Part shown: one piece after another, positions 1 through 64,000 of the stretch
Layout of the letters: each line of letters starts with the position of its first letter
Position numbering within the stretch: position 1 is the first letter of the stretch
DNA from: a virus
Taxonomy: Duplodnaviria > Heunggongvirae > Uroviricota > Caudoviricetes
Strand: one strand, 5' to 3'
Length of the DNA stretch: 64,000 nucleotides
IMG/VR virus record: IMGVR_UViG_3300028887_000068
Span: 1-64,000 of that record
Notes under the pieces: generated by a model
What the model was told of the DNA's origin: nothing
The model's database searches: none
Seen by the model: only the letters and a program-made list of their open reading frames with translations
Program-made: the position numbers and the translations under genes

Positions 1-1437
1 GTTGACACAGAAGAAGATGTTGAAGAAGACAAACGCAAGGGATACATGAAACTTGCTGCTAAGAACTTCCTAGATCTTAGTAACGATGACATTATCAAGA
101 TCGTTCAACCTGTCCTCGAAGGTAACATCCGCGAAATTGTTGGTAAGATGAAGCTTAAGGATATGATTGGAGATCGCCAACAGTTCGCTAAGCTCGTATC
201 CGACAATGTTGCTCCAGATCTTCATAACATGGGTCTGAAGCTCGTATCTTTCAATGTTCAGAATTTCCGCGACGACGTGAAGGGAAACGGTACAAGTATC
301 ATTGATGATCTCGGTGCTGATAATACTGAAGCTATCCGTAAGACTGCTCAGATTGCACGCGCAAATGCTACTCGCGATATCGCTATTGCAAAAGCTGCTG
401 CAACGAATGAAGCCAACGAAGCTGAAGTTAAAGCAAATACCATTATCGCCGAACGCAACAACGCTCTCGAAATCAAGCAATCTGACCTTAAGAAAGCTGC
501 TGATACCCAGAAGGCAGTTGCTGCTAAAGCATACGAAATCGAAATTGCCAAACAGCAGAAGACGATTAACATTATCAACGCTGAAGCAGAAACTGCAAAG
601 CAGGAAAAACTCATCGACGTCCGTAAGAAAGAAGTAGATGTTACGGAACAGGAACTCGAAGCTAAGGTTACGAAACCTGCCGATGCAGCTAAGAAGGCCA
701 ATATCATCAAGGCTGAAGGTATTGCACAGGCTCGGATCATCGAAGCCGAAGCCAATAAGAAGACTGCAACTATCAACGCCGAAGCTGACTTGATTGCTAA
801 ACAGAAATATGCCGATGCCGAAAAGTACAAGGCTGAAACCGCTGCTGCTGCTGAACTTACACAGAAGCAGAAGACCGCAGATGCTGAACGCTATAACAAG
901 GAACAAGAAGCAGAAGCTCTTAAGGCTACTGCTGCTGCCGAACTTGTCAAACAACAGAAGGAATCTGAAGCTAAACAATACGATCAGACTTGCCAAGCCG
1001 AAGGTATCAAAGCTCTTGCAGCTGCTAATTTGGAATCTGCCCAAGCTGAAGCTAAGGGTATCGAAGCCAAGGGTACGGCTGAAGGTGCTGCTATTGCTGC
1101 TAAGGGTCTTGCAGAAGCAGAAGCCAAGGACAAGTTGGCAGATGCCCTCAAGAAATATGGCGAGGCAGCATTGCAAGATATGAACCTTGCAGCTGTCAAG
1201 GAACTCATTCACGTATTGCCGGATATCGCTGGCAATGTAGCAAAGCCGCTCGCTGGCGTGAAGGAAATGAAGCTCTACGGCGAGGGCAACATTTCTCAGA
1301 TGACTGGCGATATCACGAAGTCTATGATGAAAGTCATCGACGGTGTTCAGGACGCAACTGGTCTCAATGTAGGAAACTTCCTCAACAGCTTCCTCGGAGC
1401 CAAGGCTGCCCAGATCACTGCCGATAAGAAAGAATAA
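1..1437 (+). CDS. SPFH/band-7 flotillin-like protein (5' end outside window)
   Basis: Frame 1 is open from nt 1 (VDTEEDVEED...) to TAA at 1435-1437. The N-terminal region is band-7-like and is followed by a long Ala/Glu/Lys-rich heptad coiled-coil region, as in flotillin/YqiK proteins. Confidence 0.6.
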   Translation, partial: VDTEEDVEEDKRKGYMKLAAKNFLDLSNDDIIKIVQPVLEGNIREIVGKMKLKDMIGDRQQFAKLVSDNVAPDLHNMGLKLVSFNVQNFRDDVKGNGTSIIDDLGADNTEAIRKTAQIARANATRDIAIAKAAATNEANEAEVKANTIIAERNNALEIKQSDLKKAADTQKAVAAKAYEIEIAKQQKTINIINAEAETAKQEKLIDVRKKEVDVTEQELEAKVTKPADAAKKANIIKAEGIAQARIIEAEANKKTATINAEADLIAKQKYADAEKYKAETAAAAELTQKQKTADAERYNKEQEAEALKATAAAELVKQQKESEAKQYDQTCQAEGIKALAAANLESAQAEAKGIEAKGTAEGAAIAAKGLAEAEAKDKLADALKKYGEAALQDMNLAAVKELIHVLPDIAGNVAKPLAGVKEMKLYGEGNISQMTGDITKSMMKVIDGVQDATGLNVGNFLNSFLGAKAAQITADKKE

Positions 1438-1460
1438 TTCATTCACCACCTAAACATCAA

Positions 1461-1490
1461 GTGTCAGAGCAATCTGGCACTTTCTTTTTT
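1461..1490 (+). terminator. rho-independent terminator
   Basis: Hairpin gtgtcagagcaatctggcac followed by tttctttttt. Confidence 0.6.
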
Positions 1491-1503
1491 GTATATTAAA
1501 GAA
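1489..1503 (+). promoter_or_regulatory. recurrent promoter-like motif TTGTATATTAAAG
   Basis: GTATATTA at 1491-1498, 40 nt upstream of the ATG at 1531. The same motif recurs upstream of many plus-strand genes. Confidence 0.5.
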
Positions 1504-1530
1504 GGCCATCTTTAACAATAGGAGACAACA

Positions 1531-2013
1531 ATGGCTAAGAAATACGAAGACTTTACGTATACTAATAAGCAAGAAGCTGTCAGAAGGGAAATTGAGAAGT
1601 GCGACTCAAAGTCCACCGGGTTGCAGGTTATTAAAGTATCCGAATCTAGCAAGGAAGTCAAGAAGCTCCTCGACGAATACACGTGTGAACTCGCCAAGAC
1701 CGAAGCATGGAAGGAAGTTACAGATAGCTACCAGTATAAGCGTGCTGTAGAAACAAGCTTCCGTTGCATCCGTAGCAAGATTAGCATGGATCCGCTGAAG
1801 ACATCCGAAGAATATATGGTATGGAACTTCTTGTACAGGTACGCAATGGTTGTCCGCGACAGACTGTACAATATGAAGCTCCTGTGTCCTGAACTCGTAA
1901 TCACACAGCTTGACAAGATTGGCGGTGGTTTCTATGATCCGGATATCCGTACGCTCACCAGTATTATCAATGAAACTGATCGCGAAAGAAGATCGATGGA
2001 AAGCTATGTCTGA
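1531..2013 (+). CDS. hypothetical protein
   Basis: 160-aa ORF. GGAGA lies about 8 nt upstream of the ATG. Confidence 0.6.
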   Translation: MAKKYEDFTYTNKQEAVRREIEKCDSKSTGLQVIKVSESSKEVKKLLDEYTCELAKTEAWKEVTDSYQYKRAVETSFRCIRSKISMDPLKTSEEYMVWNFLYRYAMVVRDRLYNMKLLCPELVITQLDKIGGGFYDPDIRTLTSIINETDRERRSMESYV

Positions 2014-2518
2014 CGAAATTAATAGACCTCCTTTTACACAACACCCGCTTCATGGCTTCATCATGGGTCTTGAACAGAGACGCTGTTATGATGCTAAGGA
2101 AGTGGACGACTACATTACAAAACTCCAAGATACAATTGCTGGACAGAAGACCGTTCATGATTGTTATCGTATGACGATGGATATGGCGATGACAAACTAT
2201 CTTTTCCAGATTGACAAGCAAAGACAGGCTCTCTTCAGGAAGAGATTAGAAGCGGCAGAATGGCAAGTGAGATACTGGTCTCTATTGTCTACTAAAGAGA
2301 CGGATATCTATTACGATGTGAGAAACCGTAGAGTTTCAACTTCACGGAATAAACTCAGGCCAAGTGCATGGGTTCATATCTGGCTTACGGTAAAACATAA
2401 GCTCGAAGCCTATATAGAAACATTCAATGCTCCGATAGAACTACGGCTGAATAAGATTATTTCGCCGGAAATGTTTAAGACTCTTTGGAAGCTTAGGGAA
2501 CAATGTTTGAAAGGTTAA
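2006..2518 (+). CDS. hypothetical protein
   Basis: ATG at 2006 overlaps the upstream stop (ATGTCTGA). The 1910 ORF start would give an unlikely long overlap. Confidence 0.55.
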   Translation: MSDEINRPPFTQHPLHGFIMGLEQRRCYDAKEVDDYITKLQDTIAGQKTVHDCYRMTMDMAMTNYLFQIDKQRQALFRKRLEAAEWQVRYWSLLSTKETDIYYDVRNRRVSTSRNKLRPSAWVHIWLTVKHKLEAYIETFNAPIELRLNKIISPEMFKTLWKLREQCLKG

Positions 2519-2709
2519 GACAGCTTTTTACTAAGAAGAATTCTCCATGCCGTCATAAGTGGGTTGCCTGTCATGATCCGTACAAACCAGAGCTAGGTAT
2601 ACATTACCGATGTTCTAAATGCGGCGAAAGACGGGAATCCATGTTTGAAGGACAGGAGAATGGAAGCTTTTACTCATTAGATCATTACATGATTCACAGA
2701 GGAAGATAA
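2503..2709 (+). CDS. small zinc-ribbon protein
   Basis: 68 aa with CxxxxxCH...CSKC cysteine pairs. It overlaps the previous gene end. Confidence 0.45.
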   Translation: MFERLRQLFTKKNSPCRHKWVACHDPYKPELGIHYRCSKCGERRESMFEGQENGSFYSLDHYMIHRGR

Positions 2710-2711
2710 CT

Positions 2712-3281
2712 ATGGGGCTATTCTCTTTTATATTCGGTAAACCAAAGACTAAAGAAGAACCAAAGAAAACAGCCTTTGAGCCAAGAGTAAAGACCGACTA
2801 CTTTACCACAAGGACTGTTAGAGCAGATTGCCAGAACTGTTGTCATAGACGTTCCGTTACTGGAAGCTTCTTCGAGTGCGATAAGGGATTCCCTGAAGAA
2901 TGTCTTGCACCCGAGCCTAAGAGCCCAAGGTCATGCCGAGAGATTGGAAGGGTTACGACAACCCTTACCTTTGACGAGCGTAACTTTGATGAGGAAATCA
3001 CTATCCCGTGCCTCTTAGCTTGTAGACTCGAAGAAGAATTGAAGCCGTATGAATGGTGTCAACATATTAAAGAAGACATTGACGTCATACTTTATGATAG
3101 AGAAGTCATCTTTAAGGTGATGATTTATTTGGCTTCGGAAACAGTTTATGACGGCGGTGATTACGGTATATTCATGGCTGATGTTGCAGAGAAGATAAAG
3201 AGAGACAAAGATCTCATGCGATACATCGGCAAGAAGTACGGTACAGCTAAAAAACCATTTTACCTTGAAGAAGAGGAGTAA
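2712..3281 (+). CDS. hypothetical protein
   Basis: 189-aa ORF starting 3 nt after the previous stop. Cys-rich N-terminal half. Confidence 0.6.
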   Translation: MGLFSFIFGKPKTKEEPKKTAFEPRVKTDYFTTRTVRADCQNCCHRRSVTGSFFECDKGFPEECLAPEPKSPRSCREIGRVTTTLTFDERNFDEEITIPCLLACRLEEELKPYEWCQHIKEDIDVILYDREVIFKVMIYLASETVYDGGDYGIFMADVAEKIKRDKDLMRYIGKKYGTAKKPFYLEEEE

Positions 3282-3284
3282 ATC

Positions 3285-3860
3285 ATGGCAGAAGAACTTG
3301 ACATGGAAGAAGTTCTTACAGTAGAACGTCTTTCAAGATTCATTGATATGAAAGGCTTATCAGAGGAGTGCAACGAATTCTGCATTAATCTGTATAAGAA
3401 AGACTTGAAGAAAGCCGCTGCCGTTCCAGTGGGTGACAGATTCTTCGCTTGGGAAGGATGCTACTCTAAGAGAGCATATGAACTCGCAGGAGAAGACTTC
3501 GACCGTGGCGGTGACTTTGGCTACATTTGTGCTAATCAAGAATTCTTCCCGTTTGGGTTTATCGACCCGAGTTCCAAGGATACTAAGCCCGAGGAACTTG
3601 AAGGCGAATTCATGACTATCGACGATATGACTAAGATCAATCCGGCTATTACCGTTGATTCTGTCTTCGAACAGTATAGAGCAATTCGCGATGGAGAATA
3701 TACTCCCGGTGATGGGAGATATAACTTCAGCGATTTTGGATTCTCCGAAAGGGATGAGCCTACTGATGACCAGATGAAGGCATGGCTTGCTCAGCTTAAG
3801 TTCGAGAAGCTTACGGATGAAAGAATCCTGAAACTTGGCCCAGAAGACTTCTTTGGTTAG
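3285..3860 (+). CDS. hypothetical protein
   Basis: 191-aa ORF. GGAG precedes the ATG. Confidence 0.6.
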   Translation: MAEELDMEEVLTVERLSRFIDMKGLSEECNEFCINLYKKDLKKAAAVPVGDRFFAWEGCYSKRAYELAGEDFDRGGDFGYICANQEFFPFGFIDPSSKDTKPEELEGEFMTIDDMTKINPAITVDSVFEQYRAIRDGEYTPGDGRYNFSDFGFSERDEPTDDQMKAWLAQLKFEKLTDERILKLGPEDFFG

Positions 3861-4218
3861 GTTGCTCATGAATCTAATTATCAGCGTAAGTGCTGCTAAT
3901 GTCTTCGGTTTGGTTACGGAGATCATGCAGAAGATATCGCATGACCATATGATCAATCTCAAGTACTTTTCTAACAAGCCAAATCCGAACGGAGGTTATA
4001 TTCTCGAATTCGAGGATATCGACCGTGGAGAAGGCCCTGTCACTGTAGAGTACTCTAATGTAGAAGACTTTGCTCGGAACTTTGCCGAAGCGTATAATGA
4101 CATGACGAAATACTCTGATGGTTTTGAGCTTGTAACAGAAGTAATAGGACTGTTGGCTACAACAGTAAAAGAAGCGGAAAAGAGCGAGGTTACTCATGGA
4201 GATAAGAATAAAGCTTAA
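3835..4218 (+). CDS. hypothetical protein (start uncertain, alternative ATG at 3868)
   Basis: 127-aa ORF overlapping the upstream gene end. Confidence 0.45.
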   Translation: MAQKTSLVRLLMNLIISVSAANVFGLVTEIMQKISHDHMINLKYFSNKPNPNGGYILEFEDIDRGEGPVTVEYSNVEDFARNFAEAYNDMTKYSDGFELVTEVIGLLATTVKEAEKSEVTHGDKNKA

Positions 4219-4537
4219 CCTTGATAGTCTTCAGGATCTCGTTAATGAAGCCTTAAAAATCATGGCTGGTTATGGGCGTATCAGCGGTTTTTCAAATATA
4301 AGGAACGATGATGGTCATTATACCGCGAGACTATTATCTCCTTATGGCCCTGCCGATACTATTTGCTATAGCAATATCTTTGAATTCATCGATGGATGCA
4401 ATTTTAATGGGCTCGGGATGGACGCCAAGGATGCTGTTGTAAGAGCCATTTTAGAACATGCTCACAGAGACGATATTCTAGATGAAGAAGATGCCTTCTA
4501 TAAAGGCGCAAAAATAGAAAAGACTTTGTGTCTCTAA
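4196..4537 (+). CDS. hypothetical protein
   Basis: 113-aa ORF. GAGGT precedes the ATG, which overlaps the previous gene. Confidence 0.55.
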   Translation: MEIRIKLNLDSLQDLVNEALKIMAGYGRISGFSNIRNDDGHYTARLLSPYGPADTICYSNIFEFIDGCNFNGLGMDAKDAVVRAILEHAHRDDILDEEDAFYKGAKIEKTLCL

Positions 4538-4544
4538 GTAATAA

Positions 4545-4576
4545 TGGTATCTGAAAGGATACCATTTCTTTTTTTG
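4545..4576 (+). terminator. rho-independent terminator
   Basis: tggtatctgaaaggatacca hairpin followed by tttctttttttg. Confidence 0.7.
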
Positions 4577-4594
4577 CGAATTTTGTATGACGAA

Positions 4595-4607
4595 TTGTAT
4601 ATTAAAG
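4595..4607 (+). promoter_or_regulatory. promoter-like motif TTGTATATTAAAG
   Basis: GTATATTA at 4597-4604, 42 nt upstream of the ATG at 4639. Confidence 0.5.
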
Positions 4608-4638
4608 TATGTTCATATTAACCATAAGGAGGTACAAA

Positions 4639-4926
4639 ATGAACAAAAATATCTTGCAGTTATGGATGCAGGACAACTTTACTCCACCTGTCGGAGTGCT
4701 CGATGAGTACTACGATAAACAGAAGGAAAAGACGGATATTATGCTTCGTTTTAAAGGCTGGCTCCCATTCTTTCTCTTCGATGAAATCCGTATAGATTCC
4801 GGACGTATTCCAAAAGACATTCCGCATGTCGAAGACAGGATTTCGATATGGAAAAATATCGAGATTTTAAGAAAGTATTACGGACTAGAACCTCTTCCAA
4901 GGATAGAGGTACCATCATGTCTTTGA
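4639..4926 (+). CDS. hypothetical protein
   Basis: AAGGAGG lies 6 nt upstream of the ATG at 4639. The ORF-track start at 4609 lacks an RBS. Confidence 0.6.
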   Translation: MNKNILQLWMQDNFTPPVGVLDEYYDKQKEKTDIMLRFKGWLPFFLFDEIRIDSGRIPKDIPHVEDRISIWKNIEILRKYYGLEPLPRIEVPSCL

Positions 4927-5240
4927 AAATAGATCTCTACAATCGTGACGGCTGGTGTGGAAGAGCTGACAACATTTCATGCGCAGATGACTGGGCAGAA
5001 AACGCCAGTGGTAAAGTCTACACTACAACTCTGACGGAAAATGGATCTGCTGTAGGTCTTCCCAAGCTATGGGGATCATCGTTTTATAATCTGGGTGCCA
5101 TCGAGTCCTATTGGGTTCATTCCAAGACTCGCGGTGACATCCTTAGAAGCGAATTGAAGAAAGACGAAGAGTTCGAGCCTGTGACCATTCCGGAAGGTTA
5201 CAGGAAGGACTACGAACGTCGTCTCGAAGACGATGATTAA
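4917..5240 (+). CDS. hypothetical protein
   Basis: In-frame ATG at 4917 overlaps the upstream stop. Confidence 0.5.
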   Translation: MSLKIDLYNRDGWCGRADNISCADDWAENASGKVYTTTLTENGSAVGLPKLWGSSFYNLGAIESYWVHSKTRGDILRSELKKDEEFEPVTIPEGYRKDYERRLEDDD

Positions 5241-5246
5241 AGAATA

Positions 5247-5275
5247 AGCCCAGTGACAGTGGGCTTTCTTTTTTC
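5247..5275 (+). terminator. rho-independent terminator
   Basis: agcccagtgacagtgggct hairpin followed by ttcttttttc. Confidence 0.7.
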
Positions 5276-5288
5276 TAGTATATTATAA
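5276..5288 (+). promoter_or_regulatory. promoter-like motif AGTATATTATAA
   Basis: GTATATTA at 5278-5285, 52 nt upstream of the TTG start at 5330. Confidence 0.45.
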
Positions 5289-5329
5289 AAAAGAAAAATA
5301 AACCTTAAAAACCAAGGAGAACAAGACTG

Positions 5330-6562
5330 TTGGAAACGCTGTTGAAATTATTGACCGAAAGATCCGTGAAAAGACTAGCTCTAAGTGATCTCGATAAGAC
5401 CATAGTCGATTTCATTGAAAGTAGTACGAATATCAGGGGAGACCTGAGCTTTGAACTTCAAGAAATCGACTTTAGGGTTCCACATTTTAATGTGGAGAAT
5501 CTCTCTGTGTTTGGCAATCAAGATCATACTCGTTTTGATAGTATGATACGCCAGCATGGGACTATCTATACCTCAATGTTCGGACAGTTCGTTAGAGAAT
5601 CCGGTGCCTCTGGTTGTCTATGGCAATTTGACAGAATCGATATGACTAGCGAAGCTGTCAGAGAGGCTACCAAAGAATTCGGACACAAGGAATTTGATGG
5701 AACCATTGAAATTGACAGAAGTGGCAGAGAAGAAGCCTTCGACAGAGTACTCAAGGCATGTCACTATAGAGAGATGGATTTCGGCATCAAAGTATACTTC
5801 AAGAGCAGTATAGGCTTAAGAAGCACTATCAATGGGAGCTTCGATGCAGAATCTTATTACGAAGCTGTTTTGTCGAACATCAAGTTCGTTAACAGAATGA
5901 AAAAAGTGGGTTACGATAGAGCTATAGTAACCCTCAGACATATAAGATACTGTCTGGAAAAGCCGCCTTCATGTTTAGAGAAGATGGCTATGTTTCCTGC
6001 TGGATTCCAGACCGAAAACGCATATCGCGATGACATTAAGTTTACGGCTTGGCAACTTCAAGTACTGTATTGGATATTGCAGGATCCCAATAACTTCTAT
6101 ATAACCGGAGACGGCTCTCACTACTTTACAGTACATAACAGGCGTCTGGAGGCCAAGATGACAAAGGACGAAGTCATGATACAAACCGTTGGTAACTCCT
6201 TCAAGAGTCTGACCAATGTCTTGCATGAAGTGAACTTTCCGGGTATCTCTGAAGAAGAGATGGGTGTATTTAATGCTATCTATAATCCAGAATACAATCA
6301 GACAGAGTTAAATGTCGACAGGGATGCTGCGATCATCGATGGTATTGATACAACAATAGAAGCTCTTGAGAAGACTATGGTCACATTGAAGATGGCCCAG
6401 AGTATGAATCGAGAGACGCTCGAAAAGTATCGTTATGATGTATCGGCAGTTATCTACGAAAAGATAAAGAACGATCCGATGACTTACAGTGTACAATCAA
6501 ATAACGAAACCATCAAGAAATTAGCTAACAGTCTACTTTCCAAAATCGAAGAGGAAGAATAA
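5330..6562 (+). CDS. hypothetical protein (TTG start)
   Basis: 410-aa ORF. AAGGAGA lies 9 nt upstream of the TTG at 5330, and there is no in-frame ATG nearby. Confidence 0.6.
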   Translation: METLLKLLTERSVKRLALSDLDKTIVDFIESSTNIRGDLSFELQEIDFRVPHFNVENLSVFGNQDHTRFDSMIRQHGTIYTSMFGQFVRESGASGCLWQFDRIDMTSEAVREATKEFGHKEFDGTIEIDRSGREEAFDRVLKACHYREMDFGIKVYFKSSIGLRSTINGSFDAESYYEAVLSNIKFVNRMKKVGYDRAIVTLRHIRYCLEKPPSCLEKMAMFPAGFQTENAYRDDIKFTAWQLQVLYWILQDPNNFYITGDGSHYFTVHNRRLEAKMTKDEVMIQTVGNSFKSLTNVLHEVNFPGISEEEMGVFNAIYNPEYNQTELNVDRDAAIIDGIDTTIEALEKTMVTLKMAQSMNRETLEKYRYDVSAVIYEKIKNDPMTYSVQSNNETIKKLANSLLSKIEEEE

Positions 6563-7389
6563 TGTCTATACCCGAATTGCTTGAAACAAAGACCCATCAA
6601 ATCATTGACGAAGTCACTAAAGAATTCAAAGACCTGCCATTTGCTGTTTGTACGAAATTTGTGAATCGCGTCTATTGCAACGAAACATTTGATGGAAAGA
6701 AAAAGCCAGTCGAATACGAAGAACTGCCCTTCTCTGTATACGTTGATGGGATATTCACTGCTGATGGACACCTTATCTACAAAGGTAAGGGTTACAGTGT
6801 GCAAGTGGGTGATACTGTCGAAACTGAGACAAGGCGTTTGTTCGGAATCAAAGTCTTGAAAGAAGGCGAAGACCTTATTCTCCTCTATAACCGCAGGGGA
6901 GAAAAGCTTAAGGTTCAACTCGGTAAGGTTGGCAAATTCAACAACACTGAACAATGGGAAAGCATTATTAATAGCGATCTCTTTAGACGTGTTATGTCCG
7001 GAACCATTGCCGACATGATTTACGAGTGCGACAATCTTTACTACTCTTTCAAATCCGAAGCGTTCATCAATAATGTTGAACGATGGGTTAATCCACCTCA
7101 AAATGAGGTTCGTGGCCCTAAAGAATGGAAAGGTCTCTACGGAATTCTGTCATTTTCTGGCAACAAAATCGGTGTTGTCGGCGAAGGCAATTTCAAGTAT
7201 GACGAAGCTGTAAACAGCGTCAAGAGGGCTTGTAATTGCGTGACTAAAGCCATTGGAGCCGAACCAGTCTATGATACAAACAGTTATAAATGCCTTAAGG
7301 CAGTAATCGAGTTCGGAAATGAAAGACATACATGGGAAGTTATTCCTATGGAAGTCTTGCTTAACATTGCCGACGAAAGAAAAGCTTAA
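6562..7389 (+). CDS. hypothetical protein
   Basis: 275-aa ORF. The ATG overlaps the previous stop (TAATG). Confidence 0.6.
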   Translation: MSIPELLETKTHQIIDEVTKEFKDLPFAVCTKFVNRVYCNETFDGKKKPVEYEELPFSVYVDGIFTADGHLIYKGKGYSVQVGDTVETETRRLFGIKVLKEGEDLILLYNRRGEKLKVQLGKVGKFNNTEQWESIINSDLFRRVMSGTIADMIYECDNLYYSFKSEAFINNVERWVNPPQNEVRGPKEWKGLYGILSFSGNKIGVVGEGNFKYDEAVNSVKRACNCVTKAIGAEPVYDTNSYKCLKAVIEFGNERHTWEVIPMEVLLNIADERKA

Positions 7390-7412
7390 CTTAACCAACC
7401 AAAGGAGAAATA

Positions 7413-8417
7413 ATGTTCATTATTTTCAGAAGAGCTAAGATCGAATTCACCGTCTCGGAATTCGAAGATATGCTTAACAATCATATGAGCATCTTTGCTC
7501 GTATTGAAAGCGAAAGTCTGGGAGAAACAAAGGGAGACCTTGATCTTTCCTTCCCAGACAAGAAAGAATCGGGCGGTGATATGAGTTTGGGAGACATGTC
7601 GGAAGACATGAGCCTTCCCTTTCTCGACAAGGGAGAAACAAAAGAAGACACTCCCAAAGACCCTTTCGGTGTATGTGACCAATGCAGAAATGAACCTGCT
7701 AAAGAGCCGCACCACATCGGCCTCGATGATATCATTGCAAAGAAGGCAAAGCGCACCTCTAGGAAGAAATCTGCTCCTAAAGATACGCCTGTTGAAGTAA
7801 AGGAAGAACCCGTAGAAGCCGTCAGCACTCCAAGGGAAATTCCTAATTGCAATATGTTCCTTATCGCTTTCGCTATTAAGGCAGCAAGCCACCATGTCTT
7901 CTATAGCATCTATATGACGGAAGATGAGTATAGCCAGCTTGACTATCTCTTCTCTAAGTTCGGCGAACATCCGTTGTATTCTGACGCTCCGGCATTCGCT
8001 ATCCGTGATGTTCAGTCTGTTCGCGGTCACAAGGATGAAGTCAAGACAGAAATTACTTGGAGCGAACTGAAGCAAATTTTCAATGCTCCGTTCGTTGAAG
8101 GTAATGGTTCCACGTTTGACAGCCATTTCGACAGAAATGCTGTCTGCATTGAACGCTGTGAAAGTGTCCTCAAGGCTCTCTGCTACAACCTCGGCAGGTC
8201 TCCCTCTGGCTTAAGCCTCGAAGAAGAAACAGCGAATGATAGACTTCTTCGCCGTGATAGGGAAGGACTTCTCAGTTATGTCTGTATACGTTCTGCATTC
8301 AGGGATCTTCTCAAGGTCTCTAGCGATACGGACAATCTCGAAGTTGCACCTGACCCGCGTGCTATCTTTACCACCACGCTCGGACTGGACGAAGATCTCG
8401 TCAAGGTTAATTCCTAA
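7413..8417 (+). CDS. hypothetical protein
   Basis: 334-aa ORF. AAAGGAGA precedes the ATG. Confidence 0.65.
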   Translation: MFIIFRRAKIEFTVSEFEDMLNNHMSIFARIESESLGETKGDLDLSFPDKKESGGDMSLGDMSEDMSLPFLDKGETKEDTPKDPFGVCDQCRNEPAKEPHHIGLDDIIAKKAKRTSRKKSAPKDTPVEVKEEPVEAVSTPREIPNCNMFLIAFAIKAASHHVFYSIYMTEDEYSQLDYLFSKFGEHPLYSDAPAFAIRDVQSVRGHKDEVKTEITWSELKQIFNAPFVEGNGSTFDSHFDRNAVCIERCESVLKALCYNLGRSPSGLSLEEETANDRLLRRDREGLLSYVCIRSAFRDLLKVSSDTDNLEVAPDPRAIFTTTLGLDEDLVKVNS

Positions 8418-8427
8418 CAGTGTTTTA

Positions 8428-8470
8428 TAAAAAAAAGGAAGGCTACCGCAAGGTAGTCTTCTTTTTTTTT
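8428..8470. terminator. bidirectional terminator
   Basis: An A-run, then the hairpin aggctaccgcaaggtagtct, then a T9 run, between convergent genes. Confidence 0.7.
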
Positions 8471-8476
8471 CGGATC

Positions 8477-8785
8477 TTAGAAATTCCATTCTAAAAGCCA
8501 AGTATCTGTCACTTCGTCTACCCACTCCTTTCCCTCCAAGCGAGGACTGACGAATGACGTGATCTTAGTAAGCTTATAACCAGCTTCTTCCATCTCTGCC
8601 TTGAACTTTAGGCTAGAAGAAGATCTCACTTCTATGGAAGTATGGGTCAGACCCATCTTTATAGCCATAATGATGAACTTCTCAAGCTTATCTTTCAGTC
8701 TAGAGTAGTATTCGCTGTAGAACGGATAATCGTCTTTAACAGCTCTCATTTTCTCAATGGAGCGCAGATCTTTTGGGCTTAGCAT
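8477..8785 (-). CDS. hypothetical protein
   Basis: 102-aa ORF downstream of nadE on the minus strand. Confidence 0.5.
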   Translation of the reverse strand: MLSPKDLRSIEKMRAVKDDYPFYSEYYSRLKDKLEKFIIMAIKMGLTHTSIEVRSSSSLKFKAEMEEAGYKLTKITSFVSPRLEGKEWVDEVTDTWLLEWNF

Positions 8786-8807
8786 TTTCTCTCCTTCTTA
8801 TGGGAAT

Positions 8808-8839
8808 CACAAAATAAAAGGGCTACCATTTGGTAGCCC
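8808..8839 (-). terminator. terminator-like hairpin after nadE
   Basis: gggctaccatttggtagccc hairpin. On the minus strand it is followed by a T-rich run. Confidence 0.5.
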
Positions 8840-8861
8840 TCTTTACTCGTGCTTTGATGTT

Positions 8862-9629
8862 TCAACCAGAGAAGGCAGGAAGATATGCCGGAATATTAAG
8901 CATCTTGCGCTTGTATTCCATACGCTTCATGCGATCTGCCAGAGCAGTACGAACACCTTCGGACAATTCGTTAATGCCACCACGGATGAACGTATCAATC
9001 TGTTTGTAGGTGAACCCCATTTTCTCTTCATCAGACTGGCCAGTCAAGCCATCAGACGGAGTCTTGAGAACAAGGTCTTCAGGCAACCCAAGAGCGATAC
9101 CGAGTTCACGGACTTCGGTCTTGGTCAAATTAGCCATCGGAGCGATGCTTCCCATGTCAGCCCACATGGTGAAATATCCTATCATGAGCTCAGAGAGATT
9201 TGCAGTACAGATGATCAGAGAATCGCCAATAGTCTGTGCGATAGCAGTTTCAACAGCCGTTCTTACATGCGGAGTGATATTGGTATTAGCTTGGACGCTG
9301 AGATCTTGCTTAGCCGGAAGAGCAAGCCTTACAGTCGCCTTAGCCGCAAGCACAGCCATAGCAAGGTTAGCTTCGATAGTGTTGACAACGCCAGCAGCCT
9401 TGGCAGCACGCTTTGCGTCATCGAGGTCAACTTGAACACCGTTAGGCATGAAGATACCGTAAACATGTTCCGGGCCGACAGCCAAGGTAGCAACCTTAGC
9501 AAGAACGGTGGAGTCGGCACCGCCACTGATACCGAGAACGAGGTTCTTCATTCCGGCATCTGCAACGACCTGTGCCGTCCAGTCTACGATTTCTTTTTTG
9601 ACGATGTTAATGTCGTGAATCTTTTTCAT
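8862..9629 (-). CDS. nadE: NH3-dependent NAD+ synthetase
   Basis: PP-loop signature LVLGISGGADSTVLA (SGGxDS). Its roughly 255-aa length is typical of NadE. Confidence 0.85.
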   Translation of the reverse strand: MKKIHDINIVKKEIVDWTAQVVADAGMKNLVLGISGGADSTVLAKVATLAVGPEHVYGIFMPNGVQVDLDDAKRAAKAAGVVNTIEANLAMAVLAAKATVRLALPAKQDLSVQANTNITPHVRTAVETAIAQTIGDSLIICTANLSELMIGYFTMWADMGSIAPMANLTKTEVRELGIALGLPEDLVLKTPSDGLTGQSDEEKMGFTYKQIDTFIRGGINELSEGVRTALADRMKRMEYKRKMLNIPAYLPAFSG

Positions 9630-9645
9630 TTTTGTATACCTTTGG

Positions 9646-10215
9646 TTATTCGATCACTTCAATTTGTTGTGCACGGGCAACAGCCTTAGCTGCTTCATGA
9701 CCCGGTTGTTCACCATGTTCGTTAGGTAATCCTGCCGAGCAGGTGCTGTCCCAAATGATTCGCTTGTCTGGGAACATAGCTCTGAGGATAATAAGGTTGG
9801 CAATAACACAGATTTCAGAAACGAACCCGATGACGGTAATAGTTTCCGCTTGCTCAAGAACTCTACGCATTTCTGGGAGATAGTTTTGGTCATCTTTTTC
9901 AAGTCCCCAATTAAGGCAGCCGAAAGTGTGCTTTTCTACAATCTGAATGAGCTTCGGCTTTGCAGCTCTATAGATGCTCGGTTCGATTTCGTAGCCCTGA
10001 TCCTTAGCATAGACATCACAATGTTCCGGGATATGCTGGCCTTCGAGCGAGAACTTGTAGTAACGACCATCGTGCAAGTCTTCGGTCAGGATGACAGGCC
10101 CCTGATGGTTTTCGATTTTCTTAACGGCCTTTTCCAATACCGCTTGTGCCAACGGATTAGCGAGTCTTCCGTTGATGAAGTCTTTGTCAAAGTCAATACC
10201 AATAAGTGTATTCAT
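9646..10215 (-). CDS. pncA: nicotinamidase / isochorismatase-family cysteine hydrolase
   Basis: IGIDFDKDF N-terminal Asp motif and an EICVIANL catalytic-Cys motif. ATG at 10215 follows AGGTATAC. It lies within the NAD operon. Confidence 0.7.
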   Translation of the reverse strand: MNTLIGIDFDKDFINGRLANPLAQAVLEKAVKKIENHQGPVILTEDLHDGRYYKFSLEGQHIPEHCDVYAKDQGYEIEPSIYRAAKPKLIQIVEKHTFGCLNWGLEKDDQNYLPEMRRVLEQAETITVIGFVSEICVIANLIILRAMFPDKRIIWDSTCSAGLPNEHGEQPGHEAAKAVARAQQIEVIE

Positions 10216-10222
10216 TGTATAC

Positions 10223-11521
10223 CTACTTCTTGTGGGGGTTGAGATCAGATTTGATGAAATCATCAATAATCTTTGTATGGTGGAAAGCGAGGACTGGCAG
10301 ATCGTAGATGGGGAACCATCTAGCTTCAGCCGCATCATCGCCAGCTGTAATCATATCTTCTTCGTCAGGATCAATCTTTACAAAGAAGGCAGTATCGACA
10401 ATCCGCATACGAGGATCGAACTTGCAGCTGTATGTCTTGATCTGATGGAAGTTGTTAGAGCAGAAATGCAATCCAACTTCTTCAGAGAATTCTCTAGCTG
10501 CGGTAGATTCAAGGCTTGGATCGTTTTCGACATCAAAGAATCCACCCGGAAGAGCCCAGTAGTCTTTATAAGGGTAATCCTTACGGCGGACAAGGAGGAC
10601 TTCTTCGGACTGGTTCACAGCCACGATGTCAACAGTCGCAGAAGGCTCGCCATATGCCTTCATGATAGAATCTTTGAGCATAGCCATACCAGCCGTAGCA
10701 AAGACAGCTGAGCCAGTCTGTTCATTGGCAGGTTCATTGACCTTTATACAATTATCCTTGTATAAAGCCAGTGCTTGATTACCAGCATCGTTGTAGATTT
10801 CGTCAAAGTGTTCGCGGATATACTTGACAGTATTCTTCTTATACTTTTCAAGGAAGATTTCTTCGCCTCGTCTGTATTCCTGAAGACGGTGCTGATGATA
10901 CAGAGATCTGGAAAGAATGTAGTTAGCTGCTGCATCAGGCAATCCGAGTGCCTTGAACTTCTCCGGATGATTTTCAAGGATGAATGGATGCAGTTCAAGC
11001 AATTCACGGATTTTAGTAGAGGAAACCTTCTTTGTAAGCAGGGAGTCGTCACCGAGCTCAAGCCTGATAAACGGCTTGGATTGCGGAACTTTCTTCCAGA
11101 GTGCTTCAAGAGTATCGTATTTTCTAAATCCACGTTCTGCTACGATAAAGTTAGCGTAGTGCATGAGAGCATTGCTGTTACGCCATTTTCCATTGGCGAT
11201 GTTCATTGCCTGATCCATCCCGACAACGATATAAGCATCTTCGATGTTGAGCTTAAGCGTTTCCGTAATATAGTCATACATACGGGCATCTTGTTCCGCA
11301 ATTCTGAAGGACTTATGAAGCGGAGCAAAAGCTCTTCTTACCATTTCCATGCGGTCTTCGTAAGAGGAATTATATACCTTTTCGTCATTGCAGGAAATGA
11401 GAACGATGGCTTCAAAGCCATCAGTAAAGTTCTTGAAGGCATAGTCCAATGCTTTTTCAAATACGGCTCTGTGACCGATAGTGACAGGGTCAAATGCCCC
11501 GCCATAGATCAATGTCCTCAT
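10223..11521 (-). CDS. bifunctional nicotinamide/nicotinate mononucleotide adenylyltransferase with C-terminal Nudix hydrolase
   Basis: N-terminus has the nucleotidyltransferase motif GGAFDPVTIGH (HxGH). C-terminus has the Nudix box GGFFDVENDPSLESTAAREFSEEVGL. ATG at 11521 follows GGAGGG and overlaps the pncB stop (TAATG). Confidence 0.8.
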   Translation of the reverse strand: MRTLIYGGAFDPVTIGHRAVFEKALDYAFKNFTDGFEAIVLISCNDEKVYNSSYEDRMEMVRRAFAPLHKSFRIAEQDARMYDYITETLKLNIEDAYIVVGMDQAMNIANGKWRNSNALMHYANFIVAERGFRKYDTLEALWKKVPQSKPFIRLELGDDSLLTKKVSSTKIRELLELHPFILENHPEKFKALGLPDAAANYILSRSLYHQHRLQEYRRGEEIFLEKYKKNTVKYIREHFDEIYNDAGNQALALYKDNCIKVNEPANEQTGSAVFATAGMAMLKDSIMKAYGEPSATVDIVAVNQSEEVLLVRRKDYPYKDYWALPGGFFDVENDPSLESTAAREFSEEVGLHFCSNNFHQIKTYSCKFDPRMRIVDTAFFVKIDPDEEDMITAGDDAAEARWFPIYDLPVLAFHHTKIIDDFIKSDLNPHKK

Positions 11522-12801
11522 TAATAAGCCCTCCACAAGCGTTGCGAGTTATGTTTCTCAATGATAGTCTTAACGAATTCCGTGATTGCTTCCGGATTAT
11601 CCTTAAGATAAGCAAGCTCGCTCAGAGGCTGATAGTTAAAGTCATTCTTGACTCTGATGATCTGTTCTTCGTCGTCATGGTTGCACTTGCCAGCAACATC
11701 GCTCAGCTTGATAGCCGAGATACCGTTACCGCTATAGAGCTTCATGACCATATTGAGAGGATCACCACCAACGGTATTGGTGAGGAATGTGCCTTGTCCG
11801 ATGGCAACATTGATAACATGAGCAAACATCTTAACGAGCATTACCACATCATCATCCTTCAAACTGTCGCTAAAGCAAGCGGTCTTAGTAAGAGGATTGA
11901 TCTTGAGCTGCTTGTAGAATTCGATAAGGATCTGGCACCAGAGTACTGGATCGCCACTGTCATGGCGAACACCGTCGGCGAGCTTGGCATAGAGCAAGTC
12001 GAAGTCTTCGAGGAAGGCCTTGAAACCATAGGTGTCGCTGAGGAAGATACCGAGATTGCCACGATATTCACGAAGCCATGCATCGAAGGTTGCACGCTGC
12101 GATTCCGAGAGACGGAACTTAGAAATCGTCTGGAGAAGCATGAACATCTGATGGGCCATTGTACCCATGTCCTTCACGCCGTTGATCATTGCCATATAGA
12201 CATTACTTGTACCAACGAAAGCCTTGCAGTTTTCGATAAGGTACTTGACAACGAACATCTGCCAATCAAAGCTTGCACGGCGACGAGTACCGAAGTCGCT
12301 GAGAGTAAACTTGTAGCCCTCGTCGTAGATCTTGTTATACTTGTCTACGGCTTCCTTCAAACGCTTCTTGCCGAATTCATAATCGGTAGGCTGGTCAATC
12401 ATCCACAGTTCCTGAATGATCTCAAGGACGTAGATTTCAAACCAATGGTCACGTTCTTCAAGACCATTAGTCCATACTCCAAGGACATCACCATCACGGG
12501 CGACATGGATGTCTTCACGAGGGAGACGGAAGTCACGGAGCCAACGAATGTAGTCTTCGCTGTACCAATTGTGACTTGCGATAAAGGAGAGTTCATCTTC
12601 TCCGTGCTTAAGTTCACAGAGATGATTGAGCTGATACTCAAGTTCATCTTTCAGGTAAGCAGTCTTCTTACCTTGCGAACGGATTGTCAACTTCCACTGC
12701 GAACGTTCGTTCGGGAACTGGTGATGAAGTACCTGACCCATCGAATACTTGTAAGCATCCGTGTCGGTAAGGTGATTGACGATGCACTTATAGTGACCCA
12801 T
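11521..12801 (-). CDS. pncB: nicotinate phosphoribosyltransferase
   Basis: LTDTDAYKYSMGQ, DFGTRRR, FVGTSN and GVRHDSGDP align motif-by-motif with E. coli PncB (LLDTDAYKLHM, DFGTRRR, FVGTSN, GLRHDSGDP). Confidence 0.85.
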   Translation of the reverse strand: MGHYKCIVNHLTDTDAYKYSMGQVLHHQFPNERSQWKLTIRSQGKKTAYLKDELEYQLNHLCELKHGEDELSFIASHNWYSEDYIRWLRDFRLPREDIHVARDGDVLGVWTNGLEERDHWFEIYVLEIIQELWMIDQPTDYEFGKKRLKEAVDKYNKIYDEGYKFTLSDFGTRRRASFDWQMFVVKYLIENCKAFVGTSNVYMAMINGVKDMGTMAHQMFMLLQTISKFRLSESQRATFDAWLREYRGNLGIFLSDTYGFKAFLEDFDLLYAKLADGVRHDSGDPVLWCQILIEFYKQLKINPLTKTACFSDSLKDDDVVMLVKMFAHVINVAIGQGTFLTNTVGGDPLNMVMKLYSGNGISAIKLSDVAGKCNHDDEEQIIRVKNDFNYQPLSELAYLKDNPEAITEFVKTIIEKHNSQRLWRAY

Positions 12802-12804
12802 GTT

Positions 12805-12990
12805 TTACCTCGTTGAGAGTTTTAGGAGTGTATAGAGAACCATTAGGAACAGTATCACAGGTGTTCCCAGATAGATTATTACTGCAATGAGTATAATCTT
12901 CCACATTGGTAAATGTCTCTTAGGATTTACCAATAGCATAAACAATACTATAAAGAATGTAGCTAGAATAGTCCATGTTATCAGAATCAT
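12805..12990 (-). CDS. small two-TM membrane protein
   Basis: 61 aa, almost entirely hydrophobic. Its ATG overlaps the upstream stop (ATGA). It sits immediately upstream of pncB. Confidence 0.4.
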   Translation of the reverse strand: MILITWTILATFFIVLFMLLVNPKRHLPMWKIILIAVIIYLGTPVILFLMVLYTLLKLSTR

Positions 12991-13094
12991 CCACCGCCTC
13001 CGGTGATGACCATATACACCACCACGGCAATGATTCCAATGAAAGCTAGACAGCCAATACAGCTCTTGCCTTCAGAGGTTGTTTGTTTTTCCAT
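12987..13094 (-). CDS. 35-aa membrane peptide
   Basis: MEKQTTSEGKSCIGCLAFIGIIAVVVYMVITGGGG. AAAGGA RBS. Its stop overlaps the next ATG. Not in the ORF track because it is under 60 aa. Confidence 0.3.
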   Translation of the reverse strand: MEKQTTSEGKSCIGCLAFIGIIAVVVYMVITGGGG

Positions 13095-13149
13095 GTTGTT
13101 TCCTTTTGCAAAAGAAATAAGTATATGACCATTTAGCCATATACTGTAA

Positions 13150-13187
13150 AAAATAATATACGGCTTTACTTAGAGTAAAGCCGTATG
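13150..13187 (-). terminator. terminator for gene 13310-14326, adjacent to promoter-like motif
   Basis: Hairpin cggctttacttagagtaaagccg, followed on the minus strand by TATATTATTTTTT. The minus-strand motif GTATATTA (13154-13161) lies 60 nt upstream of the peptide ATG. Confidence 0.45.
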
Positions 13188-13309
13188 ATTTATGAATAAA
13201 ACTATTCACGCCCAGCTTTACCCAGAGAGTAAAGCGGAAGAAGAAGCGAGAAGAATGATTTGATTCATATAGCAACCACCAAAGAGAAGAAGTATGTTTC
13301 ATTTTAAAG

Positions 13310-14326
13310 TTAGTACGGGATTGCTTGGATTGAGCCGTCTTCGTTAACTTGAGGCGGTTGCGGATCGGACGATGCCGGAGTAGACACACGCTGAGTGGTT
13401 TCGCCATCGCTATGAGCATGCTCCAATGCTCCAAGAGAATCCAAGGCAAATGTCATGTTAGACGGATCCTCTTCAGATCTTGGCGCTACTGTGGCTATCA
13501 CACGAATCGCATCAGAAACAGATTGTGGCATGTGTCTGCTAAACATTGTATCAAGCCGATCGTGGATTTCTCTCACAAGACGTTCAGTATGGACTCGGTT
13601 AAGAGCATTGTCTCTAATAACGCTCTCAGCTTCTCTGAAAACAAGATCAGAACTAAGGGTTTGATTGGCTGTCCTGAAGGTATGCTCGTTGTTTGCAGTA
13701 TCCAGCGTAGTATTCCGCAAGATGTTATTGCTTAAACTCACCCAGTTGTTCATAAGAGAATATGCCGTTGCGTAATCGTAAGACACTTCCGGGCTGAGAG
13801 TACGTCCGTTTCTAGATTCAGTTAAGTCAGTTACAGGAACGGTGATTTGTTGCAGACTTTCTTCTGTTGCTCGAATGTCCGGATCTTCATCACGCAAGTC
13901 TTGCCATTCAGCAGTAACGTTATGGCGGTCTTCTTCTTCGGTTATATCCGCCACCTGATTTGCACATGGAGCTAAAATCACCTTCTTCAGAGTCTCTTCC
14001 AGAATTCCGAAAGCGTATTTACTTATATCACCATCCGCGAAATGCTTTGCATAAGCATTCTCGCTCTTAGTTTTAATGGGGCCATTATCAGATTCTGGAT
14101 AGAAGACAACAGAACCCATGTCAGTTAATAACACACGGTTGTAGATATAGCAATCATTCGTGAATCTTTGAAACTCGATGGGATAATGGTGTTCACCGGA
14201 AACGTTTAATATGTTTCCGCTAATCTGATCAAACTCGGGTATAAGACATGCAAAGGACTTATTACTGGGTCTATCTATGAAACAAGAGACAAACCCGATA
14301 GTATTAAGAATTGTTAGACCAGTCAT
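13310..14326 (-). CDS. hypothetical protein (possible extended member of paralog family)
   Basis: 338-aa ORF. N-terminus LTILNTIGFVS resembles the family N-motif. The C-terminal half is low-complexity S/T/D-rich. Confidence 0.5.
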   Translation of the reverse strand: MTGLTILNTIGFVSCFIDRPSNKSFACLIPEFDQISGNILNVSGEHHYPIEFQRFTNDCYIYNRVLLTDMGSVVFYPESDNGPIKTKSENAYAKHFADGDISKYAFGILEETLKKVILAPCANQVADITEEEDRHNVTAEWQDLRDEDPDIRATEESLQQITVPVTDLTESRNGRTLSPEVSYDYATAYSLMNNWVSLSNNILRNTTLDTANNEHTFRTANQTLSSDLVFREAESVIRDNALNRVHTERLVREIHDRLDTMFSRHMPQSVSDAIRVIATVAPRSEEDPSNMTFALDSLGALEHAHSDGETTQRVSTPASSDPQPPQVNEDGSIQAIPY

Positions 14327-14736
14327 TCCATTACTCCTACCTTGTATTTTCTAGCTATTTCGATTGCGCCAAAGGCTTGTTTCTTTAGTGCCTCAACACG
14401 ATTACGAGTTAAAAGTCTATGGCGATCTTCTTTCGTATTGCTCCATCTTCGTGTTGCCGGATCATAGATAGACATAGAAGTTACAGACCAGATAGTAGGC
14501 TCGTACATGCTCTTATCTTTTCTGGACACCTCTGAGAAGACAAATGTGGCGTTGTTGGTATGGACATCAACCGTATAGCAATCAAGACCGGGTATTCCCC
14601 ACATCTCTAGAGCAAGCAAATCTAGCATACGCAAGATTTCGAAATGCTCTTCTTTTGTTGCCATACGGTCTTCTTGTCTTCTACAACGCTCCATGTCCTC
14701 TTTGAGGTTAACTACGCTGTCATCAAGCTCGCTCAT
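14323..14736 (-). CDS. paralog family A member 1
   Basis: N-motif LLALEMWGIPG. C-motif AFGAIEIARKYK. Confidence 0.55.
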   Translation of the reverse strand: MSELDDSVVNLKEDMERCRRQEDRMATKEEHFEILRMLDLLALEMWGIPGLDCYTVDVHTNNATFVFSEVSRKDKSMYEPTIWSVTSMSIYDPATRRWSNTKEDRHRLLTRNRVEALKKQAFGAIEIARKYKVGVME

Positions 14737-15136
14737 GGCCTATACCAACTTCTTTCGCAAGCTTCTCTAGAAATCCGATGTTCCACTTCATTATACTATT
14801 GGGTGTTTCGTCATTTAGACTCTTGCGAACAAAATCATATTTCCAGTCTGTGTTTAAATGAATAAAGTCCGGTTCTTTTACTATCTCCGAATACGAATAC
14901 AGACGGAGCATACCCTCGCTACTTTCCCGAACTAAGAGCATAGCAGTATTGGTGCCAGGCCCGAAACCAGAGAAGGCGAAAGCCGCATCTTCCTTTCTCT
15001 CGAAGCAAACTCTATCGTTCATTATAAATCTAGTATGCCGCCCTATATCTTCAGCGCTTATAGCATTATTGAATCTTCTATGCAACAACTCAGCGCCCAT
15101 AGTTGCTACTAGTGTTCCAAATCCTGATGGACTCAT
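14723..15136 (-). CDS. paralog family A member 2
   Basis: N-motif LVATMGAEL. C-motif NIGFLEKLAKEV. Confidence 0.55.
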   Translation of the reverse strand: MSPSGFGTLVATMGAELLHRRFNNAISAEDIGRHTRFIMNDRVCFERKEDAAFAFSGFGPGTNTAMLLVRESSEGMLRLYSYSEIVKEPDFIHLNTDWKYDFVRKSLNDETPNSIMKWNIGFLEKLAKEVGIGHERA

Positions 15137-15153
15137 TAAACCTCCCTGTTAGT

Positions 15154-15549
15154 TTATAAAAGTTCATATCCTTCATTCGTTAATCTACTGCCCCCATTTG
15201 TACGATTCTCCATTAAGCCTTGCACAAGGACAATCAATTTACTTCCGCAGACCAAATGTAACGGCTCAAGTTTTAGATCACGGCTTCGATTACACCATAG
15301 ACAGCAGCCCTCGTCTTCGCCACCGTTCCAAGTAAAATTGGTGTAAGTGCTTATCTTAATGCCGTCCTTGCTCTTCCAGAGATTTACAGCTGCGGATCCT
15401 AACCCTCCAACAAAAGTGAAATCAAAGTCAATGAAATTCAATCTGTTAAGTGAAGATTCCACGTCACGAACACCTTCTCCGACGGTATCATAGCTATCTA
15501 AGAATAATCCTAAAGTCAAAAGAACGTGAGATACAAACTCAGTCGTCAT
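15154..15549 (-). CDS. paralog family A member 3 (degenerate C-terminus)
   Basis: ATG at 15549 follows AAGGAG. N-motif HVLLTLGLFLD. No clear FGxxE motif. Confidence 0.45.
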   Translation of the reverse strand: MTTEFVSHVLLTLGLFLDSYDTVGEGVRDVESSLNRLNFIDFDFTFVGGLGSAAVNLWKSKDGIKISTYTNFTWNGGEDEGCCLWCNRSRDLKLEPLHLVCGSKLIVLVQGLMENRTNGGSRLTNEGYELL

Positions 15550-15973
15550 CGTCTTCTCCTTCGTTCTTTGAGAAGTACATAAGCATCTCAGCATTGCCTA
15601 GTACAAGATTCATGAGCTTTTCGTCGGACAATTCAGCGATGTTGTGGTCACAGATATCGTGATCTCCAGACATAAGATTACCGAGTCTGCTCATGCGTGA
15701 ATAAGAAGAAAGAGTGATTACGGTATGGTGTGTCCCGTCGGCAATAACTTTATTCGACGTATCAAACAAGAAAGCAGAGTCTATGAAACCATACAACATT
15801 CCTCTCATAAAAGAAGCGGTATGTGTCTTCACATGATTCTCTATCTGTCCCGCTATGATCTCCACAGCATCCTCGTCTTCGGTTATACCGATTCTCGTTC
15901 TTACGTAACCCATAGATTCAAAGTCATACCCGAGAGATAGGAGTATCATGCTAATGTACTTGGTGTGTCTCAT
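15539..15973 (-). CDS. paralog family A member 4
   Basis: N-motif LLSLGYDF. C-motif LVLGNAEMLMYF. Acidic tail. Confidence 0.55.
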   Translation of the reverse strand: MRHTKYISMILLSLGYDFESMGYVRTRIGITEDEDAVEIIAGQIENHVKTHTASFMRGMLYGFIDSAFLFDTSNKVIADGTHHTVITLSSYSRMSRLGNLMSGDHDICDHNIAELSDEKLMNLVLGNAEMLMYFSKNEGEDDDD

Positions 15974-16334
15974 GGTACTTCCTCCCGTAATACAGTAATG
16001 TTTCAGCTTGCCCGAACAATACCCTCATCAATTTCTCAATGCGTATTTCCATAACGGTTTCATTATTGAAGTCATAATTGTTCTTTACAAAATTGTTGGT
16101 GCTGAATTCACGCGAATATGTGTTCAGCTTATGGGTACCGCTTGGAACATAGGCTATGACGACTGTATCCGTAACCCCGAAGATCCTACCGTTGAAGTGG
16201 CAACGCTTACAGTCCAACATGCTTCTTGCGACTCGCCTCAAGCTTTCTTCCATACTTGCTTCTGTGACGGTGCCTTCATATGTATTGTGAAGGCCCATCA
16301 GCAGCATCATTCTGTAACATCTAAGAGGCATCAT
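15951..16334 (-). CDS. paralog family A member 5
   Basis: N-motif LLMGLHNT. C-motif VLFGQAETLLYY. Confidence 0.55.
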   Translation of the reverse strand: MMPLRCYRMMLLMGLHNTYEGTVTEASMEESLRRVARSMLDCKRCHFNGRIFGVTDTVVIAYVPSGTHKLNTYSREFSTNNFVKNNYDFNNETVMEIRIEKLMRVLFGQAETLLYYGRKYHETHQVH

Positions 16335-16707
16335 TGTCTAATCCTCTCCTTATTATCATAAGAGATTCTAGATTTCCGAATAAGCACCGTACGAGATCAA
16401 CTTCTTGCATGTCCTTTATCGGTTCTTCTCTAGCATCCCCATCACGGGAGAGCAAAGTCGTAGAACCAGATGTAGAACGTCTAGAAAATGTCTCTATCCG
16501 GTATCCGTATTCTTTGTGCTTAGTGATGAAAACTGCCGTGTCGTCATGATAGGCGATAAACTTGAATCCAAAGATCGTACGCTTCATTGCCAATAATGAC
16601 ACGACTCTGGCAGTATCCATAACACTACTGATACTGTTCGCTGGCAGACCTAAGCGATGCTCCTGTCCTAGAGTGAGGAGAATAATTACGCTATCGAGAA
16701 GCTGCAT
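16321..16707 (-). CDS. paralog family A member 6
   Basis: Starts MQLLDSV. N-motif LLTLGQEH. C-motif CLFGNLESLMII. Confidence 0.55.
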   Translation of the reverse strand: MQLLDSVIILLTLGQEHRLGLPANSISSVMDTARVVSLLAMKRTIFGFKFIAYHDDTAVFITKHKEYGYRIETFSRRSTSGSTTLLSRDGDAREEPIKDMQEVDLVRCLFGNLESLMIIRRGLDNDAS

Positions 16708-17098
16708 GGGCTATTCTTCTCCCTACGGACAAGGTGCATTCTATATTTCCAAACATGTATCTAGTGAAATCCTCTTTCGTCATGTAGTATATATTAACGC
16801 CTTTGGCATCATCTTTACAAGAGAGCATGAAATAAGCTCCACTAGTAGTGAATCTCGAAAAGGTCTTTAAAAGGAAGCCCTCATGTCGGTAGTCTTTAAT
16901 CCTTTCTCTGATGATGTAAGCGGTTATATCGCTCACCCCGTATATGTTAGGCGAAAACCCAAGGCATGTGAAGTCATTGAACCATGTGATTAAGCCACTA
17001 GCGATAGAATTAACACCGCTAGTATTGATCAATATGTGTCCTGCACCATTGTCTAGCCCCAGAGAGAGCATCGTGCTTATGCTATCGAGCAGCCGCAT
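16691..17098 (-). CDS. paralog family A member 7
   Basis: Internal ATG at 17098 (MRLLDSIS, parallel to MQLLDSV of member 6) follows GGGGAA. C-motif YMFGNIECTLSV. Confidence 0.5.
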   Translation of the reverse strand: MRLLDSISTMLSLGLDNGAGHILINTSGVNSIASGLITWFNDFTCLGFSPNIYGVSDITAYIIRERIKDYRHEGFLLKTFSRFTTSGAYFMLSCKDDAKGVNIYYMTKEDFTRYMFGNIECTLSVGRRIAHAASR

Positions 17099-17471
17099 TA
17101 AAGTTTCCCCGATGGTTTTGCCAAAGCCGTTCAATATAGCCGAAGACAAACTTGCAGTATTCATAGCTTTCAATGCCATTCAGCAACTTGTGCCTAAAGA
17201 AATCTCTAGGAATCTTCCTGTTGCCGATCAAGTCTCTGTCGGCAGATACATAGAAAGAATCACCGTCCCTTTCGAACATGAAGACTTCATCATAGTGTCT
17301 GCCGTCTAAAAGCAGCTCAGATGAGAAATATCCAGTGTGGTTATCGTCAAACCATTGCTGAACCCTCTCATCAGCAGCGGAGACCGTAGGCCCAATCTCT
17401 TCACCGCCAAGAGGGAATCCTGCTCCATTAGTCAATAATACTTTCCAACAAAATGTTTTAAATAAAGCCAT
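17082..17471 (-). CDS. paralog family A member 8
   Basis: N-motif LLTNGAGFPLGGEEIG. C-motif FVFGYIERLWQN. Confidence 0.55.
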   Translation of the reverse strand: MALFKTFCWKVLLTNGAGFPLGGEEIGPTVSAADERVQQWFDDNHTGYFSSELLLDGRHYDEVFMFERDGDSFYVSADRDLIGNRKIPRDFFRHKLLNGIESYEYCKFVFGYIERLWQNHRGNFNAAAR

Positions 17472-17835
17472 AAGTCGTTCTCCTGTGTTTATCTAAAAGG
17501 TATTCATCAAACGCGAATATGAGCCTTACAAAATCCGTTTCATCAATTCTGGAAAAGCTGGTGACACGATGAGCATCGTCCACTTCTCTGCCTAGACTGC
17601 CGTCGTCGATCTCCATGAAGAAATCGCACTTTTTGCTGTCATAGTACAATGACAAAACTGATCTTATACAAAGGTCAAACATCACAGCGGAAAAGTATCC
17701 TTGAGAGTCACTGTTAAACCAGTTCATCACAAAATCGAAGGCTCCGGTGGCTGTTTCACCGACTTCTCCAGCGGTATACGGGAAACCGAATCCGCTTGTT
17801 AACAAAATCTTAAATGCTGTTTCAGGCTGCAACAT
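17458..17835 (-). CDS. paralog family A member 9
   Basis: N-motif LLTSGFGFPYTAGEVG (closest to member 8). C-motif LIFAFDEYLLDK. Confidence 0.55.
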   Translation of the reverse strand: MLQPETAFKILLTSGFGFPYTAGEVGETATGAFDFVMNWFNSDSQGYFSAVMFDLCIRSVLSLYYDSKKCDFFMEIDDGSLGREVDDAHRVTSFSRIDETDFVRLIFAFDEYLLDKHRRTTYGFI

Positions 17836-18301
17836 TTGGTAACATCCCCAGCTTACGGCTGTATTTCAAAAGCTCCTCAACTTGTCCAAAGAGGATCTTA
17901 GAAAACTTATCCCGTTCTCTTACGTTGAAGTTCTCGCCATGATCTCCGAAAACAAAGTCATCATCGAAACCAAAGTCCTCGTTACCACTGCTGTTAACAA
18001 GAACGCCATTTAGAATTTCGAATCGCGAATATGTAGAAACAGCATCGCCTACTTCGTACTCTTCCGGTTCGTAGTAGTTTACGAGCGTCGAACTTGGGAA
18101 GCCATACAGACTTCCGCAAAGATCAACATTAGACTCATCCTCCATGATCCTATTCACGACCGCTGAAGCACGATCCACAAATTTGTTAAGATCAACTTCA
18201 TCACCACTGTCAACATACTCTAAGATGGTTTCATCATCAACATCGATACCGAGAACAGCGGAAGAGTAGTAAATATGGTCAAATATACCGTCGTTTGTCA
18301 T
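17822..18301 (-). CDS. paralog family A member 10
   Basis: ATG at 18301 follows AGGAGG. N-motif SSAVLGIDV. C-motif ILFGQVEELLKY. Confidence 0.5.
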   Translation of the reverse strand: MTNDGIFDHIYYSSAVLGIDVDDETILEYVDSGDEVDLNKFVDRASAVVNRIMEDESNVDLCGSLYGFPSSTLVNYYEPEEYEVGDAVSTYSRFEILNGVLVNSSGNEDFGFDDDFVFGDHGENFNVRERDKFSKILFGQVEELLKYSRKLGMLPNVAA

Positions 18302-18302
18302 T

Positions 18303-18758
18303 TTAACCTCCTGACAAGTAAACATCTTCTGGAAGAACTAATGGAACGATTTCCGGATCTCTCGCTGCATGAGCCCAGTGTATCTTCATATCTCCCATCT
18401 CTTGCTCCAATGCTCCAATCATGGTTGTGATAACCATGTTTAGGGTTTCATTGATACTTTTTTGGTCATTGATATTGTTGGCTACTATGCGCGGTTTGTA
18501 GTGTCTCACTCCGTCTACATAGATAAGCCTTCGTATAGAGATTACACAATCGTCTTCGCTCCTATACAAGTCCAAAGGATTTCCAAAGAGAAGCGTAACG
18601 TCATAGCTACAATGTCTGTTAACAGCTATATTATTACGGAAATTATTGGCGCATTGCCGAATGGGATGAGAGTCAGTTTCACATGCAAATGCTGCCATCG
18701 TCTTGGCTATAATATAGGCATGATGCATGACTGTTACAGCTATTTTAAAGCTCATCAT
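18303..18758 (-). CDS. paralog family A member 11 (divergent)
   Basis: C-terminal MIGALEQEM. The N-terminus is divergent and Cys/His-rich. Confidence 0.45.
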   Translation of the reverse strand: MMSFKIAVTVMHHAYIIAKTMAAFACETDSHPIRQCANNFRNNIAVNRHCSYDVTLLFGNPLDLYRSEDDCVISIRRLIYVDGVRHYKPRIVANNINDQKSINETLNMVITTMIGALEQEMGDMKIHWAHAARDPEIVPLVLPEDVYLSGG

Positions 18759-19155
18759 AAACCTCGATAATTTGGGGTGTGAGACCTCGTTTTCTGTACT
18801 CTAGGGCTACATCTTCTAATAGCCCTATGCACAGCTTGGCTAGATCTGTCTTTTTCATGACAGTGATTCTACGTTCAACGTAGTCATCGTGTTCCGTACT
18901 GTGATTGAGCTTCATAAACTGGCCACATGCAACAAGGGCAGTATAAGTGCTGATCTTATGATCATCAATCATGAAAGCATAGTAATCCATGAAGAATGGC
19001 TCTTCCGGAAGAACTACGAAGTTAATGCAGCGTGTACTTGCCAAGACTTCGAGTCTGATGCTCTCTTCAGGGGCAGTAGTCATACCCATAGCAAAGAGAG
19101 CTTTACATGCCTCCAGCTTTCCTTTAAGATATTCAGTCATAATCCTCCTTTGCAT
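18745..19155 (-). CDS. paralog family A member 12
   Basis: N-motif ALFAMGMTT. C-motif LCIGLLEDVALEY. Confidence 0.55.
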   Translation of the reverse strand: MQRRIMTEYLKGKLEACKALFAMGMTTAPEESIRLEVLASTRCINFVVLPEEPFFMDYYAFMIDDHKISTYTALVACGQFMKLNHSTEHDDYVERRITVMKKTDLAKLCIGLLEDVALEYRKRGLTPQIIEVYDEL

Positions 19156-19548
19156 CTAAGATATAATATCCCAAAGAAAACCGTTCTTTCTGTCCAACTT
19201 TGCTATGCCTTCCATTAGCCCAATGATAAGCATCACTATCCTTCTCTTATCGAGATGCTCAAGCTGCTGATAGCGTATGTCCTGTGTTCCTTGTATAAAA
19301 TTGTACATCTGATAAAGAACAGTGCCGTGGTCAAGCTGTGGCATACACGCTTTTGCCTCAATTTGCGTTGCTGTGCAAAAGGCAAGATTGGATACAGTTA
19401 TTACTGTATTGTTAAAGATGTAGTCACGGTCTACGAAAAAGGTAAGATGACCGCTGCTTTTTAATCCCATAGACTGAGCAGCGCTCTCTATGTATTGATA
19501 ATTCGCTACACAAAGAGCACCATTTCTCATAGCATCTTCGGTATTCAA
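19156..19548 (-). CDS. paralog family A member 13
   Basis: N-motif AAQSMGLKS. C-motif LIIGLMEGIAKL. Confidence 0.55.
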   Translation of the reverse strand: MNTEDAMRNGALCVANYQYIESAAQSMGLKSSGHLTFFVDRDYIFNNTVITVSNLAFCTATQIEAKACMPQLDHGTVLYQMYNFIQGTQDIRYQQLEHLDKRRIVMLIIGLMEGIAKLDRKNGFLWDIIS

Positions 19549-19988
19549 AACGGTATATCCCCCTCTGGAATATTCCCATTCCAGTTAATGTCTTTTAGGC
19601 GGTCTATCTCAGCTAATCTTTCCATGAAGCCAAACAGTCGCTTGCTTATTTTCTCTATCGTAAGTTCAGAGTAATGAGCATTGAGAAAGTCGCCTTGGCC
19701 CTTTTCCAGATGAAAAAGCAGACTCGGGTATCTTTCATCAATGTTATCTGCAAAGTCAGTATACGAATTGAGGTATGGGCCACTTATAAGAAACGCAGGA
19801 TTCCTCAGTTCCAGATATCCCCTAGTAGGCAAAAAGGGAATGATTTGTCCCATTACGTTAGTAAGACCCATAGACTCGCATAGACGAATACAGACTCTAG
19901 ACATATCTTCGGCGTCACAGAAATCAGTCTCCTCTGCGAGTGGCTCATGCACATATTCGTACTGCGTTAAGTATGTGGTGAAATCCAT
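19545..19988 (-). CDS. paralog family A member 14
   Basis: N-motif LCESMGLTN. C-motif RLFGFMERLAEI. Confidence 0.55.
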   Translation of the reverse strand: MDFTTYLTQYEYVHEPLAEETDFCDAEDMSRVCIRLCESMGLTNVMGQIIPFLPTRGYLELRNPAFLISGPYLNSYTDFADNIDERYPSLLFHLEKGQGDFLNAHYSELTIEKISKRLFGFMERLAEIDRLKDINWNGNIPEGDIPF

Positions 19989-20383
19989 AGGTTCCTGTCT
20001 ATCTTGTTGAATTCGTGTTTAAAGACTTCTTCTAACGCGCCAAAGGCTGTAGCTAGAAGTTCGCTCGGTTCTACGGATTCCATTTCGAAGCAGTCATAGT
20101 CGTCGATTTGAGATGCTGTTTCATACCTAGGTCTATACAAGCCGAGACGTACCTCTGGCTGTGTCGTTTCTACTTTCTTGAAGTTTAGTTCTGTAAAAGA
20201 CCAGAGATAGTCCTGATCCTCTATGAAGACAATATCACCGGGAAAGGTAGTATTGAGCTGTATGCCGTATGATATCGCCACCTCAGAATATTCGTCTTCG
20301 TCTCTGTTAAAGGTTCTCTCGTCAAAGAGAAGTGATTTAACGGTTGAATCAAAATTGTAAAATTCCATCAGAGAATTCTCCAT
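19967..20383 (-). CDS. paralog family A member 15
   Basis: N-motif AISYGIQL. C-motif TAFGALEEVFKH. Confidence 0.55.
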   Translation of the reverse strand: MENSLMEFYNFDSTVKSLLFDERTFNRDEDEYSEVAISYGIQLNTTFPGDIVFIEDQDYLWSFTELNFKKVETTQPEVRLGLYRPRYETASQIDDYDCFEMESVEPSELLATAFGALEEVFKHEFNKIDRNLWISPHT

Positions 20384-20730
20384 TGTGAGCGTATGTTTCT
20401 CACGGTTTCCATCATGCCATATACATACCAGAGCATATCGTCAATGTTATCTGGAACGCAATAGTCCGGTATCTTCAATCCAAACACAGATCTCCATATG
20501 GAATTGGTTTGAAGAATGAACGAGTCATCAGACCAATCGGTAAATGTAAAGTCAAAGAAGCTTCCATCATTGAGAGTATTGGGGTCTTCGCCACTAGCGC
20601 GAAGACCGCTTTCATCGTCTCCGAAGAATGTAAGATCGCTCCAACTATCGTCGTCATATCCAATACTTCTTAGGAAGGCATAGCAAACGCCCCTTTCATT
20701 TCTAGTCATTACTCCTCCAGTTAGTTGCAA
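20368..20730 (-). CDS. paralog family A member 16 (start may be the ATG about 21 nt downstream)
   Basis: N-motif FLRSIGYDD. C-motif YVYGMMETVRNI. Confidence 0.5.
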   Translation of the reverse strand: MQLTGGVMTRNERGVCYAFLRSIGYDDDSWSDLTFFGDDESGLRASGEDPNTLNDGSFFDFTFTDWSDDSFILQTNSIWRSVFGLKIPDYCVPDNIDDMLWYVYGMMETVRNIRSQWRIL

Positions 20731-21028
20731 CAGCTTTCACAACTTCTGCAATACCAAACAGGTATGCTATTAAAACATCATTACTAATGGCGCAGCAGAA
20801 AGCTTGAGCTGTCCTTTTATCTCTTATAACATGCGAACTTGTAACAATGCGCAAACCACCCAAGCCGTCAGACAGGCCGAAGTCTTCATTTATCACGTCA
20901 CGACGCTCGTCCATAAAGAACATATAGTCGTCTGTGATGCCATTATCTTCAAATCCCATTATCTTTAGTATTTCATACGGTCTGAAGTCAGTTGACTTCT
21001 CTTGTACGGACTCTCTGCTAAAACTCAT
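20702..21028 (-). CDS. paralog family A member 17
   Basis: Internal ATG at 21028 forms an ATGA overlap with the upstream stop and follows GAGGGT. N-motif ILKIMGFED. C-motif YLFGIAEVVKAV. The longer ORF-track start at 21127 would overlap the neighbour by about 100 nt. Confidence 0.45.
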   Translation of the reverse strand: MSFSRESVQEKSTDFRPYEILKIMGFEDNGITDDYMFFMDERRDVINEDFGLSDGLGGLRIVTSSHVIRDKRTAQAFCCAISNDVLIAYLFGIAEVVKAVATNWRSND

Positions 21029-21384
21029 TCTACCCTCACGGGAAGATAAACTCCACCAAAAGTCCTTAACAACTCGAAGTATCTTTTCAGTCTCTTTTCG
21101 AGAATTCCGAACATAGCCGGTGTACATTCTTCTATACGCTTCTTTCGTATAATGCTTCTCGGAGAGTCATCTACACAAGTATACTTCTCCGGAAGAACAT
21201 TGACGTTGTAATAGAAGTGCATTGTCTTGCAGTATATATCCATGCCAACATTAAGTCGTAATTCTGCATTAAACTCGTCACGAAGACTTCCAAATGCAGC
21301 GAACGAGTTATCAAATCTGACTAGTTCAAAGCCAAGTGACAACAAGGCTCTGAACCCAAATTTTTCTGCGTCGCTTCCTGTCAA
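21025..21384 (-). CDS. paralog family A member 18
   Basis: N-motif LLSLGFEL. C-motif AMFGILEKRLKR. Confidence 0.55.
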   Translation of the reverse strand: MTGSDAEKFGFRALLSLGFELVRFDNSFAAFGSLRDEFNAELRLNVGMDIYCKTMHFYYNVNVLPEKYTCVDDSPRSIIRKKRIEECTPAMFGILEKRLKRYFELLRTFGGVYLPVRVE

Positions 21385-21716
21385 GGATTCCTCCTTATTC
21401 GTTCTTCCTGTCTCTTTTCTATCACTCCATAGATAGCAATAGCCAGAGATCGGAGTTCTTCCGTTCCTTTTATCTTGTAATACGGCTTATACTTTTCTTG
21501 TTTTCCAAATTCTTCATTGAGCCATACAGTATGCTTAAATAAATCTTTGCTAATGCCAGTAAAGTAATAATTAAATTCATACATGCCGTCTACTGGCGGA
21601 CGAAACTGTAACGCATCACCCGCAAAGAGAAGGCCACTACCTGCTACTGGCACAAAACCCATAGCCGCAAAGATCTTTATTATGTCTGCTGGCCCATGAG
21701 CGCTCATTATAATCAT
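21381..21716 (-). CDS. paralog family A member 19
   Basis: N-motif FAAMGFVP. C-motif AIYGVIEKRQEE. Confidence 0.55.
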   Translation of the reverse strand: MIIMSAHGPADIIKIFAAMGFVPVAGSGLLFAGDALQFRPPVDGMYEFNYYFTGISKDLFKHTVWLNEEFGKQEKYKPYYKIKGTEELRSLAIAIYGVIEKRQEERIRRNP

Positions 21717-22024
21717 AGGTCTCTCCTGAACGGCTTGTTCATTCGCACTTCGAGCAAGCTGAAGAAGATAAAGACTATCTCTTCTTCATTAGTTCCTACG
21801 AACTGTGTTACGTTGCCATGAAGCTTAAAGGCTTCCTTAGCGCCTTCGCCAAAATCCGGTCTATACTTTCCGGACTGATTGCTGAATATAAACTCCACTA
21901 GACGGTCACTGGAGTATTCTTCAAGCACTTTCAAGCGAAGATCATCGTTTCCTGGTGTCATAGCTGTCATGTATCCCATCGAGTGGAACATAGAAACAAA
22001 GTCAGCTCCATTTATTCGTCCCAT
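21713..22024 (-). CDS. paralog family A member 20
   Basis: N-motif FHSMGYMT. C-motif IFFSLLEVRMNK. Confidence 0.5.
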   Translation of the reverse strand: MGRINGADFVSMFHSMGYMTAMTPGNDDLRLKVLEEYSSDRLVEFIFSNQSGKYRPDFGEGAKEAFKLHGNVTQFVGTNEEEIVFIFFSLLEVRMNKPFRRDL

Positions 22025-22329
22025 TTCTTACTCCAGTCATAGCCCATATAGTATTGTGTAGCACTTATCTTTTCCAGATGACCAAAAACAATCTTCAGAA
22101 AATCCTCTTTTAATATAAAAGAATCTGTGTCGATGTCATGATCACCTCTTCTAAAAGTAAATGTGCCGGGTGAACATAAGGCAACTTGTGTACATGATGT
22201 TATACGTATACTATTTGTATATGCGAAGTGAAAGTTTATTCTTGGTATAATAAGCGGCGTGTTTATGAAGGCAGCGTCGGCTCCAACTTCATAGCCGAGA
22301 GATTTAAGCGTCCATCGATAAAAGAGCAT
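22012..22329 (-). CDS. paralog family A member 21
   Basis: N-motif LKSLGYEV. C-motif IVFGHLEKISAT. Confidence 0.55.
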   Translation of the reverse strand: MLFYRWTLKSLGYEVGADAAFINTPLIIPRINFHFAYTNSIRITSCTQVALCSPGTFTFRRGDHDIDTDSFILKEDFLKIVFGHLEKISATQYYMGYDWSKKWDE

Positions 22330-22645
22330 AAGAGTCCTTCTCTATTAGAATTTGTACGGCACGTTCCATAGTGCCAAATAAATTCGCAACAAAATTCTCT
22401 CTAGGATCATATGAATACAGCTCTCGTTTGAGTTCGCCATTGTACCTATAGAGCATTCCTACATCATTATCAGAAAAGTCGAACCTCATTTCCACACTTC
22501 CAAATTCAAACTTAAATAGGAAGAAGTATCTTTTGAAAGCCGAGGTCAGACCAAAAGAAGCTGCGCAAAGAGCTATGCCCTCGGCGGACATTAGCTCTAC
22601 TCCACGCCTCTCTCTGTCTGGTCTTAAGTTAGGCATAAACGTCAT
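22304..22645 (-). CDS. paralog family A member 22
   Basis: N-motif CAASFGLTS. C-motif NLFGTMERAVQI. Confidence 0.55.
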   Translation of the reverse strand: MTFMPNLRPDRERRGVELMSAEGIALCAASFGLTSAFKRYFFLFKFEFGSVEMRFDFSDNDVGMLYRYNGELKRELYSYDPRENFVANLFGTMERAVQILIEKDSYALLSMDA

Positions 22646-22992
22646 ATAATATAATCCTTTTTGTACTTATAAGCTGTTTCTAAACATCCGATAGCCAAAG
22701 TCGAGAAGTCGCACTGTACAAACCCTCCGATCGGATAGGACGAGTGCGCATAGTCACCGCACTTTGGTTTACAACCATATCTTCCATAAACATGAATCCT
22801 ATACAACGGATACGGATTTCTTCCCGTTGTGTTAAGCCTGATTAGAGTATCACCAAGACTCCTTCTAAAGTCTAAACTGTATGTTCTACAGCTGTAATCG
22901 CCTTGTCTTGTGTTGACGAAACACAAAGAATCCAAAACCTTGGCTGCTTCGGTTATAGTTATCAAAGGTGAGTATCTTGATTCTTCTGCCAT
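22642..22992 (-). CDS. hypothetical protein
   Basis: 116-aa ORF. Stop-start overlap with the downstream gene. Cys-rich. Confidence 0.5.
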   Translation of the reverse strand: MAEESRYSPLITITEAAKVLDSLCFVNTRQGDYSCRTYSLDFRRSLGDTLIRLNTTGRNPYPLYRIHVYGRYGCKPKCGDYAHSSYPIGGFVQCDFSTLAIGCLETAYKYKKDYII

Positions 22993-23066
22993 ACATTTCT
23001 CCTTGTATACTCTTTATTATATACTATGAAAAAATAAAGCTCATGGACGAATCCATGAGCAATTCT

Positions 23067-23495
23067 TTAGTCGTAGCGTCCTGCGCTAATGAGACGACTT
23101 CCTAGCTGTGCTATCTTTGAAACATATTCCTGATATTCTTTTGCACCGCCGCTGAAGTTATACCTGTCTATTCTTACTTCAATGGAGTCATAGAAAGAGA
23201 TAAGGAGATATAGATCATGCGCATACTGGGTGATAGTTATACGACCAATGTCATCATCTTCCTTCTGGTAATTGATGCATAAGGTTGTAGGCATTTCCTT
23301 ACTGAAATTGGCATGAAGGAAATACGTATTATTGAAGATATTAGGTTTTCCGAAGAAATCCATCAGGTCTTCTATCTTGAGACTTTTTAAGTAGTCTTCA
23401 TTCTTCATTGTCATCTTCAATGCTTCTTCGTATCTAGCATGACTACAGTCTTTGTTAAATTCGTCAAGTCCAGTTAGGGTTTCCTCTAAGAGCAT
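23067..23495 (-). CDS. hypothetical protein
   Basis: 142-aa ORF. Confidence 0.5.
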   Translation of the reverse strand: MLLEETLTGLDEFNKDCSHARYEEALKMTMKNEDYLKSLKIEDLMDFFGKPNIFNNTYFLHANFSKEMPTTLCINYQKEDDDIGRITITQYAHDLYLLISFYDSIEVRIDRYNFSGGAKEYQEYVSKIAQLGSRLISAGRYD

Positions 23496-23544
23496 TTTTC
23501 TCCTTTTTATTTTTTATTTTTAATAATACTTCAGAAAAAAGTCG

Positions 23545-23904
23545 TTAGAGCCATATAAGAATGGTTCGATCTCGTAGTTCTACATTATTGAATGGAAATT
23601 TCATTTCTTTTGTAAAAATGCGCATTATAGAATTTAAGAAATTACTTGTGTCTGTATAATCCTTAAAGGACGTTCCTAGCAAGATATGAATCTCCGTTCT
23701 TAAGGGAGATTTGGAAAACTCGTATAAGAACTTGTGGAACATTAATTGAACACAGCCGTTAGCTTGTATGACTTCGCAAGCTTTATTCAAGTATCTTTTC
23801 TTAAATTCTTCTATAGTCGTAACAGCGTCTTTGTTATGAATAAGCGTCAACTGTTCGAATGTCATCATTTGTCTTTTCTCCGTTTGGATTTGAATTGAAG
23901 CCAC
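23545..23904 (-). CDS. hypothetical protein
   Basis: 119-aa ORF. Confidence 0.5.
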   Translation of the reverse strand: MASIQIQTEKRQMMTFEQLTLIHNKDAVTTIEEFKKRYLNKACEVIQANGCVQLMFHKFLYEFSKSPLRTEIHILLGTSFKDYTDTSNFLNSIMRIFTKEMKFPFNNVELRDRTILIWL

Positions 23905-24128
23905 ATTATCAGATCATGGAACTCGTCTGTAACATAGACAAGAGACCATGCGTCTTTCTTCTTCTTAGGTTCATATACCATCCAACCGTGATAAATATTA
24001 AAAGTCACAGACCATCCATGCCACCATCCAACGATCATGGCAGTAATGATGGAGAAAAGTGCGGAAAACGAGAAGACCGCTACAAGAGTTAGGGCTACCG
24101 CTACTATAAACAAGAATACGTCTAGCAT
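23865..24128 (-). CDS. small two-TM membrane protein (holin-like size)
   Basis: 87 aa with two hydrophobic helices and a basic C-terminus. Confidence 0.45.
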   Translation of the reverse strand: MLDVFLFIVAVALTLVAVFSFSALFSIITAMIVGWWHGWSVTFNIYHGWMVYEPKKKKDAWSLVYVTDEFHDLIMWLQFKSKRRKDK

Positions 24129-24193
24129 AAAACCTCTACAATAAAAAGAGGCGGGAATTGCTTCCCACCCCCTCTCTTCTTATGGCAACAATA

Positions 24194-24838
24194 TTATGCC
24201 TCGTCGCGGAACTTAGCGAATTCGTCATCGATGGAAGCATCCTTTGTTTCAACTTCATCGATATCGTCTTCGCGAAGAATTTCCTGAACGTGTTGTTTAG
24301 CCTTAACGCTATGTTCATATCCGGCGATTTCTTCTTCAATAGCCTTGAGCGTAGCATTGTCAGACGGGCTGATGAGCTGTTCAAGAGTCTTATTAGCCTT
24401 GAGGTTATCAATGATGAACTTGAGCTGTTCTGTACGGCTTTCGAGGCTGTTCTTCTTTTCATTCATGATACGAAGATTGCGCTCGGCTTCGGTCTTGAAT
24501 CCAAGAGCTGTATTATACTGTTCTTCGTATGTCTTGACCTGGCTTTCCCAGTCTTTGTACTTCTTGAAGAACTTCTTGGACTTGTCTTCATCTTCCTTCA
24601 AGAGAGCCTTAGCCTTTTCCTTGTACATGTCGCGATTCTTCTTTGCGTCTTTGAGCTTTTCATCAACTTCATCGAAATTAGCGAAGATTCTTTCAGAATC
24701 CTTCTTATACTTGTCGAACTGGTTCTGATATTCTTGCTTGGAATACTTGAGACGCTTTTCCAAGTCGATCGTTTCTTCAAGTTTGGAAGAGAAGTGGAAC
24801 ACGTTAATCTTTATCCATTTGATGATTGCTTTAAGCAT
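24194..24838 (-). CDS. coiled-coil protein
   Basis: 214 aa, K/E-rich heptads throughout. Confidence 0.55.
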   Translation of the reverse strand: MLKAIIKWIKINVFHFSSKLEETIDLEKRLKYSKQEYQNQFDKYKKDSERIFANFDEVDEKLKDAKKNRDMYKEKAKALLKEDEDKSKKFFKKYKDWESQVKTYEEQYNTALGFKTEAERNLRIMNEKKNSLESRTEQLKFIIDNLKANKTLEQLISPSDNATLKAIEEEIAGYEHSVKAKQHVQEILREDDIDEVETKDASIDDEFAKFRDEA

Positions 24839-24842
24839 TTTA

Positions 24843-25376
24843 TTATTTCTCCTGTGAGTGTTTGGTTAAGATACTGCTAATTTCGTTAACAGTGTTTGGT
24901 TGAACAATTGCGTAGAAAGCGACGCTTTCACGCGGTTTATTGAGGAAAGTGTTGAGCTCATCCTTGCAGATGACTTGTCCATTTTCCTTAATAAGAGTGA
25001 AGTCTGAAGTGTTAAGGAAGAATCCATCGATATGGCATTCTCTAATGTTGAGTCTTGCAAAGACGATTTCGTTTATGCCTTTTGAGACATCGTCAAAGAG
25101 AATGGTATGGATTTTCGTTCCTGCCTTCAGATGAACAATATAGGGCCTGTAGCTTATAGGATTATGACCTTCGTAAACTTCTTCAAAGAGATAAATGGCA
25201 ATCATCTTATCCATTATCGCTTTGTGAAGTCTTGTGATCTTGTCATCACAATCGTAGGTTTCCTTTGCAGCTTGAACCCTATATCTGAATTTCAGCTTGG
25301 CTAATGCGCATGACAAGGCTAATGCCATTATTAACATCACGCCAGCTAGAACAAGTAACATGAGATTAAGAACCAC
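24843..25376 (-). CDS. N-terminally membrane-anchored protein
   Basis: 177 aa with one N-terminal TM helix. Confidence 0.5.
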   Translation of the reverse strand: MVLNLMLLVLAGVMLIMALALSCALAKLKFRYRVQAAKETYDCDDKITRLHKAIMDKMIAIYLFEEVYEGHNPISYRPYIVHLKAGTKIHTILFDDVSKGINEIVFARLNIRECHIDGFFLNTSDFTLIKENGQVICKDELNTFLNKPRESVAFYAIVQPNTVNEISSILTKHSQEK

Positions 25377-26028
25377 TGAGCCTCCTTAGTTCAAGGAACG
25401 TCATGGCGACATTCGCTCGATACTCTTTCGCTTCTTTAGTAGTACCAGAAATCCCTGCTGCGATTCCCATCACAATCTTAGGTATAGGAGCATTCATAGC
25501 TAGAGCTTTACTGGAACCTTGGGGTTGTAGATCCTCTGTTCTCAATCCAGTCAGATTCTGGAGAGTCTTCCTAAATATGTATTCATTAGGATTTAATAGA
25601 GGGAACTCCTCTTCTGTCGGCTTTGGTTTCGGCTTAGGTTGAGGAGGAGGTTTAGGCGGTGGAGGAGCCTCTGACTTTGGCTTCTCCGGTTCTTCTTTAA
25701 TGTCTATGATAACAGCTTTAGGCGGATCCTTGACAACAAATATACGATTTACGCATATCGCTCTGGCCTTAAGGTCTTCATTCGACTCCGTTATGTTGTA
25801 GATATCGGCCTTTTGTTTACCGAGATCATCACCAACGGAACATAGAATCATGTCTATAATGCCGACGCAGATAGCTACCGCAAGAACAATACAGCCAAGA
25901 GCCATAAAGTTCCGGCAGAACAAGGCGATAGACATCATAAACGCAAAGCCTACGGATACACCGAAAGCCGACGTATATTTGTTTATCTCGTCTTGCAGCT
26001 GTGAGGCTGTAAGTTTCTCTTCATTCAT
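25366..26028 (-). CDS. membrane protein with proline-rich linker
   Basis: 220 aa. TM segments plus PPPPKPPPQPKPKPKP. Confidence 0.5.
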   Translation of the reverse strand: MNEEKLTASQLQDEINKYTSAFGVSVGFAFMMSIALFCRNFMALGCIVLAVAICVGIIDMILCSVGDDLGKQKADIYNITESNEDLKARAICVNRIFVVKDPPKAVIIDIKEEPEKPKSEAPPPPKPPPQPKPKPKPTEEEFPLLNPNEYIFRKTLQNLTGLRTEDLQPQGSSKALAMNAPIPKIVMGIAAGISGTTKEAKEYRANVAMTFLELRRLSGS

Positions 26029-26038
26029 ATGTTATTTG

Positions 26039-26608
26039 TCATCTCCTTCCTGCAAAATCCCCGTAAGAGTATTCAGCATCTTCCATTGTGGAGTCTGCTT
26101 CAGCGAGGAAGGGAAAGATGGGAGGGGGAGATTCTTGCTTCTTGCATACTGAGATGCTTCCATAAAAGCTTCCGCCGCTCGGATTCCCTCCGAAAGTGCC
26201 AAACATGGGTGCGCCAGATTCGTTTCCGGCTCCGTTCGAAACTTCGGTGGTTCCTTGAAAGGTTCCGCCCTTAATGGGCATACCCTCCATTTTCGACACA
26301 TTTGCAGATGCAGCATTGAAGAATATTGACTTTATCCAGTCTCGGATATCTGGATCTATGAGAGCGTTACCGTTTTGGTCTTTCGCTATCTTATAACCGG
26401 AATCCTTTAAAAATGGATTCTTTGCCACTCTTCCGTCTATTTCAATGGCAACAATAGAGTTACAATCGCGGGCGCTCACTTCCTGTTTCATCGCTGTGCC
26501 GCTATCAAAGTGGAATTTTACAATGTAATTATTAGCAGACATAAACGTCACGTTACTAAGGCAGAACATGAAGCCTTTAGCAAGAACTCTCACTTCCTTG
26601 AATAACAT
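26039..26608 (-). CDS. paralog family B member 1
   Basis: MLFKEVRVL N-terminus. IVAIEIDGR core. IRDWIKSIFFN motif. Confidence 0.55.
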   Translation of the reverse strand: MLFKEVRVLAKGFMFCLSNVTFMSANNYIVKFHFDSGTAMKQEVSARDCNSIVAIEIDGRVAKNPFLKDSGYKIAKDQNGNALIDPDIRDWIKSIFFNAASANVSKMEGMPIKGGTFQGTTEVSNGAGNESGAPMFGTFGGNPSGGSFYGSISVCKKQESPPPIFPFLAEADSTMEDAEYSYGDFAGRR

Positions 26609-27008
26609 TACTGTTTAACTCCTCTTGGCTGATTGCAGGATCAGCAGCTGGGTTAGGGTTTGTTATAACGCTGGTATTCCAAGATTCCATCCTCGGGAAG
26701 TGCTGCGTTGGCATGTTGTAGAATATGGACTGCAGCCATGCACGTACTTCCGGCAAGATTTTGTCATCAGGAACATTGTTAGCGTTTTGAGGATTAAAGA
26801 ATGGATTTTTATGGCTACGACCATCGATGGCAATAGCAGCTATGCGGTTAATGCTCCGTGCCGTATAGAATGTATGCGTAACCTTTACATTTGGATTTTC
26901 TCCATAGTAAAAGTGCAGTTTGTCTGGTTCCAGCCAAACATTATACACACTTTCCAGCAAGGACAAGTAACCGTCAAATGTCACGAACCTTACTTCTTTA
27001 TACAGCAA
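26577..27008 (-). CDS. paralog family B member 2
   Basis: MLYKEVRFV N-terminus. IAAIAIDGR core. VRAWLQSIFYNMP motif. Confidence 0.55.
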   Translation of the reverse strand: MLYKEVRFVTFDGYLSLLESVYNVWLEPDKLHFYYGENPNVKVTHTFYTARSINRIAAIAIDGRSHKNPFFNPQNANNVPDDKILPEVRAWLQSIFYNMPTQHFPRMESWNTSVITNPNPAADPAISQEELNSNVIQGSESSC

Positions 27009-27010
27009 GC

Positions 27011-27400
27011 TTACCTCGTTGAGTTAAGGGCATCCTGATCTACAACAACATCCTTCGGAGAACTAGGATCGGAGAAGTCTTCAATCTTTGCATAGTTCTT
27101 CGTCGGCATATTTGTAAACACAGCTTGCAGCCAAGCCAAAACATCAGGTTCGATGCTACTGTCACATGCTTCTGATGGAGCTTTTGCAAAGACATTCTTG
27201 TGGAACCTACCGTCGATGATAATAGCAACAATGCAGTTACAAGTCTTTGCTGCAATCTTGGTCTCTCGAACCTGAGTAGCTCCAGCGAACGAAACACTGT
27301 AAATTACCAACTCATTGTTAATTATCATAACTGAGTCAATATTTTCCAGTACAGCGAGTCGTCCGTTGGATGAGACGATTCTTATTTCTCTGTATATCAT
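27011..27400 (-). CDS. paralog family B member 3
   Basis: MIYREIRIV N-terminus. IVAIIIDGR core. VLAWLQAVFTNMP motif. Confidence 0.55.
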   Translation of the reverse strand: MIYREIRIVSSNGRLAVLENIDSVMIINNELVIYSVSFAGATQVRETKIAAKTCNCIVAIIIDGRFHKNVFAKAPSEACDSSIEPDVLAWLQAVFTNMPTKNYAKIEDFSDPSSPKDVVVDQDALNSTR

Positions 27401-27418
27401 TTTTCTCCTGTGGTTAAG

Positions 27419-27787
27419 TTACATAACATTATCATTTACGCAAGGCGTGTTTTCCAGTATTTCTTCAAACCAGTGTGTGACGACAGTTGATATTTCGTCT
27501 TCTTCGCGCTTGCATCTTGGCACTGCATCTTCGGCAAGAGTGTAAACATGCCCGTCTATGATAACCTTTCTTACATAATTGCAGAATCCAGCAGCGAAAT
27601 TATTTACTCCGTTTGCCGAATGAATTGTGCAAGATTTTGACTGCATTTCGAACGATGTTACATCACTAAAGCAAAAGATTCTTGGTTTGTCGAAACCTGT
27701 GAATATCTTCATTGATTTGAAAAGCATATATTGTCTCCATAAGAAAGAAGCCTCCGGAAGCGGTACTATGCAAGTTGGCTCAAGCAA
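27419..27787 (-). CDS. paralog family B member 4 (divergent)
   Basis: KVIIDGHV core and THWFEEILENTP motif. Confidence 0.45.
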   Translation of the reverse strand: MLEPTCIVPLPEASFLWRQYMLFKSMKIFTGFDKPRIFCFSDVTSFEMQSKSCTIHSANGVNNFAAGFCNYVRKVIIDGHVYTLAEDAVPRCKREEDEISTVVTHWFEEILENTPCVNDNVM

Positions 27788-27816
27788 TGAATTAATGCTT
27801 CCATCGGCTAATAGGT

Positions 27817-28395
27817 CTAGAAGTTGAATCTCCTCACGTCCAATTCTCTGCTAGCCATGTCAATAGTGAGCATGTCGAGGTTCTGGAACTTGAACCCGTA
27901 GCTGTTGATGATGTCATACGCAGAAATGTCTCTGTTACCTGTCATGAAGTGAAACATGTAACGGATGAACATACCGTGGCTGATAGCCACAACGCTCTGT
28001 TTGCCCATCATGCAATGCTCAAGGAACTTAGTAGTTTGGAAACCCATCTGTTCACTTGTAATTGGAACGAGCTTCTCGAATGTCTTTGCATTGACTTCCC
28101 AAAACTTGCGTTTCCCAAGACCCGAGCAGTCGAACTCATTGAGGAATTCAAGCTCTTGGAGCTTATCGTGCAAGTGCGGGAAGAGACAATCAGCTGTCTG
28201 TTTGCACCTGAGAGCACTTCCGGTAAGCAATGTAAAGGGTTCTGTTTCGCTTGGCAAAAACTCGTCCATTGTCTCGTGCCATCTTTTGTAGGTTTCATCG
28301 GGGAATTTCAGGATTTCGCTGTTCTTATAATTCCTAATCATGGATCCGTCAATGTTTGCTTTTGTCGGTGCATGTCTGATGAGATGAATCTTCAT
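27817..28395 (-). CDS. histidine phosphatase (phosphoglycerate-mutase-like) family protein
   Basis: LIRHAPT (RHG-type motif) near the N-terminus and a second His motif AISHGMFIR. Start taken at MKIHLIRH (ATG 28395). Confidence 0.65.
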   Translation of the reverse strand: MKIHLIRHAPTKANIDGSMIRNYKNSEILKFPDETYKRWHETMDEFLPSETEPFTLLTGSALRCKQTADCLFPHLHDKLQELEFLNEFDCSGLGKRKFWEVNAKTFEKLVPITSEQMGFQTTKFLEHCMMGKQSVVAISHGMFIRYMFHFMTGNRDISAYDIINSYGFKFQNLDMLTIDMASRELDVRRFNF

Positions 28396-28628
28396 ACTAA
28401 CCCCCATAGAAGGCAAAGGTGTGGAACTTCATTTCTGTCTTAGTCTCTTCAAAGTCGATGAAGATTGCTATCTTGCCAGTAGCAGCCACGACAGACTGTC
28501 TAGCCGGAACACGCCGGAAAAATCTTCTGAATAAATTAGCCATTATATTTCTCCTTTTGATAAAATGGTTCATCAGTTTATATACTATCGAAGCATCGAA
28601 ACTTTGTAATGAAATAAAGAGGTATAGA

Positions 28629-30713
28629 ATGGCTACTGCAACTGAAACTAGCTCTACACCCGTCTACAACAATAGCTGGGCTTCCCTTGCTGGTTCTATG
28701 GATAGATCCACAAGCGCCCCTCAAGAAACTTATGCTGCCGGGTCTTCTCCGTACCGAAGCTTATCGGAATATCTGCACGGAAGATCTACATTCACGCAAG
28801 AAACTCCTGTTCAGGCAAGCGAAGTCAATTACGCACTGAACCTTCAGTGGAAGGCCGATACGAACCAAGGTGTCATGGATTTTGCGAGAAATCTAAGATC
28901 CGCTGATAACTGGAAGTTCTATGCCGCTATGAATGCTGGCTATGGACAGATAGCTAACTACGACGTCTTTTCCGCCATAGAAAGAGACATGGCTCTTAAG
29001 CATGACTGGGGCGCGGTCAATGTTAACTCTATCGGCGGTATTCTAAGATTGGTTCTTGGTGCTACAGACCAAGCTGGCGGTCTTGGAGCCGAGACTAAGG
29101 CTCTCTTAGAGAAAGGCAGCGGTGCTGTTGAGACCATCAAAAAACTCGCCAACGGTGTCTATGACTATGCCGAGAAGAATGACACTAACCTTGCTTCTGC
29201 TATCTTCGGAAAGGCTGCTAATGATATCTGGGATGCAGCGAAGGAACGTTTCGAGAAGATCAAGGATAAAGTAACCGGGATAGCCGATTCTGGCGAAGCT
29301 TTCTTTGACAGTTTGAAGGAAGGCTTCTCTATCGATATGAGTATGGGCAAGAGTGTTGCTGATGCTCTTATCCATGCTACTGGAACAGTTCTCAATAAGG
29401 CTGTCAGCTTGTTCAGACGTGTCTTTGATATTAACGAACAGGATATTGCCAATGGCTCTCCATCTGCTATGTACAGGCAGTATGTGATGAATGTACCGCC
29501 TACGGCAAGTATGGTGATTGACCCGATGCACCGTATGTACAACAATCATGTGATTGCCACAACTCATGTACTTAACATCATTCCGGGCAACCTTTGGTAT
29601 GGTGGTTTCACCGCTAGAGAAGCCAAGACATCGTCCTATCAGATCGAAAAGGAACTTCAGGACTTTGAAGCTGGAAGAACTGGCACTTTCGTCTTTGATA
29701 CTGATTCCGCTATCTATAAGATGATCAAATACTCCGGTGATGAGAATAAGCGTATGGGATGGTTCGATCCGGCTCCGATGCAGTTCCAGCGTGTCTATTC
29801 TTCCCTCATGGCTAAGGTTCTTGGGCGAATCAGTAACAAACCTGTAATGGCTATGACATTACAAGATGTTACAAAACCGTCCGAAGGTCTTTACATGGGC
29901 GGATGGGGACATTTCTCTATCGCTCTTGGCCCGAACTGTACTATCACTGAAACAGCTAGTAACTCCTTCGGTTCTGGCAAGCTTGAATCTGCTGTGGAAG
30001 GCTTGAAGCAATCTGCTAATGAACTCTACAAACAGTTCTCTAGCGGTGTTGGAACGGCATTTGGTGATAAAGCCAAGAAAGCTATTAACAGAGCTTTCGG
30101 TGCCGATAGCCCGATTTCGGCTGTTGCTAGTAATGCTACAATGCACTGGCCAAAATTCTGGGAAACTTCTGACATGTCCAGATCCTATACACTGTCTTTC
30201 AGACTTGAGTCTCCATATGGAAACTACCAGTCCTTGATAGAATACGTGTATAAGCCGTTCTTGGCACTTCTGGCTATGTCTCTCCCGATTCAGACATCGT
30301 TCTATGGAGCTACTACTCCGTTCGTAATTCGTTGTGACTGTCCGGGTATGTTCTCCATCAGCGAAGGATACGTGTCTTCCATCGACTTCCGTAGAGCTCC
30401 TGACCAGAATACTTATAACGCAAGTGGTCTGGCTACAGCTATTGAAGTTAACCTGTCCATTACGGATATTGACCCATATTTGGCTCTTCCGATTGGCCCG
30501 GCTAGCTTTGCTTCCAACATTAACATGGCAACATGGCTGGATTCACTCTGCGGTGTCGGCTATCAGGAAATCTACAGTGGCGGTAACGCTGCTTCTAAGT
30601 TCAAGACGATGGCTAACTTCGCTAAGCTCATGCCCAACTCGGCTCGTGGTGCTACTGAAAACCTGGTTTCTAAGAAGGCATGGTCGTTCTTCACAGCTGG
30701 CCCGGTTAGATAA
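28629..30713 (+). CDS. large hypothetical protein (694 aa), possibly virion-associated
   Basis: AAGAGG lies 7 nt upstream of the ATG at 28629. The upstream extension to 28419 lacks an RBS. Confidence 0.6.
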   Translation: MATATETSSTPVYNNSWASLAGSMDRSTSAPQETYAAGSSPYRSLSEYLHGRSTFTQETPVQASEVNYALNLQWKADTNQGVMDFARNLRSADNWKFYAAMNAGYGQIANYDVFSAIERDMALKHDWGAVNVNSIGGILRLVLGATDQAGGLGAETKALLEKGSGAVETIKKLANGVYDYAEKNDTNLASAIFGKAANDIWDAAKERFEKIKDKVTGIADSGEAFFDSLKEGFSIDMSMGKSVADALIHATGTVLNKAVSLFRRVFDINEQDIANGSPSAMYRQYVMNVPPTASMVIDPMHRMYNNHVIATTHVLNIIPGNLWYGGFTAREAKTSSYQIEKELQDFEAGRTGTFVFDTDSAIYKMIKYSGDENKRMGWFDPAPMQFQRVYSSLMAKVLGRISNKPVMAMTLQDVTKPSEGLYMGGWGHFSIALGPNCTITETASNSFGSGKLESAVEGLKQSANELYKQFSSGVGTAFGDKAKKAINRAFGADSPISAVASNATMHWPKFWETSDMSRSYTLSFRLESPYGNYQSLIEYVYKPFLALLAMSLPIQTSFYGATTPFVIRCDCPGMFSISEGYVSSIDFRRAPDQNTYNASGLATAIEVNLSITDIDPYLALPIGPASFASNINMATWLDSLCGVGYQEIYSGGNAASKFKTMANFAKLMPNSARGATENLVSKKAWSFFTAGPVR

Positions 30714-30718
30714 AATAT

Positions 30719-30748
30719 ACCTCTAGGGAAAACCCTAGAGGTATTTAA
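30719..30748. terminator. bidirectional terminator
   Basis: Perfect hairpin acctctagggaaaaccctagaggt followed by atttaaa. Confidence 0.65.
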
Positions 30749-30760
30749 ATTCATTTTGGA

Positions 30761-30871
30761 TTACTTCTTTTCGGAATCTTTCTTGTCAGATTCTTCTGCC
30801 TTGATGTTAGTCGCAGCAGTGATAGCTTCATTAGAAGCCGTGTATCCTTGGTATTCGTCTTCAGCAGCCAT
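30761..30871 (-). CDS. 36-aa acidic small protein
   Basis: MAAEDEYQGYTASNEAITAATNIKAEESDKKDSEKK. GGAGG upstream. Below the ORF-track size cutoff. Confidence 0.3.
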   Translation of the reverse strand: MAAEDEYQGYTASNEAITAATNIKAEESDKKDSEKK

Positions 30872-30914
30872 AGCAGCCTCCGTTAGTTAAAGGTAAAAAA
30901 GAAAACCGCCTACT

Positions 30915-31133
30915 TTATTTCAGCGGAGTGAGGTTAAGGATATCGATCTTGTCAGCATTGTCGAATGAATCCTTGACAGGATCAGGTATTCCTTCCCAGT
31001 AGGCGGTTCTAAGCACGTCCTGAAGCCTATCGTAATTTTCGTTCAACGTAGGATCAAAATCCAAGTCGAATTTACGAGTTCTAGACTTCAGGCTCAAACA
31101 TCTTGGTTTGTATGTGATGATGGCATGAAACAT
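30915..31133 (-). CDS. hypothetical protein
   Basis: 72-aa ORF. Confidence 0.4.
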   Translation of the reverse strand: MFHAIITYKPRCLSLKSRTRKFDLDFDPTLNENYDRLQDVLRTAYWEGIPDPVKDSFDNADKIDILNLTPLK

Positions 31134-31169
31134 AGTGACTCCTTTCGGTTATCACTATATAGTTGCCTG

Positions 31170-31505
31170 TCATACCTTTCTTCTATAAAAGTATCCATCA
31201 AGGCACTGCTTATTGTAGGATGAAGCTATCCTCTTCCACTGTCCGTGTAGCTTAGCATGAACTTCGTAGATGCCTATGGAGTTATCATAAAGTAATACAC
31301 GAGCTACAAAGAATTTGGATTCAATCAGCAATACTTTCTTAGGTGCAAATAGAGCCTTAAGTTTCTTTACATTTCGTCTTTCTACACATCTAACAATGAA
31401 GCCAGCGGCTGCTCCGGCTGCAACAGCAAGAACAACCACTATAGCCATCATAGCAATAAACAAGTCACATGGGTTATCTATTGCTATTGGCATTGTCGGC
31501 TTCAA
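31170..31505 (-). CDS. membrane protein
   Basis: 111 aa with an N-terminal hydrophobic helix rich in A/V. Confidence 0.45.
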   Translation of the reverse strand: MKPTMPIAIDNPCDLFIAMMAIVVVLAVAAGAAAGFIVRCVERRNVKKLKALFAPKKVLLIESKFFVARVLLYDNSIGIYEVHAKLHGQWKRIASSYNKQCLDGYFYRRKV

Positions 31506-32037
31506 TTTGTCTGATCAGTGCTCTGTTGGAAGCAGAGATAGCCAAGTATACTTCTGTCTGCGCAACAGTCAGCAACATGATAAATTCCTTCATGGTCTTG
31601 ACCGCATGGTAGATGAAGAGATAAATAGCTACAATATCAACGATAGCGTAGATAGCCATAAGCAACCATTCGCCCTTATGTGCATTAATGACGACAGGGA
31701 AGATGTTCATGACAGCAATGAACGCAAAGATAGGAACAAGTGCAAAGGCTTTGAAAAGTTTCGATGTATCAAAGTTGATCACCGGGATAGAGAAGCTGTA
31801 ATTATGAATCTTCTTTTCTTCTGGCTTTTGTGCAGTCTGTTCTTGGGGTTCAGCCTTGGGTTCCTTCGAAACAGTTTCGTAAGGGGTTTCAACGGCAGAC
31901 ATTTTCTGTTCTTCAGACATATTGTTATTTTCCTCTTGAGATAGGTTTTCTGTTTGGTCTTTCTTACGCCAGACACGGGGATGTGTCAGCGTATGGTTTT
32001 TGTGTGAGTCATTTGTAAATACTGGATATCTGTGCAT
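31474..32037 (-). CDS. membrane protein (start uncertain)
   Basis: 187 aa with two TM helices in the C-terminal half. Confidence 0.45.
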   Translation of the reverse strand: MHRYPVFTNDSHKNHTLTHPRVWRKKDQTENLSQEENNNMSEEQKMSAVETPYETVSKEPKAEPQEQTAQKPEEKKIHNYSFSIPVINFDTSKLFKAFALVPIFAFIAVMNIFPVVINAHKGEWLLMAIYAIVDIVAIYLFIYHAVKTMKEFIMLLTVAQTEVYLAISASNRALIRQIEADNANSNR

Positions 32038-32096
32038 TAGTCTCCTTTATCTATAAATGGTTCATAGATTTATATGCTATTGAAAGATAATTTGAA

Positions 32097-32113
32097 CTAT
32101 ATATAAAGTATAG
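32097..32113 (+). promoter_or_regulatory. promoter-like motif CTATATATAAAGTATAG
   Basis: TATATATAAAG variant of the recurrent motif, about 45 nt upstream of the ATG at 32147. Confidence 0.35.
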
Positions 32114-32146
32114 ACCCTTTTAACTCATTAACTTAAGGAGTAAGAA

Positions 32147-32641
32147 ATGACTGATAAGTCTATCAAGCCTGTTAAGGCCGAAGCCCAGAAGCCCAAGAAG
32201 ATGAATTTTGTAAAGAAGGATGGCAAAAAGCCGTTCTTCAAGAAGAACCGTAAGCCTCTTAAGACAGTTGACATTGATGCCATTCAGAAGAAGGCTGAAG
32301 AACTCTTCAGGAGCAACGATCGTTTCAATGACTTCGAACTGAAGTTTGAAAATACGTTCTATACTGATAAGGCTACTGGCGAAAAGAAGACTCTTGATAC
32401 CATTGCCATGAAGGTCATTAATAAGCAGACCGAAGAAATGAAGGATACAGTTGAACGTATCTTCAAGATCTACAAACATGGCGATAACGATGAAGTGATG
32501 AAGAAGGCGATGAAGTGGCTCAGTGCGCAGCCTTCCATCATTCGTCGTATGTTTAGCGACTATGCCGCAGTGGATGCTAGCAAGGAAAAGAACAACAAGC
32601 TTTTCAAGGCTACGTTCCACGCTCTTGGCAAGCGCTTCTAG
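32147..32641 (+). CDS. basic lysine-rich protein
   Basis: 164 aa. AAGGAG lies 8 nt upstream of the ATG. The N-terminal 40 aa are K/P-rich. Confidence 0.65.
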   Translation: MTDKSIKPVKAEAQKPKKMNFVKKDGKKPFFKKNRKPLKTVDIDAIQKKAEELFRSNDRFNDFELKFENTFYTDKATGEKKTLDTIAMKVINKQTEEMKDTVERIFKIYKHGDNDEVMKKAMKWLSAQPSIIRRMFSDYAAVDASKEKNNKLFKATFHALGKRF

Positions 32642-32670
32642 AATGTCCCGAAAAGGATAGTTGCAATGGT

Positions 32671-32702
32671 AACGGGTGGCGAAAGTCACCCGTTATTTTT
32701 TG
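32671..32702 (+). terminator. rho-independent terminator
   Basis: aacgggtggcgaaagtcacccgtt hairpin followed by attttttt. Confidence 0.75.
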
Positions 32703-32715
32703 TAAATTCTATGAT

Positions 32716-32730
32716 CCTGATAGTATATTA
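32716..32730 (+). promoter_or_regulatory. promoter-like motif CCTGATAGTATATTA
   Basis: GTATATTA at 32723-32730. The 13-mer cctgatagtatat recurs at 59973. Confidence 0.45.
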
Positions 32731-32734
32731 TTTT

Positions 32735-33275
32735 GTGCTGTAGTAGAAATATTATAGCCTTATTCAAGATACATTGGAAATACTTTGGTATATATGGTAG
32801 TCTTGATAGCCTGAGCGGTATGCCGTTAGAGTGTACGGTATAGAAGTGGCTGAAACAACCGCAAGATGGCGATAAGATAGCGACGGTCTTCGTGGCTCAA
32901 GGGTTTAGCATCCTGAGAGCGTCCCGAACTTTCTAGCTAGGAAAGAGGGAATTCGTCGTAGCCGCATTTCTCAATGTCTGAAGAGAGTGCGGTAAGGATG
33001 TCGACAACATCTGAAGGACTAGTAATAGTTCATGCCCCCATATGCGCAGATGGGTAAGACACAAAGTTTAAGCAGGGTGACTCGGATAGCCTGTGGAGAC
33101 GATGTGCCGAATAGCCACGTCATGAACGAACGAGCGTTCATGGTAGAAGACCGGAAGAGAGCTTAAGATCTCTTCTGTAAAAGCTTCCTTGGAATTTGAT
33201 CTGACCAGCATGGCCTGCGTCAGTATTCCTTGGAAGTGATGGAAGCAGCTGAATTTCAGCTGCTTCTTTTTTTGT
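32735..33275 (+). ncRNA. candidate large structured ncRNA (about 540 nt), unclassified
   Basis: About 500 nt with no credible ORF on either strand. GC content is visibly above that of the flanking DNA. It is bounded by the promoter-like motif (32723) and a strong terminator (33241-33274). It contains many local inverted repeats, for example catgaacgaacgagcgttcatg and uaugccgu...acgguaua. Confidence 0.35.
33241..33274 (+). terminator. rho-independent terminator
   Basis: ggaagcagctgaatttcagctgcttc hairpin followed by ttttttttg. Confidence 0.75.
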
Positions 33276-33288
33276 TTGTATATTATAC
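33276..33288 (+). promoter_or_regulatory. promoter-like motif TTGTATATTATAC
   Basis: GTATATTA at 33278-33285, 39 nt upstream of the ATG at 33317. Confidence 0.5.
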
Positions 33289-33316
33289 CATAGCAACAAT
33301 TCTTAAAGGAGAAAAC

Positions 33317-33811
33317 ATGCCAAGACAATTCATTCCGTATGGTCGCATTGCAGAATACATTGACAACTTCTGTAGTACCAGAAAAGCCGAGCATAGAGCT
33401 TATGCGAATACTGACTACAATAGCTATATTACCGGCGAGTCACATGAGGCAAAGATGCCATATGCTACTGTGACTTTCCATATCGATTACTACAAGCACT
33501 ATCCTACAGAGATATACGCCAAGAGACCGAATGACCCCCTCAATCAAGTAAAGGCCATCAACTCCGTGCGTATCTCCATTCAAGCTAGAAGAGATTGCAA
33601 CGAAGAATACGAAGAGGACTTCTATGGAGCTTCTATTCCAGTTCTTGACGCTGTTCTTCCATTCTTTATTGATACTCTTGACGAGTACAAGAGGACGAGA
33701 GAAAAGGAACAGAAAGCCAAGGAAAGAGCAGAGAAGGCTGAACGACGCAAGCAGTACTTGAAGCTGAAGGAAGAGTTTGAACCGGATAGCAAGAAGTCTA
33801 AGAGAAAATAA
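33317..33811 (+). CDS. hypothetical protein
   Basis: AAAGGAGAAAAC ATG at 33317. The ORF-track start at 33230 lacks an RBS and overlaps the terminator. Basic KE-rich C-terminus. Confidence 0.6.
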   Translation: MPRQFIPYGRIAEYIDNFCSTRKAEHRAYANTDYNSYITGESHEAKMPYATVTFHIDYYKHYPTEIYAKRPNDPLNQVKAINSVRISIQARRDCNEEYEEDFYGASIPVLDAVLPFFIDTLDEYKRTREKEQKAKERAEKAERRKQYLKLKEEFEPDSKKSKRK

Positions 33812-33842
33812 AAAGAAACAGCGTAGTGCTGTTTCTTTTTTG
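33811..33842. terminator. bidirectional terminator
   Basis: aaagaaacagcgtagtgctgtttctttttt between convergent genes. Confidence 0.65.
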
Positions 33843-33844
33843 TA

Positions 33845-36127
33845 TTAAGTGTTATGGCCTTTGAGACGCCATGTATATTCAGCCTTCTTACCCGGGTTCC
33901 ATCCTTCGAGACTACCAACGAGATAGCCAGTGATACGACGGATACGGTCGATCTCAGTGCTTCCGCAGAACGGACACTTGTCCTCGTTGAAGATACCTGT
34001 CTTATGGCAGTTACGGCAGTAGTCAACATCAATGTTAACAGCTCCATAGCCGACATTGTTGTCGTGCATACAGCGGACGATCTTTTCATAGGCTTCAAGG
34101 TTCTTGGTAGCATCACCGTCCATGTGGACATAGAGGATATGACCAGCATTGCACAATGCGTGGTACGGAGCTTCGACCTGAATCTTGTGGAAAGCCGAGC
34201 AAGGATATTCAACAGGAACATGGCAAGAGTTCGTGTAGAAGCCTTTATCTGTGATACCCGGAATGTCACCAAACTTAGCTCTATCAAGCTTTGTAAAGCG
34301 TCCAGAAAGTCCTTCAGCCGGAGTAGCGAGAAGAGTGAAGTTGAGCTTATACTGTTCCGTCATCTTGTCGCAATAGTCACGCATGTATTTGACGATTTCG
34401 AGACCCTTCTTCTGTGCTTCTTCAGATTCGCCATGATGGAATCCGGTCATGACCTTAAGGGTTTCTGCCAGACCGATGAAGCCGATAGAGAGGGAACCAT
34501 GCTTCAATACAGATTCGAGCGTGTCGTTCTTGCTAAGCTTTTCAGAATCTAACCATACATGTTGTCCCATGAGGAATTTGAAATTCTTAACACGCTGTTT
34601 GCACTGGAGTTGATAGCGTTCCAAGAGCTGATCCTTGACAAGTTCCATGTACTTATCGAGATCGGCGTAGAATCCTTCCCAGTTACCCTTATTAAGAAGA
34701 GCCAGACGAGGGAGGTTGATAGTTGTGAAGGAGAGATTACCACGTCTCCAAGCCTGTGGTCTGACGGAGTTGATATCTGCCATAACGCGCGTCCGACATC
34801 CCATTGTGGAAATCATCGTTTCCGGATGACCAGGCACGTAATACTGCATATTGAACGGAGAATCCTGGAATTCCCAGTTCGGGAAGAACCTCTTAGCGGA
34901 TACCTTAATGGCAAGCTTAAAAAGATCATAGTTAGGATCGCCTTCCTTGTAGTTTACACCATCCATCACACGGAAGATCTGAATCGGGAAGATAGGGGTT
35001 TCACCATGACCAAGACCTGCGTCTGTCACTTCAAGCATACAACGGATAACAAGACGAGCTTCCGTGGAGGTTTCCGTACCATAGTTGATAGAGGAGAACG
35101 GAACCTGAGCACCTGCACGGCTGTGCATAGTGTTGAGGTTGAACAGAAGTGCTTCCATTGCCTGATAGGTCTTTTCTTTGATAGTCTTCAAACCAAGCTT
35201 AAAGACACGCTTTGCTTCACATTCTTCAAAGCCAGCTGCCATGAAACGATCGACGAACTTCTTTTCATCGTCCATACCGAATTCATAGTCAGTCTTGAAG
35301 ATAGACTTGGATGTAGCCTTGATAGCAGCTTCGTCCATATCAGTAAGGAAGAGAGCGTCTTCGACACTGTGCTTGAGAGCCTTATTGAACGAGAGCTTGA
35401 CGTACTTTGCGAGAGCCAAGTCAAAGTTCGGGATAGACTGACCGCCGTGCTGGTCGTTCTGGTTAGACTGAATAAGGATAGCAGTCTGAGCAGCAGCTGT
35501 ACGGATAGACTGAGGAGGACGGACAAAGCCGTGACCAGTATTGAAACCTGTTTCGAGCATCTGCTGAAGGTCGATCTGTGTACAGGTGGTTGTGATGCCG
35601 TAAAAGTCCATGTCATGAATATGGATGAATCCTTCACGGTGAGCATTGGTAGAACGTTCTGCGATGATGCGATCAAGGAAGAATTCCTTAGCTGCTTCAG
35701 AACCATAGCGAAGCATCTTGCCCATAGCAGATTCGCCATCAATGTTGCCATTTTCGCGCTTGATAGCAGATTCGCTAAGATCGGAGAATGTGATTTCAGC
35801 GAGCTTAGAGTAAAGCGGCATCTTACGATTGCGAGCGCGGTTACGACGGTTACGGAAGTTACGATAAGCTTCGAATTCTTCGGTGAATCCCTTGTCCTTA
35901 ATCGCACAAATCACGATGGACTGCATTTCATCGATCTGGAGTCTTTCCGACTGAAGGTCGTGAATGTCATGGATTACTTCGTCAACAACAATCTGTACAT
36001 TCTGCGGGTCAACCGTCGTGTTATGACGTGCTGCCACTTCTGCGAATGACTTGTATACTGCGTTGAATACCTTGCGTTCCTCGAACGGAACTACTCTGCC
36101 GTCTCTTTTTTCGATCTCAGTGATCAT
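33845..36127 (-). CDS. nrdD: anaerobic ribonucleoside-triphosphate reductase (class III)
   Basis: N-terminal ATP-cone (MITEIEKRDGRVVPFEERKV). C-terminal Zn-ribbon CRNCHKTG...CPFCG and glycyl-radical motif RRITGYL. 760 aa. Confidence 0.85.
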   Translation of the reverse strand: MITEIEKRDGRVVPFEERKVFNAVYKSFAEVAARHNTTVDPQNVQIVVDEVIHDIHDLQSERLQIDEMQSIVICAIKDKGFTEEFEAYRNFRNRRNRARNRKMPLYSKLAEITFSDLSESAIKRENGNIDGESAMGKMLRYGSEAAKEFFLDRIIAERSTNAHREGFIHIHDMDFYGITTTCTQIDLQQMLETGFNTGHGFVRPPQSIRTAAAQTAILIQSNQNDQHGGQSIPNFDLALAKYVKLSFNKALKHSVEDALFLTDMDEAAIKATSKSIFKTDYEFGMDDEKKFVDRFMAAGFEECEAKRVFKLGLKTIKEKTYQAMEALLFNLNTMHSRAGAQVPFSSINYGTETSTEARLVIRCMLEVTDAGLGHGETPIFPIQIFRVMDGVNYKEGDPNYDLFKLAIKVSAKRFFPNWEFQDSPFNMQYYVPGHPETMISTMGCRTRVMADINSVRPQAWRRGNLSFTTINLPRLALLNKGNWEGFYADLDKYMELVKDQLLERYQLQCKQRVKNFKFLMGQHVWLDSEKLSKNDTLESVLKHGSLSIGFIGLAETLKVMTGFHHGESEEAQKKGLEIVKYMRDYCDKMTEQYKLNFTLLATPAEGLSGRFTKLDRAKFGDIPGITDKGFYTNSCHVPVEYPCSAFHKIQVEAPYHALCNAGHILYVHMDGDATKNLEAYEKIVRCMHDNNVGYGAVNIDVDYCRNCHKTGIFNEDKCPFCGSTEIDRIRRITGYLVGSLEGWNPGKKAEYTWRLKGHNT

Positions 36128-36376
36128 TGTTTCGCTCCATTTTAAATTTTACTATGCGGCTTCTTGGGCCTGTTTCCAAAGTAAAGTTCGAACGGTTCTC
36201 CCATCAGAACAGAAAAGAATCGCTAATACTCCAACTCACTCTGAAGTATTTTAGCAATTCAAACTGAGTCTCCGTATTAGCATATCCAGCCTTTAATAGA
36301 GGAAGATCTCTGACGAGAAATTCGTACAATAAAAAGTTCGAAGAAATTTTCCTGCCCGAAAGCAGGAAAACTTGAT

Positions 36377-36892
36377 TTACGAATTCATCTCTTTGAGCTT
36401 AGCCCGTGCCTTGGAGAGCAGAGCTTCGTACTCAGGGAGGAAGTCAAAGGTCTTCACGGACTTCTCGTCACGATTGTCCGTATCCTTATTCTCAATGTCA
36501 TGACCAGCCTTGTCAGTCTTCGGCATGAGTTCCTTAACCTTGTTGTTACTGGTTGTCTTAGGCCAGAAAGACTTTACTTCCTGTTCCTCGTTCTTCTTCC
36601 AGTTATCATTAGATTCATCCTTCTCGTCTTCGCCGAATTCATCGCCAGTCTTCTGAAGACTCTTGACATCCTTTTCAAGACTGTAGATAATCTTCTTGAG
36701 TACACTTTCCGTGTTGGCTTCCTTAATCATCTTCTCATAGTTCTCTAGCTTGTAGCGAACATCGAGCTTAGGAACAGATTTGGAAGTCTTGCTCTCATCT
36801 TTTTCATTCGGAGACGGGTCATTGGATTGGATAGCTTCATTAGCAAAGATACCATTGTAGAAATCTTTGCCAGCGTAGTAGTCTTGTCTCAT
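36377..36892 (-). CDS. hypothetical acidic protein
   Basis: 171-aa ORF overlapping the upstream stop (ATGA). Confidence 0.5.
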   Translation of the reverse strand: MRQDYYAGKDFYNGIFANEAIQSNDPSPNEKDESKTSKSVPKLDVRYKLENYEKMIKEANTESVLKKIIYSLEKDVKSLQKTGDEFGEDEKDESNDNWKKNEEQEVKSFWPKTTSNNKVKELMPKTDKAGHDIENKDTDNRDEKSVKTFDFLPEYEALLSKARAKLKEMNS

Positions 36893-37353
36893 TTCATCCT
36901 CTCAAGTTTTTGTTTAACTTCGTTCAAGATCCCTTCCACTTCCGGTAGAGTCTTCGTTAGCTTTTCCTTTATCTTGTCGAGATCCTTAGATCTCTTCATG
37001 AGGAAGGCTGTCATTGATGCTATACCTGCGAATGGGATCAAAAATAACCCCGCGCTAACAAGGATATCGATAATCTTGCGGAATGCTACGTAGGAGTTGG
37101 TCATACTGCCTTTCGTAATAGCCTTGCTGTCCTTAATGTATTCCTCAATGTCTTTCTTCAGACTATTGAGCTTGGACTTGTCGTCAGCTTCAGCTAGACG
37201 GCTCTTGAAGTGCTTAGGCATCTTGCTAAAATCCAGACTGATGAGCTTATCAAGAGCAGAGTTCGCTTCAGCTATCTCATTTGCTGGAAGCATACCAAAG
37301 AGCTGTTCGGCACGGCTCTCAAGCTGCATCATCTCATTAGCTGTCTTTCTCAT
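36889..37353 (-). CDS. membrane-associated protein
   Basis: 154 aa with a central TM helix (LVSAGLFLIPFAGIASMTAFL). Confidence 0.5.
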   Translation of the reverse strand: MRKTANEMMQLESRAEQLFGMLPANEIAEANSALDKLISLDFSKMPKHFKSRLAEADDKSKLNSLKKDIEEYIKDSKAITKGSMTNSYVAFRKIIDILVSAGLFLIPFAGIASMTAFLMKRSKDLDKIKEKLTKTLPEVEGILNEVKQKLERMK

Positions 37354-37482
37354 ACGACCTCGAAAAAATTTGAGGCCACGAAGGTGTTTGGATGTTTTGG
37401 CGTTAAGGTTAATCGTGGCCTCATTATGAAGTTTTCATAATAAAAATATGGAAAGCCTTTCAGCTTTCCATATTCTAGAATC

Positions 37483-40035
37483 TTACGAGTTAAAGAAGTC
37501 TTCTTCAGGGCTGTTACCAGTCTGAGGTTCTTCCTCTTCCTCTTCAGGTTCGTTAGGATTCTTTTCCTGTTTCGGGTTCTTCTCTTCGCCTTCAGGGTTT
37601 TCCTCTTCAGGGTTCTGAGCGCCACCTTCTTCTGGATTTCCGCCAAGACCTTCAGGATTGTTTTCTTCTTCCTGCTTCTTAGCTTCTTCAGGATGCTTTT
37701 CAGCTTCCTCATCGTGAGTTTCTTCAGCCTTCTTGTCGAGAGCTTCATCACGGAGGGCAGTTTCCTGTGTTTCTTCTCTAGCTGTCTTGAGCAACTCTTC
37801 GGCTTCTTCCCAGTCAATTCCGGAGGAGTACTTCTTAGTAAGCTCCCTCTTCAGAACTTCCTTGGCAAGAGCATCACGTTCGTTCGGATTCTCACCGATG
37901 AGCGTATTGGTAATGAAGTCAGCGATAGACTGTGCTCTAGAGATAGACTCTTCAGCCACCTTGCTGTCAAGCGTAACTGGTTCCGGATAGTGAATGTAGA
38001 ATTCAGGAACAATCTCATTCTTGTCTTCTGTCTTCTCATTCTTGTACAGTATCTTGAACAATTTGGTAATACCATTGTTCATGATACGCTGGTACATAGA
38101 AACCGAGCGACGAACGTTACCGTTCTGCTGCACAAGCTGTGTAGCAAATTCGATATCGCTCATGCCGCTATCAAGCCATGATGTCGGAATGCCAGTACCG
38201 CTAATGATAGACTTAAGCAAGTCCTGCAGGAATTCATTGTTGAATTCTGCTTGCTGTCCTGCAAAGTTGTCAAACTCGACAGCCTTCTTGCCATCCACCA
38301 CCGGGATGAACATCGAGTTACTCTTGGTAACACGGCTCATGATGTTGGTAAGATCAGAGAAGTCGTCTACCGTCACTTCCTTGGAGTGATAGTCCATGAT
38401 GAATTTCTGGATCGATCCTTCAGAGTCTTCATCAAGACCAGTGTCCACATAGAAGATCTGCTTATCCTTACCGGAGATAATCTGCTGCATAAGGGCAGAG
38501 AGCATAGACAGCACGTACAGTTTAGCAAAGTACAAGACGCTATCAAGAATAGACTCGCCGTAAGTTCCGCTACCACGCTTAAGGTGAACGAGATTAGCAG
38601 CCGGAATGAAGGTCACATTCACTCTTCCCAGACGTTTTCTGGATCTGAGAATGGAGAAGATGAAGTCCTTGAATTCCTTGTTCTTGGCAATGAACTTCTT
38701 GTCAATCTTCTTAGCAATACGCTTCAAGAAGAGGTCAGCAAGAATACTGGCACGGGTTTCCTTATTCACCGGGCTGTTGCCCATGTGGGTGATGAAGGAA
38801 TACATACGGTCGCTTGTATAGGTAAGATCGCAAGCTGGGCATCCCTTCGGATCATAGTCCAATGCGTCGATACGAGCATCATCGAAGTCAGCAGACAGGA
38901 AGTAGAAACCAAGTTCCTTACCGCCAACTTCCACTACAACGACCTTCTTCGGGTCAAGCACCTTAACAATAGATCCTTCAATGACAAAACTCTTTCGTTC
39001 CTCATCAGTAGAAGCAGCTTCAGCTCCGAGGATCAACTGATCCTTGGCAGACTTCAGAGTGCCGTTACTTTGCATTTCCTTAAGTATTTCTCTCTCTTTA
39101 GGGAACATGCTAAGAAGGTCTGTGTGGTATTCCACATTCAAGAAGCTGTCGATCTCTTTTTCCCACTCTCCTGCCGACAAGTCCTTAAACTCTGGCTTCT
39201 TTTCTTTAGAGGACGGATTGAGATTCTTGAATATATCGTATTCTTCTGCAATGAGGGATTTAGCAATATTGTTAAGCGACGCTGCTTCGGATGCTGCAAT
39301 GGCAGCTTCAGACGAGAAGTCACAGAAGCCTTCATGAGCCACGTTACTATCGTCCATAGCAAGCAATCGGTCAATTTCTTTAGCATAGTCAAGAGCACAG
39401 ATGTAACCATCACCATACTTCAACAAGTCAGAACAAGCCTTTGGAGCGATTTCAGAGGAAATCTTATAGTCCTTGTTCAAAGTGAGAAGCTTGTCGAGTA
39501 CTTGGAAGTTTTCGGTATCATCGGCTCCTTCCTTCTTCACATCAAAGGTAAGACCATCAGTGTCCGAGAGTTCAGAGAAAGCATTCGGAGACATGATGGA
39601 ATCCTTGTAGAGATGAAGGATTCGCATAAGCTGCGGGATAAGGGAACAAACGCTATCGATAGATCTGAATCTAGCTTGTCTGGATACAGAGTCAGCGTCT
39701 TCACCTGCAAGGTCGATCTTTCCATTTTCCAAATCTGTCAGGAAAGAAGACTCATAGTTACGGACTTTACCGTTATTGGTACCAGTTTGGATACCGAATC
39801 CGCCACGCTTACGAGCTGCCTTACTATTGTAGAATTCCCTATCAATAAATTCTATCAAGTCGGGTTGGTCACCAGTGACCTTCATGCTGTTAATAGACTT
39901 CAGCGACTTCTGAGCCAATTCATTGATGTTGTCAAGGTTGGATGAGAAGTCAGCAAGATTGAAGCCGTACAAGTTGCGTTCAATCTTGGCGTTAGCCTGT
40001 TTCAGCTGTCGTTCTAAGTTATTTGTTTCAGCCAT
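37483..40035 (-). CDS. large hypothetical protein (850 aa) with polyacidic C-terminal tail
   Basis: Long ORF. The last 120 aa are E/P/N-rich (EEEEEEPQTGNSPEEDFF). Possibly a virion or portal-type protein, but no diagnostic motif was found. Confidence 0.6.
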   Translation of the reverse strand: MAETNNLERQLKQANAKIERNLYGFNLADFSSNLDNINELAQKSLKSINSMKVTGDQPDLIEFIDREFYNSKAARKRGGFGIQTGTNNGKVRNYESSFLTDLENGKIDLAGEDADSVSRQARFRSIDSVCSLIPQLMRILHLYKDSIMSPNAFSELSDTDGLTFDVKKEGADDTENFQVLDKLLTLNKDYKISSEIAPKACSDLLKYGDGYICALDYAKEIDRLLAMDDSNVAHEGFCDFSSEAAIAASEAASLNNIAKSLIAEEYDIFKNLNPSSKEKKPEFKDLSAGEWEKEIDSFLNVEYHTDLLSMFPKEREILKEMQSNGTLKSAKDQLILGAEAASTDEERKSFVIEGSIVKVLDPKKVVVVEVGGKELGFYFLSADFDDARIDALDYDPKGCPACDLTYTSDRMYSFITHMGNSPVNKETRASILADLFLKRIAKKIDKKFIAKNKEFKDFIFSILRSRKRLGRVNVTFIPAANLVHLKRGSGTYGESILDSVLYFAKLYVLSMLSALMQQIISGKDKQIFYVDTGLDEDSEGSIQKFIMDYHSKEVTVDDFSDLTNIMSRVTKSNSMFIPVVDGKKAVEFDNFAGQQAEFNNEFLQDLLKSIISGTGIPTSWLDSGMSDIEFATQLVQQNGNVRRSVSMYQRIMNNGITKLFKILYKNEKTEDKNEIVPEFYIHYPEPVTLDSKVAEESISRAQSIADFITNTLIGENPNERDALAKEVLKRELTKKYSSGIDWEEAEELLKTAREETQETALRDEALDKKAEETHDEEAEKHPEEAKKQEEENNPEGLGGNPEEGGAQNPEEENPEGEEKNPKQEKNPNEPEEEEEEPQTGNSPEEDFFNS

Positions 40036-40132
40036 AATAACCCTTTGAAAATTTCAATCAAAAGTTCAGGCTATCCTAAAAGGCTATTATCCGAAAGAAA
40101 TTTTTATTTTTAATTAAAACCTACAAAAAAGA

Positions 40133-40155
40133 AAAGGGAGAGTGACTATTCTCCC
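40133..40155 (-). terminator. terminator hairpin at the 3' end of gene 40146-40619
   Basis: gggagagtgactattctccc, followed on the minus strand by TTTTCTTTTTTG. Confidence 0.5.
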
Positions 40156-40619
40156 TTAGTAAATTTATTAATAACAATTTCTATTTCGTCAGTATTGTTA
40201 TTCCGGAAAGTTGATATATTGAAGCTCTCACAGGCATCTGTAGACACATGAACCCATTCGCTTGGTTTTCTGAATATGTCTCTTAGCGAGAGCTTTCTAG
40301 TTACACTCAGGAAAATATTATCTGATCCCAAAGCCATAACTTTCTCAAAGCTTTCTTCAATTCCATATATTTCCGAGAAGCTTTCCGCCTTTTCTCGGTC
40401 TAGCTTGAGATGTTTAATCTTGAGGGAAGAGAACTTCACAATCTTCCTTAGCTTACCTTGGAAGATTATGATGAACCAACTGCCGAACAGAATCGTGTCA
40501 GTCTTCTTGTCAAATAAAGCATCCGTGAAGACGGTATTTGCCAGTTCAGGTGCAATCATCTCTGATGTGCAATGGCCTTTTTCGGATGCTACACGCAATC
40601 TCTTCAGAGTGTTTATCAC
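40146..40619 (-). CDS. hypothetical protein
   Basis: 157-aa ORF. Confidence 0.5.
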   Translation of the reverse strand: MINTLKRLRVASEKGHCTSEMIAPELANTVFTDALFDKKTDTILFGSWFIIIFQGKLRKIVKFSSLKIKHLKLDREKAESFSEIYGIEESFEKVMALGSDNIFLSVTRKLSLRDIFRKPSEWVHVSTDACESFNISTFRNNNTDEIEIVINKFTKGE

Positions 40620-40668
40620 TGAATTCCTCTACTCTTTAACTTTAAAATGAATTTACTAGAGGTATAAT

Positions 40669-41115
40669 ATGACCGATGCTGCTCTTCAAAAGATAATGTC
40701 CGCTTATGGTTTTTCTGGTAGCGTACCTGATTTCATCAACAAGTATGGTGTCTCATTCTTGTGTAAGACTAATCAGCTTGAAATCAACACAGATTTCAAC
40801 TACAAAGAAGACAAGTCTGTCGGCCCGATTCTTCATTGTATGAGCTATGATGCTGATACAGGTCTTCTTGCGTTCGAGCCTGCTGACGATACTTATACTC
40901 AACGCTATTGGATCCATACCTACGTCACTCTGGCTGATATCAACGATATGCAATTCTTTGCTCTTGGTAAGACACAATATCGCAAAGACAGAGAACAACT
41001 CATTCAGCAAGAACGTGCTGCTTCCAACTTTACGTCTCGTCCTCATCAGAGAATCAAAGAAGCTTCTCTGGTCGCCGCCGAGGTCAACCACCATCCTAGT
41101 GCTATGCAGCCATAG
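40669..41115 (+). CDS. hypothetical protein
   Basis: 148-aa ORF. AGAGGT precedes the ATG. Confidence 0.55.
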   Translation: MTDAALQKIMSAYGFSGSVPDFINKYGVSFLCKTNQLEINTDFNYKEDKSVGPILHCMSYDADTGLLAFEPADDTYTQRYWIHTYVTLADINDMQFFALGKTQYRKDREQLIQQERAASNFTSRPHQRIKEASLVAAEVNHHPSAMQP

Positions 41116-41185
41116 GAAGGGAAATAAAAATAAGGCCCATGACTATGAAGTCATGGGTCTCATTTTAGCCGGACATTATGGCATA

Positions 41186-42055
41186 TTAGGCAAGACGGCG
41201 TTGTGCGTCGTCCAAATTCTTCTTATTAACTTCCTCGGATCTCTTGCAGAAATCCGGATAAGCGTCCGAGGCTTCCTTGATGAGATCGCCATCGTAAGCG
41301 ATCCATTCGCCCTTTTCGTCCTTGATCATGAACGGGCCTTTCAAAGTCTTAGATTCCTTATCCCCGATAGCGGAGATAGTAGTACGTTCACCGTTGCACT
41401 TTGCATCGATAGCGACGTATGCGGTAGTGTAGTAAACGATATTGTTACCACGGTTGAAGCTATTGAACTTCGCCGGGGTGATGTCCTTAGTGAACTTAAG
41501 TCCACAGAATGTAAAGCTTTCGCGATTCTTCAAACCATCAATTCGACCCATCAACAAACCCTTGAAAATTTCAAGAGCGTCCTTGGCATCATCACCGAAG
41601 GATTCCTGAAGGATCTTAGTAAAATCTTCGTCAACTTCGTCTTCAGACCAAGATCTCTTAACTGCTTCTTTCTTTGCAGCGAGAGCTTGCGAGATAGTCG
41701 TCTTGACCTTCTTCTTGGGAGCAGACTTCGCTGTAGCTGCTGGAGCTGCTTCGGTAGTAACCGGAGCTTCAGTCTTAGTTTCAGCGATAGGTGCTGCCGG
41801 AATCGGTGCGACAGGCGTAACTGGTTCAGCTACTGGTGCAGGTGCCGGGGTCGGAGCAACCGGAGCAGCAGGTGCCGGAGCAGGTGCTACTGGGGCGGGA
41901 GCCGGAGCAGGGGCAGGTTGTGCAACCTGAGCAGGTGTGGTATCCTGTTCATTAGCAGCGTGAACTTCAATAGGAGCATCAGCAGCTTCTACCGCAGGAG
42001 TTTTAGCGGTATCGGCAGCAGACGCAGACATAGGCACTTTGCGCACGATCTTCAT
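41186..42055 (-). CDS. hypothetical protein with Pro/Ala-repeat linker
   Basis: 289 aa. PAPAPAPAPVAPAPAPAAPVAPTPAPAPVA linker between the N-terminus and a C-terminal globular domain. Confidence 0.6.
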   Translation of the reverse strand: MKIVRKVPMSASAADTAKTPAVEAADAPIEVHAANEQDTTPAQVAQPAPAPAPAPVAPAPAPAAPVAPTPAPAPVAEPVTPVAPIPAAPIAETKTEAPVTTEAAPAATAKSAPKKKVKTTISQALAAKKEAVKRSWSEDEVDEDFTKILQESFGDDAKDALEIFKGLLMGRIDGLKNRESFTFCGLKFTKDITPAKFNSFNRGNNIVYYTTAYVAIDAKCNGERTTISAIGDKESKTLKGPFMIKDEKGEWIAYDGDLIKEASDAYPDFCKRSEEVNKKNLDDAQRRLA

Positions 42056-42122
42056 AGTGTTTCCTTTATTATGCAGACATCATTATCTACATAGCCGAAC
42101 TTTATATACAATCATTTTTTAG

Positions 42123-42137
42123 ACTGTATATAAAGAC
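42123..42137 (+). promoter_or_regulatory. promoter-like motif ACTGTATATATAAAG
   Basis: GTATATAT at 42126-42133, 38 nt upstream of the ATG at 42164. Confidence 0.4.
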
Positions 42138-42163
42138 TTGACCTTAACCATAAAGGATAAAAC

Positions 42164-42760
42164 ATGGGTACAACAAACAAGAATGGCGTAACGGTATCTT
42201 ATGATTCTGTTATCCCAATTTACATTAAGGCATCTGCAAAAGAAAGAGATAAGACTCTCGAAGTAAAGCTAGACACTCGCGAATGGAGACTTGAGATTTC
42301 GCGTATTCCCGGTACTACTCTTAACATCTGCCCAGGCGACCGTGATATCATCGAAATCATTGGTCAGCCTTTCGTCAAGCTGTACAAGAGCGTGATGGGA
42401 GAATACGAACGACTTTCTAAGATCCCTAAGTCCTCTAAGAAACTTAAAGACCGCACTATTATCTTCTGTCAGGGAAGTTATCTCACTGTCCGCAGAACAG
42501 ACATGCACAAATACATTGCTGAAGCAGAGACACCGCTTGAGCTTACAAGATTCGGTTGTAGCATAACATGGAATTTCCATAACGTCATGTTCAACTTCAC
42601 GCCGGGTAATTACGAAATAGTCCCCGCTGAGACAAACATTAATGACATCATTCCTGAACAACTGTGGCAGGAGATTCGTGCAACAGCTAGAGCTGAATAC
42701 GAGTCTTCGAAGATTAAGGCAGAAGAAAAGAAACCTGAAGCAACGGCTACATCCGCCTAA
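42164..42760 (+). CDS. hypothetical protein
   Basis: 198-aa ORF. AAAGGAT precedes the ATG. Confidence 0.6.
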   Translation: MGTTNKNGVTVSYDSVIPIYIKASAKERDKTLEVKLDTREWRLEISRIPGTTLNICPGDRDIIEIIGQPFVKLYKSVMGEYERLSKIPKSSKKLKDRTIIFCQGSYLTVRRTDMHKYIAEAETPLELTRFGCSITWNFHNVMFNFTPGNYEIVPAETNINDIIPEQLWQEIRATARAEYESSKIKAEEKKPEATATSA

Positions 42761-42812
42761 TTGAGATAGATAGAAAATGTACCCAGAGATTTCTCTCTGG
42801 GTATATTTTTTG

Positions 42813-44777
42813 TTAGAACGGGAGATCGATGTCCGCAACCGGGGTGAACCCAGTAGCATCAAGATAGACGTCATCAAAGAATGAGACGCACTCGTCAGCG
42901 TTCTTGATTTCTTTCATATCCTTTACATCGGACTCATTGAAGATCTTGTATCGTTCTTCGAAGTTCGGTGTGATCTTCTTAGATGCACTGACAATGGCGT
43001 ACTTCTTACCAAACTTTTCAGAAGCATCTTTGAACTCTTCCGGAGTACATCTTGTCTTGTCGAACATGATTTCTGAAATATTCTTCAAGAGCTTGACGTT
43101 ATCGGCGAGTATCTTTCTCGTAGCCACAATACATTCCTTAATCATCGTATTGATTTCTTCGGATGTATCAGACATCTTATTATATTCGTTAGTATTTGGG
43201 CCAACCACAGCCTTGATCTTATCCGTGAATGCGAACTTACGAACATAGGCTGCTGCCATTGCGGTAGCCTTAGCCAAGTCTGAGCTACAACCCACAGTAC
43301 GGAAATCCTTACCGAAGACAAGCTCTTCAGCCACCATGCCAGCAAGAGCGACACAGATGTAGGACTTAAGAGTGATGGCGGTATGGCGGATCAAGTGCGT
43401 GGTAATGAAGCCAGCTGCGACTCTGGAGTCCGCAACAATGCTTACCATCTTGCGAGGAATAGCACCAAAGGATTCCGCATAGACGATAGCATGCCCAGCT
43501 TCATGAACAGATGTGCAACGTCTTTCGTTGACATGAGCCTTGATACGCTTAGCACTTTCGTCATACGGGCCGATGCAGCTAACCTTGATACCGTTAGCTT
43601 CAAGCTCCATAGTATCATCGTTGTACTTCACAGTGATCTTCTTATCAGCTTCTTTCTGTTTGAACACAAGGAACGGAACAGCCGAAGCCAGAACACCGTT
43701 GATAGTGGAAATAAGCGGACGAACACCTTGGGTTGGGAAGACACCATTGCGGTATACCATCTGCTTCACAGTCTTATCGAACGTGACTTCGATGCCTACA
43801 GCTTCCTTAGTGTGGTCTGCAAGAATCTGGAGATTCTGGTCAATGATCGTCTCAAAGCTCTTCTTCGAGAGTGAATGGAAGATCACAAAATTGTTTCCAA
43901 GACGGGCAATCTGTTCAGGGAAGAACCAACCAGTGAGACCAGCCTTCACATCAAAGACATTCACATCCTTAGAGGATTCGTAGACTTCATCTGCATCAAG
44001 TTCGCAAGATGCTACATCATTAGCATCAGAGAATACGCAGTCAAGGTTACAAGAAGTGACGAAGAGGAAACGGGTAAAGTCAGAATAGATCGGCTTATTA
44101 TCATAGTGATCATAGAGATCCTTGATAAAGTCGAAGGCGGCTTTGCCACAGAGTTTCTTGATTTCAGCAAGCGGTTTCTTTTTCTTGCAGAGAACGAAGA
44201 GACGGTAAGCCATCGTTCCAAAGAAAGCCGGACATTCGGCTCTACGTTTCATGACACCGTCTTCTGTTTTAGTATCGTTAATCATGTAGGCGATATTGCG
44301 CATCGTTCTTTCGAGTTCTTCCTTAGACAGATTCATTGGGATCTTGCCATCAGAAAGAATATCCCAGAATTCCTGTGTGTTGGAATTATTGGTTCTAGTA
44401 CCAAGCGCACCCTTACAGGAGAAGTTCTGGAATTCATCGATGAAAATGATACCCTTATCAAGACCGTCTTCTTCCTTCATACGGTAAGCAACCTGTGCCG
44501 GAGAGACAGAATTGTTATTAGCGCATGTCATCATCTGAGATACTTCGTTTAAGCCGAGTTCATCACAGAAGAGACGGAACATCTGCGTCTTACCGACACC
44601 AGTCATACCGACAAGATTGATAACCAGAGGCTTGGTCAGTAGCTCTGGAGCACAGTACCAAGGAGCCAGTAATTGAGCGAACTGGTCGATCTGCTTGTCA
44701 CAGTCGATGAGCTTCGTCTTAATTTTCTTAGCGGCTTCCATCAGTTCGTCATACTTTTTCATAGAGTCTTTATTCAT
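42813..44777 (-). CDS. FtsH-like AAA+ ATPase / HEXXH zinc metalloprotease (no TM anchor)
   Basis: Walker A GMTGVGKT and Walker B IIFIDEF. C-terminal HEAGHAIV is the FtsH HEAGHA motif, with ...MVAEELVFG...SSDLAKATAMA resembling FtsH GGRVAEEL.FG...SNDIERAT. Confidence 0.75.
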   Translation of the reverse strand: MNKDSMKKYDELMEAAKKIKTKLIDCDKQIDQFAQLLAPWYCAPELLTKPLVINLVGMTGVGKTQMFRLFCDELGLNEVSQMMTCANNNSVSPAQVAYRMKEEDGLDKGIIFIDEFQNFSCKGALGTRTNNSNTQEFWDILSDGKIPMNLSKEELERTMRNIAYMINDTKTEDGVMKRRAECPAFFGTMAYRLFVLCKKKKPLAEIKKLCGKAAFDFIKDLYDHYDNKPIYSDFTRFLFVTSCNLDCVFSDANDVASCELDADEVYESSKDVNVFDVKAGLTGWFFPEQIARLGNNFVIFHSLSKKSFETIIDQNLQILADHTKEAVGIEVTFDKTVKQMVYRNGVFPTQGVRPLISTINGVLASAVPFLVFKQKEADKKITVKYNDDTMELEANGIKVSCIGPYDESAKRIKAHVNERRCTSVHEAGHAIVYAESFGAIPRKMVSIVADSRVAAGFITTHLIRHTAITLKSYICVALAGMVAEELVFGKDFRTVGCSSDLAKATAMAAAYVRKFAFTDKIKAVVGPNTNEYNKMSDTSEEINTMIKECIVATRKILADNVKLLKNISEIMFDKTRCTPEEFKDASEKFGKKYAIVSASKKITPNFEERYKIFNESDVKDMKEIKNADECVSFFDDVYLDATGFTPVADIDLPF

Positions 44778-44812
44778 AATCTATCCTCAGTTTTCAATCT
44801 TAAGTTTTTCCA

Positions 44813-45274
44813 TTAGAGACCTGCATTAAGCGGACGTACTCCCATCTTTTTGTTACACCGCTTGCCGTAAGGTGTCATGCACATGCAGTTAGCCTTATTT
44901 ATAAACGGCTTCATAACCTTCTTCAGATGGAGTCTTTCTTCCGTATCAGGGCAATACTGTGTCTCGCCGTTCTCATCCTTGTAAGTACGAGCTGGCATGA
45001 TCCAATAATCCTTATTGTTTCTCTCAAGGAAGTAAGTCCCCCTGATAGTGTTAATAAGATAGTAGCCGCCTTCGTCGCCTTGTTCTATGGTTATCTGTTG
45101 GCTGTACTGTTGTCCGTTGCCAAACAGTGCAAAGTAAGTGTCCGTATAGTGAATGGCAAGAGAATCTCCAACTCTGAAGAAGTTGGAGAGTTCTGCGCTC
45201 ACTTGGTCGAATGGCCCACGACGGACGTTTGTCATTCTAGCCGAGTACGTCATAATTGCCTCACGGGTTAACAA
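44813..45274 (-). CDS. hypothetical protein
   Basis: 153 aa. It sits between the patatin and FtsH-like genes. Cys-rich C-terminus. Confidence 0.5.
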   Translation of the reverse strand: MLTREAIMTYSARMTNVRRGPFDQVSAELSNFFRVGDSLAIHYTDTYFALFGNGQQYSQQITIEQGDEGGYYLINTIRGTYFLERNNKDYWIMPARTYKDENGETQYCPDTEERLHLKKVMKPFINKANCMCMTPYGKRCNKKMGVRPLNAGL

Positions 45275-46124
45275 ACTTTAAGAGCTTTTCTCTATCTTCA
45301 TCGTACTGCTTATCCCAGATTTCGATGATAGACTCGATACAGCTTACGTCATCCATATCGAACGAGTTATGAACAACCGGAGCCACATTGAAGAAATTCT
45401 TTTCTCCCATCACAGCCTTGCATCTGAACGCAGCAGCCTTAGAAGAACGGGCTACCCAGTGCTTAAGGATATACTTAGCCCATCCAAGCATGGTCTGATT
45501 ACCCTTAATGTTAAGCGGAGGAGTAGTCATACCCGTTTCGAGGTTAAGGATACGGATATTTCTTTGTCCCTTAGCATACATGCCAGCCATGAGGTCATCC
45601 GGACAAGAGTTAGCCCATAGACCGCCATCACAGAAGCTTCTACCAAGGGTATCGACAATGACATCGAAGTATGTAGGAGCAGCGCAAGATGTAAGGATAG
45701 CGAACCACTTGTCCTCGGCATCATGGTTATCCCAGATCTTCTCATCGGAAGATCCGTTCATGTAAACGCAAGGAATGAAAGTAGGTTTACTCCACTCGCT
45801 AACCTTTCCCTTAAACTTGTCTTGAAGAATCTTCTTCAAGTTAGAATTGTCAAAAGGCGGACAAGTGGGAAGTAAACGCTTATACCAAGGATACTTGGTA
45901 AATATCTTCTTGCCTTCTTCTATATAGAGATTTTCCATCTCTACAGCTGAAATCCCTTCTGCCATTCCACCGGCCAGAATTGATCCAGTTGATGTCCCGG
46001 ATTGTGCTATAAGTCTCTCATGCAGAGGACACTTCAAATCGCCTTCCAATCTGGCGAGATAATGAGCCGGGCCTACTCCGAGGATTCCGCCTCCGGATAC
46101 TGATAAACAAAGACCTGAATTCAT
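45261..46124 (-). CDS. patatin-like phospholipase
   Basis: Oxyanion-hole motif VSGGGILGVG near the N-terminus and serine-lipase motif GTSTG (GxSxG). Confidence 0.75.
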   Translation of the reverse strand: MNSGLCLSVSGGGILGVGPAHYLARLEGDLKCPLHERLIAQSGTSTGSILAGGMAEGISAVEMENLYIEEGKKIFTKYPWYKRLLPTCPPFDNSNLKKILQDKFKGKVSEWSKPTFIPCVYMNGSSDEKIWDNHDAEDKWFAILTSCAAPTYFDVIVDTLGRSFCDGGLWANSCPDDLMAGMYAKGQRNIRILNLETGMTTPPLNIKGNQTMLGWAKYILKHWVARSSKAAAFRCKAVMGEKNFFNVAPVVHNSFDMDDVSCIESIIEIWDKQYDEDREKLLKFVNP

Positions 46125-46179
46125 AATTACTCCTTACGATTTTTCCATTATGGAGTTTTCGCAGATTCTGCATCGTGGA

Positions 46180-46192
46180 ATGTATATTAAAT
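46180..46192 (+). promoter_or_regulatory. promoter-like motif ATGTATATTAAAT
   Basis: GTATATTA at 46182-46189, 42 nt upstream of the ATG at 46224. Confidence 0.5.
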
Positions 46193-46223
46193 TATGCCAT
46201 ACACACCAACAGGAGGTTAAACA

Positions 46224-46700
46224 ATGGCATTTTACGCTATGGTCTTAGATCCAAGACCGCCGTTCAAGCCTATGCAGACTAAAATTCTGAATAGACTGAA
46301 AGAGATCGCTTCAAATCTTCCGGAGGATATCCGCGAGGTTATCAAGAATCTCAAGGACTGGGAGATAAAATGTTCTCATATCACCGTATATTATGGAAAT
46401 CTCAAGGATATGTCGATCGCCATGATTGATTTTATCCGCAATACCAAATTCAAAATGATATTCGAGATTACCGATATCGGGATGAGACAGGGAGTTCTCG
46501 CTGTAAGGGTAGAACCGATCCTTAGAAAAGGCGAGGATTTCGTTACTAGTAGCAAGTTCCCGCATATTACGATTGCGGTGAAAGATGCTGCCCCAGTTCT
46601 GGCTAACAGCATTACTGAGTGGACAGATGTCCGTCAGTACTTCGACCATGCTCGTCATGGCGGATTCTACATCAGCGGTAGGCTGGAAAGAATCCATTAG
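46224..46700 (+). CDS. 2H phosphoesterase superfamily protein (LigT/ThpR-like)
   Basis: Two H-x-T-x motifs, CSHITVYYG and FPHITIAVK, spaced about 70 aa apart in a 158-aa protein. This is characteristic of 2H cyclic phosphodiesterases. Confidence 0.6.
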   Translation: MAFYAMVLDPRPPFKPMQTKILNRLKEIASNLPEDIREVIKNLKDWEIKCSHITVYYGNLKDMSIAMIDFIRNTKFKMIFEITDIGMRQGVLAVRVEPILRKGEDFVTSSKFPHITIAVKDAAPVLANSITEWTDVRQYFDHARHGGFYISGRLERIH

Positions 46701-46702
46701 AT

Positions 46703-46735
46703 AAGGGAGAGGTTTCTCTCCTTTATTTTTTTTTT
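46703..46735 (+). terminator. rho-independent terminator
   Basis: gggagaggtttctctcc hairpin followed by tttatttttttttatttt. Confidence 0.7.
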
Positions 46736-46794
46736 ATTTTTATAAAAAGAGAAAAAATAAAACTCGAAATTGTAAATTGAACAATGGAGATTCT

Positions 46795-47451
46795 ATGCTT
46801 GGTGAACGCAGAAGTGCAGGAATTATAGATACTGATCGCAGGATCCAGTATACGAAACAAAAGGATGTGTTTCCTTATGAAAGACTTCCGGCAGAAGCTG
46901 TTAAAGACATTTATTTTTATGGGGAGACTCCTGAAAGCTTTAGTTCTGTCATACCTGTTCCCGTTAGTGGTAGTACTGATGGAAGCTCTAGTTCTGATGT
47001 TCCTACTCCCGCAGTAGATGATACACCACACTTCATTGCTATCAAATGTATCGCTAACGATCGTAAAAAGCTTAACAAGTTTTACGTTCCTAGATTTGTA
47101 AATGCCGTTAACGAGTATCTTGCTGCTAGAGAAGCTGATATCCGTATCATGGCAGACTGTCAAATGGGATTCATCTACAGATGCAAGATCATTCGTATCG
47201 TTGACGAGAACGACAAAAAGAAATTTGAAGTGGACAAGGAAGGGATGCTCACGCTTCTTCAGGAGTATCAGAATGACTCTTATACAGGAAGAGCATACGA
47301 TCCTATCGCTAATGCTTCTCTCGAACCTTCTGTTATCGCTAGAATCGAAGTTCCCTATGGGCATTATCTTGGGTTCTTCATTCCGGAACAGAAACTTGTA
47401 GACATCTACCCTGAGCTCATTGAGAAGGGTGTGTTCGAGATTGCCGAATAA
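46795..47451 (+). CDS. hypothetical protein
   Basis: GGAGA lies 6 nt upstream of the ATG at 46795. Confidence 0.55.
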   Translation: MLGERRSAGIIDTDRRIQYTKQKDVFPYERLPAEAVKDIYFYGETPESFSSVIPVPVSGSTDGSSSSDVPTPAVDDTPHFIAIKCIANDRKKLNKFYVPRFVNAVNEYLAAREADIRIMADCQMGFIYRCKIIRIVDENDKKKFEVDKEGMLTLLQEYQNDSYTGRAYDPIANASLEPSVIARIEVPYGHYLGFFIPEQKLVDIYPELIEKGVFEIAE

Positions 47452-47527
47452 TTGATATCCAGTATGGGAAACCATACTGGAATTTTATCAAAACTCTATC
47501 ATTGAATATTTTAGAAAAGGAGACCTT

Positions 47528-50500
47528 ATGAGTCGCTTTATATTAAAGCCCTTGAAGTGGATCTGGACGGACGAAGTTGGTACTCCGTATGACCCTCCGG
47601 TTAATGGCAATACCGCGAGAATCTTGGATCCTGCTCTCCCGCGTGTCGGAGAAATCTTTATGGACAAGCAGGGTGTTCTTTATACGCATGTTATCAAAAA
47701 CCTAAACCACGAATATGTTAAATGTGGTGGTTCCGGTAATGGTGCTTCCTTGGACGGAGAAGTACTGAAGGCAAGAACACCTCTCAACCGCAATGGACAG
47801 ATTAAGAGCGATTCCACTATCGTCGATGTTACTTCCCTTGATAACGTGTATGTAGCGGCTCTTATCTCCGAAAGTGGTACGAAGAAGGTTCTTCTCGGCG
47901 ACTTCAATGATGTTCTTAATAATCGTTCTGATGTCTTCATTGAAGCATGTACGGTTGAAAGTGATGCAACACGTGTCTTCATTACGAGATCTGCCTTTGG
48001 TATTGTTATTCTCGTTTTCGGTGCTACAAGTGGACTGAAGCTTTATGCGCTTAATTCTGCGGCTGGTGCTACTGGCGAGCGTTATATCGAGAAGAGCATC
48101 GATCTTCCGAGCGGTGTCACATTTACTAGTATTCTTCAGATCTCTGAAGAAGGTCATTTCCTTGCTGCATGTGGTCTCACGAGTCCGTATGTATTCTTGG
48201 TTGATCTTAGCAACCCCGACAATATCTTTACCGAGACTCGTATTACTGGTAATGTAACCTTCGCAAAGACAATCTCTAAAGTGAAGCAAAGCTTCTGTCC
48301 TTTTGTTAAGGAGAATGAAAAGGTCTTCTATTACGCAAAGGATGCGAACGGCTCACTGCTGAAGATTGTTTATAGCAACGGCACACTTGTCTCTCTGGTT
48401 CCAGTTAGTAATATCGACTTTGATGACGGTTTTGAAGTCGGAACCAAGTTCTTTGTCCATAAGACAGCTAGTAATGTAGCTCTGTTTGATGGCAATGAAA
48501 GTAAAGCTCTTGGTTTTAATGTTAACCTTGGAACCGTCATTGATGATATTGACTATCAGGCTTCTAACAAGCGTGATGGCGAAATAGAAAACAATGCTTC
48601 GTTTACTGCTATCAGAAGTATTGGCACCGCTAATACCGACTGTGTGTTTGCTTCTTTCTTCAATGATCTTAGCAACGTACCGGGAAACGAAGACAAAAAT
48701 GCTTATATTGAGCATGTTGCTAGTTTGACCGGGCTTACCAAAGATATCATCTATCTTGGTCATGGTTTCGTAGCATCTGTCAATGACGCTAAGGCTTATT
48801 CTTTCAATATCGGCTTCATTGAGGCATTCAAGCACATTGAAGCAGCAGAAGTCTCTAGCCGTTTTACGAGTGTTGTATCTACGGATAAAGCGCGCAAAAC
48901 GGTAATGAATCCATCTGCCAATGATGCTGGAGACGGAAAATTCATTGATAACAAGTCTACTTTCAGTAACACGGAAGTGGGAGAAGAAGTTCGTGCTAAC
49001 TCTGCTAAGTCTTACCTGCATAGCAATGAAAATGGCACGTCGTCTATTGAATCTATCGTAGACTCTTCGTCGTCGAGTCCTTATGCCAAGCATGAAATCA
49101 AAAGGGGCGAGAGCAGCAAAGTCACGTCCGTAGTAGACACGAACAGTGCATCCATCCGCGAAGGTACTGGAAACAGCAAGTACTTTGAGGTGAAGAGCGA
49201 TGCTAATGGCCAGAATGCTAAGATGGTAAACGGCAGTACCGAAATTCATCTTAGAGAAGAAAGACAAGACTCTTCTATTATCGAAGCTGTCGGCAATGGT
49301 TGGGATACCGTGTTTGGTTCTGTTGCTACTACAGAGGAAGCTAAGAGCTATCTTGGTTCCGGTGCTGATTCTGGTACGCAGTCTTACACGTATGATGACA
49401 CGAGTTTCTCGTATAAGCATAGAAGCGATCCAGTTTACGTAGAACAAACAGCTGTGGTAAGCAGCAATAAGCGAAAAGCCGGGGCTGTTTATAACGCTGT
49501 CGGATCTGGAAATCCGAATAACGAAAGTGTGGTTTCTATCGATGCTAGCGGTGGTACTGGCAGTAATTTCTATGCAAAGAATACTGTCAGGACTAAAGTT
49601 GCCAACGGCTACGAGAGTATCATTACTAATGAAGCCACCGGAACGGGCAATACCGCTGCAACAAAGCATTCTCTTATTAATACCTCGAACGTAGAGGTAT
49701 CCACTGTAAAAGAAGAAGTTAAGGCGACAGAATCCGTTGTAGAAACACGTCATGTCTACACCTATAGTGGAAATACCAGAATACCAGTAGCAAGAATGAG
49801 AAGCACCAATAATCTTGGTGTAATGGAGATTATTCCTAACGAGACTGGCACTTCTGCTGATAACTTCGATAAGAGCATTCTCCAAGTCGAATCTGGCAAG
49901 AGCTTGTTCTGGCAGAGATGCAGAAATACCGACGGCGATGCTTCGTTATCCTTTAAGTCTGATGTCAACGCTACGGAAAATGGCGGATTTGTTGATACCT
50001 CTCTTAGAGAAGGCAACACAGACTCTCATGCTGTGGATATGCGCATTGACTTTACTGGAAATGAGTATGACACAGAAAGATCCCGCTTCAGAACAAGAAC
50101 CATCGGTAATACTAGCGGTGCTTACGTCAATATCGAGACGAGAAACAAAACCGATAGTCTGCATGATTACGCCTATGCGAATATCGAGCTCGAAGCATAT
50201 GGCACAACAAGTCCTCTTGGAACTATCGGCTATACGAACATCGGAGCGGACAAGACAGTCATTCAGGACTCCAAGGATAGTTATGACTTCCGCACGGTTC
50301 TTTACAAGAAAGGATTGAATGCGGTAAATACGTCTTACTCCAGAAGCGGAACGCTCTTGATAGTGGAGAACAATGAAGAGTACTCTTCCGGTGAGACGAA
50401 TTACGATCCGTTAATCCTTACGAGACGCTTCCTTGATTCTGGATCTGCTAGTAATAGAACCTATAGAAACTACGACTTTGGTGTTGAAAGAAGACCAATG

Positions 50501-51844
50501 ATTATCACCAATAACAGCGAAAGTTTCTATCATAGCGATAACGACTTTGTTGCTTACATAAGCAAACAGAACCTCAGCTTATATGACAAATTCGCTGACC
50601 GTTATTCCGGTTTCAATGACGAAGGTTTTGCCACCTACAGCTTCGATGGTACTAATCTCGGAAATACCAGACACGATATTCTTGCTTCAATGCTCTTACC
50701 TAGCGGTCTGTTCTTGATGACGAGAAAAGACTCTGGTACGGAAGTAAGAGAACGTGTCGCAATTACAAGCAACGGTATCGTAAAGTACAATGTAGACCAA
50801 TCGCATCCGTTTAAGAATATCATCGCTGCTGGTCATAGTGACTTCACGAAGACAGACTTCGATGATCCTAGCTTAAGCGTCGTCGACAAGGGAGAATGGA
50901 GTGATGTGATTAACTCCTCGAAACTTGTCAAGGGCTGTGATGCACAAGGCAATTGCGGTAGCAATACGAAATTTGTCTATGTTGAAGGTCATGAGCTCAA
51001 GGCTCATACAGGCAAGATAGGAAATGAGTATAGTGGCTCCATGCACATCAACTCTAACGGAGAATTTGCCACTAATGAAACGTCTGTCGACGTTGTCGTT
51101 TCTGTGAATCTAGACCGTAGTTCTGCCGTTGAAATGCCATTGTATGATCCTAGAGATTCGTCCCAAACTACCTACGGGTCTTGCTATCTTCTCGATGCCG
51201 AGATCTTCTACAATGGTATTTCTATGGGCAAATGCCGTATCCCGAGCTTCAATGGTGATAACGCTAACAAGTTGCGCTACTATCCTTCGGGAGCTAAGTG
51301 TCCTGCTGGCTTAACACAGCTTGACGGCTCTGGAGACAATCCTATAGGTAACTATAAGGATATGTTCTACAAGCTAGCTCGCCTTGGCTCAAGACTTAAG
51401 GTGTACTGCTACGGTACTGCTCTTATGCCTTGGACGGTTCTGTGGTTCCCGACTCTGGATTCCAATATGACCTATATCGGCATGTCGCCAGAATATAACC
51501 TCGAGATGGAAATAGTTTCTTGGTCAGTTCCGGTTAGCGTTGTCTTTGGCCTGAACGATACTCATGTGGATAATCAGCCGGGAGAAGTACAGTTGAACAG
51601 AAGTACATGGCATTATTTCAATGATGCTAGAATTCTGCCTCTTGTCGCTCTCAACGATAATGCTTATCAAGCTATCTACAGCTACAATATGCGTATGCAC
51701 ATTGCTGTACAGAATCGTGTCTCACAGAATATCGGTGTAGTCCTGAATGGCGATATATTCTTCTATGGTGCTACGCCTACTGGAGTATCCCGCAGTGTGT
51801 TGATGAACCTGCCTAGTGCCGGAACAGCATATCCGTTCTCTTAG
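47528..51844 (+). CDS. giant beta-rich protein (1438 aa), tail fiber / tailspike-like
   Basis: AAAGGAGA precedes the ATG. Composition is dominated by S/T/N/G/Y/D, as in phage fibers or receptor-binding proteins. No enzymatic motif was recognised. Confidence 0.6.
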   Translation: MSRFILKPLKWIWTDEVGTPYDPPVNGNTARILDPALPRVGEIFMDKQGVLYTHVIKNLNHEYVKCGGSGNGASLDGEVLKARTPLNRNGQIKSDSTIVDVTSLDNVYVAALISESGTKKVLLGDFNDVLNNRSDVFIEACTVESDATRVFITRSAFGIVILVFGATSGLKLYALNSAAGATGERYIEKSIDLPSGVTFTSILQISEEGHFLAACGLTSPYVFLVDLSNPDNIFTETRITGNVTFAKTISKVKQSFCPFVKENEKVFYYAKDANGSLLKIVYSNGTLVSLVPVSNIDFDDGFEVGTKFFVHKTASNVALFDGNESKALGFNVNLGTVIDDIDYQASNKRDGEIENNASFTAIRSIGTANTDCVFASFFNDLSNVPGNEDKNAYIEHVASLTGLTKDIIYLGHGFVASVNDAKAYSFNIGFIEAFKHIEAAEVSSRFTSVVSTDKARKTVMNPSANDAGDGKFIDNKSTFSNTEVGEEVRANSAKSYLHSNENGTSSIESIVDSSSSSPYAKHEIKRGESSKVTSVVDTNSASIREGTGNSKYFEVKSDANGQNAKMVNGSTEIHLREERQDSSIIEAVGNGWDTVFGSVATTEEAKSYLGSGADSGTQSYTYDDTSFSYKHRSDPVYVEQTAVVSSNKRKAGAVYNAVGSGNPNNESVVSIDASGGTGSNFYAKNTVRTKVANGYESIITNEATGTGNTAATKHSLINTSNVEVSTVKEEVKATESVVETRHVYTYSGNTRIPVARMRSTNNLGVMEIIPNETGTSADNFDKSILQVESGKSLFWQRCRNTDGDASLSFKSDVNATENGGFVDTSLREGNTDSHAVDMRIDFTGNEYDTERSRFRTRTIGNTSGAYVNIETRNKTDSLHDYAYANIELEAYGTTSPLGTIGYTNIGADKTVIQDSKDSYDFRTVLYKKGLNAVNTSYSRSGTLLIVENNEEYSSGETNYDPLILTRRFLDSGSASNRTYRNYDFGVERRPMIITNNSESFYHSDNDFVAYISKQNLSLYDKFADRYSGFNDEGFATYSFDGTNLGNTRHDILASMLLPSGLFLMTRKDSGTEVRERVAITSNGIVKYNVDQSHPFKNIIAAGHSDFTKTDFDDPSLSVVDKGEWSDVINSSKLVKGCDAQGNCGSNTKFVYVEGHELKAHTGKIGNEYSGSMHINSNGEFATNETSVDVVVSVNLDRSSAVEMPLYDPRDSSQTTYGSCYLLDAEIFYNGISMGKCRIPSFNGDNANKLRYYPSGAKCPAGLTQLDGSGDNPIGNYKDMFYKLARLGSRLKVYCYGTALMPWTVLWFPTLDSNMTYIGMSPEYNLEMEIVSWSVPVSVVFGLNDTHVDNQPGEVQLNRSTWHYFNDARILPLVALNDNAYQAIYSYNMRMHIAVQNRVSQNIGVVLNGDIFFYGATPTGVSRSVLMNLPSAGTAYPFS

Positions 51845-51857
51845 AGTATAAATACAA

Positions 51858-51925
51858 CCTCTTGCATCTAATGGTGCAAGGGGGAGTATTTTATAAAGGT
51901 GGATCCAAGATCCACCTTTTATTTT
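51858..51925 (+). terminator. tandem terminator hairpins
   Basis: ccttgcatctaatggtgcaagg, then aggtggatccaagatccacct followed by tttatttt. Confidence 0.6.
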
Positions 51926-51961
51926 ATGGAACTCCCTATTAGAACTAAACAAGGATCTAAC

Positions 51962-54900
51962 ATGAGAGCAAAGTATGATTTCCTGAAGCCGTACAAATCC
52001 TACAAGAATCTCACTATCGAATTCGCCACGAAGCGTAAACAGTATGAGAACAGTGTGATTGTGTACACGGAAAGCCTTGAGAATATGATACAGCTGATGA
52101 ACCGCCGTATCTTTGATCCTCAGCACATCTGGGCTTTCTACATGGACAAATTTATTGATAAGATTGTCTTCAAGAAAACCATTCAGACGGAAAGACTGTC
52201 TATCTACGACCAAGTTAAAGAAAAGACTGGCGTAGCCCTGACACCGCTAAACACTGGTGTACTCAGATTGAAGAATACCTACTTCTCTGCATATCAGGAA
52301 CTCAACCGTTTGTTTGAGATTCCGGGATCTGCTAAGAACAAAATGGCATACATCCATAACTTCGCCGCTGCAAACGCAGTGGTTATGAGACGTGGCTCTG
52401 AAGCTATATACAAGGATCAGTATGTGATTCTTGATGGTAGTATCTTTGGCAAGGAATTCGGTGACAACGAATCTGTCAATATCAGAGGTCTCTGCGTGGG
52501 TTCTCTCTTCTATCTGGCTGCCAAGGAAGCAATCACTAAGAACAATCCGGCTCTCTGGCCTCTTCATGGAAAGAAGTGTATCCTTGTTGAACCGAATACT
52601 GGGTTGATGTTTATCATTCCGCCATCTTTGGAGAAGCTTACTCTAGCCAGATTCAGATGGATGCTTAACCTCTGTCACAAGGGTGCAACTGCTCAGAAGA
52701 TTACCGAAGAAGACATGGCAGAACCGACAGAAGGAGAACCGCTGAAAGCTCCGAAGGCAGTAACGGATCTCTTCTTGGTCGAAAGAGCTGTTAGCGGAAA
52801 GAATAATACTTTCCCTTCTGGAGCAAAGCTCTATACGACTACAGCCGAAGCCATTGAAGCATACATCAAGGCTACATACCCGGATGCCGCTTGTAACCCG
52901 GTCGAAGATGCTATCGTCTTTACTGGCGACACTCAGTCTGCTGATGCTATCAAGGCTATGATGAACAAGTCATTGTCTCTCTACCGTATCAAAGCTACAG
53001 ATGAGACGATGAAGACAATCACGAAGCTCTCTGGCTACTATAAGAGCAAGTCTAGTATCCAGCTCGAACAGTATAAGAATATCGCCATCAAGAAGAGTGG
53101 TGATACTGTCAACGGTGTTAAGATTTACATTGACCTTTCATCTGAGAATCCGGCTATCGCCGAAAAGAAAGATGAAGTGATCAAGAGTATTCCGGGTATG
53201 AATAACTCTGTTCCGCTTACGAGCGAACAGAAGGAACTCGTTTATACCATTAAAGACCGTGTTGACGAAATCAGTGCCGAAGCCAAGGGCAAGACTTTCG
53301 ATGAACTGATGAAGATGGTTAATGAAGATGAGAAGCTTAACAATCTGAAAACAGAATTGAAGGCTAACCGTCTTCAGGAAGTCCAGAACATTCGTAAATC
53401 CGAAGCTGTAACTCAGCTTGAAGAAAAGCAGGAAGAAGCTGTACTCGTCATCAATGGTAAGTCTATTCCTTTGAAAGAAAAGCTGAAGGAACTCGAAGAC
53501 TCTAATCTTGAACCGGAGCATTTTGAAACCACAGCTGTAAACAAAGAAGTGAACAGTGCTGTCGTTCCGGCTCTCCGTAAGGCATACCGCAAGGACTTGT
53601 ACGATTACGACCAGTATCGTATCTTTACATCTTTCTCTGATTCTTCTGAATTCCCGATCTTCGTTAACTCCATCACTAAGGAAGACTCCTCCGATGCTTA
53701 CAATGCTAAGGAGACCCTCAACATCAAATTTAGCATTGCAGGTGGTGCTCCGAAGTCTCTTATCGTGGATGTTCCGAAGGTTGACCAAGACGGATTCCTC
53801 TATCTTCAGGGTAACCGTAGACAGATCACCAACCAGATTACTCTTATGCCGATCGTTAAGGTATGGCAATCTGGTGATCCGGTTGTACAATACTCTACAT
53901 CCTACAACAAGATCTTTATCTCTAGATCTACGCAGACATTCAACCGTAGGCTAGCTTCTCTGAGAAAGGGTATCGGTAAGCTGAAGGAAGACCGTAATCT
54001 GAATAAGGACGGAGCAGTAATCGTTCCGGGTAGGGGCTATCGTAAGAAGTTCCCGAAGAGACTCAATCTTGAATACGAAGAATTGGGCAAGTTCCTCTCA
54101 GCTTACAAGATTGGCGATCTTGATATCGACTTTGACCCGAAGCGTTGTTTTGAAACTGTTGAGAAGCTCGACAAGGAACTCATTGCAGAATACGCTCCTG
54201 AAGGCAAGTTTAACTATATCGGTAAGCTGAAGGGTAAACCTCTCTTTGCAGCTGTTACTGGCGAAGTTGTTACGCTTGATAAAGACGGTATCACTGAAGT
54301 TGCTAAATCTATCTGCGCATTGATCAATGAATGCTCGAAGGTCTCCAAGACTATTTCTGAAACCCTTGAGAACAACAAGTACACGGGTAATAGCCTCATG
54401 TTTACGAAGCTGGAAGTGGCTAATGCTTACATTCCGCTTATTGTGTTCTTGGGCTATAAGGAAGGCATTGAAAAGATCTTTGATACATACGGAGTAGACT
54501 ACAAGTTCCTTCCGATTGAAAAGGGAATGGACAGACCCGCTGCAAGCGAAGATTATCCCGAAGCCATTAAATTCCGTAATGGTTATCTCGTGTTCAAGGA
54601 TGATAATCCGGTTCACGGATTGCTTTATAACGGTCTCCATCAGCTTGAGACCCAGAAGCATAACCTTGAAGACTATAAGGCAGGTGGACAAGGATTCGTT
54701 GATTACTTTGCAGACAAGCTCACACCGAGATATGGCAGAGCCTTGGATAACTTCTATGTGCTCTTCATCGACCCAATTACGAAGGACATCCTCCGTGATA
54801 AGGGAATCCCCAATAACCTCGTTGGAAGCTTCCTGTATTGTAACGATCTTCTTATCGACTCTGCGTTCTCTAGACGCTATGACATTAATATCTACCGTAT

Positions 54901-56542
54901 CCGTAACACCGAATGTATCAATGCCATGCTCTACAAGATTGTGGCTAGAGAAATCGAATCCTACCGTAGAACGGGAACGGGTACTGGCGGTGCTTTCAAG
55001 ATTAAGCGCAATGCTTTGATGGAAGAAATCAATGAGACTGCTAACTTTGAAGACTCTACCTTGATCAATCCGATTAAGGACTGTGAGAACATGGCAAAGT
55101 CCATCTTCAAAGGCCCCGGTGCTCCAGACTATCAACATGCCCAAGGCACTGAAGAACACCGTTTCTTCGATATCAGCATGACTGGTATTTATGGCTACTC
55201 TTCTTCTTATGACGGTAATGCTGGCATGAACAAGAAGCTGTCCATGAATTCCTCCATCGTGTCTAAGCGTGGTTACTTGAAGCAGGTTGACCCGAACAAG
55301 ATTGATGCTACGGCGATCTACAGTACTGGTGAACTTGCTGCATCCTTCACTTGTCGTCATGCCGACCCGGCTCGTTCTATGATGTGCGTGCTTCAGACTG
55401 GCCATATGATTCCGTCTGTAGGTATGAGCCAACCGCTTGTATCTTCCGGCGTGTTCAAGGCTATTCCGAACATTGTATCGCAGGACTACTGCTTTAAGGC
55501 TCCGTGTGCAGGTGTAGTCAAGGGTTTTGATTCCAAGCTCAAGAATCTCTTGAAGCTCGAATACACCGATGGCACTAAGGGCATCATTGACATGACTCCG
55601 AGATACTGCCGTACTCCATCTGGCTTCTTTGTCCATATTGAATACGCATTGAAGCATGGAGTAAAGGCTGGATACAAGTTTACTGAGAATGAAGTGTTAG
55701 CCTTTGACAAGCACTTCTTCAAGGACGACCCGGCTGAAGGTATCGAAATGTACAAGGGTGTGCTCGCTAGAGTAGCAGCATGTGGTCTTGACCAGACATA
55801 CGAAGATGCTTCTGTCATTAGCCAGAACCTGTCTGAAAAGCTCGCTTCTGAAGTGATCGAACAATCTGCTCTTGGTTTGACGGCTGACAGTAACCTTATC
55901 TCCATCAAGAAAGTGGGCGACAAGGTGAAGGTTGGCGAACCGCTTGCTATCTTTGAAAGCAGCCTTGAAAGCAAGGAAATCTCTTCGTTGCTCTCCAAAC
56001 TTGATACGGATACCAAGTCAGCATTGGAAGCTAACGCTAGAAACTCCAAGCTTTCTAAGTACGAAGGTACAATCGTTGACATTGAAGTATTCTACGATAA
56101 GCCGATCGAAGAGTACAGTGAGAGCCTCCAGAAGCTCATTAAGTCCTACATTAAGGATGTGGAAGCCACGAACAAGGCTTACTCTGAAGTAAGGTCTGAC
56201 CAACTTGTCAGACGCAAGGATACAGAGATTGCAAAATACAGCAAGGCAAAGGGCGTTCCGTTTGAGGGCGTTATGATTAACTTCTATATCTCGCATCTTC
56301 TTGACTACTCTTGCGGTGATAAGATCACTTATGACGTTGCACTTAAGAGCATCGTGAGCCGAATCATTCCACAGAATGAAACTCCAATTTCCGAATACAG
56401 ACCGGACAAGCCGATTGATGCTTGCACTAGCCCGTATGGTATCGTCAACCGTAAGGTTCCTGACGTGTTCTATCTTGGCTATACGAATAAAGCACTAATT
56501 GGCCTCAAGGAACGTGTTGAGGAGATCTGGAATGGCAAATAG
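51962..56542 (+). CDS. giant protein (about 1526 aa) with RNAP-beta-like hybrid-barrel motifs, function unknown
   Basis: AAGGAT lies 6 nt upstream of the ATG at 51962. The ORF-track start at 51899 lies inside the terminator hairpin. VGDKVKVGEPLAIFES and YEGTIVDIEVFYDKP resemble the sandwich-barrel hybrid motifs of bacterial RpoB (GDILVGKVTPKGE / VSGTVIDVQVFTRDG). Confidence 0.6.
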   Translation: MRAKYDFLKPYKSYKNLTIEFATKRKQYENSVIVYTESLENMIQLMNRRIFDPQHIWAFYMDKFIDKIVFKKTIQTERLSIYDQVKEKTGVALTPLNTGVLRLKNTYFSAYQELNRLFEIPGSAKNKMAYIHNFAAANAVVMRRGSEAIYKDQYVILDGSIFGKEFGDNESVNIRGLCVGSLFYLAAKEAITKNNPALWPLHGKKCILVEPNTGLMFIIPPSLEKLTLARFRWMLNLCHKGATAQKITEEDMAEPTEGEPLKAPKAVTDLFLVERAVSGKNNTFPSGAKLYTTTAEAIEAYIKATYPDAACNPVEDAIVFTGDTQSADAIKAMMNKSLSLYRIKATDETMKTITKLSGYYKSKSSIQLEQYKNIAIKKSGDTVNGVKIYIDLSSENPAIAEKKDEVIKSIPGMNNSVPLTSEQKELVYTIKDRVDEISAEAKGKTFDELMKMVNEDEKLNNLKTELKANRLQEVQNIRKSEAVTQLEEKQEEAVLVINGKSIPLKEKLKELEDSNLEPEHFETTAVNKEVNSAVVPALRKAYRKDLYDYDQYRIFTSFSDSSEFPIFVNSITKEDSSDAYNAKETLNIKFSIAGGAPKSLIVDVPKVDQDGFLYLQGNRRQITNQITLMPIVKVWQSGDPVVQYSTSYNKIFISRSTQTFNRRLASLRKGIGKLKEDRNLNKDGAVIVPGRGYRKKFPKRLNLEYEELGKFLSAYKIGDLDIDFDPKRCFETVEKLDKELIAEYAPEGKFNYIGKLKGKPLFAAVTGEVVTLDKDGITEVAKSICALINECSKVSKTISETLENNKYTGNSLMFTKLEVANAYIPLIVFLGYKEGIEKIFDTYGVDYKFLPIEKGMDRPAASEDYPEAIKFRNGYLVFKDDNPVHGLLYNGLHQLETQKHNLEDYKAGGQGFVDYFADKLTPRYGRALDNFYVLFIDPITKDILRDKGIPNNLVGSFLYCNDLLIDSAFSRRYDINIYRIRNTECINAMLYKIVAREIESYRRTGTGTGGAFKIKRNALMEEINETANFEDSTLINPIKDCENMAKSIFKGPGAPDYQHAQGTEEHRFFDISMTGIYGYSSSYDGNAGMNKKLSMNSSIVSKRGYLKQVDPNKIDATAIYSTGELAASFTCRHADPARSMMCVLQTGHMIPSVGMSQPLVSSGVFKAIPNIVSQDYCFKAPCAGVVKGFDSKLKNLLKLEYTDGTKGIIDMTPRYCRTPSGFFVHIEYALKHGVKAGYKFTENEVLAFDKHFFKDDPAEGIEMYKGVLARVAACGLDQTYEDASVISQNLSEKLASEVIEQSALGLTADSNLISIKKVGDKVKVGEPLAIFESSLESKEISSLLSKLDTDTKSALEANARNSKLSKYEGTIVDIEVFYDKPIEEYSESLQKLIKSYIKDVEATNKAYSEVRSDQLVRRKDTEIAKYSKAKGVPFEGVMINFYISHLLDYSCGDKITYDVALKSIVSRIIPQNETPISEYRPDKPIDACTSPYGIVNRKVPDVFYLGYTNKALIGLKERVEEIWNGK

Positions 56543-56544
56543 CC

Positions 56545-56580
56545 GAATAGGGAGAACATCGTTCTCCCTATTTTTATTCA
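56545..56580 (+). terminator. rho-independent terminator
   Basis: tagggagaacatcgttctcccta hairpin followed by tttttatt. Confidence 0.7.
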
Positions 56581-56624
56581 AAACTAAAGATTGATTAAAC
56601 TTTAACTCACGTCGGGGGTATACC

Positions 56625-57995
56625 TTGATTATCGACTTTCTCTATGGGGTCGCTACTTCGGCGATCGGTAACATCACGAGACAGATCAATTTAGTGACAA
56701 AGAAGAAGGGGCCAGCTCCGGCTTCTATTAATCTTTCCATCGCCGCCAAACAGAGTATCGCAAGATTTCCTCTGTTGACCTCTGCTAGCATTTCTGAATC
56801 AGGCATCTTTAAAGCTCAGAACAAGATGGAATACATTGTAGGCTCGTTCATTCGACTCTACATTACGAACATCCGTTCCTTCATTGACGATGACGGTACG
56901 GCTAAGATCGACGTTCTTGCCGACATCACTGGTGACCGTTCTGGAGCAGGTGCTGGCAAGGTATCTGGCATCCTCGGAAAGCTTGCCGACTTCGCTAACA
57001 GTATCATGAATGTCGCCGGACGTGAATCCGTCGAAATGAATCCCAAGGATATTCAGGATCTCTTCATGGTTGAAGAAGAAGATGTTACTGCATTCCTCAA
57101 TATGCACAACCTCTTCGATAACTCCGTCCTTGAAGAAGGTGCTACTGGTTCTGTGGCTCCTGTGTCTGGCCCAGTTCAGGGAACTCCGGTTCTCAATCCG
57201 CTTCACTACGAAGATACCAAGACTCATGCAGCCAACTGTACTTGCTCTAAGTGTGTAGCTGCTCGTAAAGCCTCCAAGGGTGATAAGACGGCTCAGGAAA
57301 GCTTGACAGCGCGTAAGGAAGGTTCTGATTTCATTTCCGAACGCAAGGCTGCTTTAATTGAAAAGAAGTCTGATGAATCTGAACCAGTAATTGTGACTGG
57401 TACTCTTACAATTCTCGACTGCGATGGCAAGATCAGCGGTACTACTGATATCTCTGTCGGTGTCAAGTGCCCGATTCACATCTTCCCGTCTGAAGAATTC
57501 ATCAATACCATCATTAGTGGCTTCTCTGAAAACAACCTCTTTATCCGCTTGATGAAGTGGCGAGCTGGTGAAATTGGCTTCCTCGATGCCTTCCTCAATA
57601 AAGCAAAGGTTGATCTTTCCATCGTTGCAAATCATAAGTCCTTCAAGGGTCGTGCAAAGAATGTGAAAGAGATTCTTCAGGAAGACAAGTATTACCGTGA
57701 AAAGGTATACGGCAACGAAAAGGAAGGAGCCAACATCCTTGTTATCACTGACGAAGAAGTTCGTGAAGTCGAAAGACGCACTGGCAAGAACTTGCTCGAC
57801 TCTCCGGCTACGGCTGTCAGATTCTGCAAGAATCAGAAGCTCTTTGGTCTTATGATTTACGATGAAATCTCCGAATCCGGTAAGATGATCATCACCAACT
57901 TCAGCGACAAGTTTGAACATATCAGCTTCAAGGAAAAGGGTGCCAAGGGCACTGATGATGTTATCAAGAACATCTTTGGAGCTTTAAGGAGATAA
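56625..57995 (+). CDS. hypothetical protein (TTG start)
   Basis: 456-aa ORF. GGGGGT precedes the TTG. Confidence 0.55.
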   Translation: MIIDFLYGVATSAIGNITRQINLVTKKKGPAPASINLSIAAKQSIARFPLLTSASISESGIFKAQNKMEYIVGSFIRLYITNIRSFIDDDGTAKIDVLADITGDRSGAGAGKVSGILGKLADFANSIMNVAGRESVEMNPKDIQDLFMVEEEDVTAFLNMHNLFDNSVLEEGATGSVAPVSGPVQGTPVLNPLHYEDTKTHAANCTCSKCVAARKASKGDKTAQESLTARKEGSDFISERKAALIEKKSDESEPVIVTGTLTILDCDGKISGTTDISVGVKCPIHIFPSEEFINTIISGFSENNLFIRLMKWRAGEIGFLDAFLNKAKVDLSIVANHKSFKGRAKNVKEILQEDKYYREKVYGNEKEGANILVITDEEVREVERRTGKNLLDSPATAVRFCKNQKLFGLMIYDEISESGKMIITNFSDKFEHISFKEKGAKGTDDVIKNIFGALRR

Positions 57996-57997
57996 TC

Positions 57998-59029
57998 ATG
58001 CAAAGTTTTTATGGTTCGTTTAAGAAAGGTTTGAAGGCTACCTCGGATCTTGCTAAGAACGCGATCGATAAGACAGCTTCTAAGATCCGTAGCAACAGCT
58101 TCTGTATCATCGCCAAGATTATGAAGACCGATGTTGAATACGTCCGTATGCAACAGAGAATGTCCTCGGCAATCTGGGGCGGTGGAATGGGCGATGGAGA
58201 CTTCAAGAAAGCCAAGAACTTCATGGTTTCCTACAATCTCCTTAAGACAATGGAAAAGAAAGTCTCTGGTCAAGACAGAAAGCTTCTCGTTCCGTTGATC
58301 AATTTCCGTAACAAGATTGATTCCAATGCAACAGCTATCAAGAAAGCCTGTGTTGGCAGTGCCGAAACGACAGATATCTTTAATTCCATGATTGGTATTT
58401 GGGTATGGCTCGTCGGTATGGTTGCAGCATCCGGTCTTCGCTTTGACTCCAACAAGAAAGTCTGTTGGGCTGCCAATAAGAAGACAATGCACTTCCTTTG
58501 GGAAGCCAACAACCTTGAGAAATCTGCGAAGTTCTCCAAGTTCGTTGAAGCACGAATCAGAGAATTCGATAATAAGATCGTCAAGGCTAATGCTATCGAT
58601 AAGATGCTCAATGGCTCTGCTGCTAATGAAGCCATCATTCCGGTAGCGATTGCAGCTGTCATTGCTACACCTGTGATCATTTACGGTATCTACGAGCTCA
58701 TTCAGTTCGTCTACTTTACCTTCCGTCATATTCGCATGGAACTCAGTGAATTCATTGAGCTGCAGAGCGAGTATCTTCAGGCGGAAAGCGGTGCTTCGGA
58801 TTCTAAGTCCGTAGCTTCCAACCTCTCTGAAATCTCTAAGAAGGTTCAGAACATCGCCTTCACCATTGGCGAAGACTATGACGCACTGGAAAAGAAAGTG
58901 ACGAAGCAGAGCGAGAGTATGCGTAAGCAGGTCGAAAAGGAAGTCAAGACTTCTAACGATATGGAAAGAGAAACCAATGATGTTTCCGCTTCCAAGATCG
59001 AAACTTCCAGCAACGATCTCTTGTTCTAA
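57998..59029 (+). CDS. hypothetical protein with TM helix and coiled coils
   Basis: 343 aa. The start follows the previous stop by 3 nt. TM segment IIPVAIAAVIATPVIIYGIY. Confidence 0.6.
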   Translation: MQSFYGSFKKGLKATSDLAKNAIDKTASKIRSNSFCIIAKIMKTDVEYVRMQQRMSSAIWGGGMGDGDFKKAKNFMVSYNLLKTMEKKVSGQDRKLLVPLINFRNKIDSNATAIKKACVGSAETTDIFNSMIGIWVWLVGMVAASGLRFDSNKKVCWAANKKTMHFLWEANNLEKSAKFSKFVEARIREFDNKIVKANAIDKMLNGSAANEAIIPVAIAAVIATPVIIYGIYELIQFVYFTFRHIRMELSEFIELQSEYLQAESGASDSKSVASNLSEISKKVQNIAFTIGEDYDALEKKVTKQSESMRKQVEKEVKTSNDMERETNDVSASKIETSSNDLLF

Positions 59030-59113
59030 CTTAAGAATAACATCTAGGCCATACCCTAGATGTTATTTTATTTGCAAACTTACCATTGAATAAACTTACT
59101 AGAAGGTGTGCAT

Positions 59114-59929
59114 ATGCTGTCTAAATTCGCTGAAAAGATTTTGTCTGATCTTAAAAACGAAGTTGCCGAAACAGAAAAGACTTGGAAGGCATTGAGAGTA
59201 CAGACTAACCCGATGGAATCTAGAGAAGTAGAACCATTCCTCAATGCAAAAAAGAAACTCTATGCAAATGCCATTGCACATTACAGTGCTATGCAGTTAG
59301 ACGGCATTTCCGAAACTGTTGCCGATGCCTATAAGACCCTCAGAAACCTTGAAAGGGTTAAGGTTGACGCTAATGTTGACTTGGCACAGGAATCCGCCTT
59401 CTTTATCTTCAACCCGAAAGCTGCAAGAGAAACTCTTCAGAAAGCCGAAGCCGAAATTGCCCAGATCCGTTCCGATCTCGCTATCGTAAAGGAATTCGTG
59501 GCTCCGATCGGTGCTATGACCGAAGCTAAGGCTGCTAACTGCCATCGTGCTTTGAAGTCTCTGGAAAGCCGTATCGCTAGCGAAAACTACGGATTCGGTA
59601 ATAACTCCTTCAAGCTCACTCAGCAAAATACTACCAAGGGCAATGCCCTAGCATCTTCCGATAACATGGTCAAATTCGGTGTCCAGTTTGCCATGTCCAA
59701 TGCCAAGAACGCTTCTACACTTGACTTCCTTGGCAAGATGCTTGAAAAGCTTGCTGCTACCTCTGATTACACTTCATTGTCTATCACAGCAAGAGAAGCT
59801 TTTGACCGTACCATTAAGGTATTGGAACACGCTCCTAAGATGATTTCGGCATATGCTGATACAGTCAACCGCTGTGTTAATAGCATTAACGAATCTAATC
59901 AGGAAATTGGGTTCTACATCAACCTGTAA
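59114..59929 (+). CDS. hypothetical alpha-helical protein
   Basis: AAGGTG lies 5 nt upstream of the ATG at 59114. Confidence 0.55.
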   Translation: MLSKFAEKILSDLKNEVAETEKTWKALRVQTNPMESREVEPFLNAKKKLYANAIAHYSAMQLDGISETVADAYKTLRNLERVKVDANVDLAQESAFFIFNPKAARETLQKAEAEIAQIRSDLAIVKEFVAPIGAMTEAKAANCHRALKSLESRIASENYGFGNNSFKLTQQNTTKGNALASSDNMVKFGVQFAMSNAKNASTLDFLGKMLEKLAATSDYTSLSITAREAFDRTIKVLEHAPKMISAYADTVNRCVNSINESNQEIGFYINL

Positions 59930-59933
59930 AATT

Positions 59934-59962
59934 ATACGCTATGGAAACATAGCGTAAATTTT
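59934..59962 (+). terminator. terminator
   Basis: acgctatggaaacatagcgt hairpin followed by aaatttta. Confidence 0.5.
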
Positions 59963-59970
59963 ATACTCCT

Positions 59971-59985
59971 GATAGTATATGAATT
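59971..59985 (+). promoter_or_regulatory. promoter-like motif (variant GTATATGA) sharing a 13-mer with 32716
   Basis: cctgatagtatat is shared with the candidate ncRNA promoter. It lies about 53 nt upstream of the ATG at 60029. Confidence 0.4.
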
Positions 59986-60028
59986 GATGATCTAATAATA
60001 CAATTAGACTAATCATAAGGAGATAATT

Positions 60029-60070
60029 ATGTTTTCTTGGAAAGACATCTTCTATTTGTTCTTCCTTTAG
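60029..60070 (+). CDS. 13-aa hydrophobic/aromatic mini-ORF (MFSWKDIFYLFFL)
   Basis: AAGGAGAT lies 7 nt upstream of the ATG. It is followed by two hairpins and a terminator. No downstream plus-strand gene. Confidence 0.25.
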   Translation: MFSWKDIFYLFFL

Positions 60071-60123
60071 GAAGCGGACGGCGGAATAACAGCTGAATTC
60101 CGCCTCCTGGGAATAATAAGAAC

Positions 60124-60160
60124 CCCCTGACGAGTGTCAGGGGGCTTCTTTTTTTTTTAT
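60124..60160. terminator. bidirectional terminator
   Basis: ccccctgacgagtgtcagggggc hairpin followed by a T10 run. It overlaps the 3' end of minus-strand gene 60157-61539. Confidence 0.7.
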
Positions 60161-61539
60161 CTAATCTTGTAGAGTACCACAGTAGTAGAACATGCTGCCA
60201 TGAAGCTTCTAAAGGTCTTTTCATCGGAATTGGATTCTGTTTCAGGATCTGTTCCGATATCCTTTTCTGAAGCTTGGAAGACAGTTAAATTTCTTGCTAT
60301 GCGATACTGTCCTTTATAGTCAAGAGCAGTCTCGTTTACGGCTCTAAGATTGACCAAGAGCTTCGGGGTGAATTCTTCAAAGATGGTTCCTGGTATAACC
60401 ATTTCTATGACTTCACTACTTTCACTAATGCTAAGCTCAATTTTTTTATCAGCAAACTTTGAGCTAGAATTCAACCAGCAATAAGACTGTCTGTCAAAGA
60501 GCTTGTCGCTCTCAATTCCTGCTCCACCTGCCGGACTAAAGGAAGCATCTCTAGAAGCTATAGTGATATCTTTACCAGTATTGAGCTTGTTGAAGATATC
60601 ATTGATATGAATGGCAGGATTCAAGCCATAAAAGATTTCTAGCTTCTTTTCCTCTTCATTCACGTATGTACAGCCCAAAGACCCCTTCTCGGTAGGCTCA
60701 TTATTCTGGAATAGACAAACATCTATCTCTGTCATTGCTGACTTAGGATTGACATTTGGTTTAATCTTACTCAGAATGATAAGATCATCAACATTCGAGA
60801 ATACAGTAACACCATGAGAATAGATTCCATAGGTGTCATCGAGGTACTCGATTGTGGAGAAGATGTTAGAAGCCGGGACAAATACCTGCTCATAAGTATC
60901 TGTGTTATCTGGCAACTGAGCACTTACCTTTCCCTTCGGACAGACCTTGCCAACAAGGAATTCAAGCACATCAGCCATCTTTGCATCATTAAAGATGAAA
61001 TTATTGATTGTCTTGTATACCTCTAGCGTGGCAGTGGAAATCAGAGTGAGCCTTACCGGGATGGCAGCTCTGTTCATGTCTTCATCAGCGGGATTCTTGT
61101 CAATAGTATCTTTCGGAATAATGCCGGAGCTGATATCAGAAATCTTGAAAGCCTTTTTGCTCCAGATCTCTTCAATCTTTCCAAATTTCTTCAGTTCTTT
61201 TCTGTAGGATCTTGTAATGGTAATACGAATAGTCGCCTTGCGGTAGTCATCCTGCATATTCTTAAAGTCAACATCAGATACAAAGCATTCAAGAATAATA
61301 TCAGGGAACATTGCGGTATCAAACTTTGAAAAGATACTCAGCTTCATAAATCCCTTAGAGAGATTCGGTTTCTTCGCATCATCAAGAGATGACTCGTATT
61401 CCACCTGAACTGAAAAGAGATACTCCTTACAGTTAGCTATCTTCTCTGGGATTGGATTTCTCTTCTGCTCTTCGGAGATTCCTCTAAGAGAAGCGTTCTT
61501 TATTGAAGTCGAGTTTTTCTTTTCAAAGTAGTTACCCAT
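60157..61539 (-). CDS. hypothetical protein
   Basis: 460-aa ORF. Confidence 0.6.
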   Translation of the reverse strand: MGNYFEKKNSTSIKNASLRGISEEQKRNPIPEKIANCKEYLFSVQVEYESSLDDAKKPNLSKGFMKLSIFSKFDTAMFPDIILECFVSDVDFKNMQDDYRKATIRITITRSYRKELKKFGKIEEIWSKKAFKISDISSGIIPKDTIDKNPADEDMNRAAIPVRLTLISTATLEVYKTINNFIFNDAKMADVLEFLVGKVCPKGKVSAQLPDNTDTYEQVFVPASNIFSTIEYLDDTYGIYSHGVTVFSNVDDLIILSKIKPNVNPKSAMTEIDVCLFQNNEPTEKGSLGCTYVNEEEKKLEIFYGLNPAIHINDIFNKLNTGKDITIASRDASFSPAGGAGIESDKLFDRQSYCWLNSSSKFADKKIELSISESSEVIEMVIPGTIFEEFTPKLLVNLRAVNETALDYKGQYRIARNLTVFQASEKDIGTDPETESNSDEKTFRSFMAACSTTVVLYKIR

Positions 61540-61547
61540 ATTTTACC

Positions 61548-62465
61548 CTATCCGAGTACCCTCGTGTCGATTGGGAACAGGAAGAAGTACTCATGGTTTA
61601 AGCGTTCGAGACTTTCCGTATCAAAGAGGTTGACAAACTGCGAACAGATGTTAACCTTGTATTCCGGATTCGGCTTGTAGAAGTTACGGAAAGACAGAGC
61701 CTGAAGATTCTTCTTGAAGATGTCATACTTTTCTTCGGGGAAGTATTCCTTCAAGTATACTTCAAGAGGTTCATTTCTGTTGAAGGCAGTCTCACCGATC
61801 TGGCGAATCTTAACTGGGCCAAGACCCTTAATTCCTTCAAGCTCATTGCACCCAACGAGAGCAAGATACTCTTCCGGTTTGGAGAATACTTCCATCACAT
61901 TCGCAAGAGAGTCTCTGTCCATGATGTGCGTATGCTTCCCGTGCATGGAGATACCGATGATATTCGCCATAGACTTGCAGATAGAAAGCATATCGGCAAT
62001 ATTGGCAAGACCCAAGATGAAGCAATCATCCTGACCAAACTTCACAGAAGTCATCAAGGTCTGGAGAGCAAATCTCGGGTGCATGTCTCCAAGGTCGATA
62101 GCATAAACGCCATTGATGTATTTACAGATCTCTTTGAGTTTCTCTGCTTCCTTATTCACGTATTCTTCGACTTCAGGAATCTCGCATACATCGCCCTTAA
62201 AACCGACGAGGATGATCTCAGGTGTGATATTGTAGTATCTCTGGAGAAAACGCTTATAGTAAGAAGCGAACCCGAGATATGCGGAACAGAGTTCGTTTTC
62301 CCTCAATTCAACCTTATCCGGATATTGCTCTTCAATGTTGGCAATCATTCGGTAGAAGTTAAGCACCACACGGACAGTACCGCCGATACGGGCTTCCCTT
62401 GTGAGGTTGAACAAGTCTTCGTGACGAATCTTGTAGAGGGTTGCGATTTGAGTGATGGTTTCCAT
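61548..62465 (-). CDS. FEN / 5'-3' exonuclease-like protein (divergent)
   Basis: H3TH-like motif LEGIKGLGPVKIRQIGETAF, and GQDDCFILGLANIADM resembling the FEN EADDVLASLA region. Several canonical acidic residues are substituted (GCNELE for GDESDN). Confidence 0.45.
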   Translation of the reverse strand: METITQIATLYKIRHEDLFNLTREARIGGTVRVVLNFYRMIANIEEQYPDKVELRENELCSAYLGFASYYKRFLQRYYNITPEIILVGFKGDVCEIPEVEEYVNKEAEKLKEICKYINGVYAIDLGDMHPRFALQTLMTSVKFGQDDCFILGLANIADMLSICKSMANIIGISMHGKHTHIMDRDSLANVMEVFSKPEEYLALVGCNELEGIKGLGPVKIRQIGETAFNRNEPLEVYLKEYFPEEKYDIFKKNLQALSFRNFYKPNPEYKVNICSQFVNLFDTESLERLNHEYFFLFPIDTRVLG

Positions 62466-62473
62466 TTTTACTC

Positions 62474-63211
62474 CTATTGGTTAATAGCTTGCTTAATAGT
62501 TTCGCCAAGCTCTGTGTAATCTTTGTCATAAACCTTAACGAAGGCAAGATTTCTCTTGCTCATGGCAAAATCCTTCGCCTTTTCGATGTCAAGATCCCTA
62601 GCACGGTAATGCTTATTCTCGGCGCTCTTTACTTCGATAACGATCTTCAGATTGCCGATGTAGACATCAGGGATATAGAAATGCTCTTTGTCGTCTCTAG
62701 GAGACTTATAACTCACTACAAACGGTGCAGGAGCAAAGACTTCTGCTGATGGAATTCCAAGTTCATCGAGGAATCTCAGGCAGTCTTCTTCGTAGCTTCC
62801 TGTATAGGTGAACTCTCTGCTTCCGTCAGACCAGACATACTTGCCAGATATCTTTCGATTGGCTAGCATCTTCTTTTGGACTTCAGGATCATCGAGCAAA
62901 GTAGCTCTGCCGTAAGTCTTCATCATACGATCGACGAACATCTTTCTATACTGCTGTCTCTCTGTGTTGTCAGCGAGACGCTCATATTTTCCAGTTGTTT
63001 CGTTCCACTTAGTCGGCTTGCCGGACAAAATAGACTTACCGAATCTACGGAACGGATCAAGACGATTACGAATATTGAAGATATACTGCTTTGCGGTGAT
63101 GTGCTTTCCTGCCAGTACCGCACTATGAACCTTCTCAAAGTGTTCTGCACAGCTATCCCAAGAGATAAAAGCTTTCTTACAAATAGGACAAGGGCATTTA
63201 GGTACGGACAT
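62474..63211 (-). CDS. C2H2 zinc-finger + PD-(D/E)xK nuclease-fold protein
   Basis: Start at MSVPK (ATG 63211, after TAGGAG). N-terminal CPCPICKKAF...HFEKVH. C-terminal IPDVYIGNLKIVIEVK (PD...ExK). Confidence 0.5.
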   Translation of the reverse strand: MSVPKCPCPICKKAFISWDSCAEHFEKVHSAVLAGKHITAKQYIFNIRNRLDPFRRFGKSILSGKPTKWNETTGKYERLADNTERQQYRKMFVDRMMKTYGRATLLDDPEVQKKMLANRKISGKYVWSDGSREFTYTGSYEEDCLRFLDELGIPSAEVFAPAPFVVSYKSPRDDKEHFYIPDVYIGNLKIVIEVKSAENKHYRARDLDIEKAKDFAMSKRNLAFVKVYDKDYTELGETIKQAINQ

Positions 63212-63291
63212 AGTAGCTCCTATAAATTTCAATCTAAAGTTTTTGCCATATAAGAAATACAACCTCTTGCGAAGTTGTATTTCTAATAAGA

Positions 63292-63969
63292 CTAAGGCGT
63301 TCCACCTTCATTACGGATTTCTGCTTCTTTCGCTGCAATGTCACGGTTGAGGTTTGCTTCTTGTTGGTCAAGATCATCACCAGAGTTATCCGTGCCACTA
63401 CTCTTATACTCGAATGCTCGTGTTCCCACGCTAGTAGATTGGAATTTTGCTTCTTTTTCTTTTTCTATTATATTACCCACAGAAATATCTGAGGCGTAGC
63501 CCTTCATAAATGTGCTGTAGGTATTAGCACCGATCGGGTCATCCGAAGAGTTGAACGTAGCAAAGTCCTTAGCAGAATCGAATGTGAGGACATACTTGTA
63601 TGGTCTAAGTAACGGTGTATTGTGATTGAATGAATTACCGTTCTTAACACCCTTAGTAAGAGTCAGATCAACATACTGGACAAGAGCTCTGTTTTCAGAT
63701 ACAGTAGCACCTCCCAAGAGGTTTACGTCAGCGTTGATAGACGGGTTCTTGCATTCAGTAATACTTCCAAGAGCAAAGTAGTTGCCGACAGAAGAATCAC
63801 TGTTTTCGCTGCTTCTTGGTCTGCCATACATTCCTGCTCCTCTCATGACGAAATTGAAGTCTTGGAGGACAGCGAGACTGTTCCATTCATGCCACTGGCT
63901 CTTGAAGTTAACACTAAACTCCGGAAGATCAGAAGATCCGACGCTCATGTTAATGGTACTGAATGGCAC
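63292..63969 (-). CDS. hypothetical protein (N-terminus may extend beyond the listed ATG)
   Basis: 225-aa-plus ORF, rich in S/N/G/T with a KE-rich C-terminus. Confidence 0.5.
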   Translation of the reverse strand: MPFSTINMSVGSSDLPEFSVNFKSQWHEWNSLAVLQDFNFVMRGAGMYGRPRSSENSDSSVGNYFALGSITECKNPSINADVNLLGGATVSENRALVQYVDLTLTKGVKNGNSFNHNTPLLRPYKYVLTFDSAKDFATFNSSDDPIGANTYSTFMKGYASDISVGNIIEKEKEAKFQSTSVGTRAFEYKSSGTDNSGDDLDQQEANLNRDIAAKEAEIRNEGGTP

Positions 63970-64000
63970 ACTCGTAGGATAGATGCCAGTATATCTTCCC

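Follow-up and report, generated by a model that had tools for sequence, protein, structure and literature searches.

A short sequence element recurs upstream of genes in the 64,000-nucleotide stretch of viral DNA analysed here (the window), and judged from its sequence context it is a real motif and most likely the early-gene promoter of a phage with its own injected RNA polymerase (RNAP). We put at roughly 0.75 the probability that the window derives from an uncultivated jumbo phage carrying a multisubunit RNAP in its virion, like phiKZ and AR9/PBS1, and that the element, in full (W)GTATATWA-N5-T-R (the E element), is its early promoter consensus. A first-pass annotation had claimed a recurrent promoter-class motif, and that claim agrees with all the tests that can be made on sequence alone.

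The exact octamer GTATATTA was confirmed by count on the plus strand at 1491, 4597, 5278, 32723, 33278, and 46182. It had 8 matches in the window, compared to 1.6 ± 1.3 expected from dinucleotide shuffles, with none of 100 shuffles reaching 8; the earlier estimate of about four random occurrences was too high. The degenerate form GTATATWA occurs 13 times and is not equally frequent inside genes, as 11 of the 13 copies lie in the 3.5 kb of intergenic DNA (35% GC) that makes up 5.6% of the window. A first-order Markov model of intergenic sequence predicted 0.49 intergenic copies, with a maximum of 4 in 2000 simulations, while GTATATWA-N6-R was observed 11 times compared to 1.5 expected. Using a PWM trained on window sites only, with a variant at 32070 left out of training, we found that all matches above 13 bits (13/13) were intergenic, with a same-strand start within 24-59 nt except at the site driving an ORF-less RNA.

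The 11 intergenic GTATATWA copies were counted together with GTATATGA at 59975 (not 59976, as previously placed), giving 12 E sites. A purine is present exactly 7 nt after the octamer in all 12 (G in 9), preceded by T in 8. This signature is a start-site feature that was not part of the motif search, and the same position is a pyrimidine in both genic copies, 46386 (+) and 11370 (-). Predicted start purines include 1505, 4611, 28571, 32737, 42140, and 46196. The element is always oriented toward either an ORF-less RNA or a gene start; the reported spacing of 38-53 nt became 38-54 nt at the plus-strand sites on which it was based, and 32-67 nt (motif start to start codon) over all sites. A T-rich stretch lies upstream of E sites.

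Terminator hairpins directly precede the sites at 1491, 4597, 5278, 23017, 32723, and 33278, so that the element often, but not at every site, sits just past a terminator. At 1491, 5278, 23017, and 33278, the motif begins only a few bases past the terminator T-tract and thus leaves no space for another promoter. The candidate promoter GTATATTA-N6-G at 1491-1505 (+), which begins 8 nt past the T-tract of the terminator at 1459-1482 and has ATG 1531 40 nt further on, heads an eight-gene unit of unknown function. A second GTATATTA-N6-G (4597-4611, +) follows the terminator at 4543-4566, precedes ATG 4639, and has a GAATTTT block 19 nt before the motif; as annotated, the copies at 1491 and 4597 both extend to TTGTATATTAAAG. 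GTATATTA-N6-A at 5278-5292 (+) lies between the terminator at 5246-5266 and a TTG start at 5330. The top PWM score belongs to 32723-32737 (+), which follows the terminator at 32668-32697 and would drive an ORF-less stretch of ~530 nt ending at the terminator at 33241-33267; directly after the latter is GTATATTA-N6-A at 33278-33292 (+), upstream of ATG 33317. GTATATTA-N6-G at 46182-46196 (+) precedes ATG 46224 and, with its gene and a terminator, forms a cassette (46160-46718) that relatives lack. GTATATGA-N6-G at 59975-59989 (+) is predicted to drive a 13-amino-acid mini-ORF (60029-60070), with a strong terminator near 60120-60158.

The original plus-strand framing was too narrow, because five good sites lie on the minus strand. 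Four good minus-strand sites, one of them a variant (32070), had been overlooked, the others being at 23017, 28578, and 42102. GTATATAA-N6-G at 23010-23024 (motif at 23017, -) follows the terminator at 23060-23039 and precedes ATG 22992, and the same sequence at 28571-28585 (motif at 28578, -), upstream of ATG 28543, heads an array of ~40 small minus-strand genes. GTATATAA-N6-G is found back to back at 42095-42109 (motif at 42102, -; ATG 42055) and 42126-42140 (+; ATG 42164), the two motifs forming a 10-nt inverted repeat; the plus-strand copy had been quoted as GTATATAT but reads GTATATAA. The variant GCATATAA-N6-G at 32063-32077 (motif at 32070, -), upstream of ATG 32037, scored 16.1 bits despite its exclusion from training. 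A weak E-like variant, ATATATAA-N6-G, at 32099-32113 (+), upstream of ATG 32147, had also been missed, as had the genic copy of GTATATTA at 46386-46393 (+). This last copy, inside the gene at 46224-46700, has poor flanks and a PWM score below 8, and is probably non-functional.

The reverse-complement copy reported at 13154 (-; element 13147-13161) is present, upstream of a 35-amino-acid ORF (13094-12987) and the NAD salvage operon. Its role as a promoter is doubtful, because the terminator at 13186-13158 shares part of its 3' arm and T-tail with the octamer, and a second hairpin (13145-13120) follows. Pfam scans of genes in E units mostly returned no match, the exceptions being the NAD salvage genes, a PspA-like protein, and a histidine phosphatase, and there were no AR9 homologues among the E-unit genes scanned.

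De novo motif search, which the first-pass annotation had proposed, yielded a second class, AAACT-N6-TGA (the L element). AACT-N6-TGA has 9 of its 12 copies in intergenic DNA (p = 1e-9). Most of the virion, vRNAP, NrdD, and protease genes with this motif in front have it 17-31 nt upstream, and at two the distance is 49 and 68 nt. It stands before every window gene with an AR9 homologue: portal g128, virion g205 and g214, vRNAP g189, g218, and g233. On the plus strand, L elements were located at 28600-28612 (AACT-N6-TGA, 17 nt before ATG 28629 of a virion protein gene homologous to AR9 g205, and divergent from the E site at 28578), 40638-40650 (upstream of 40669-41115), 51930-51942 (AACT-N6-TAG, upstream of the virion RNAP beta-like gene), 56582-56594 (upstream of 56625-57995, a homologue of the AR9 minor virion protein g214), and 59077-59089 (upstream of 59114-59929). 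Those on the minus strand are at 31152-31164 (upstream of 31133-30915, and identical in the relative M1 described below), 36176-36188 (a TGG variant before 36127-33845, which encodes the anaerobic ribonucleotide reductase), 37421-37433 (upstream of 37353-36377), 40054-40066 (upstream of 40035-37483, the homologue of the AR9 portal protein g128), 44794-44806 (upstream of an FtsH-like AAA/M41 protease gene, 44777-42813), 46145-46157 (a TGG variant upstream of 46124-44813, divergent from the E site at 46182), and 63229-63241 (upstream of 63211-60157, in a unit that includes the homologues of AR9 g233 and g218). Together the two classes account for most of the ~26 upstream regions of at least 30 nt. 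No third motif emerged from a limited motif screen, and the regions at 23495, 40619, and 47475 carry neither element.

Both classes recur in M1 and M3, two related IMG/VR phages with about 70-75% nucleotide identity to the window, and in sequence flanking the window in the same phage (11.8 kb), which played no part in defining the motifs. The flank contains three exact GTATATWA copies, all intergenic and correctly oriented (3/3). When the window-trained PWM was applied to the relatives, the top 4 of 4 matches in M3 and 5 of the top 6 in M1 were intergenic. The E site at 59975 has orthologous positions at 37637 in M1 and 35884 in M3, the pair at 42102/42126 has a counterpart in each relative, a pair of variants at the matching location, and M1 has an E-like GCATATTA (2074-) at the divergent position matching 28578. 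Among the relatives' E sites, both the +7 purine and the T before it were found in 7/7, and the L element is kept at orthologous genes. No loci related to 1-28 kb of the window were found, which confines the comparison with the relatives to the remainder.

The window also encodes a candidate for the enzyme class proposed to read E promoters. The gene at 51962-56542 (+) encodes a multisubunit RNAP beta-like protein matching PHROG 14872 and PHROG 3148, and is a homologue of AR9 g189, annotated as a 'virion RNAP subunit', at an identity to AR9 of only about 25-39%. It is the only RNAP subunit gene in the window; no non-virion RNAP genes, which would be expected to carry E promoters, were seen there. 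Because ribosome-binding sites in the window are strong (AGGAGG) and the nearest relatives of the RNAP are from phages of Listeria, Bacillus, and Staphylococcus, the hosts are likely Gram-positive.

We propose that the injected virion RNAP would recognise the E octamer (roughly -14 to -7), needing neither a -35 box nor a host sigma factor, and would initiate at the conserved purine seven bases on. It may transcribe short units consisting mostly of genes of unknown function, along with the ~530-nt non-coding RNA and the mini-ORF unit, each early unit being closed by an intrinsic terminator that often sits right before the next promoter. The L element, AAACT-N6-TG(A), would be a late promoter read by the phage non-virion RNAP, as AACA-N6-T(A/G) is in AR9.

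An unlikely alternative is that the E motif is a strong -10 (TATATT, TATAAT-like) of host sigma-A/sigma-70 promoters, as used for the early genes of most phages. TATATT matches TATAAT at 5/6 positions and lies a workable 7 nt from the conserved purine, the T-rich upstream stretch could serve as an UP element, and a weak -35-like hexamer is present at 18 nt at 4597 (TTGCGA) and 32723 (TTGTAA). However, even this lax match is confined to 2/12 sites and absent from the other 10, and sigma-70-like two-hexamer matches were at chance in three 20-kb scans of 1-60000 (45 vs 38, 41 vs 35, and 39 vs 35). The earlier suggestion of an extended -10 element was not supported either, since the invariant G directly abuts the TATAT core, the wrong register for TGnTATAAT. 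The last T, critical for sigma region 2 binding, is missing from about half of the sites, relatives included (TATATA or TATATG), while G and TATAT are invariant, and so nearly invariant an octamer is typical of phage-polymerase promoters. Where virion-RNAP jumbo phages have been examined (phiKZ and AR9), the early genes are transcribed independently of host RNAP (PMC5312081, PMC7598289).

It is quite unlikely that the motif, though a promoter, serves another reader, either a 'middle' mode of the phage's non-virion RNAP or the host core enzyme directed by a specificity factor that the phage encodes. A third, middle promoter class exists in phiKZ (PMC7598289, PMC8244752), and the reader of the E motif is not directly identifiable from sequence. 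Against this, the E core is common to experimentally assigned vRNAP promoters of three phage lineages (PMC5312081, PMC7058600), the separate AACT-N6-TGA class already covers the genes that a non-virion RNAP would be expected to transcribe, the two classes leave few upstream regions for a third, and none of the proteins scanned looked sigma-like. We regard as highly improbable that the motif is not a promoter at all and instead reflects AT-rich intergenic composition or terminator tails, an operator bound by some protein, or a 5'-UTR element acting at the RNA level. The low GC content of intergenic DNA, the partly palindromic TATATA core, and the 13154 copy, which is literally part of a terminator, would suit such explanations, but the motif is ~20-fold above expectation from intergenic composition and carries its purine at a fixed offset. 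On both strands the motif strictly shares the direction of its downstream gene, which speaks against a symmetric operator, the sites at 28578, 42102, 42126, 46182, and 59975 do not adjoin a terminator T-tract, and the terminator-adjacent copies leave no room for another promoter to place the motif into RNA.

Comparison with known promoters supports the virion-RNAP option that the first-pass annotation had raised, through both the AR9 g189 homologue and the TATATTA core and N6-purine architecture of published vRNAP promoters. As a class, these have AT-rich conserved blocks of roughly 10 nt centred near -10 (PMC7598289). The AR9 early promoter, AAATATATATTAT-(6N)-G+1, was mapped at 41 sites by dRNA-seq (PMC5312081). 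Like E elements, AR9/PBS1 early promoters combine a TATATTA core in an AT-rich block near -10 with six unspecified bases, a purine start, and no -35, and they precede operons of small genes with unknown functions, often past terminators or between divergent genes, with none directly before virion-protein genes. Motif-to-start-codon distances are similar (32-127 nt at 8 AR9 sites measured vs 24-59 nt here). In contrast, the conserved block is 13 nt in AR9 and 8 nt here, the AAATA extension of AR9 is replaced by an invariant G (or A in relatives), position 7 of E is A or T, and the predicted start is one base nearer the TATATTA core. The phiKZ early promoter is TATATTAC and that of 201phi2-1 is ...TATATTAC....GTG (PMC7058600), and promoters of this group, like E, are T-rich upstream of about -19 (PMC8244752, PMC7058600). 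They share with E the TATATTA core (201phi2-1 ...BTATATTACDWHDGTG; OBP/N1M2 ...AKATATTATYWWADTG) and a T-G start dinucleotide about 5-6 nt past it, and in phiKZ the polymerase credited with reading them is the injected virion RNAP. Unlike these, E has no C after TATATTA and lacks the long upstream TTTCARR block of OBP/N1M2, and the likely Gram-positive hosts also set this phage apart. Sigma-70/sigma-A extended -10 promoters share with E a TATAAT-like AT-rich hexamer ~7 nt before a purine start, but E lacks the -35 box and the TG at -15/-14, does not conserve the last T of the hexamer, and differs from sigma-A promoters in its almost invariant octamer.

The AR9 late promoter, AACA-(6N)-T(A/G)+1, resembles the L element, AAACT-N6-TG(A), in its AAC, one further base, six unspecified bases, T, and purine start, and likewise lies directly before virion-protein and vRNAP genes with short 5' UTRs. 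The fourth base is T in L and A in AR9, and the predicted L start is nearly always G followed by A. Recognition in AR9 involves the template strand and uracil-containing DNA, which may or may not apply to L. Early vRNAP promoters are expected in such phages; here they appear to be paired with a second, putatively late motif that is also readable from sequence, contrary to the general statement in a review that late promoters of such phages are not predictable bioinformatically (PMC7598289).

The motif GTATATTA, which the first-pass annotation had reported as repeated, occurs eight times in the window, compared with 1.6 +/- 1.3 copies in dinucleotide-preserving shuffles, none of which reached eight; the figure of about four random occurrences given there was too high. 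Seven of the eight copies are intergenic, and the eighth, at 46386 within gene 46224-46700, had been overlooked when every copy was described as intergenic. Using a gene map curated from the ORF list, ribosome-binding sites, and codon scoring, we found that intergenic DNA makes up 5.6% of the window. This fraction holds 11 of the 13 copies of the octamer GTATATWA, all co-oriented with the downstream gene; equal frequency inside genes, which had been named beforehand as evidence against the motif, was thus not observed. A first-order Markov model of the intergenic sequence predicts 0.49 intergenic copies (maximum 4 in 2000 simulations). Because the observed number is about 20-fold above this expectation, AT-rich spacers do not explain the enrichment.

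Further sites of this putative early promoter element (the E motif) were sought with a one-mismatch search, followed by a weight-matrix scan. Minus-strand sites were identified at 23017, 28578, and 42102 (each GTATATAA) and at 32070 (GCATATAA), along with a weak E-like site at 32099 on the plus strand (ATATATAA), all missing from the initial list. The plus-strand sites described initially are present, but the minus-strand additions show that the motif is not confined to one strand. Two readings were also corrected: the variant at 42126 is GTATATAA, and the first base of the GTATATGA variant is at 59975. All 13 matrix matches above 13 bits are intergenic; 12 have a same-strand start codon with a Shine-Dalgarno sequence 24-59 nt downstream, and the remaining match, at 32723, leads a stretch of ~530 nt that lacks an ORF and is closed by a terminator. 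Apart from the two genic copies of the octamer, E motifs are confined to regions upstream of operons.

Aligned sites carry a purine exactly seven bases past the octamer in 12/12 window sites (G in nine) and in 7/7 sites from related phages, with T before it in 8/12 and 7/7, respectively. This position played no role in site finding, and both genic GTATATWA copies have a pyrimidine there. Because the aligned sites share this purine, often preceded by T, we take the full element to be (W)GTATATWA-N5-T-R, with the purine as the predicted transcription start. An AAATTYT-like block lies 19 nt upstream of the octamer at 4597, 32723, 46182, and 59975, and in counterparts from the relatives and flanks. 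At six sites, an intrinsic terminator ends a few bases before the motif, leaving no room for another promoter serving the downstream unit. The reverse-complement copy noted ahead of the NAD operon does lie upstream of it, at 13154, but its status as a promoter is doubtful because the octamer is part of a terminator 3' arm and T-tail, after which a second hairpin follows. The operon itself (8862-13094, minus strand) carries an NAD salvage and synthesis set, comprising a NAPRTase (11521-12801), an NMN adenylyltransferase-Nudix fusion (10223-11521), an isochorismatase/nicotinamidase-like protein (9646-10215), and an NAD synthase (8862-9629), and may counter NAD-depleting host defences.

Three IMG/VR contigs, representing two distinct relatives (M1 and M3) with ~70-75% nucleotide and ~80% protein identity, cover the equivalent of 26-64 kb of the window. 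When a weight matrix trained solely on window sites was run on these relatives, the top four matches in M3 were all intergenic, as were five of the six top matches in M1. A match was found at the position orthologous to 59975, and the back-to-back pair at 42102/42126 is kept at its orthologous position, where the relatives read ATATATAA and ACATATAA. The M1 divergent region equivalent to that at 28578 contains an E-like site, GCATATTA, at 2074 on the minus strand. As a hold-out, we fetched flanking sequence of the same phage, 8.4 kb beyond the right end of the window and 3.4 kb beyond the left end. The three exact GTATATWA copies in these flanks all lie between genes in the correct orientation, each with N6-G after it, and two of them repeat window-type divergent layouts, one an E/E pair and the other an E motif paired with a putative late promoter element (the L motif) before a 1300-aa tail gene. 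No relatives came up when proteins 5330-6562, 10223-11521, and 24194-24838 were used in related-locus scans, and exact-protein look-ups for 1531-2013, 2712-3281, and 3285-3860 returned no record. A pattern scan of Listeria phage LPJP1, which by RNA polymerase (RNAP; 30% identity) is the nearest cultured relative, was uninformative, with 133 TATATWA matches in 43 kb, because that genome is too AT-rich for simple patterns.

The ORF-less stretch of ~530 nt at 32737-33270 (plus strand), between the putative E promoter at 32723 and a terminator at 33241-33267, is GC-richer than its surroundings. Neither it nor the rest of the window gave an Rfam match, and a tRNA scan of the window was also negative. 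In M3 the layout is the same (E promoter, ~640 nt without an ORF, terminator), and the two stretches share a 47-nt block with 79% identity (window 32972-33018); we consider 32737-33270 a candidate conserved large early non-coding RNA. A tiny unit at 59975-60158 (plus strand) consists of a putative E promoter, a 13-aa mini-ORF (60029-60070), and a strong terminator, with a conserved hairpin at 59935-59956 ahead of it. Both relatives keep the unit, with a mini-ORF of 24-26 aa, but not the peptide sequence. At 46160-46718, a putative E promoter, its 158-aa gene, and a terminator make up a cassette that neither relative has; in its place, M1 has another small gene and another E-like promoter (GCATATTA), and the position looks like a hot spot for early-gene swapping. 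In the relatives, a perfect E motif points antisense into an 850-aa portal-like gene (M1 13570 and M3 12913, both plus strand) and may produce an antisense early transcript there; the window has no counterpart at ~37354-37482. At the left end of the window, 1-1437 (plus strand) encodes a flotillin/SPFH-domain protein, 576 aa in its full form.

Motif discovery, a check proposed in the first-pass annotation for all intergenic regions, was done on upstream regions by an EM search. An initial run was swamped by ribosome-binding sites and terminator T-tracts, and both motif classes surfaced only after ribosome-binding sites were trimmed and T-runs masked in the 26 upstream regions. The search recovered GTATATTA as a distinct motif and returned AAAACT-N6-TGA, the basis of the L motif, as its top result. 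AACT-N6-TGA is no commoner in the window than expected (12 vs 13.7), but nine copies fall in intergenic DNA (p = 1e-9). Including the TGG and TAG variants, there are twelve L sites ahead of start codons, at distances of 17-31 nt in ten cases and of 49 and 68 nt in the other two. They precede the genes for the virion RNA polymerase (vRNAP) beta-like subunit, a portal homologue, two virion-protein homologues, NrdD, an FtsH-like protease, and several genes of unknown function. All window genes with a homologue in AR9, a Bacillus jumbo phage with both a vRNAP and a non-virion RNA polymerase (nvRNAP), sit in L units, and none in GTATATWA units. AACT-N6-TGA is kept, often identically, ahead of orthologous late-type genes in the relatives. 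The two classes precede different genes, except for a doubtful tandem upstream of the NAD operon, where an AACT-N6-TGA match at 13299 accompanies the E copy at 13154. Between them, the two classes cover the majority of upstream regions that are at least 30 nt long; neither is present in a few, such as those at 23495, 40619, and 47475. The exact AR9 late pattern, AACA-N6-TR, was rejected because it shows no intergenic enrichment (4 of its 86 copies are intergenic), and the fourth base of the L motif therefore differs from that of AR9.

Other loci were noted alongside the L class. The FtsH-like AAA+/peptidase M41 protein is encoded at 42813-44777 (minus strand), with a putative L promoter upstream. 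A 1438-aa ORF at 47528-51844 (plus strand), directly upstream of the vRNAP beta-like gene, had no match in Pfam, PHROG, or phage databases (megablast, and tblastn against a phage collection) and no nucleotide match to the relatives across most of its length; it is also called at 1438 aa on L012, another contig of the same phage. The motif ahead of it is AACT-N7-TGA, with 7-nt instead of 6-nt spacing. L012 210-940, ~7.5 kb past the right end of the window, contains a tRNA-like sequence apparently split by an HNH_3-domain ORF, with AACT-N6-TGA just upstream, and may be an intron-containing tRNA gene. Two longest-ORF starts, 28419 and 51899, are over-extended. Translation most likely begins at 28629, which has a ribosome-binding site and an L motif at 28600, and at 51962, which is preferred because the GTG at 51899 lies inside a terminator hairpin (51895-51919) and an independent gene call gives 1526 aa.

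The window belongs to a jumbo phage: its ORF 51962-56542 matches PHROG families of jumbo-phage RNAP beta subunits, and tblastn against the AR9 genome identified g189, annotated as 'virion RNAP subunit' (E = 2e-44 and 8e-34 over several exons). Correspondence to AR9 g078 was rejected, as g078 was unmatched and the non-virion g089 matched weakly. The nearest cultured relatives of the gene, at ~30% identity, are those of Listeria phage LPJP1, Bacillus PBS1/AR9, and Staphylococcus jumbo phages. It is placed in an L-type unit next to virion-protein homologues, and genes near it match the AR9 portal protein and AR9 virion proteins. E motifs are absent ahead of virion-protein and vRNAP genes in the window, and most E-unit genes scanned had no family match. 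No nvRNAP genes were found in the window or in the fetched flanks (8.4 kb right, 3.4 kb left).

We weighed these results against other readings of the E motif. The first-pass annotation had suggested an extended -10 element for host sigma, and a host sigma-A/sigma-70 promoter could draw on the two sites, 4597 and 32723, that pass a lax 9-of-12 rule for a TTGACA-like -35 element 16-18 nt upstream of the -10. However, both -35 matches are weak, and sigma-70-like two-hexamer matches occur at shuffle level across 1-60000. In the site alignment, the invariant G abuts TATAT directly, with no TG one base upstream of the hexamer, making TGnTATAAT impossible in any register. Hexamer position 6 is T at seven window sites, A at four, and G at one, and A predominates in the relatives. 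Roughly half of the sites thus have A or G in place of the final T of a -10 hexamer, but the G and TATAT never vary. On the -35, extended -10, and hexamer tests, host sigma was rejected as the best explanation, and we consider it unlikely. Slightly less probable still is that another phage-specific reader, such as a middle-class system or a phage specificity factor, recognizes the motif; no third motif emerged in a limited screen. That the motif reflects chance, a terminator by-product, an operator, or an RNA element is very improbable given its enrichment over intergenic composition, its strict strand polarity, the purine at a fixed offset, and its positions directly after terminators.

The most economical interpretation is that GTATATWA-N5-T-R sites would be early promoters read by the vRNAP, and AAACT-N6-TG(A) sites late promoters read by an nvRNAP; polymerase assignment, start sites, and timing are inferred by analogy. 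We give a probability of roughly 0.45, somewhat short of even, to the broader proposal that this lineage, despite RNAP identity to AR9 of about 25-39%, keeps the complete AR9-style two-polymerase promoter grammar of TATATTA-type early and AAC(N)-N6-T-R late elements. The candidate conserved ~0.5-kb non-coding RNA (32737-33270) would then be among the first vRNAP products. On the economical interpretation itself, the phiKZ/AR9 paradigm of vRNAP-read early and nvRNAP-read late genes would extend to a distant, metagenome-only lineage. The existence of such an early motif is expected, since a 2020 review states that all jumbo phages that encode an RNAP have a conserved early motif to be found (PMC7598289). 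Less expected is a late-type motif that is clean and conserved, as the same review states that late promoters of these phages escape bioinformatic prediction (PMC7598289); here, a putative late class resembling that of AR9 is detectable. The result is well founded and helps annotation of this phage group, although the mechanism is not new. It provides a sequence-only transcription map for 64 kb of an uncultivated jumbo phage, with ~13 early-type and 12 late-type putative promoters in units bounded by terminators. The two consensus sequences could be used to class genes of the group as early or late, to flag non-coding early transcripts, and to find early anti-host or anti-defence genes, such as swappable cassettes like 46160-46718 and possibly the NAD salvage operon.

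Phages of the phiKZ and AR9 types inject a multisubunit RNAP together with their DNA, and this enzyme transcribes the early genes. Its promoters are strongly conserved, AT-rich stretches of ~10 nt with their centre near -10, and a conserved start follows about six bases further on (PMC7598289, PMC5312081). The published early consensus is AAATATATATTAT-(6N)-G in AR9, TATATTAC in phiKZ, and ...TATATTAC....GTG in 201phi2-1 (PMC5312081, PMC7058600). For comparison, we re-extracted eight of the early promoters annotated in the AR9 GenBank record. The likeness to jumbo-phage vRNAP promoters noted in the first-pass annotation was supported by the TATATTA core, the lack of a -35 element, the downstream T-purine, the gene context, and the encoded vRNAP beta homologue; in contrast, the window block is shorter and starts with G, and its predicted start is one base nearer the core. 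Late-promoter recognition by the AR9 nvRNAP relies on template-strand reading by gp226, a fifth subunit that recognizes template-strand uracils. If our proposal is correct, this mode of recognition would be ancient and widespread among Gram-positive-host jumbo phages, rather than a peculiarity of uracil-DNA Bacillus phages. The nvRNAP-read late promoter of AR9 is AACA-(6N)-T(A/G), and the L motif has the same architecture, spacing, and gene class, with a different fourth base.

Follow-up and report, generated by a model that had tools for sequence, protein, structure and literature searches.

Here we describe a minus-strand operon of an uncultured jumbo phage that quite probably gives the phage its own deamidated (Preiss-Handler) salvage of NAD+ from nicotinamide. 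The operon lies within the 64-kb stretch of DNA analysed here (the window) and encodes predicted enzymes for every step, all of whose activities we infer from sequence. Judged by its genes, the source is a jumbo phage whose RNA polymerase is of the phiKZ/PBS1 type; the window carries genes for the beta subunit of a multisubunit RNA polymerase, virion proteins and NrdD, and proteins identical to those of the window also occur on a 242-kb contig.

Organization and recurrence of the NAD gene cluster

Six closely packed genes are bounded by two terminator-like hairpins (Table 1): two tiny membrane-like ORFs, followed by genes for PncB, an adenylyltransferase joined to a Nudix domain, a cysteine hydrolase resembling nicotinamidases and a single-domain NadE. 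An earlier sequence-only reading had placed four co-directional NAD genes at 8862-13094. All four were found there, on the minus strand, with E-values that rule out chance; its upper coordinate was 13094 because the two small ORFs (35 and 61 aa) open the unit at that point.

Table 1. Features of the NAD gene cluster and its borders, in window coordinates
Feature	Position	Strand	Remarks
Terminator-like hairpin	13158..13186	-	13-bp stem, 5 GC pairs, then ATTATTTTTT
35-aa ORF, MEKQTTSEGKSCIGCLAFIGIIAVVVYMVITGGGG	12987..13094	-	First gene of the unit; one hydrophobic segment
61-aa ORF	12805..12990	-	Two hydrophobic segments
PncB, predicted nicotinate phosphoribosyltransferase	11521..12801	-	426 aa; NCBIfam, Pfam
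Predicted NadD-type adenylyltransferase-Nudix fusion	10223..11521	-	432 aa from ATG; HMM, profile, fold
PncA-like predicted nicotinamidase	9646..10215	-	189 aa; Pfam PF00857, fingerprint, fold
NadE, predicted single-domain NH3-dependent NAD+ synthetase	8862..9629	-	255 aa; NCBIfam, Pfam
Intrinsic-terminator-like hairpin	8816..8843	-	12-bp stem, 6 GC pairs, AAGAGGGCTACCAAATGGTAGCCCTTTT then ATTTTGTGAT

As read from the sequence, the PncB and fusion genes overlap in TAATG, the gap between the fusion and the PncA-like gene is 7 nt, and that between the PncA-like gene and nadE is 16 nt. Because of this tight or overlapping spacing and the two flanking hairpins, the four NAD genes are read as one operon, which would form a single phage transcription unit. 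The upstream hairpin appears to end the preceding gene (13310-14326) and to set the 5' boundary of the operon, while the downstream one starts 19 nt past the nadE stop and is the apparent 3' boundary. Two long antisense ORFs on the plus strand (8757-9689 and 11494-12816) were rejected as genes, being shadows of the coding strand.

All four functions co-localise in eight related contigs (L001-L008), where the PncA-like gene stands between nadE and the NadD-Nudix gene or, in L004-L006, an inserted radical-SAM gene. The two small ORFs are less widespread. The first overlaps the second by ATGA, is conserved only in close relatives (97% in L007, 100% in L008, 66% in L004/L005) and is called as a gene in L007 and L008; the second, without a match in Pfam, NCBIfam or PHROG, is confined to L007 and L008, the nearest relatives, and lies outside the conserved NAD module. 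At least 17 IMG/VR viral contigs carry the four functions, with gene orders that differ among contigs. Beyond L001-L008, the fused NadD-Nudix enzyme is encoded on 9 IMG/VR contigs, in varying gene order, and 8 carry an unfused version composed of an NrtR-like Nudix protein, PncA, a small NMNAT, PncB and NadE. The Nudix protein of this unfused module consists of a Nudix domain and an NrtR winged-helix domain. The fusion looks largely virus-restricted and may be new.

Identity of the four predicted enzymes

PncB exceeds the curated cut-offs of NCBIfam models NF003704 (380.5 bits, cut-off 379) and TIGR01514 (313.9, cut-off 269.55) and has the Pfam domains NAPRTase_N and NAPRTase. Its best solved relative is the nicotinate phosphoribosyltransferase 1yir (1.7e-66, residues 6-388), with the GTMAH histidine conserved, and its closest cellular homologues, about 40% identical, bear the same name. 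The protein matches PncB models at 1e-114 and the phage NAMPT PHROG at 1e-15; a NAMPT/NadV identity was thus rejected, and the assignment made in the sequence-only reading was upheld.

NadE scores well above the cut-off of TIGR00552 (162.6 bits against 63.65) and matches Pfam NAD_synthase at 6e-45. The SGGxDS PP-loop claimed earlier is present as S35-G-G-A-D-S40. Matches in the PDB, led by 2e18 (5.8e-29), are mostly NH3-dependent enzymes, and a glutaminase domain is absent from the 255 aa. These matches mark the protein as a genuine single-domain NAD synthetase.

In the fusion protein, CTP_transf_like (4e-14) and NUDIX (3.6e-17) domains share one ORF, in agreement with the fusion proposed before. 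A NadD-type domain (aa 1 to ~200) is joined by a helical linker, with a lineage-specific insertion of ~55 aa (aa ~235-290), to the Nudix domain (aa ~290-425). Two details of the sequence-only reading had to be corrected: its HxGH motif reads T14-I-G-H17 (T/HxGH), and its NadM-type adenylyltransferase is better described as NadD-type. The N-terminal domain matches the NadD model TIGR00482 over aa 10-181 with 57.7 bits, below the cut-off of 112.45, and PRK05379 NadM-Nudix models reach only the Nudix part (aa ~295-427). Its profile matches NadD structures over the full length (5llt, 1.2e-17), and in an AF2 model (pLDDT 89.5) it resembles the NaMNATs 5llt, 3e27, 5deo and 1yul, while the Nudix fold resembles NrtR/2fml and NadM-Nudix. 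HMM, profile and fold thus all indicate a NadD-type domain, and a NadM/Nudix (NatV-type) identity was rejected. Because the domain falls under the TIGR00482 cut-off, its preference for NaMN over NMN is a presumed one. Invariant across 34 homologues of the fusion are G7, D11, P12, H17, S167, S168 and R172, and in the Nudix domain R343, E344, E347 and E348.

The same sub-threshold score would be consistent with a Francisella-type order, in which NadE, as an NMN synthetase, would turn NaMN into NMN and the adenylyltransferase would convert NMN directly to NAD+, as in NadE*/NadM organisms. The two-domain architecture, like that of NadM-Nudix from Francisella and Synechocystis, and the F. tularensis structure 3fiu among the NadE matches (2.1e-21) point the same way. 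We consider this order improbable: over its full length, the adenylyltransferase domain matches structures of NadD, which prefers NaMN, and not NadM, and the best NadE relatives, such as 2e18, are ordinary NAD synthetases. The end product would in any case be the same, with the intermediates changed and the function not.

The Nudix domain is of the ADP-ribose pyrophosphatase/NrtR type, and ADP-ribose is its probable substrate. An alignment shows that Pro stands in place of the first Glu of GX5E in the Nudix box, next to an Asp, and non-catalytic NrtR regulators are among the nearest relatives of the domain. The domain might serve mainly in signalling or regulation, either destroying ADP-ribose-derived signals (Thoeris gcADPR) or sensing ADP-ribose so as to switch the adenylyltransferase on in the manner of NrtR. 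Such a role is suggested by its closest solved relatives, among them the ADP-ribose-bound NrtR Nudix domains 3gz8 and 3gz5 and the NrtR-like 2fml, and by the winged-helix protein of the unfused viral module, but we regard it as unlikely. The R343-E344...E347-E348 core is kept in 34/34 homologues, which favours hydrolysis over sensing alone; in the PDB entries for NadM-Nudix proteins, the homologous Nudix domains are described as ADP-ribose pyrophosphatases, and nothing found bears on cyclic ADP-ribose isomers.

The PncA-like protein is a divergent member of the cysteine-hydrolase/isochorismatase fold and a predicted nicotinamidase, on the evidence of sequence motifs and a modelled structure. 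Its start was set at the ATG at 10215, and that of a longer, 230-aa ORF was rejected. The published nicotinamidase fingerprint (DxH...PxH and CV) is present together with an Asp/Lys/Cys triad, in line with the earlier claim of a nicotinamidase type as opposed to a generic isochorismatase. Residues D8, K95, C136, D46, H48 and H65 are invariant across 9 homologues; D46/H48/H65 correspond in alignment to D52/H54/H71 in PncA from P. horikoshii, the metal-site motif DxH...PxH has the same 15-residue spacing as in that enzyme, and a Gly occupies C-6. Nicotinamidases rank first in the profile search of the PDB (2h0r 1.5e-5, 1ilw 8e-5, 29iv 3e-4), and the AF2 model (pLDDT 84.6) matches nicotinamidase structures.

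Some of these data would also suit another cysteine amidohydrolase, which would leave the phage with a three-step route from nicotinate, fed by host PncA or environmental niacin. The protein only marginally passes Pfam PF00857 (30.3 bits, cut-off 27), has no NCBIfam match and gives weak single-sequence PDB matches (E 0.045-0.58). Carbamoylsarcosine amidase, biuret hydrolase and NicF are similar to it in fold as well, and the top fold match, 3eef, is labelled carbamoylsarcosine-amidase related. Against this, the complete and invariant set of nicotinamidase residues, the profile ranking and the gene's position, kept in L001-L008 and, in 17 more viral loci, no further than 7 kb from PncB and NadE, make such an activity rather doubtful. 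Neither a grouping of the phosphoribosyltransferase with NAMPT/NadV nor an unrelated isochorismatase was found, and the assignment to the deamidated pathway from nicotinamide to NAD+ holds, with PncB and NadE above curated cut-offs and the PncA fingerprint present.

Proposed pathway and role in infection

In the proposed route, PncA would convert nicotinamide to nicotinate and NH3, PncB would form NaMN from nicotinate and PRPP (+ATP), the NadD-type domain would adenylylate NaMN to NaAD, and NadE would produce NAD+ from NaAD, ATP and NH3. The fused Nudix domain would most likely split ADP-ribose into AMP and ribose-5-phosphate, thereby clearing the other NADase product and supplying host PRPP synthesis. 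The NAD+ pool would be raised or restored during infection, serving phage replication in general, and by analogy with NARP2 and NARP3 the operon may blunt NAD+-depleting defence by TIR, SIR2 and SEFIR effectors. Counting against the proposal, the route spends PRPP and several ATP per NAD+ and requires free ammonia. No measured activity of a phage Preiss-Handler enzyme was found in the literature searched.

The operon could instead be a general auxiliary metabolic module that boosts NAD+ for a large phage whose replication and repair make heavy demands in the niacin-rich gut, without an evolved anti-immunity role, and we give this reading real though limited credence. NARP2 of phage KVP40 raises NAD+ in defence-free cells as well, ordinary infection by jumbo phage PA5oct raises expression of the host pncA-pncB1-nadE operon, and Li et al. 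2024 (PMC11662467) tie NAD+ synthesis by phages to the NAD-dependent ligases and repair enzymes of phages and note that it complements host pathways. No likeness to a defence inhibitor was detected in the operon with Pfam, NCBIfam or PHROG. On the other side, a start from nicotinamide and an ADP-ribose-type Nudix domain fit the two NADase products specifically, and all tested phage NAD pathways (NARP1, 2 and 3) beat NAD-depleting systems; KVP40 NARP2 and NARP3 raise NAD+ and overcome Thoeris, DSR2 and Sir2-HerA. Both readings can hold together, and sequence does not separate a general boost to metabolism from a role dedicated to anti-defence.

Relation to known systems

The sequence-only reading expected a distinct, deamidated solution, but such a route has already been described. 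Li et al. 2024 (Microbiome 12:268, PMC11662467) described gut "NAD-jumbo phages" with clustered pncB-nadD-nadE, e.g. Kuafu_71, reported complete Preiss-Handler pathways in jumbo phages, mentioned pncA in phages, and suggested that NAD+ depletion by host defence might be countered in this way. Those clusters share with the window operon the jumbo phage carriers, animal-gut-type metagenomes, the genes for PncB, a NadD-type adenylyltransferase and NadE, and the proposed purposes of autonomous NAD+ synthesis and possible counter-defence. In the text of that paper, however, the cluster has three genes and starts from nicotinate, whereas the window operon adds a predicted nicotinamidase and would start from nicotinamide; the window adenylyltransferase is fused to a Nudix domain, and the word Nudix has 0 occurrences in the text. 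The embedding of pncA in the cluster may be a modest novelty.

In the GenBank phage Phass-1 (OQ749652), genes annotated as nicotinamidase, PRPP synthetase, phosphoribosyltransferase, hypothetical protein and NadE homologue follow one another. The 735-kb phage LR756501 carries PncB, a 170-aa ORF, NadE, a TonB-dependent receptor-like gene and PnuC. Gene content and order in both are unlike those of the window, their proteins are only 31-35% identical to the window's, and the NadD-Nudix fusion was not detected in either.

NARP2 of Vibrio phage KVP40 consists of NadV/Nampt and the Nmnat-Nudix protein NatV (Osterman et al. 2024, Lee et al. 2017) and has been demonstrated to restore NAD+ and overcome Thoeris and DSR2. 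Like the window operon, it is a classical salvage from nicotinamide and PRPP with an adenylyltransferase fused to an ADP-ribose-pyrophosphatase-type Nudix domain. NARP2 is amidated and takes two steps (nicotinamide to NMN to NAD+), whereas the window route would be deamidated and take four, via nicotinate, NaMN and NaAD; Nampt is replaced by PncB, and the NadM-type domain of NatV by a NadD-type one, NatV-like phage proteins in GenBank matching only the Nudix part. NARP1 (Adps and Namat) and NARP3 (PnuC and NadR) are likewise phage-encoded means of NAD+ restoration but differ in substrates and intermediates, and Pfam, NCBIfam and PHROG revealed no Prs-like Adps, Namat, PnuC or NadR in the operon.

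Bacterial pncA-pncB(-nadE) operons under NrtR control have the same enzyme set and chemistry, and an ADP-ribose-binding Nudix module beside pncA/pncB. The window operon differs from them in being phage-borne and in its Nudix domain, which forms one protein with the adenylyltransferase and retains its catalytic glutamates but has no winged-helix DNA-binding domain. The NrtR-type layout itself is seen in an unfused viral variant (L059) and in a Lachnospiraceae MAG contig (L107).

Operon organization and enzyme identities

The NAD genes lie in a single compact transcription unit on the minus strand, which extends from window position 13186 to 8816, is bounded by two hairpins and holds six ORFs that overlap or are 3-16 nt apart. 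The sequence-only reading had described four genes of a complete deamidating (Preiss-Handler) operon; these are real, with corrections, and the PncB, fusion, PncA-like and NadE genes follow two small ORFs within the one unit.

Features of the NAD transcription unit and the phage RNA polymerase gene, in window coordinates
Feature	Position	Strand	Remark
Terminator-like hairpin	13186-13158	-	After the preceding gene
Hydrophobic ORF, 35 aa	12987-13094	-	First in unit
Hydrophobic ORF, 61 aa	12805-12990	-	Second in unit
PncB	11521-12801	-	Curated NCBIfam models
Adenylyltransferase-Nudix fusion	10223-11521	-	ATG overlaps the PncB stop as TAATG
PncA-like protein, 189 aa	True start ATG at 10215	-	Third enzyme gene
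NadE, 255 aa	8862-9629	-	TIGR00552, SGGADS
Hairpin and T-run	8843-8816	-	19 nt past the final stop codon
RNA polymerase beta, phiKZ/PBS1-type multisubunit	51899-56542		~30% identity to Listeria LPJP1, PBS1 and staphylococcal jumbo phages

The 35-aa and 61-aa ORFs had no family match. That this pair of small membrane ORFs might transport niacin was considered and dismissed, as they are too small, are kept in the nearest relatives only and come with no supporting evidence. Long stop-free antisense ORFs (249-459 aa) lie opposite the real genes at 8757-9689 (+), 10775-11524 (+) and 11494-12816 (+), and a further one is found at 70-1449 (-) opposite 46-1437 (+). They exceed the real gene in length at times, and naive longest-ORF calling mis-strands nadE and pncB; they probably arise as a side effect of codon usage.

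All eight NCBIfam matches of PncB were nicotinate phosphoribosyltransferases (best 9.4e-114), and the protein scored above the curated cut-offs of TIGR01514 (313.9 bits, cut-off 269.55) and, by just 1.5 bits, of NF003704 (380.5 bits, cut-off 379). In Pfam, NAPRTase_N was found and the NAMPT N-domain was not, and the phage NAMPT family phrog_448 matched weakly (1e-15). With the curated cut-offs passed and the NAMPT PHROG match weak, the phosphoribosyltransferase therefore groups by HMM scores with NAPRTase and not with NAMPT/NadV, as the PncB-type assignment had proposed. Residues 6-388 align with the solved NAPRTase 1yir (1.7e-66). The GTMAH histidine, the residue that is autophosphorylated with ATP in enteric PncB, is kept ('MGTMAHQMFM', aligned to 'LGTMAHEWLM' in 1yir).

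NadE passed the curated cut-off of TIGR00552 with 162.6 bits (cut-off 63.65) and carries the expected SGGxDS PP-loop as S35-G-G-A-D-S40, which bears out its assignment. It consists of a single NAD_synthase domain (aa 12-243) without a glutamine-amidotransferase (nitrilase-like) domain, and its best PDB matches are mostly annotated as NH3-dependent.

The weakest score among the four enzymes belongs to the PncA-like protein, which matched the generic Pfam isochorismatase domain at 30.3 bits (cut-off 27) and had no NCBIfam match. Across nine aligned homologues the Asp-Lys-Cys triad of cysteine hydrolases (D8, K95 and C136) is invariant; D8 corresponds to D10 of Pyrococcus horikoshii PncA and C136 to the catalytic cysteine region. 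D46-L-H48, P63-E-H65, C136-V137 and G130 are likewise invariant, and D46/H48/H65 line up with D52/H54/H71 of P. horikoshii PncA (1ilw) at identical spacing. The DxH...PxH motifs together with CV at the catalytic cysteine are a fingerprint for assigning new nicotinamidases, which also includes the Gly before the cis-peptide (PMC3581539), and the phage protein has this fingerprint as D-L-H, P-E-H and C-V. When the family profile was compared with solved structures, nicotinamidases came out on top, weakly (yeast Pnc1 1.5e-5, 1ilw 8e-5, 29iv 3e-4), and the AlphaFold model (pLDDT 84.6) matched nicotinamidases mixed with other amidohydrolases of the same fold. Given the triad, the metal fingerprint, the profile ranking and the fold, an unrelated isochorismatase is unlikely, and the gene is retained as a predicted nicotinamidase.

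The adenylyltransferase-Nudix fusion

The 432-aa fusion has three parts: an N-terminal nucleotidyltransferase, a helical linker carrying a lineage-specific insertion of ~55 residues, and a C-terminal Nudix domain. Pfam gave CTP_transf_like and NUDIX, i.e. an adenylyltransferase followed by a COG1051-type Nudix, and the two-domain architecture of the "NMNAT-Nudix fusion" therefore stands as first described. The N-domain carries GGAFDPVTIGH (T14-I-G-H17, (H/T)xGH type) and S167-S168-T-K-I-R172 (SxTxxR type), and G7, D11, P12, H17, S167, S168 and R172 are fully or almost fully conserved across 34 homologues.

A NadM-type N-domain, implied by the same description, did not hold. The PRK05379 (NadM-Nudix) models cover aa ~295-427 only, with 38-63 bits against cut-offs of 346-449, solved NadM-Nudix chains align via the Nudix part only, and NatV-like proteins of GenBank phages cover just aa ~280-430, so that a NadM/NatV identity was rejected. 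NadD structures match the N-domain over its full length: the family profile A2 gave 5llt (1.2e-17, positions 3-200), 2h29 (1.7e-15), 1kam and 1k4k, and the AlphaFold model of the fusion (pLDDT 89.5) reached target-normalised Foldseek TM scores of 0.72-0.75 to 5llt, 3e27, 5deo and 2qtm. The best Foldseek matches of the whole model were 2qjo and 2qjt. A single-sequence PDB search placed PPAT first for aa 5-88, but a PPAT identity was rejected because PPAT matches end at about residue 65 and the NadD structures match full-length. The fusion scored 57.7 bits against TIGR00482 (NadD, cut-off 112.45) and 37-39 bits against the PRK00071 models (cut-offs 150-187); it is therefore NadD-like and not a certified equivalog. 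A NadD-type N-domain fits a deamidated route that ends in NadE.

The Nudix domain scores above the PF00293 cut-off (63.1 bits, cut-off 21.1), and its core R343-E344-F-S-E347-E348-V-G-L is intact and invariant in the homologue alignment. Relative to the canonical box GX5EX7REUXEEXGU, Pro takes the place of the GX5E Glu and two residues are inserted (fusion aligned with 2fml). The nearest domains are ADPR-binding NrtR domains, 2fml and the ADPR-pyrophosphatase domains of NadM-Nudix enzymes, and it is from this likeness to NrtR and NadM-Nudix domains that we infer ADP-ribose as the putative substrate. In L007, a relative with 98% identity, the two parts of the fusion (adenylyltransferase and Nudix) appear as separate genes, split at about 9470-9500; the split stems from a stretch of N in a scaffold gap and has no biological meaning.

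Phage context, neighbouring genes and recurrence of the module

Besides the RNA polymerase beta gene, the window encodes several virion proteins and an anaerobic ribonucleotide reductase, and a contig of 242,489 bp carries identical PncB and fusion proteins. No match came up when the operon was compared by megablast with 50,697 phage records; the phage is distantly related at best to deposited genomes. A 1438-aa ORF at 47528-51844 (+), directly upstream of the polymerase gene, had no PHROG or Pfam match and may, from its position, encode a further polymerase subunit that has diverged strongly.

A series of about 25 small genes, of 87-167 aa each, lies directly upstream of the NAD operon at 14323-24128 (-), and a similar array precedes the operon in two related metagenomic contigs (L004 and L007). 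Weak paralogues occur within the array (15539-15973, 15951-16334 and 17822-18325; 16321-16707 and 16691-17179; 20368-20709 and 20702-21127). Pfam scans covered ten genes flanking the operon and returned no match; the array genes scanned numbered five, likewise with no match. A functional link of the array to the operon cannot be drawn. Two proteins belong to membrane-remodelling or stress families: an SPFH/flotillin-like protein at 46-1437 (+) (Band_7 4e-11, Flot 5e-7), which also has a counterpart near the NAD operon in L004/L005, and a PspA/IM30-like protein at 24194-24838 (-) (1.3e-6, under the Pfam cut-off). A patatin-like phospholipase is encoded at 45261-46124 (-) (4.4e-13). A histidine-phosphatase superfamily protein at 27817-28407 (-) (1.2e-6) was considered as an aRES-type counter-measure and set aside, as it is 15 kb from the operon and nothing ties the two.

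The four NAD genes occur in the same order in eight related metagenomic contigs (L001-L008), with PncA at 57-100% identity. A scan of IMG/VR with a single PncB sequence as query found no loci; the IMG/VR counts given here come from an alignment-based scan. The full-length fusion was found on 23 IMG/VR viral contigs, nine of which have PncB, PncA-like and NadE genes within 7 kb in varying orders. Eight more viral contigs carry an unfused module of an NrtR-like Nudix and winged-helix protein, PncA, a small NMNAT, PncB and NadE. That the genes recur together although their sequences and arrangements diverge independently supports a joint function of the four proteins and a place for the isochorismatase-like protein in NAD metabolism.

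The unfused NrtR-like module on viral contigs also suggests that the fused phage enzyme and the ADPR-sensing NrtR regulators share ancestry. One such module, with a 178-aa NMNAT, is located at 6971-10828 of a 211-kb IMG/VR contig (L059), and a contig of a Lachnospiraceae MAG (L107) has the unfused module likewise. One lineage carries an extra radical-SAM gene, of 371 aa, between NadD-Nudix and pncA (L004/L005 8886-10001; L006 1223-2338), and in another lineage radical-SAM-like genes come after nadE (L001 5282-6205).

The scan of cellular genomes covered one genome per prokaryotic species, and its fusion counts refer to the matches listed. Among these, the fused form was present in one of the 80 confirmed loci, on a 26-kb contig of a Succinivibrionaceae MAG, and the remaining loci matched through the Nudix domain alone; among the matches listed, the fusion is thus provisionally regarded as largely viral.

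Predicted pathway and comparison with known systems

Gene identities, motifs and operon structure were read directly, and the activities and substrate preferences assigned to them are predictions. The resulting pathway, in which PncA would convert nicotinamide to nicotinate, PncB with PRPP would yield NaMN, the NadD domain, with a presumed preference for NaMN, would form NaAD, and NadE would complete NAD+ with NH3 and ATP, is well supported by the sequences and structural models. The Nudix domain may cleave ADP-ribose to AMP and ribose-5-phosphate.

Two mutually compatible purposes are plausible, a general NAD+ supply for a large phage and the rebuilding of NAD+ that TIR, SIR2 or SEFIR proteins have cleaved. 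NAD+ is central to the conflict of bacteria with phages, and the phage NAD+ reconstitution pathways NARP1-3 have been demonstrated experimentally. An anti-defence role is plausible by analogy, because NARP2 (Nampt and Nmnat, as in phage KVP40) and NARP3 (PnuC and NadR) restore NAD+ and defeat TIR/SIR2/SEFIR-type systems. NAD+ also rises with NARP2 in the absence of defence, and during a normal infection by the jumbo phage PA5oct the pncA-pncB1-nadE operon of the host is induced.

Judged by its predicted proteins, the operon belongs to none of the three pathways, each of which differs in a defining component. The Prs-like ADPR-PP synthetase and Nampt-like nicotinamide ADPR-transferase of NARP1 were not found among the six ORFs; the phosphoribosyltransferase is PncB-type and not the NMN-producing nicotinamide enzyme of NARP2, although an Nmnat-like enzyme with Nudix is present as in that pathway; and the PnuC transporter and NadR kinase/adenylyltransferase of NARP3 were not matched in the operon. 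In the literature searched, deamidated Preiss-Handler chemistry is used by none of NARP1-3 and is predicted only from metagenomes, and neither a NARP4 nor an experimentally tested phage PncB or Preiss-Handler pathway was found.

We tentatively consider, at somewhat less than even chances, that the operon is a fourth, deamidated reconstitution pathway that uses both products of immune NADases by way of a nearly virus-specific NadD-Nudix enzyme and lets gut jumbo phages escape depletion by TIR, SIR2 and SEFIR. Nicotinamide would enter through PncA-PncB-NadD-NadE, and ADP-ribose would pass through the fused Nudix to AMP and ribose-5-phosphate and then to PRPP. Because nicotinamide alone would be needed, such a route would be insensitive to spoiling of ADPR by the host, e.g. 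by aRES making ADPR-1''-phosphate.

The further proposal of a distinct, new solution did not survive, since Preiss-Handler clusters and the counter-defence idea are already contained in Li et al. 2024 (Microbiome 12:268, PMC11662467). These authors assembled 668 gut jumbo phages and reported that 174 of them, termed "NAD-jumbo phages", have a complete pathway of the salvage or Preiss-Handler kind; they described a pncB, nadD and nadE biosynthetic cluster in Kuafu_71, mentioned phage-encoded pncA and, expressly awaiting experiments, proposed a counter-defence role when Sir2-type systems deplete NAD+ (PMC11662467). Like that cluster, the window has pncB, nadD and nadE functions within 4 kb in a jumbo phage. 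The paper makes no mention of Nudix (PMC11662467), and the literature searched gave no description of a nicotinamidase inside the operon, by which the route would begin at the NADase product itself, or of a NadD-type (as opposed to NadM-type) adenylyltransferase-Nudix fusion. With the idea and the gene sets already published, the advance would stay incremental. A positive outcome would add a route of four enzymes to the NARP series, reveal a complete vitamin-B3 salvage pathway in large gut phages, and give biochemistry a new NadD-Nudix fusion enzyme. As an example the window is compact, clearly bounded and complete down to the nicotinamidase, and lends itself to synthesis and direct testing.

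Related clusters occur in two deposited phages. LR756501, a 735-kb phage credited by Li et al. with nadD only (PMC11662467), has PncB, a 170-aa ORF, NadE, a TonB-dependent receptor-like gene, a 205-aa ORF and PnuC clustered at 425133-431475. Phass-1 (OQ749652, 96860-101298), a stop-codon-recoded gut phage, has an annotated nicotinamidase, a PRPP synthetase, a 532-aa phosphoribosyltransferase labelled NAMPT, a 139-aa ORF and a NadE homologue that the annotation calls hypothetical; with PncA and NadE alongside, the phosphoribosyltransferase may instead use nicotinate as its substrate.

Follow-up and report, generated by a model that had tools for sequence, protein, structure and literature searches.

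Conserved-structure RNAs of more than about 400 nt are rare in bacteria and phages, and those with known functions are mostly ribozymes or ribonucleoprotein scaffolds. Three such RNAs, ROOL, GOLLD and OLE, were recently found to form unexpected multimeric assemblies. The ROOL family model has a conserved multi-pseudoknot core, and GOLLD, with a conserved 3' region and many members of more than 800 nt, is often located near tRNA islands. OLE (RF01071) is a structured RNA of about 600 nt, encoded on the chromosomes of anaerobic extremophilic Firmicutes, where it is linked to Oap protein genes and acts, together with its dedicated protein partners, as the scaffold of a ribonucleoprotein. Phages and prophages encode ROOL and GOLLD, whose function is not known; ROOL was first discovered in rumen metagenomes, and its tRNA neighbourhood is frequent but not obligatory (PMC12286853). 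The non-coding RNAs of phiKZ and other Pseudomonas phages are 89-210 nt long and are mostly derived from 5' or 3' UTRs by attenuation or processing (PMC10914365). Furthermore, jumbo phages with their own polymerases share a highly conserved AT-rich element, about 10 nt long and centred near -10, in front of their early genes (PMC7598289).

The locus described here is part of a window of 64 kb (the whole stretch of 64,000 nucleotides that was analysed) from an uncultured gut or rumen jumbo (giant) phage, which encodes its own multisubunit RNA polymerase. A sequence-only reading of this window had proposed a large structured non-coding RNA, and syntenic homologues, covariation in the core of the molecule and strand-specific G-U pairs now support this proposal. 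We regard the locus as a real and new structured non-coding RNA gene with a probability of roughly 0.8. On the best reading of the data the RNA belongs to a family not described before, which is found in a small clade of uncultured jumbo phages.

Like ROOL and GOLLD, the new RNA is phage-encoded, stand-alone and rich in helices, with a length of several hundred nucleotides; it shares the gut or rumen source with ROOL, and as in GOLLD one part of it is conserved and another far less so. It differs from both in that it matches neither model, has no tRNA island nearby, is carried by a jumbo phage with a multisubunit RNA polymerase and comprises eight distinct sequences, a comparison that covers the sequence and the predicted folds of the new RNA. 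The phage context is as for ROOL, and the 64 kb contain no tRNA gene detectable with ARAGORN. With OLE it has in common that it is a large structured RNA, and a scaffold role is a possible functional analogy; unlike OLE, it is phage-borne, does not match the OLE model and has no linked partner gene. Like the phiKZ RNAs, it is a non-coding RNA from a jumbo phage equipped with RNA polymerases of its own, but at about 540 nt it is much longer, is provided with a separate promoter motif and terminator, and contains a core supported by covariation.

No match was obtained when the whole 64 kb were compared with Rfam 15 at gathering score, so that the locus is indeed as yet unclassified. With permissive filters (E <=10 for the window, <=5 for L001 and L104, which represent the two other subtypes described below) the RNA body remained unmatched in all three subtypes, and chance matches to terminator hairpins were all that was returned. 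The likeness to ROOL and GOLLD pointed out earlier holds in kind (size, phage origin, gut or rumen source) but does not extend to membership, as the models are not matched. That a known large class (ROOL, GOLLD, HEARO, raiA or OLE) includes the RNA as a divergent member missed by the models is highly improbable: its length of about 540 nt, its location in a phage and its gut or rumen origin do recall ROOL and GOLLD, but in none of the three subtypes did the RNA body match Rfam 15, permissive thresholds included, the window contains no tRNA gene and no IscB or TnpB-like gene lies next to the RNA. ROOL (RF03087) was rejected at gathering and at permissive thresholds, GOLLD (RF01998) for lack of a model match and with a length of 504-608 nt, HEARO or IscB omega-RNA (RF02033) for lack of a model match and of nuclease domains among the neighbouring proteins in Pfam, and raiA (RF03072) and OLE (RF01071) because their models were not matched. 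A group I or group II intron was likewise discarded, as there is no Rfam match, the element lies between complete genes and NrdD is intact, and so were tRNA, tmRNA, RNase P, 6S and SRP RNA, for which neither ARAGORN nor Rfam gave a match.

Window positions 32642-33316 form the largest ORF-free gap across the 64 kb. The greedy ORF map of the window confirms this gap (540 nt, between the upstream stop at 32641 and the downstream ATG at 33317; the runner-up has 319 nt) as the longest stretch of its kind. Since TAA, TAG and TGA are mixed in six of six frames, no ORF is rescued by reassigning one stop codon, and a hidden ORF or an alternative genetic code was thus ruled out. The RNA gene is flanked by an upstream gene for a lysine-rich protein (32147-32641) and a downstream gene for a protein of 164 aa (33317-33811). 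It adjoins nrdD, whose product in the window is intact with 760 aa and covered by Pfam NRDD over model positions 1-560 of 562. GenBank phages showed no similarity at the DNA level, in near or distant mode, or at the protein level for the flanking genes and one large protein, and Pfam and PHROG searches with the neighbouring and slot proteins provided no functional clue. No protein partner could be linked to the RNA, because the upstream gene occurs also in relatives without the RNA.

The features of the locus are compiled in Table 1. An intrinsic terminator sets the transcript of the upstream gene apart from the RNA gene, which starts, as had been noticed before, at a copy of a recurrent promoter motif. 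This motif, ATAGTATATWAT, occurs with up to one mismatch at 4 sites in the window versus 0.76 expected. The arrangement of a T-run and GTATATWAW is also present at 1491+, 5278+, 33278+, 42126+ and 23024-, and at these five sites a ribosome-binding site and an ATG follow about 35-40 nt downstream, while no such pair follows the copy at 32723. GTATATWAW was found after terminators at six window sites, and the motif also precedes the RNA in L001, L097, L094, L092 and L104. As a recurrent AT-rich element it resembles in sequence the virion-RNA-polymerase early promoters of jumbo phages, and it might just as well be a -10 element of the host sigma-70 type; TTGTAA-18-TATATT would be a sigma-70-like reading. 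Judged from these elements, transcription probably starts at about 32735-32740, and the RNA would form a separate transcription unit, perhaps under an early promoter of the virion-polymerase type.

Table 1. Coordinates of the RNA gene, its parts and the adjoining signals in the 64-kb window.
Feature	Position	Strand	Description
Upstream-gene terminator (intrinsic)	32668-32697	+	13-bp stem, then T-run
RNA-gene promoter-like region	32700-32731	+	TTGTAA-18-TATATT; recurrent motif AGTATATTAT at 32722-32731
Non-coding RNA	32732-33273	+	About 535-540 nt, promoter to terminator T-run; no ORF; fold z = -5.6; syntenic homologues
5' arm	32732-32871	+	Subtype-specific; predicted folds; H1, H2, H3 and small hairpin 32860-32871
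H1	32737-32758	+	Predicted hairpin, GAAA loop
H2	32764-32806	+	Predicted fold, 5' arm
H3	32808-32851	+	Predicted; contains inner 8-bp hairpin
Conserved core	32872-33037	+	Common to all three subtypes; helices H4-H7
H4	32880-32959	+	GCGACG (32880-32885) with CGUCGU (32954-32959); closes variable multi-branch insert
H5	32961-32993	+	GCCGCA (32961-32966) with UGCGGU (32988-32993); loop AAUGUCUGAAG at 32973-32983
H6	32996-33012	+	GGAUGU with ACAUCU; CGACA loop at 33002-33006
H7	33016-33031	+	GGACUA with UAGUUC; GUAA (GNRA) loop; longer in other subtypes
3' arm	33038-33240	+	Hairpins 33037-33054, 33066-33100, 33101-33121, 33124-33139, 33155-33174; predicted folds
Variable last hairpin of 3' arm	33183-33236	+	Mini-hairpin with UUCG loop in L094; enlarged in L095
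RNA-gene terminator (intrinsic)	33241-33275	+	12-bp stem with 6 G-C pairs (33241-33267), then U-run
Separate promoter-motif copy	33277-33287	+	TGTATATTATA; serves downstream 164-aa gene (33317-33811)

The strong intrinsic terminator expected at the end of the gene was verified as a 12-bp stem with a T-run. It is kept in L094, L095 and L096, and different terminator hairpins end the other two subtypes; promoter and terminator are thus present at both ends in all three. A gene of the same orientation lies directly downstream of the RNA in the window and L104 subtypes, as would be the case for a cis-acting leader or regulator (5' UTR, attenuator or riboswitch-like element) of the 164-aa gene. We consider such an element, or a micropeptide gene, quite improbable. 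The strong terminator and a fresh copy of the promoter motif precede the 164-aa gene, and as this gene has its own promoter-motif copy the RNA is not its leader; furthermore, the L001 subtype has no same-orientation gene downstream, and there the RNA runs up to the 3' end of nrdD, a convergent gene. A short ORF does begin at a conserved AUG in H6 (MSTTSEG... in the window, MPTASDG... in L001), but the similarity of the peptides stops after seven residues, the changes within a subtype in the H6/H7 ORF are non-synonymous and track base pairing, and a 79-aa ORF of L104 lacks an equivalent in the other two subtypes.

Relatives of the RNA gene were located in IMG/VR with NrdD as the anchor; single flanking proteins used as anchors gave no matches in this database. 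Seven more distinct copies were found at the nrdD-adjacent site in related uncultured jumbo phages, making eight in all (besides the window L094, L092+L095, L096, L001, which is identical in L011 and L012, L097 and L104-L106). With lengths of 504-608 nt, they make up three subtypes that have diverged strongly. Divergence is much faster in the RNA than in NrdD next to it: in the L104 subtype NrdD clusters with that of the window at an identity of at least 90%, yet the RNA is barely alignable. What characterises the proposed nrdD-adjacent family was found here, namely the core helices with both loops and a match to the covariance model R1 described below, together with the promoter motif, an intrinsic terminator, the lack of an ORF and the position between the lysine-rich gene and nrdD. 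A four-pattern scan of viral contigs returned the L001 contig only, besides 15 chance matches that were rejected by R1, and the pattern scan of bacterial genomes gave three chance matches and no more.

For the central core, R1 was built from the subtype of the window alone. It scored 199 bits at 32872-33037 and 37-48 bits in the other subtypes, where its matches lie at the syntenic site (E = 2.5e-10 for L097, 3e-8 for L104-L106 and 8e-8 for L001); elsewhere R1 found nothing significant. Pair statistics were obtained from an alignment of seven sequences fitted to the structure of the model. In this alignment 96.3% of the core pair cells are paired, compared to 34-49% when the partners are slid, and 17 of the 43 core pairs show two-sided changes. 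The covariation score is 0.40 versus 0.04-0.06 and the observed value was reached in none of 500 shuffles, although the covariation reflects few independent events, since the eight distinct sequences represent three lineages from few metagenomes. These data support the view that the predicted pairing of the central core has been kept through compensatory change in three diverged subtypes. According to a hand count from the pair table, about 30 of 243 core cells are G-U and two G-U pairs are invariant. As the opposite strand would turn the conserved G-U pairs into A-C mismatches, the plus strand is the functional RNA strand.

H4 is paired in 100% of the cells, with a swap between G-C and A-U at two pairs between subtypes and an invariant closing G-U; its insert has 68 nt and two hairpins in the window (32895-32920 and 32922-32950) and 41-43 nt in the other subtypes. 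H5 is also paired in 100% of the cells; two-sided changes occur at five of its six pairs, where up to three types of pair are seen. Its loop does not differ between the window and L104 subtypes and is AAUGCCGGAAG in L001 (family consensus AAUGYCKGAAG). No stretch of the family is more conserved than H6. All seven aligned copies have its CGACA loop unchanged, apart from one additional U in L104/L105; its outer G-U is invariant, and the closing pair is U-A, U-G or C-G across the sequences. In H7, two-sided changes affect five of six pairs, and L092 carries a swap from A-U to U-A within the subtype of the window.

The covariation analysis of homologous loci that the sequence-only reading had recommended therefore revealed conserved pairing in H4-H7, with the arms being weakly tested. 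All inverted repeats listed there were found (32819-26/32835-42, 33121-28/33135-42 and around 33157-33177). Within the window's subtype the 5' arm is nearly invariant, with 35 of 35 pairs kept and three one-sided compatible changes in H3; it shares the motifs UUGAUAGCC and GAAA with L001. The pairs of the 3' arm are nearly invariant as well, with one compensatory pair, and besides the motif UAGAAGACC at 33144-33152, which reads UAGAAGRCY in the other subtypes, this arm is subtype-specific. R2 and R3, the models of the 5' and the 3' arm for the window's subtype, did not detect the other subtypes, R2 not even with filters off. With the arm pairs near-invariant and the arm models missing the other subtypes, the fold given for about two thirds of the molecule is mostly an energy prediction. 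The calculated MFE of the window RNA is -187.7 kcal/mol compared to -155.8 +/- 5.7 for shuffled sequences (z = -5.6), with z-scores of -4.0 for L001 and -5.6 for L104; the opposite strand folds well, too (MFE z = -4.2).

By eye, a long-range pairing between the H4 insert and UAGAAGRCY seems compensatory, but its duplex energies are no better than those of shuffled inserts. Such a pairing (GGUCUUC, GGUCU or AGCCU in the insert) was rejected, as 25-50% of shuffled inserts do as well.

An ordinary protein gene at this site in homologous phages, a possibility raised beforehand, is literally found in L002/L003, L091 and L093; in relatives the slot is filled by an ORF of 255 aa, by one of 70 aa or by ORFs of 208 and 214 aa. 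Since other relatives keep the RNA with compensatory changes, these genes do not refute it. The presence of small protein genes in the slot of closer relatives shows instead that this slot is variable and that the RNA is an accessory element with fast turnover. Varying slot contents would also be expected of a DNA-level or decayed element, such as a pseudogene remnant of an accessory gene, a hotspot of recombination or, within a variable region, a site for replication or packaging; a homing endonuclease invades the neighbouring nrdD in L104-L106, so that the region is recombinationally active, and an assembly break lies inside the region in sample ERZ27257202. Such an element is nevertheless improbable, because compensatory changes and strand-specific G-U pairs extend across three subtypes, promoter and terminator are retained in all of them and the length is held at 504-608 nt. 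In addition, tblastn found no similarity between the RNA locus and the proteins filling the slot in relatives, and neither origin-type repeats nor iterons were seen, with a blastn self-comparison giving the terminator and one hairpin only.

As a new structured non-coding RNA, the molecule would act in trans as a folded particle, with the invariant H5 and H6 loops as the putative site of function or binding and the two arms, which evolve fast, as a scaffold. Host-takeover and anti-defence functions tend to be located in variable regions of phage genomes. From the unrelated small protein genes in the slot and from the divergence of the RNA, which outpaces that of NrdD, we infer an accessory role; tentatively, the RNA may be dispensable and help in taking over the host or countering its defences, for which a decoy or scaffold that binds protein would be the likeliest mode. 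It is rather unlikely, though conceivable, that the RNA is the founding member of a new 'ornate' class of phage RNAs functionally like ROOL and GOLLD, i.e. an RNA-only higher-order assembly or a ribozyme made early by the phage polymerase, with the H5 and H6 loops as active or assembly site and arms that reflect an arms race with the host. The new family offers a compact test case in jumbo phages that have a transcription machinery of their own, and the core of about 110-170 nt, which includes two conserved loops, is of a size that permits direct biochemistry and structural study. The findings also suggest that RNA genes may be interchangeable with protein genes in variable phage regions.

With respect to base composition, the proposed GC enrichment holds in comparison to other intergenic regions (25-40%) but is modest relative to the flanking genes (45.6% versus 43%). 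The GC content is 48.8% in the core and 43.3% in the window, and that of the RNA lies at the 80th percentile among windows of the same size. The words UAGC and AUAGC are nominally enriched in the RNA (p about 1e-4 before correction for 256-1024 words), which is expected because stop codons are not selected against there.

The longest ORF-free stretch of the window is, with a probability of about 0.8, a real gene for a structured RNA that had not been described before. The coordinates assigned to this stretch in the sequence-only reading are correct, and the gap between the stop codon of gene 32147-32641 and the ATG of gene 33317-33811 is indeed the largest one in a greedy ORF map (540 nt, with 319 nt for the next largest). 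Stop-codon recoding occurs in some gut phages. Since TAA, TAG and TGA are mixed in all six frames of the gap, recoding cannot turn it into a gene, and a hidden gene of this type was ruled out.

As had been noticed, the region starts at a copy of a promoter motif (AGTATATTAT) that recurs across the window and ends at an intrinsic terminator (see table). With up to one mismatch, ATAGTATATWAT is present at four sites in the window, where 0.76 are expected. The recurrent unit consists of the T-run of an intrinsic terminator followed directly by GTATATWAW and was found at 1491, 5278, 33278 and 42126 on the plus strand and at 23024 on the minus strand, with 32723 (plus strand) as the copy at the RNA gene. 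Where the unit precedes an mRNA, it is followed after about 35-40 nt by a ribosome-binding site and an ATG. The unit resembles a promoter belonging to the phage itself. Early promoters that the virion polymerase reads in jumbo phages encoding polymerases of their own are marked by a conserved AT-rich motif, about 10 nt long and close to position -10 (PMC7598289), and the motif of the window fits this description. It is possibly an early promoter of the virion-polymerase type; a reading as a host sigma-70 promoter is also possible. The RNA might have been the leader of the downstream gene 33317-33811. This was ruled out, as the separate motif copy at 33278 serves that gene.

The plus strand of the RNA gene has a predicted folding energy of -187.7 kcal/mol, compared to -155.8 +/- 5.7 kcal/mol for shuffled sequences (z = -5.6), and the reverse strand gave z = -4.2. 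The GC enrichment claimed earlier holds against the other intergenic regions (25-40%) but is modest against the window and the flanking genes (43%), with 45.6% for the RNA and 48.8% for its core.

Furthermore, related loci were collected with two anchor proteins, NrdD (the anaerobic ribonucleotide reductase) and the lysine-rich 164-aa protein encoded upstream, by retrieving the contigs that encode them. The syntenic site was found in a small phage clade from a handful of animal-associated metagenomes, and the RNA-bearing loci form three subtypes, those of the window and of the metagenome contigs L001 and L104. Within the window's subtype, identity to the window copy is about 93-97% in the alignable parts, and L001 and L097 share 93% identity. 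Across subtypes, MAFFT returned only scattered short blocks, so barely alignable are the sequences. The promoter motif at the start is kept in all three subtypes, each ends with a terminator whose hairpin differs per subtype, and predicted folding is strong in the L001 (z = -4.0) and L104 (z = -5.6) subtypes as well. In the L001 subtype the RNA is bordered immediately by the upstream gene and the convergent nrdD, and the downstream gene is missing. IMG/VR pattern scans for further members returned only the already known L001 contig, and one scan of GTDB genomes returned none; the tiny size of the family limits statistical power and generality. In sample ERZ27257202 the assembly breaks within the RNA gene, between L092 4885 (contig end) and L095 1 (contig start), which abut within 2 nt and correspond to about 33046-33048 of the window. 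Strain microdiversity in a fast-evolving region may have caused this break.

Transcription signals, helices, copies of the RNA and proteins found in its place
Feature	Location	Strand	Description
Upstream gene terminator	window 32668-32697	+	intrinsic terminator
Promoter-like site	window 32722-32731 (AGTATATTAT)	+	TTGTAA-18-TATATT holding AGTATATTAT, after upstream terminator
RNA gene terminator	window 33241-33267	+	12-bp stem, then T-run
H4	window 32880-85 with 32954-59	+	two adjacent pairs swap G-C/A-U between subtypes
H5	window 32961-66 with 32988-93	+	5 of 6 pairs change, up to three pair types
H6	window 32996-33001 with 33007-12	+	nearly invariant; closing pair U-A, U-G or C-G
H7	window 33016-21 with 33026-31	+	5 of 6 pairs change
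Window copy, window's subtype	window 32732-33273	+	542 nt, motif to T-run
L094, window's subtype	3589-4092		504 nt
L092 and L095, window's subtype			one copy in two parts, separated by an assembly break; 557 nt with the 2-nt join
L096, window's subtype			fragment
L001, L001 subtype	7273-7832	-	560 nt; L011 and L012 identical
L097, L001 subtype	3376-3924		549 nt
L104, L105, L106, L104 subtype	7282-7889	-	608 nt
Protein in place of RNA, L002/L003	7518-8285	-	255-aa cysteine-rich ORF
Protein in place of RNA, L091	1112-1324		70-aa zinc-finger-like ORF
Proteins in place of RNA, L093	1898-3200		208-aa and 214-aa ORFs

A covariance model (R1) of the central 166 nt (32872-33037) was built solely from the three copies of the window's subtype, on a structure drawn by hand from folds. 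In 253 kb of loci it detected L097 (48 bits, E = 2.5e-10) and L001 (38 bits, E = 8e-8) at the exact syntenic position, while everything else was no better than E = 2.7; L104-L106 were matched later (37 bits, E = 3e-8). In the seven-sequence core alignment fitted to this model (A12), 96.3% of the pair cells hold standard pairs, compared to 34-49% when the 3' partners were slid by 1-3 columns, and the covariation score is 0.40 compared to 0.04-0.06. None of 500 column shuffles reached the observed paired fraction or covariation score. Two-sided changes were found in 17 of the 43 pairs, these compensatory changes representing few events in only three deep lineages. The large structured RNA that had been proposed is supported by covariation in the core. 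Folding L104 independently by MFE again gave helices H4 to H7; inside the H4 insert, the two inner hairpins are confined to the window's subtype. About 30 of 243 cells are G-U by count from the pair table, and two G-U pairs, the outer ones of H4 and H6, are invariant. Since kept G-U pairs would be A-C mismatches on the other strand, these sequences indicate that the selected molecule is the plus-strand RNA and not a DNA cruciform or the antisense strand.

A short ORF starts from an AUG within H6 (MSTTSEGLVIV... in the window, MPTASDGEELN... in L001). The similarity of the two peptides stops past seven residues. Their differences affect the first position of codons and agree with the pairings in H6 and H7, and inside the window's subtype the changes alter the amino acid (T to A, G to E or D, V to D). 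On its RNA strand, L104 has a 79-aa ORF with no counterpart elsewhere, and no ORF is shared across the three subtypes. Judging from these comparisons, a peptide role of the region is unlikely.

For the arms, models R2 (5' arm, 32732-32875) and R3 (3' arm, 33038-33192) were built from the window's subtype, and neither detected the other two subtypes. Within this subtype 99-100% of the arm pairs are kept, but they are almost invariant and hence little informative; the inner hairpin of H3 shows three compatible changes on one side of a pair, and columns 64 and 84 of alignment A13 form a single compensatory pair. L094 carries a UUCG-loop mini-hairpin in place of the last hairpin before the terminator, and in L095 this hairpin is enlarged, with compensatory changes at its base; RNA hairpins undergo changes of this kind. 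In the L001 subtype several compensatory pairs were found in the long H3 hairpin and in H7. When compared to single-sequence MFE folds, 10-16 of 23-26 changed pairs per comparison are compatible or compensatory, and the broken pairs are concentrated at hairpin tips that have been rearranged and among long-range pairs of the MFE fold, which are probably wrong. The arms are lineage-specific and, according to their predicted folds, probably structured.

Several sequence elements are conserved. All seven aligned copies retain the H6 loop CGACA, to which L104 and L105 add one U; it is flanked by UA(A)GGAUG and CAUCUGA(A/C). The H5 loop AAUGUCUGAAG is the same in the window and L104, where the surrounding stems are completely different, and varies to AAUGCCGGAAG in L001 and AAGGUCUGAAG in L094. 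Together with the junction 3' of H4 (CGYYGUAG) and UAGAAGRCY, which every subtype has in its 3' arm, these loops suggest themselves as a binding or active site. The loop of a 3'-arm hairpin at 33155-33177 (plus strand) holds the palindrome CUUAAG, so that R3 matches this hairpin on both strands, and the palindrome could in principle mediate RNA-RNA dimerisation. Either this hairpin or 33066-33073 is a candidate counterpart of the GGUUAAGAC element of the other subtypes.

The sequence-only reading had noted a resemblance to the ROOL/GOLLD class; membership in it failed on the family model, the one decisive test. A search of the whole window with Rfam 15 at the gathering score gave no match. With permissive filters, region 32500-33500 (E up to 10) gave only weak chance matches to two terminator hairpins, and the L001 and L104 subtypes (E up to 5) likewise gave only weak chance matches to terminator hairpins. 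ROOL, GOLLD, HEARO, raiA, OLE, group I/II introns, RNase P, tmRNA and 6S RNA are excluded within the reach of the Rfam models. ROOL, first discovered in rumen metagenomes (PMC12286853), and GOLLD resemble the window RNA only in kind, being large, ornate, phage-borne and of unknown function. The non-coding RNAs of jumbo phage phiKZ are UTR-derived and 89-210 nt long (PMC10914365), in contrast to the 542 nt of the window RNA. Judged by the failed model matches, the RNA represents a family of large phage RNAs that is new.

The site between the upstream gene and nrdD turns over: in several close relatives, among them L002/L003 with an NrdD 82% identical to that of the window, proteins are encoded in place of the RNA (see table). 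These gave no significant or informative Pfam match and no resemblance to the RNA region by tblastn. Since the NrdD of the L104 lineage falls into the same 90%-identity cluster as that of the window while its RNA is of a different subtype, the RNA evolves much faster than the neighbouring NrdD. In L104-L106 nrdD is split (3501-6715) into a 482-aa ORF with the ATP-cone and the N-terminal NRDD part and a 588-aa ORF with a GIY-YIG homing-endonuclease domain fused to the C-terminal NRDD part; the window gene (33845-36127, minus strand) is intact and encodes 760 aa. Mobile endonucleases target the region beside the RNA gene.

A conserved, strand-specific RNA structure is located between transcription signals in a slot that turns over. 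The RNA would be transcribed on its own, possibly early, and might act in trans as a folded particle that contacts a partner through its constant H5 and H6 loops, leaving the arms free to diverge. Host-takeover and counter-defence genes of phages are usually patchy among close relatives, interchangeable with small uncharacterised proteins and fast-diverging. As the RNA follows this pattern, a protein-binding decoy or scaffold is favoured as a tentative idea; an RNA-only assembly or ribozyme would be more novel and is rather improbable. Confidence in any specific function is low.

The source of the window is an uncultured jumbo-type phage. It encodes several virion structural proteins and a 1547-aa protein matching phage multisubunit RNA polymerase beta-subunit families (PHROG 14872, E = 6e-143). 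DNA and protein searches of 50,697 GenBank phage records gave no match to the window, and its 64 kb hold no tRNA genes. The closest cellular NrdD proteins are about 52% identical, and since the named ones belong to Clostridia metagenome-assembled genomes (Oscillospiraceae, Butyricicoccaceae and others), this hints at a Firmicutes host. At 13310-23904 (minus strand) about 25 small ORFs of 100-170 aa are arranged head-to-tail, many overlapping by a few bases. Several adjacent pairs are weak paralogues (22-34% identity, E 1e-4 to 1e-13), which suggests tandem duplication in this array resembling early genes. A 1438-aa protein without Pfam, PHROG or GenBank-phage match is encoded at 47528-51844 (plus strand), immediately upstream of the polymerase beta-like gene, and could by its position be a highly diverged polymerase subunit. 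A set of membrane-related proteins unusual in a phage (46-1437, plus strand; 24194-24838, 42813-44777 and 45261-46124, minus strand), comprising SPFH/flotillin-like, PspA/IM30-like (below the Pfam cut-off), FtsH-like AAA+/M41 protease and patatin-like phospholipase proteins, may serve membrane remodelling during infection.
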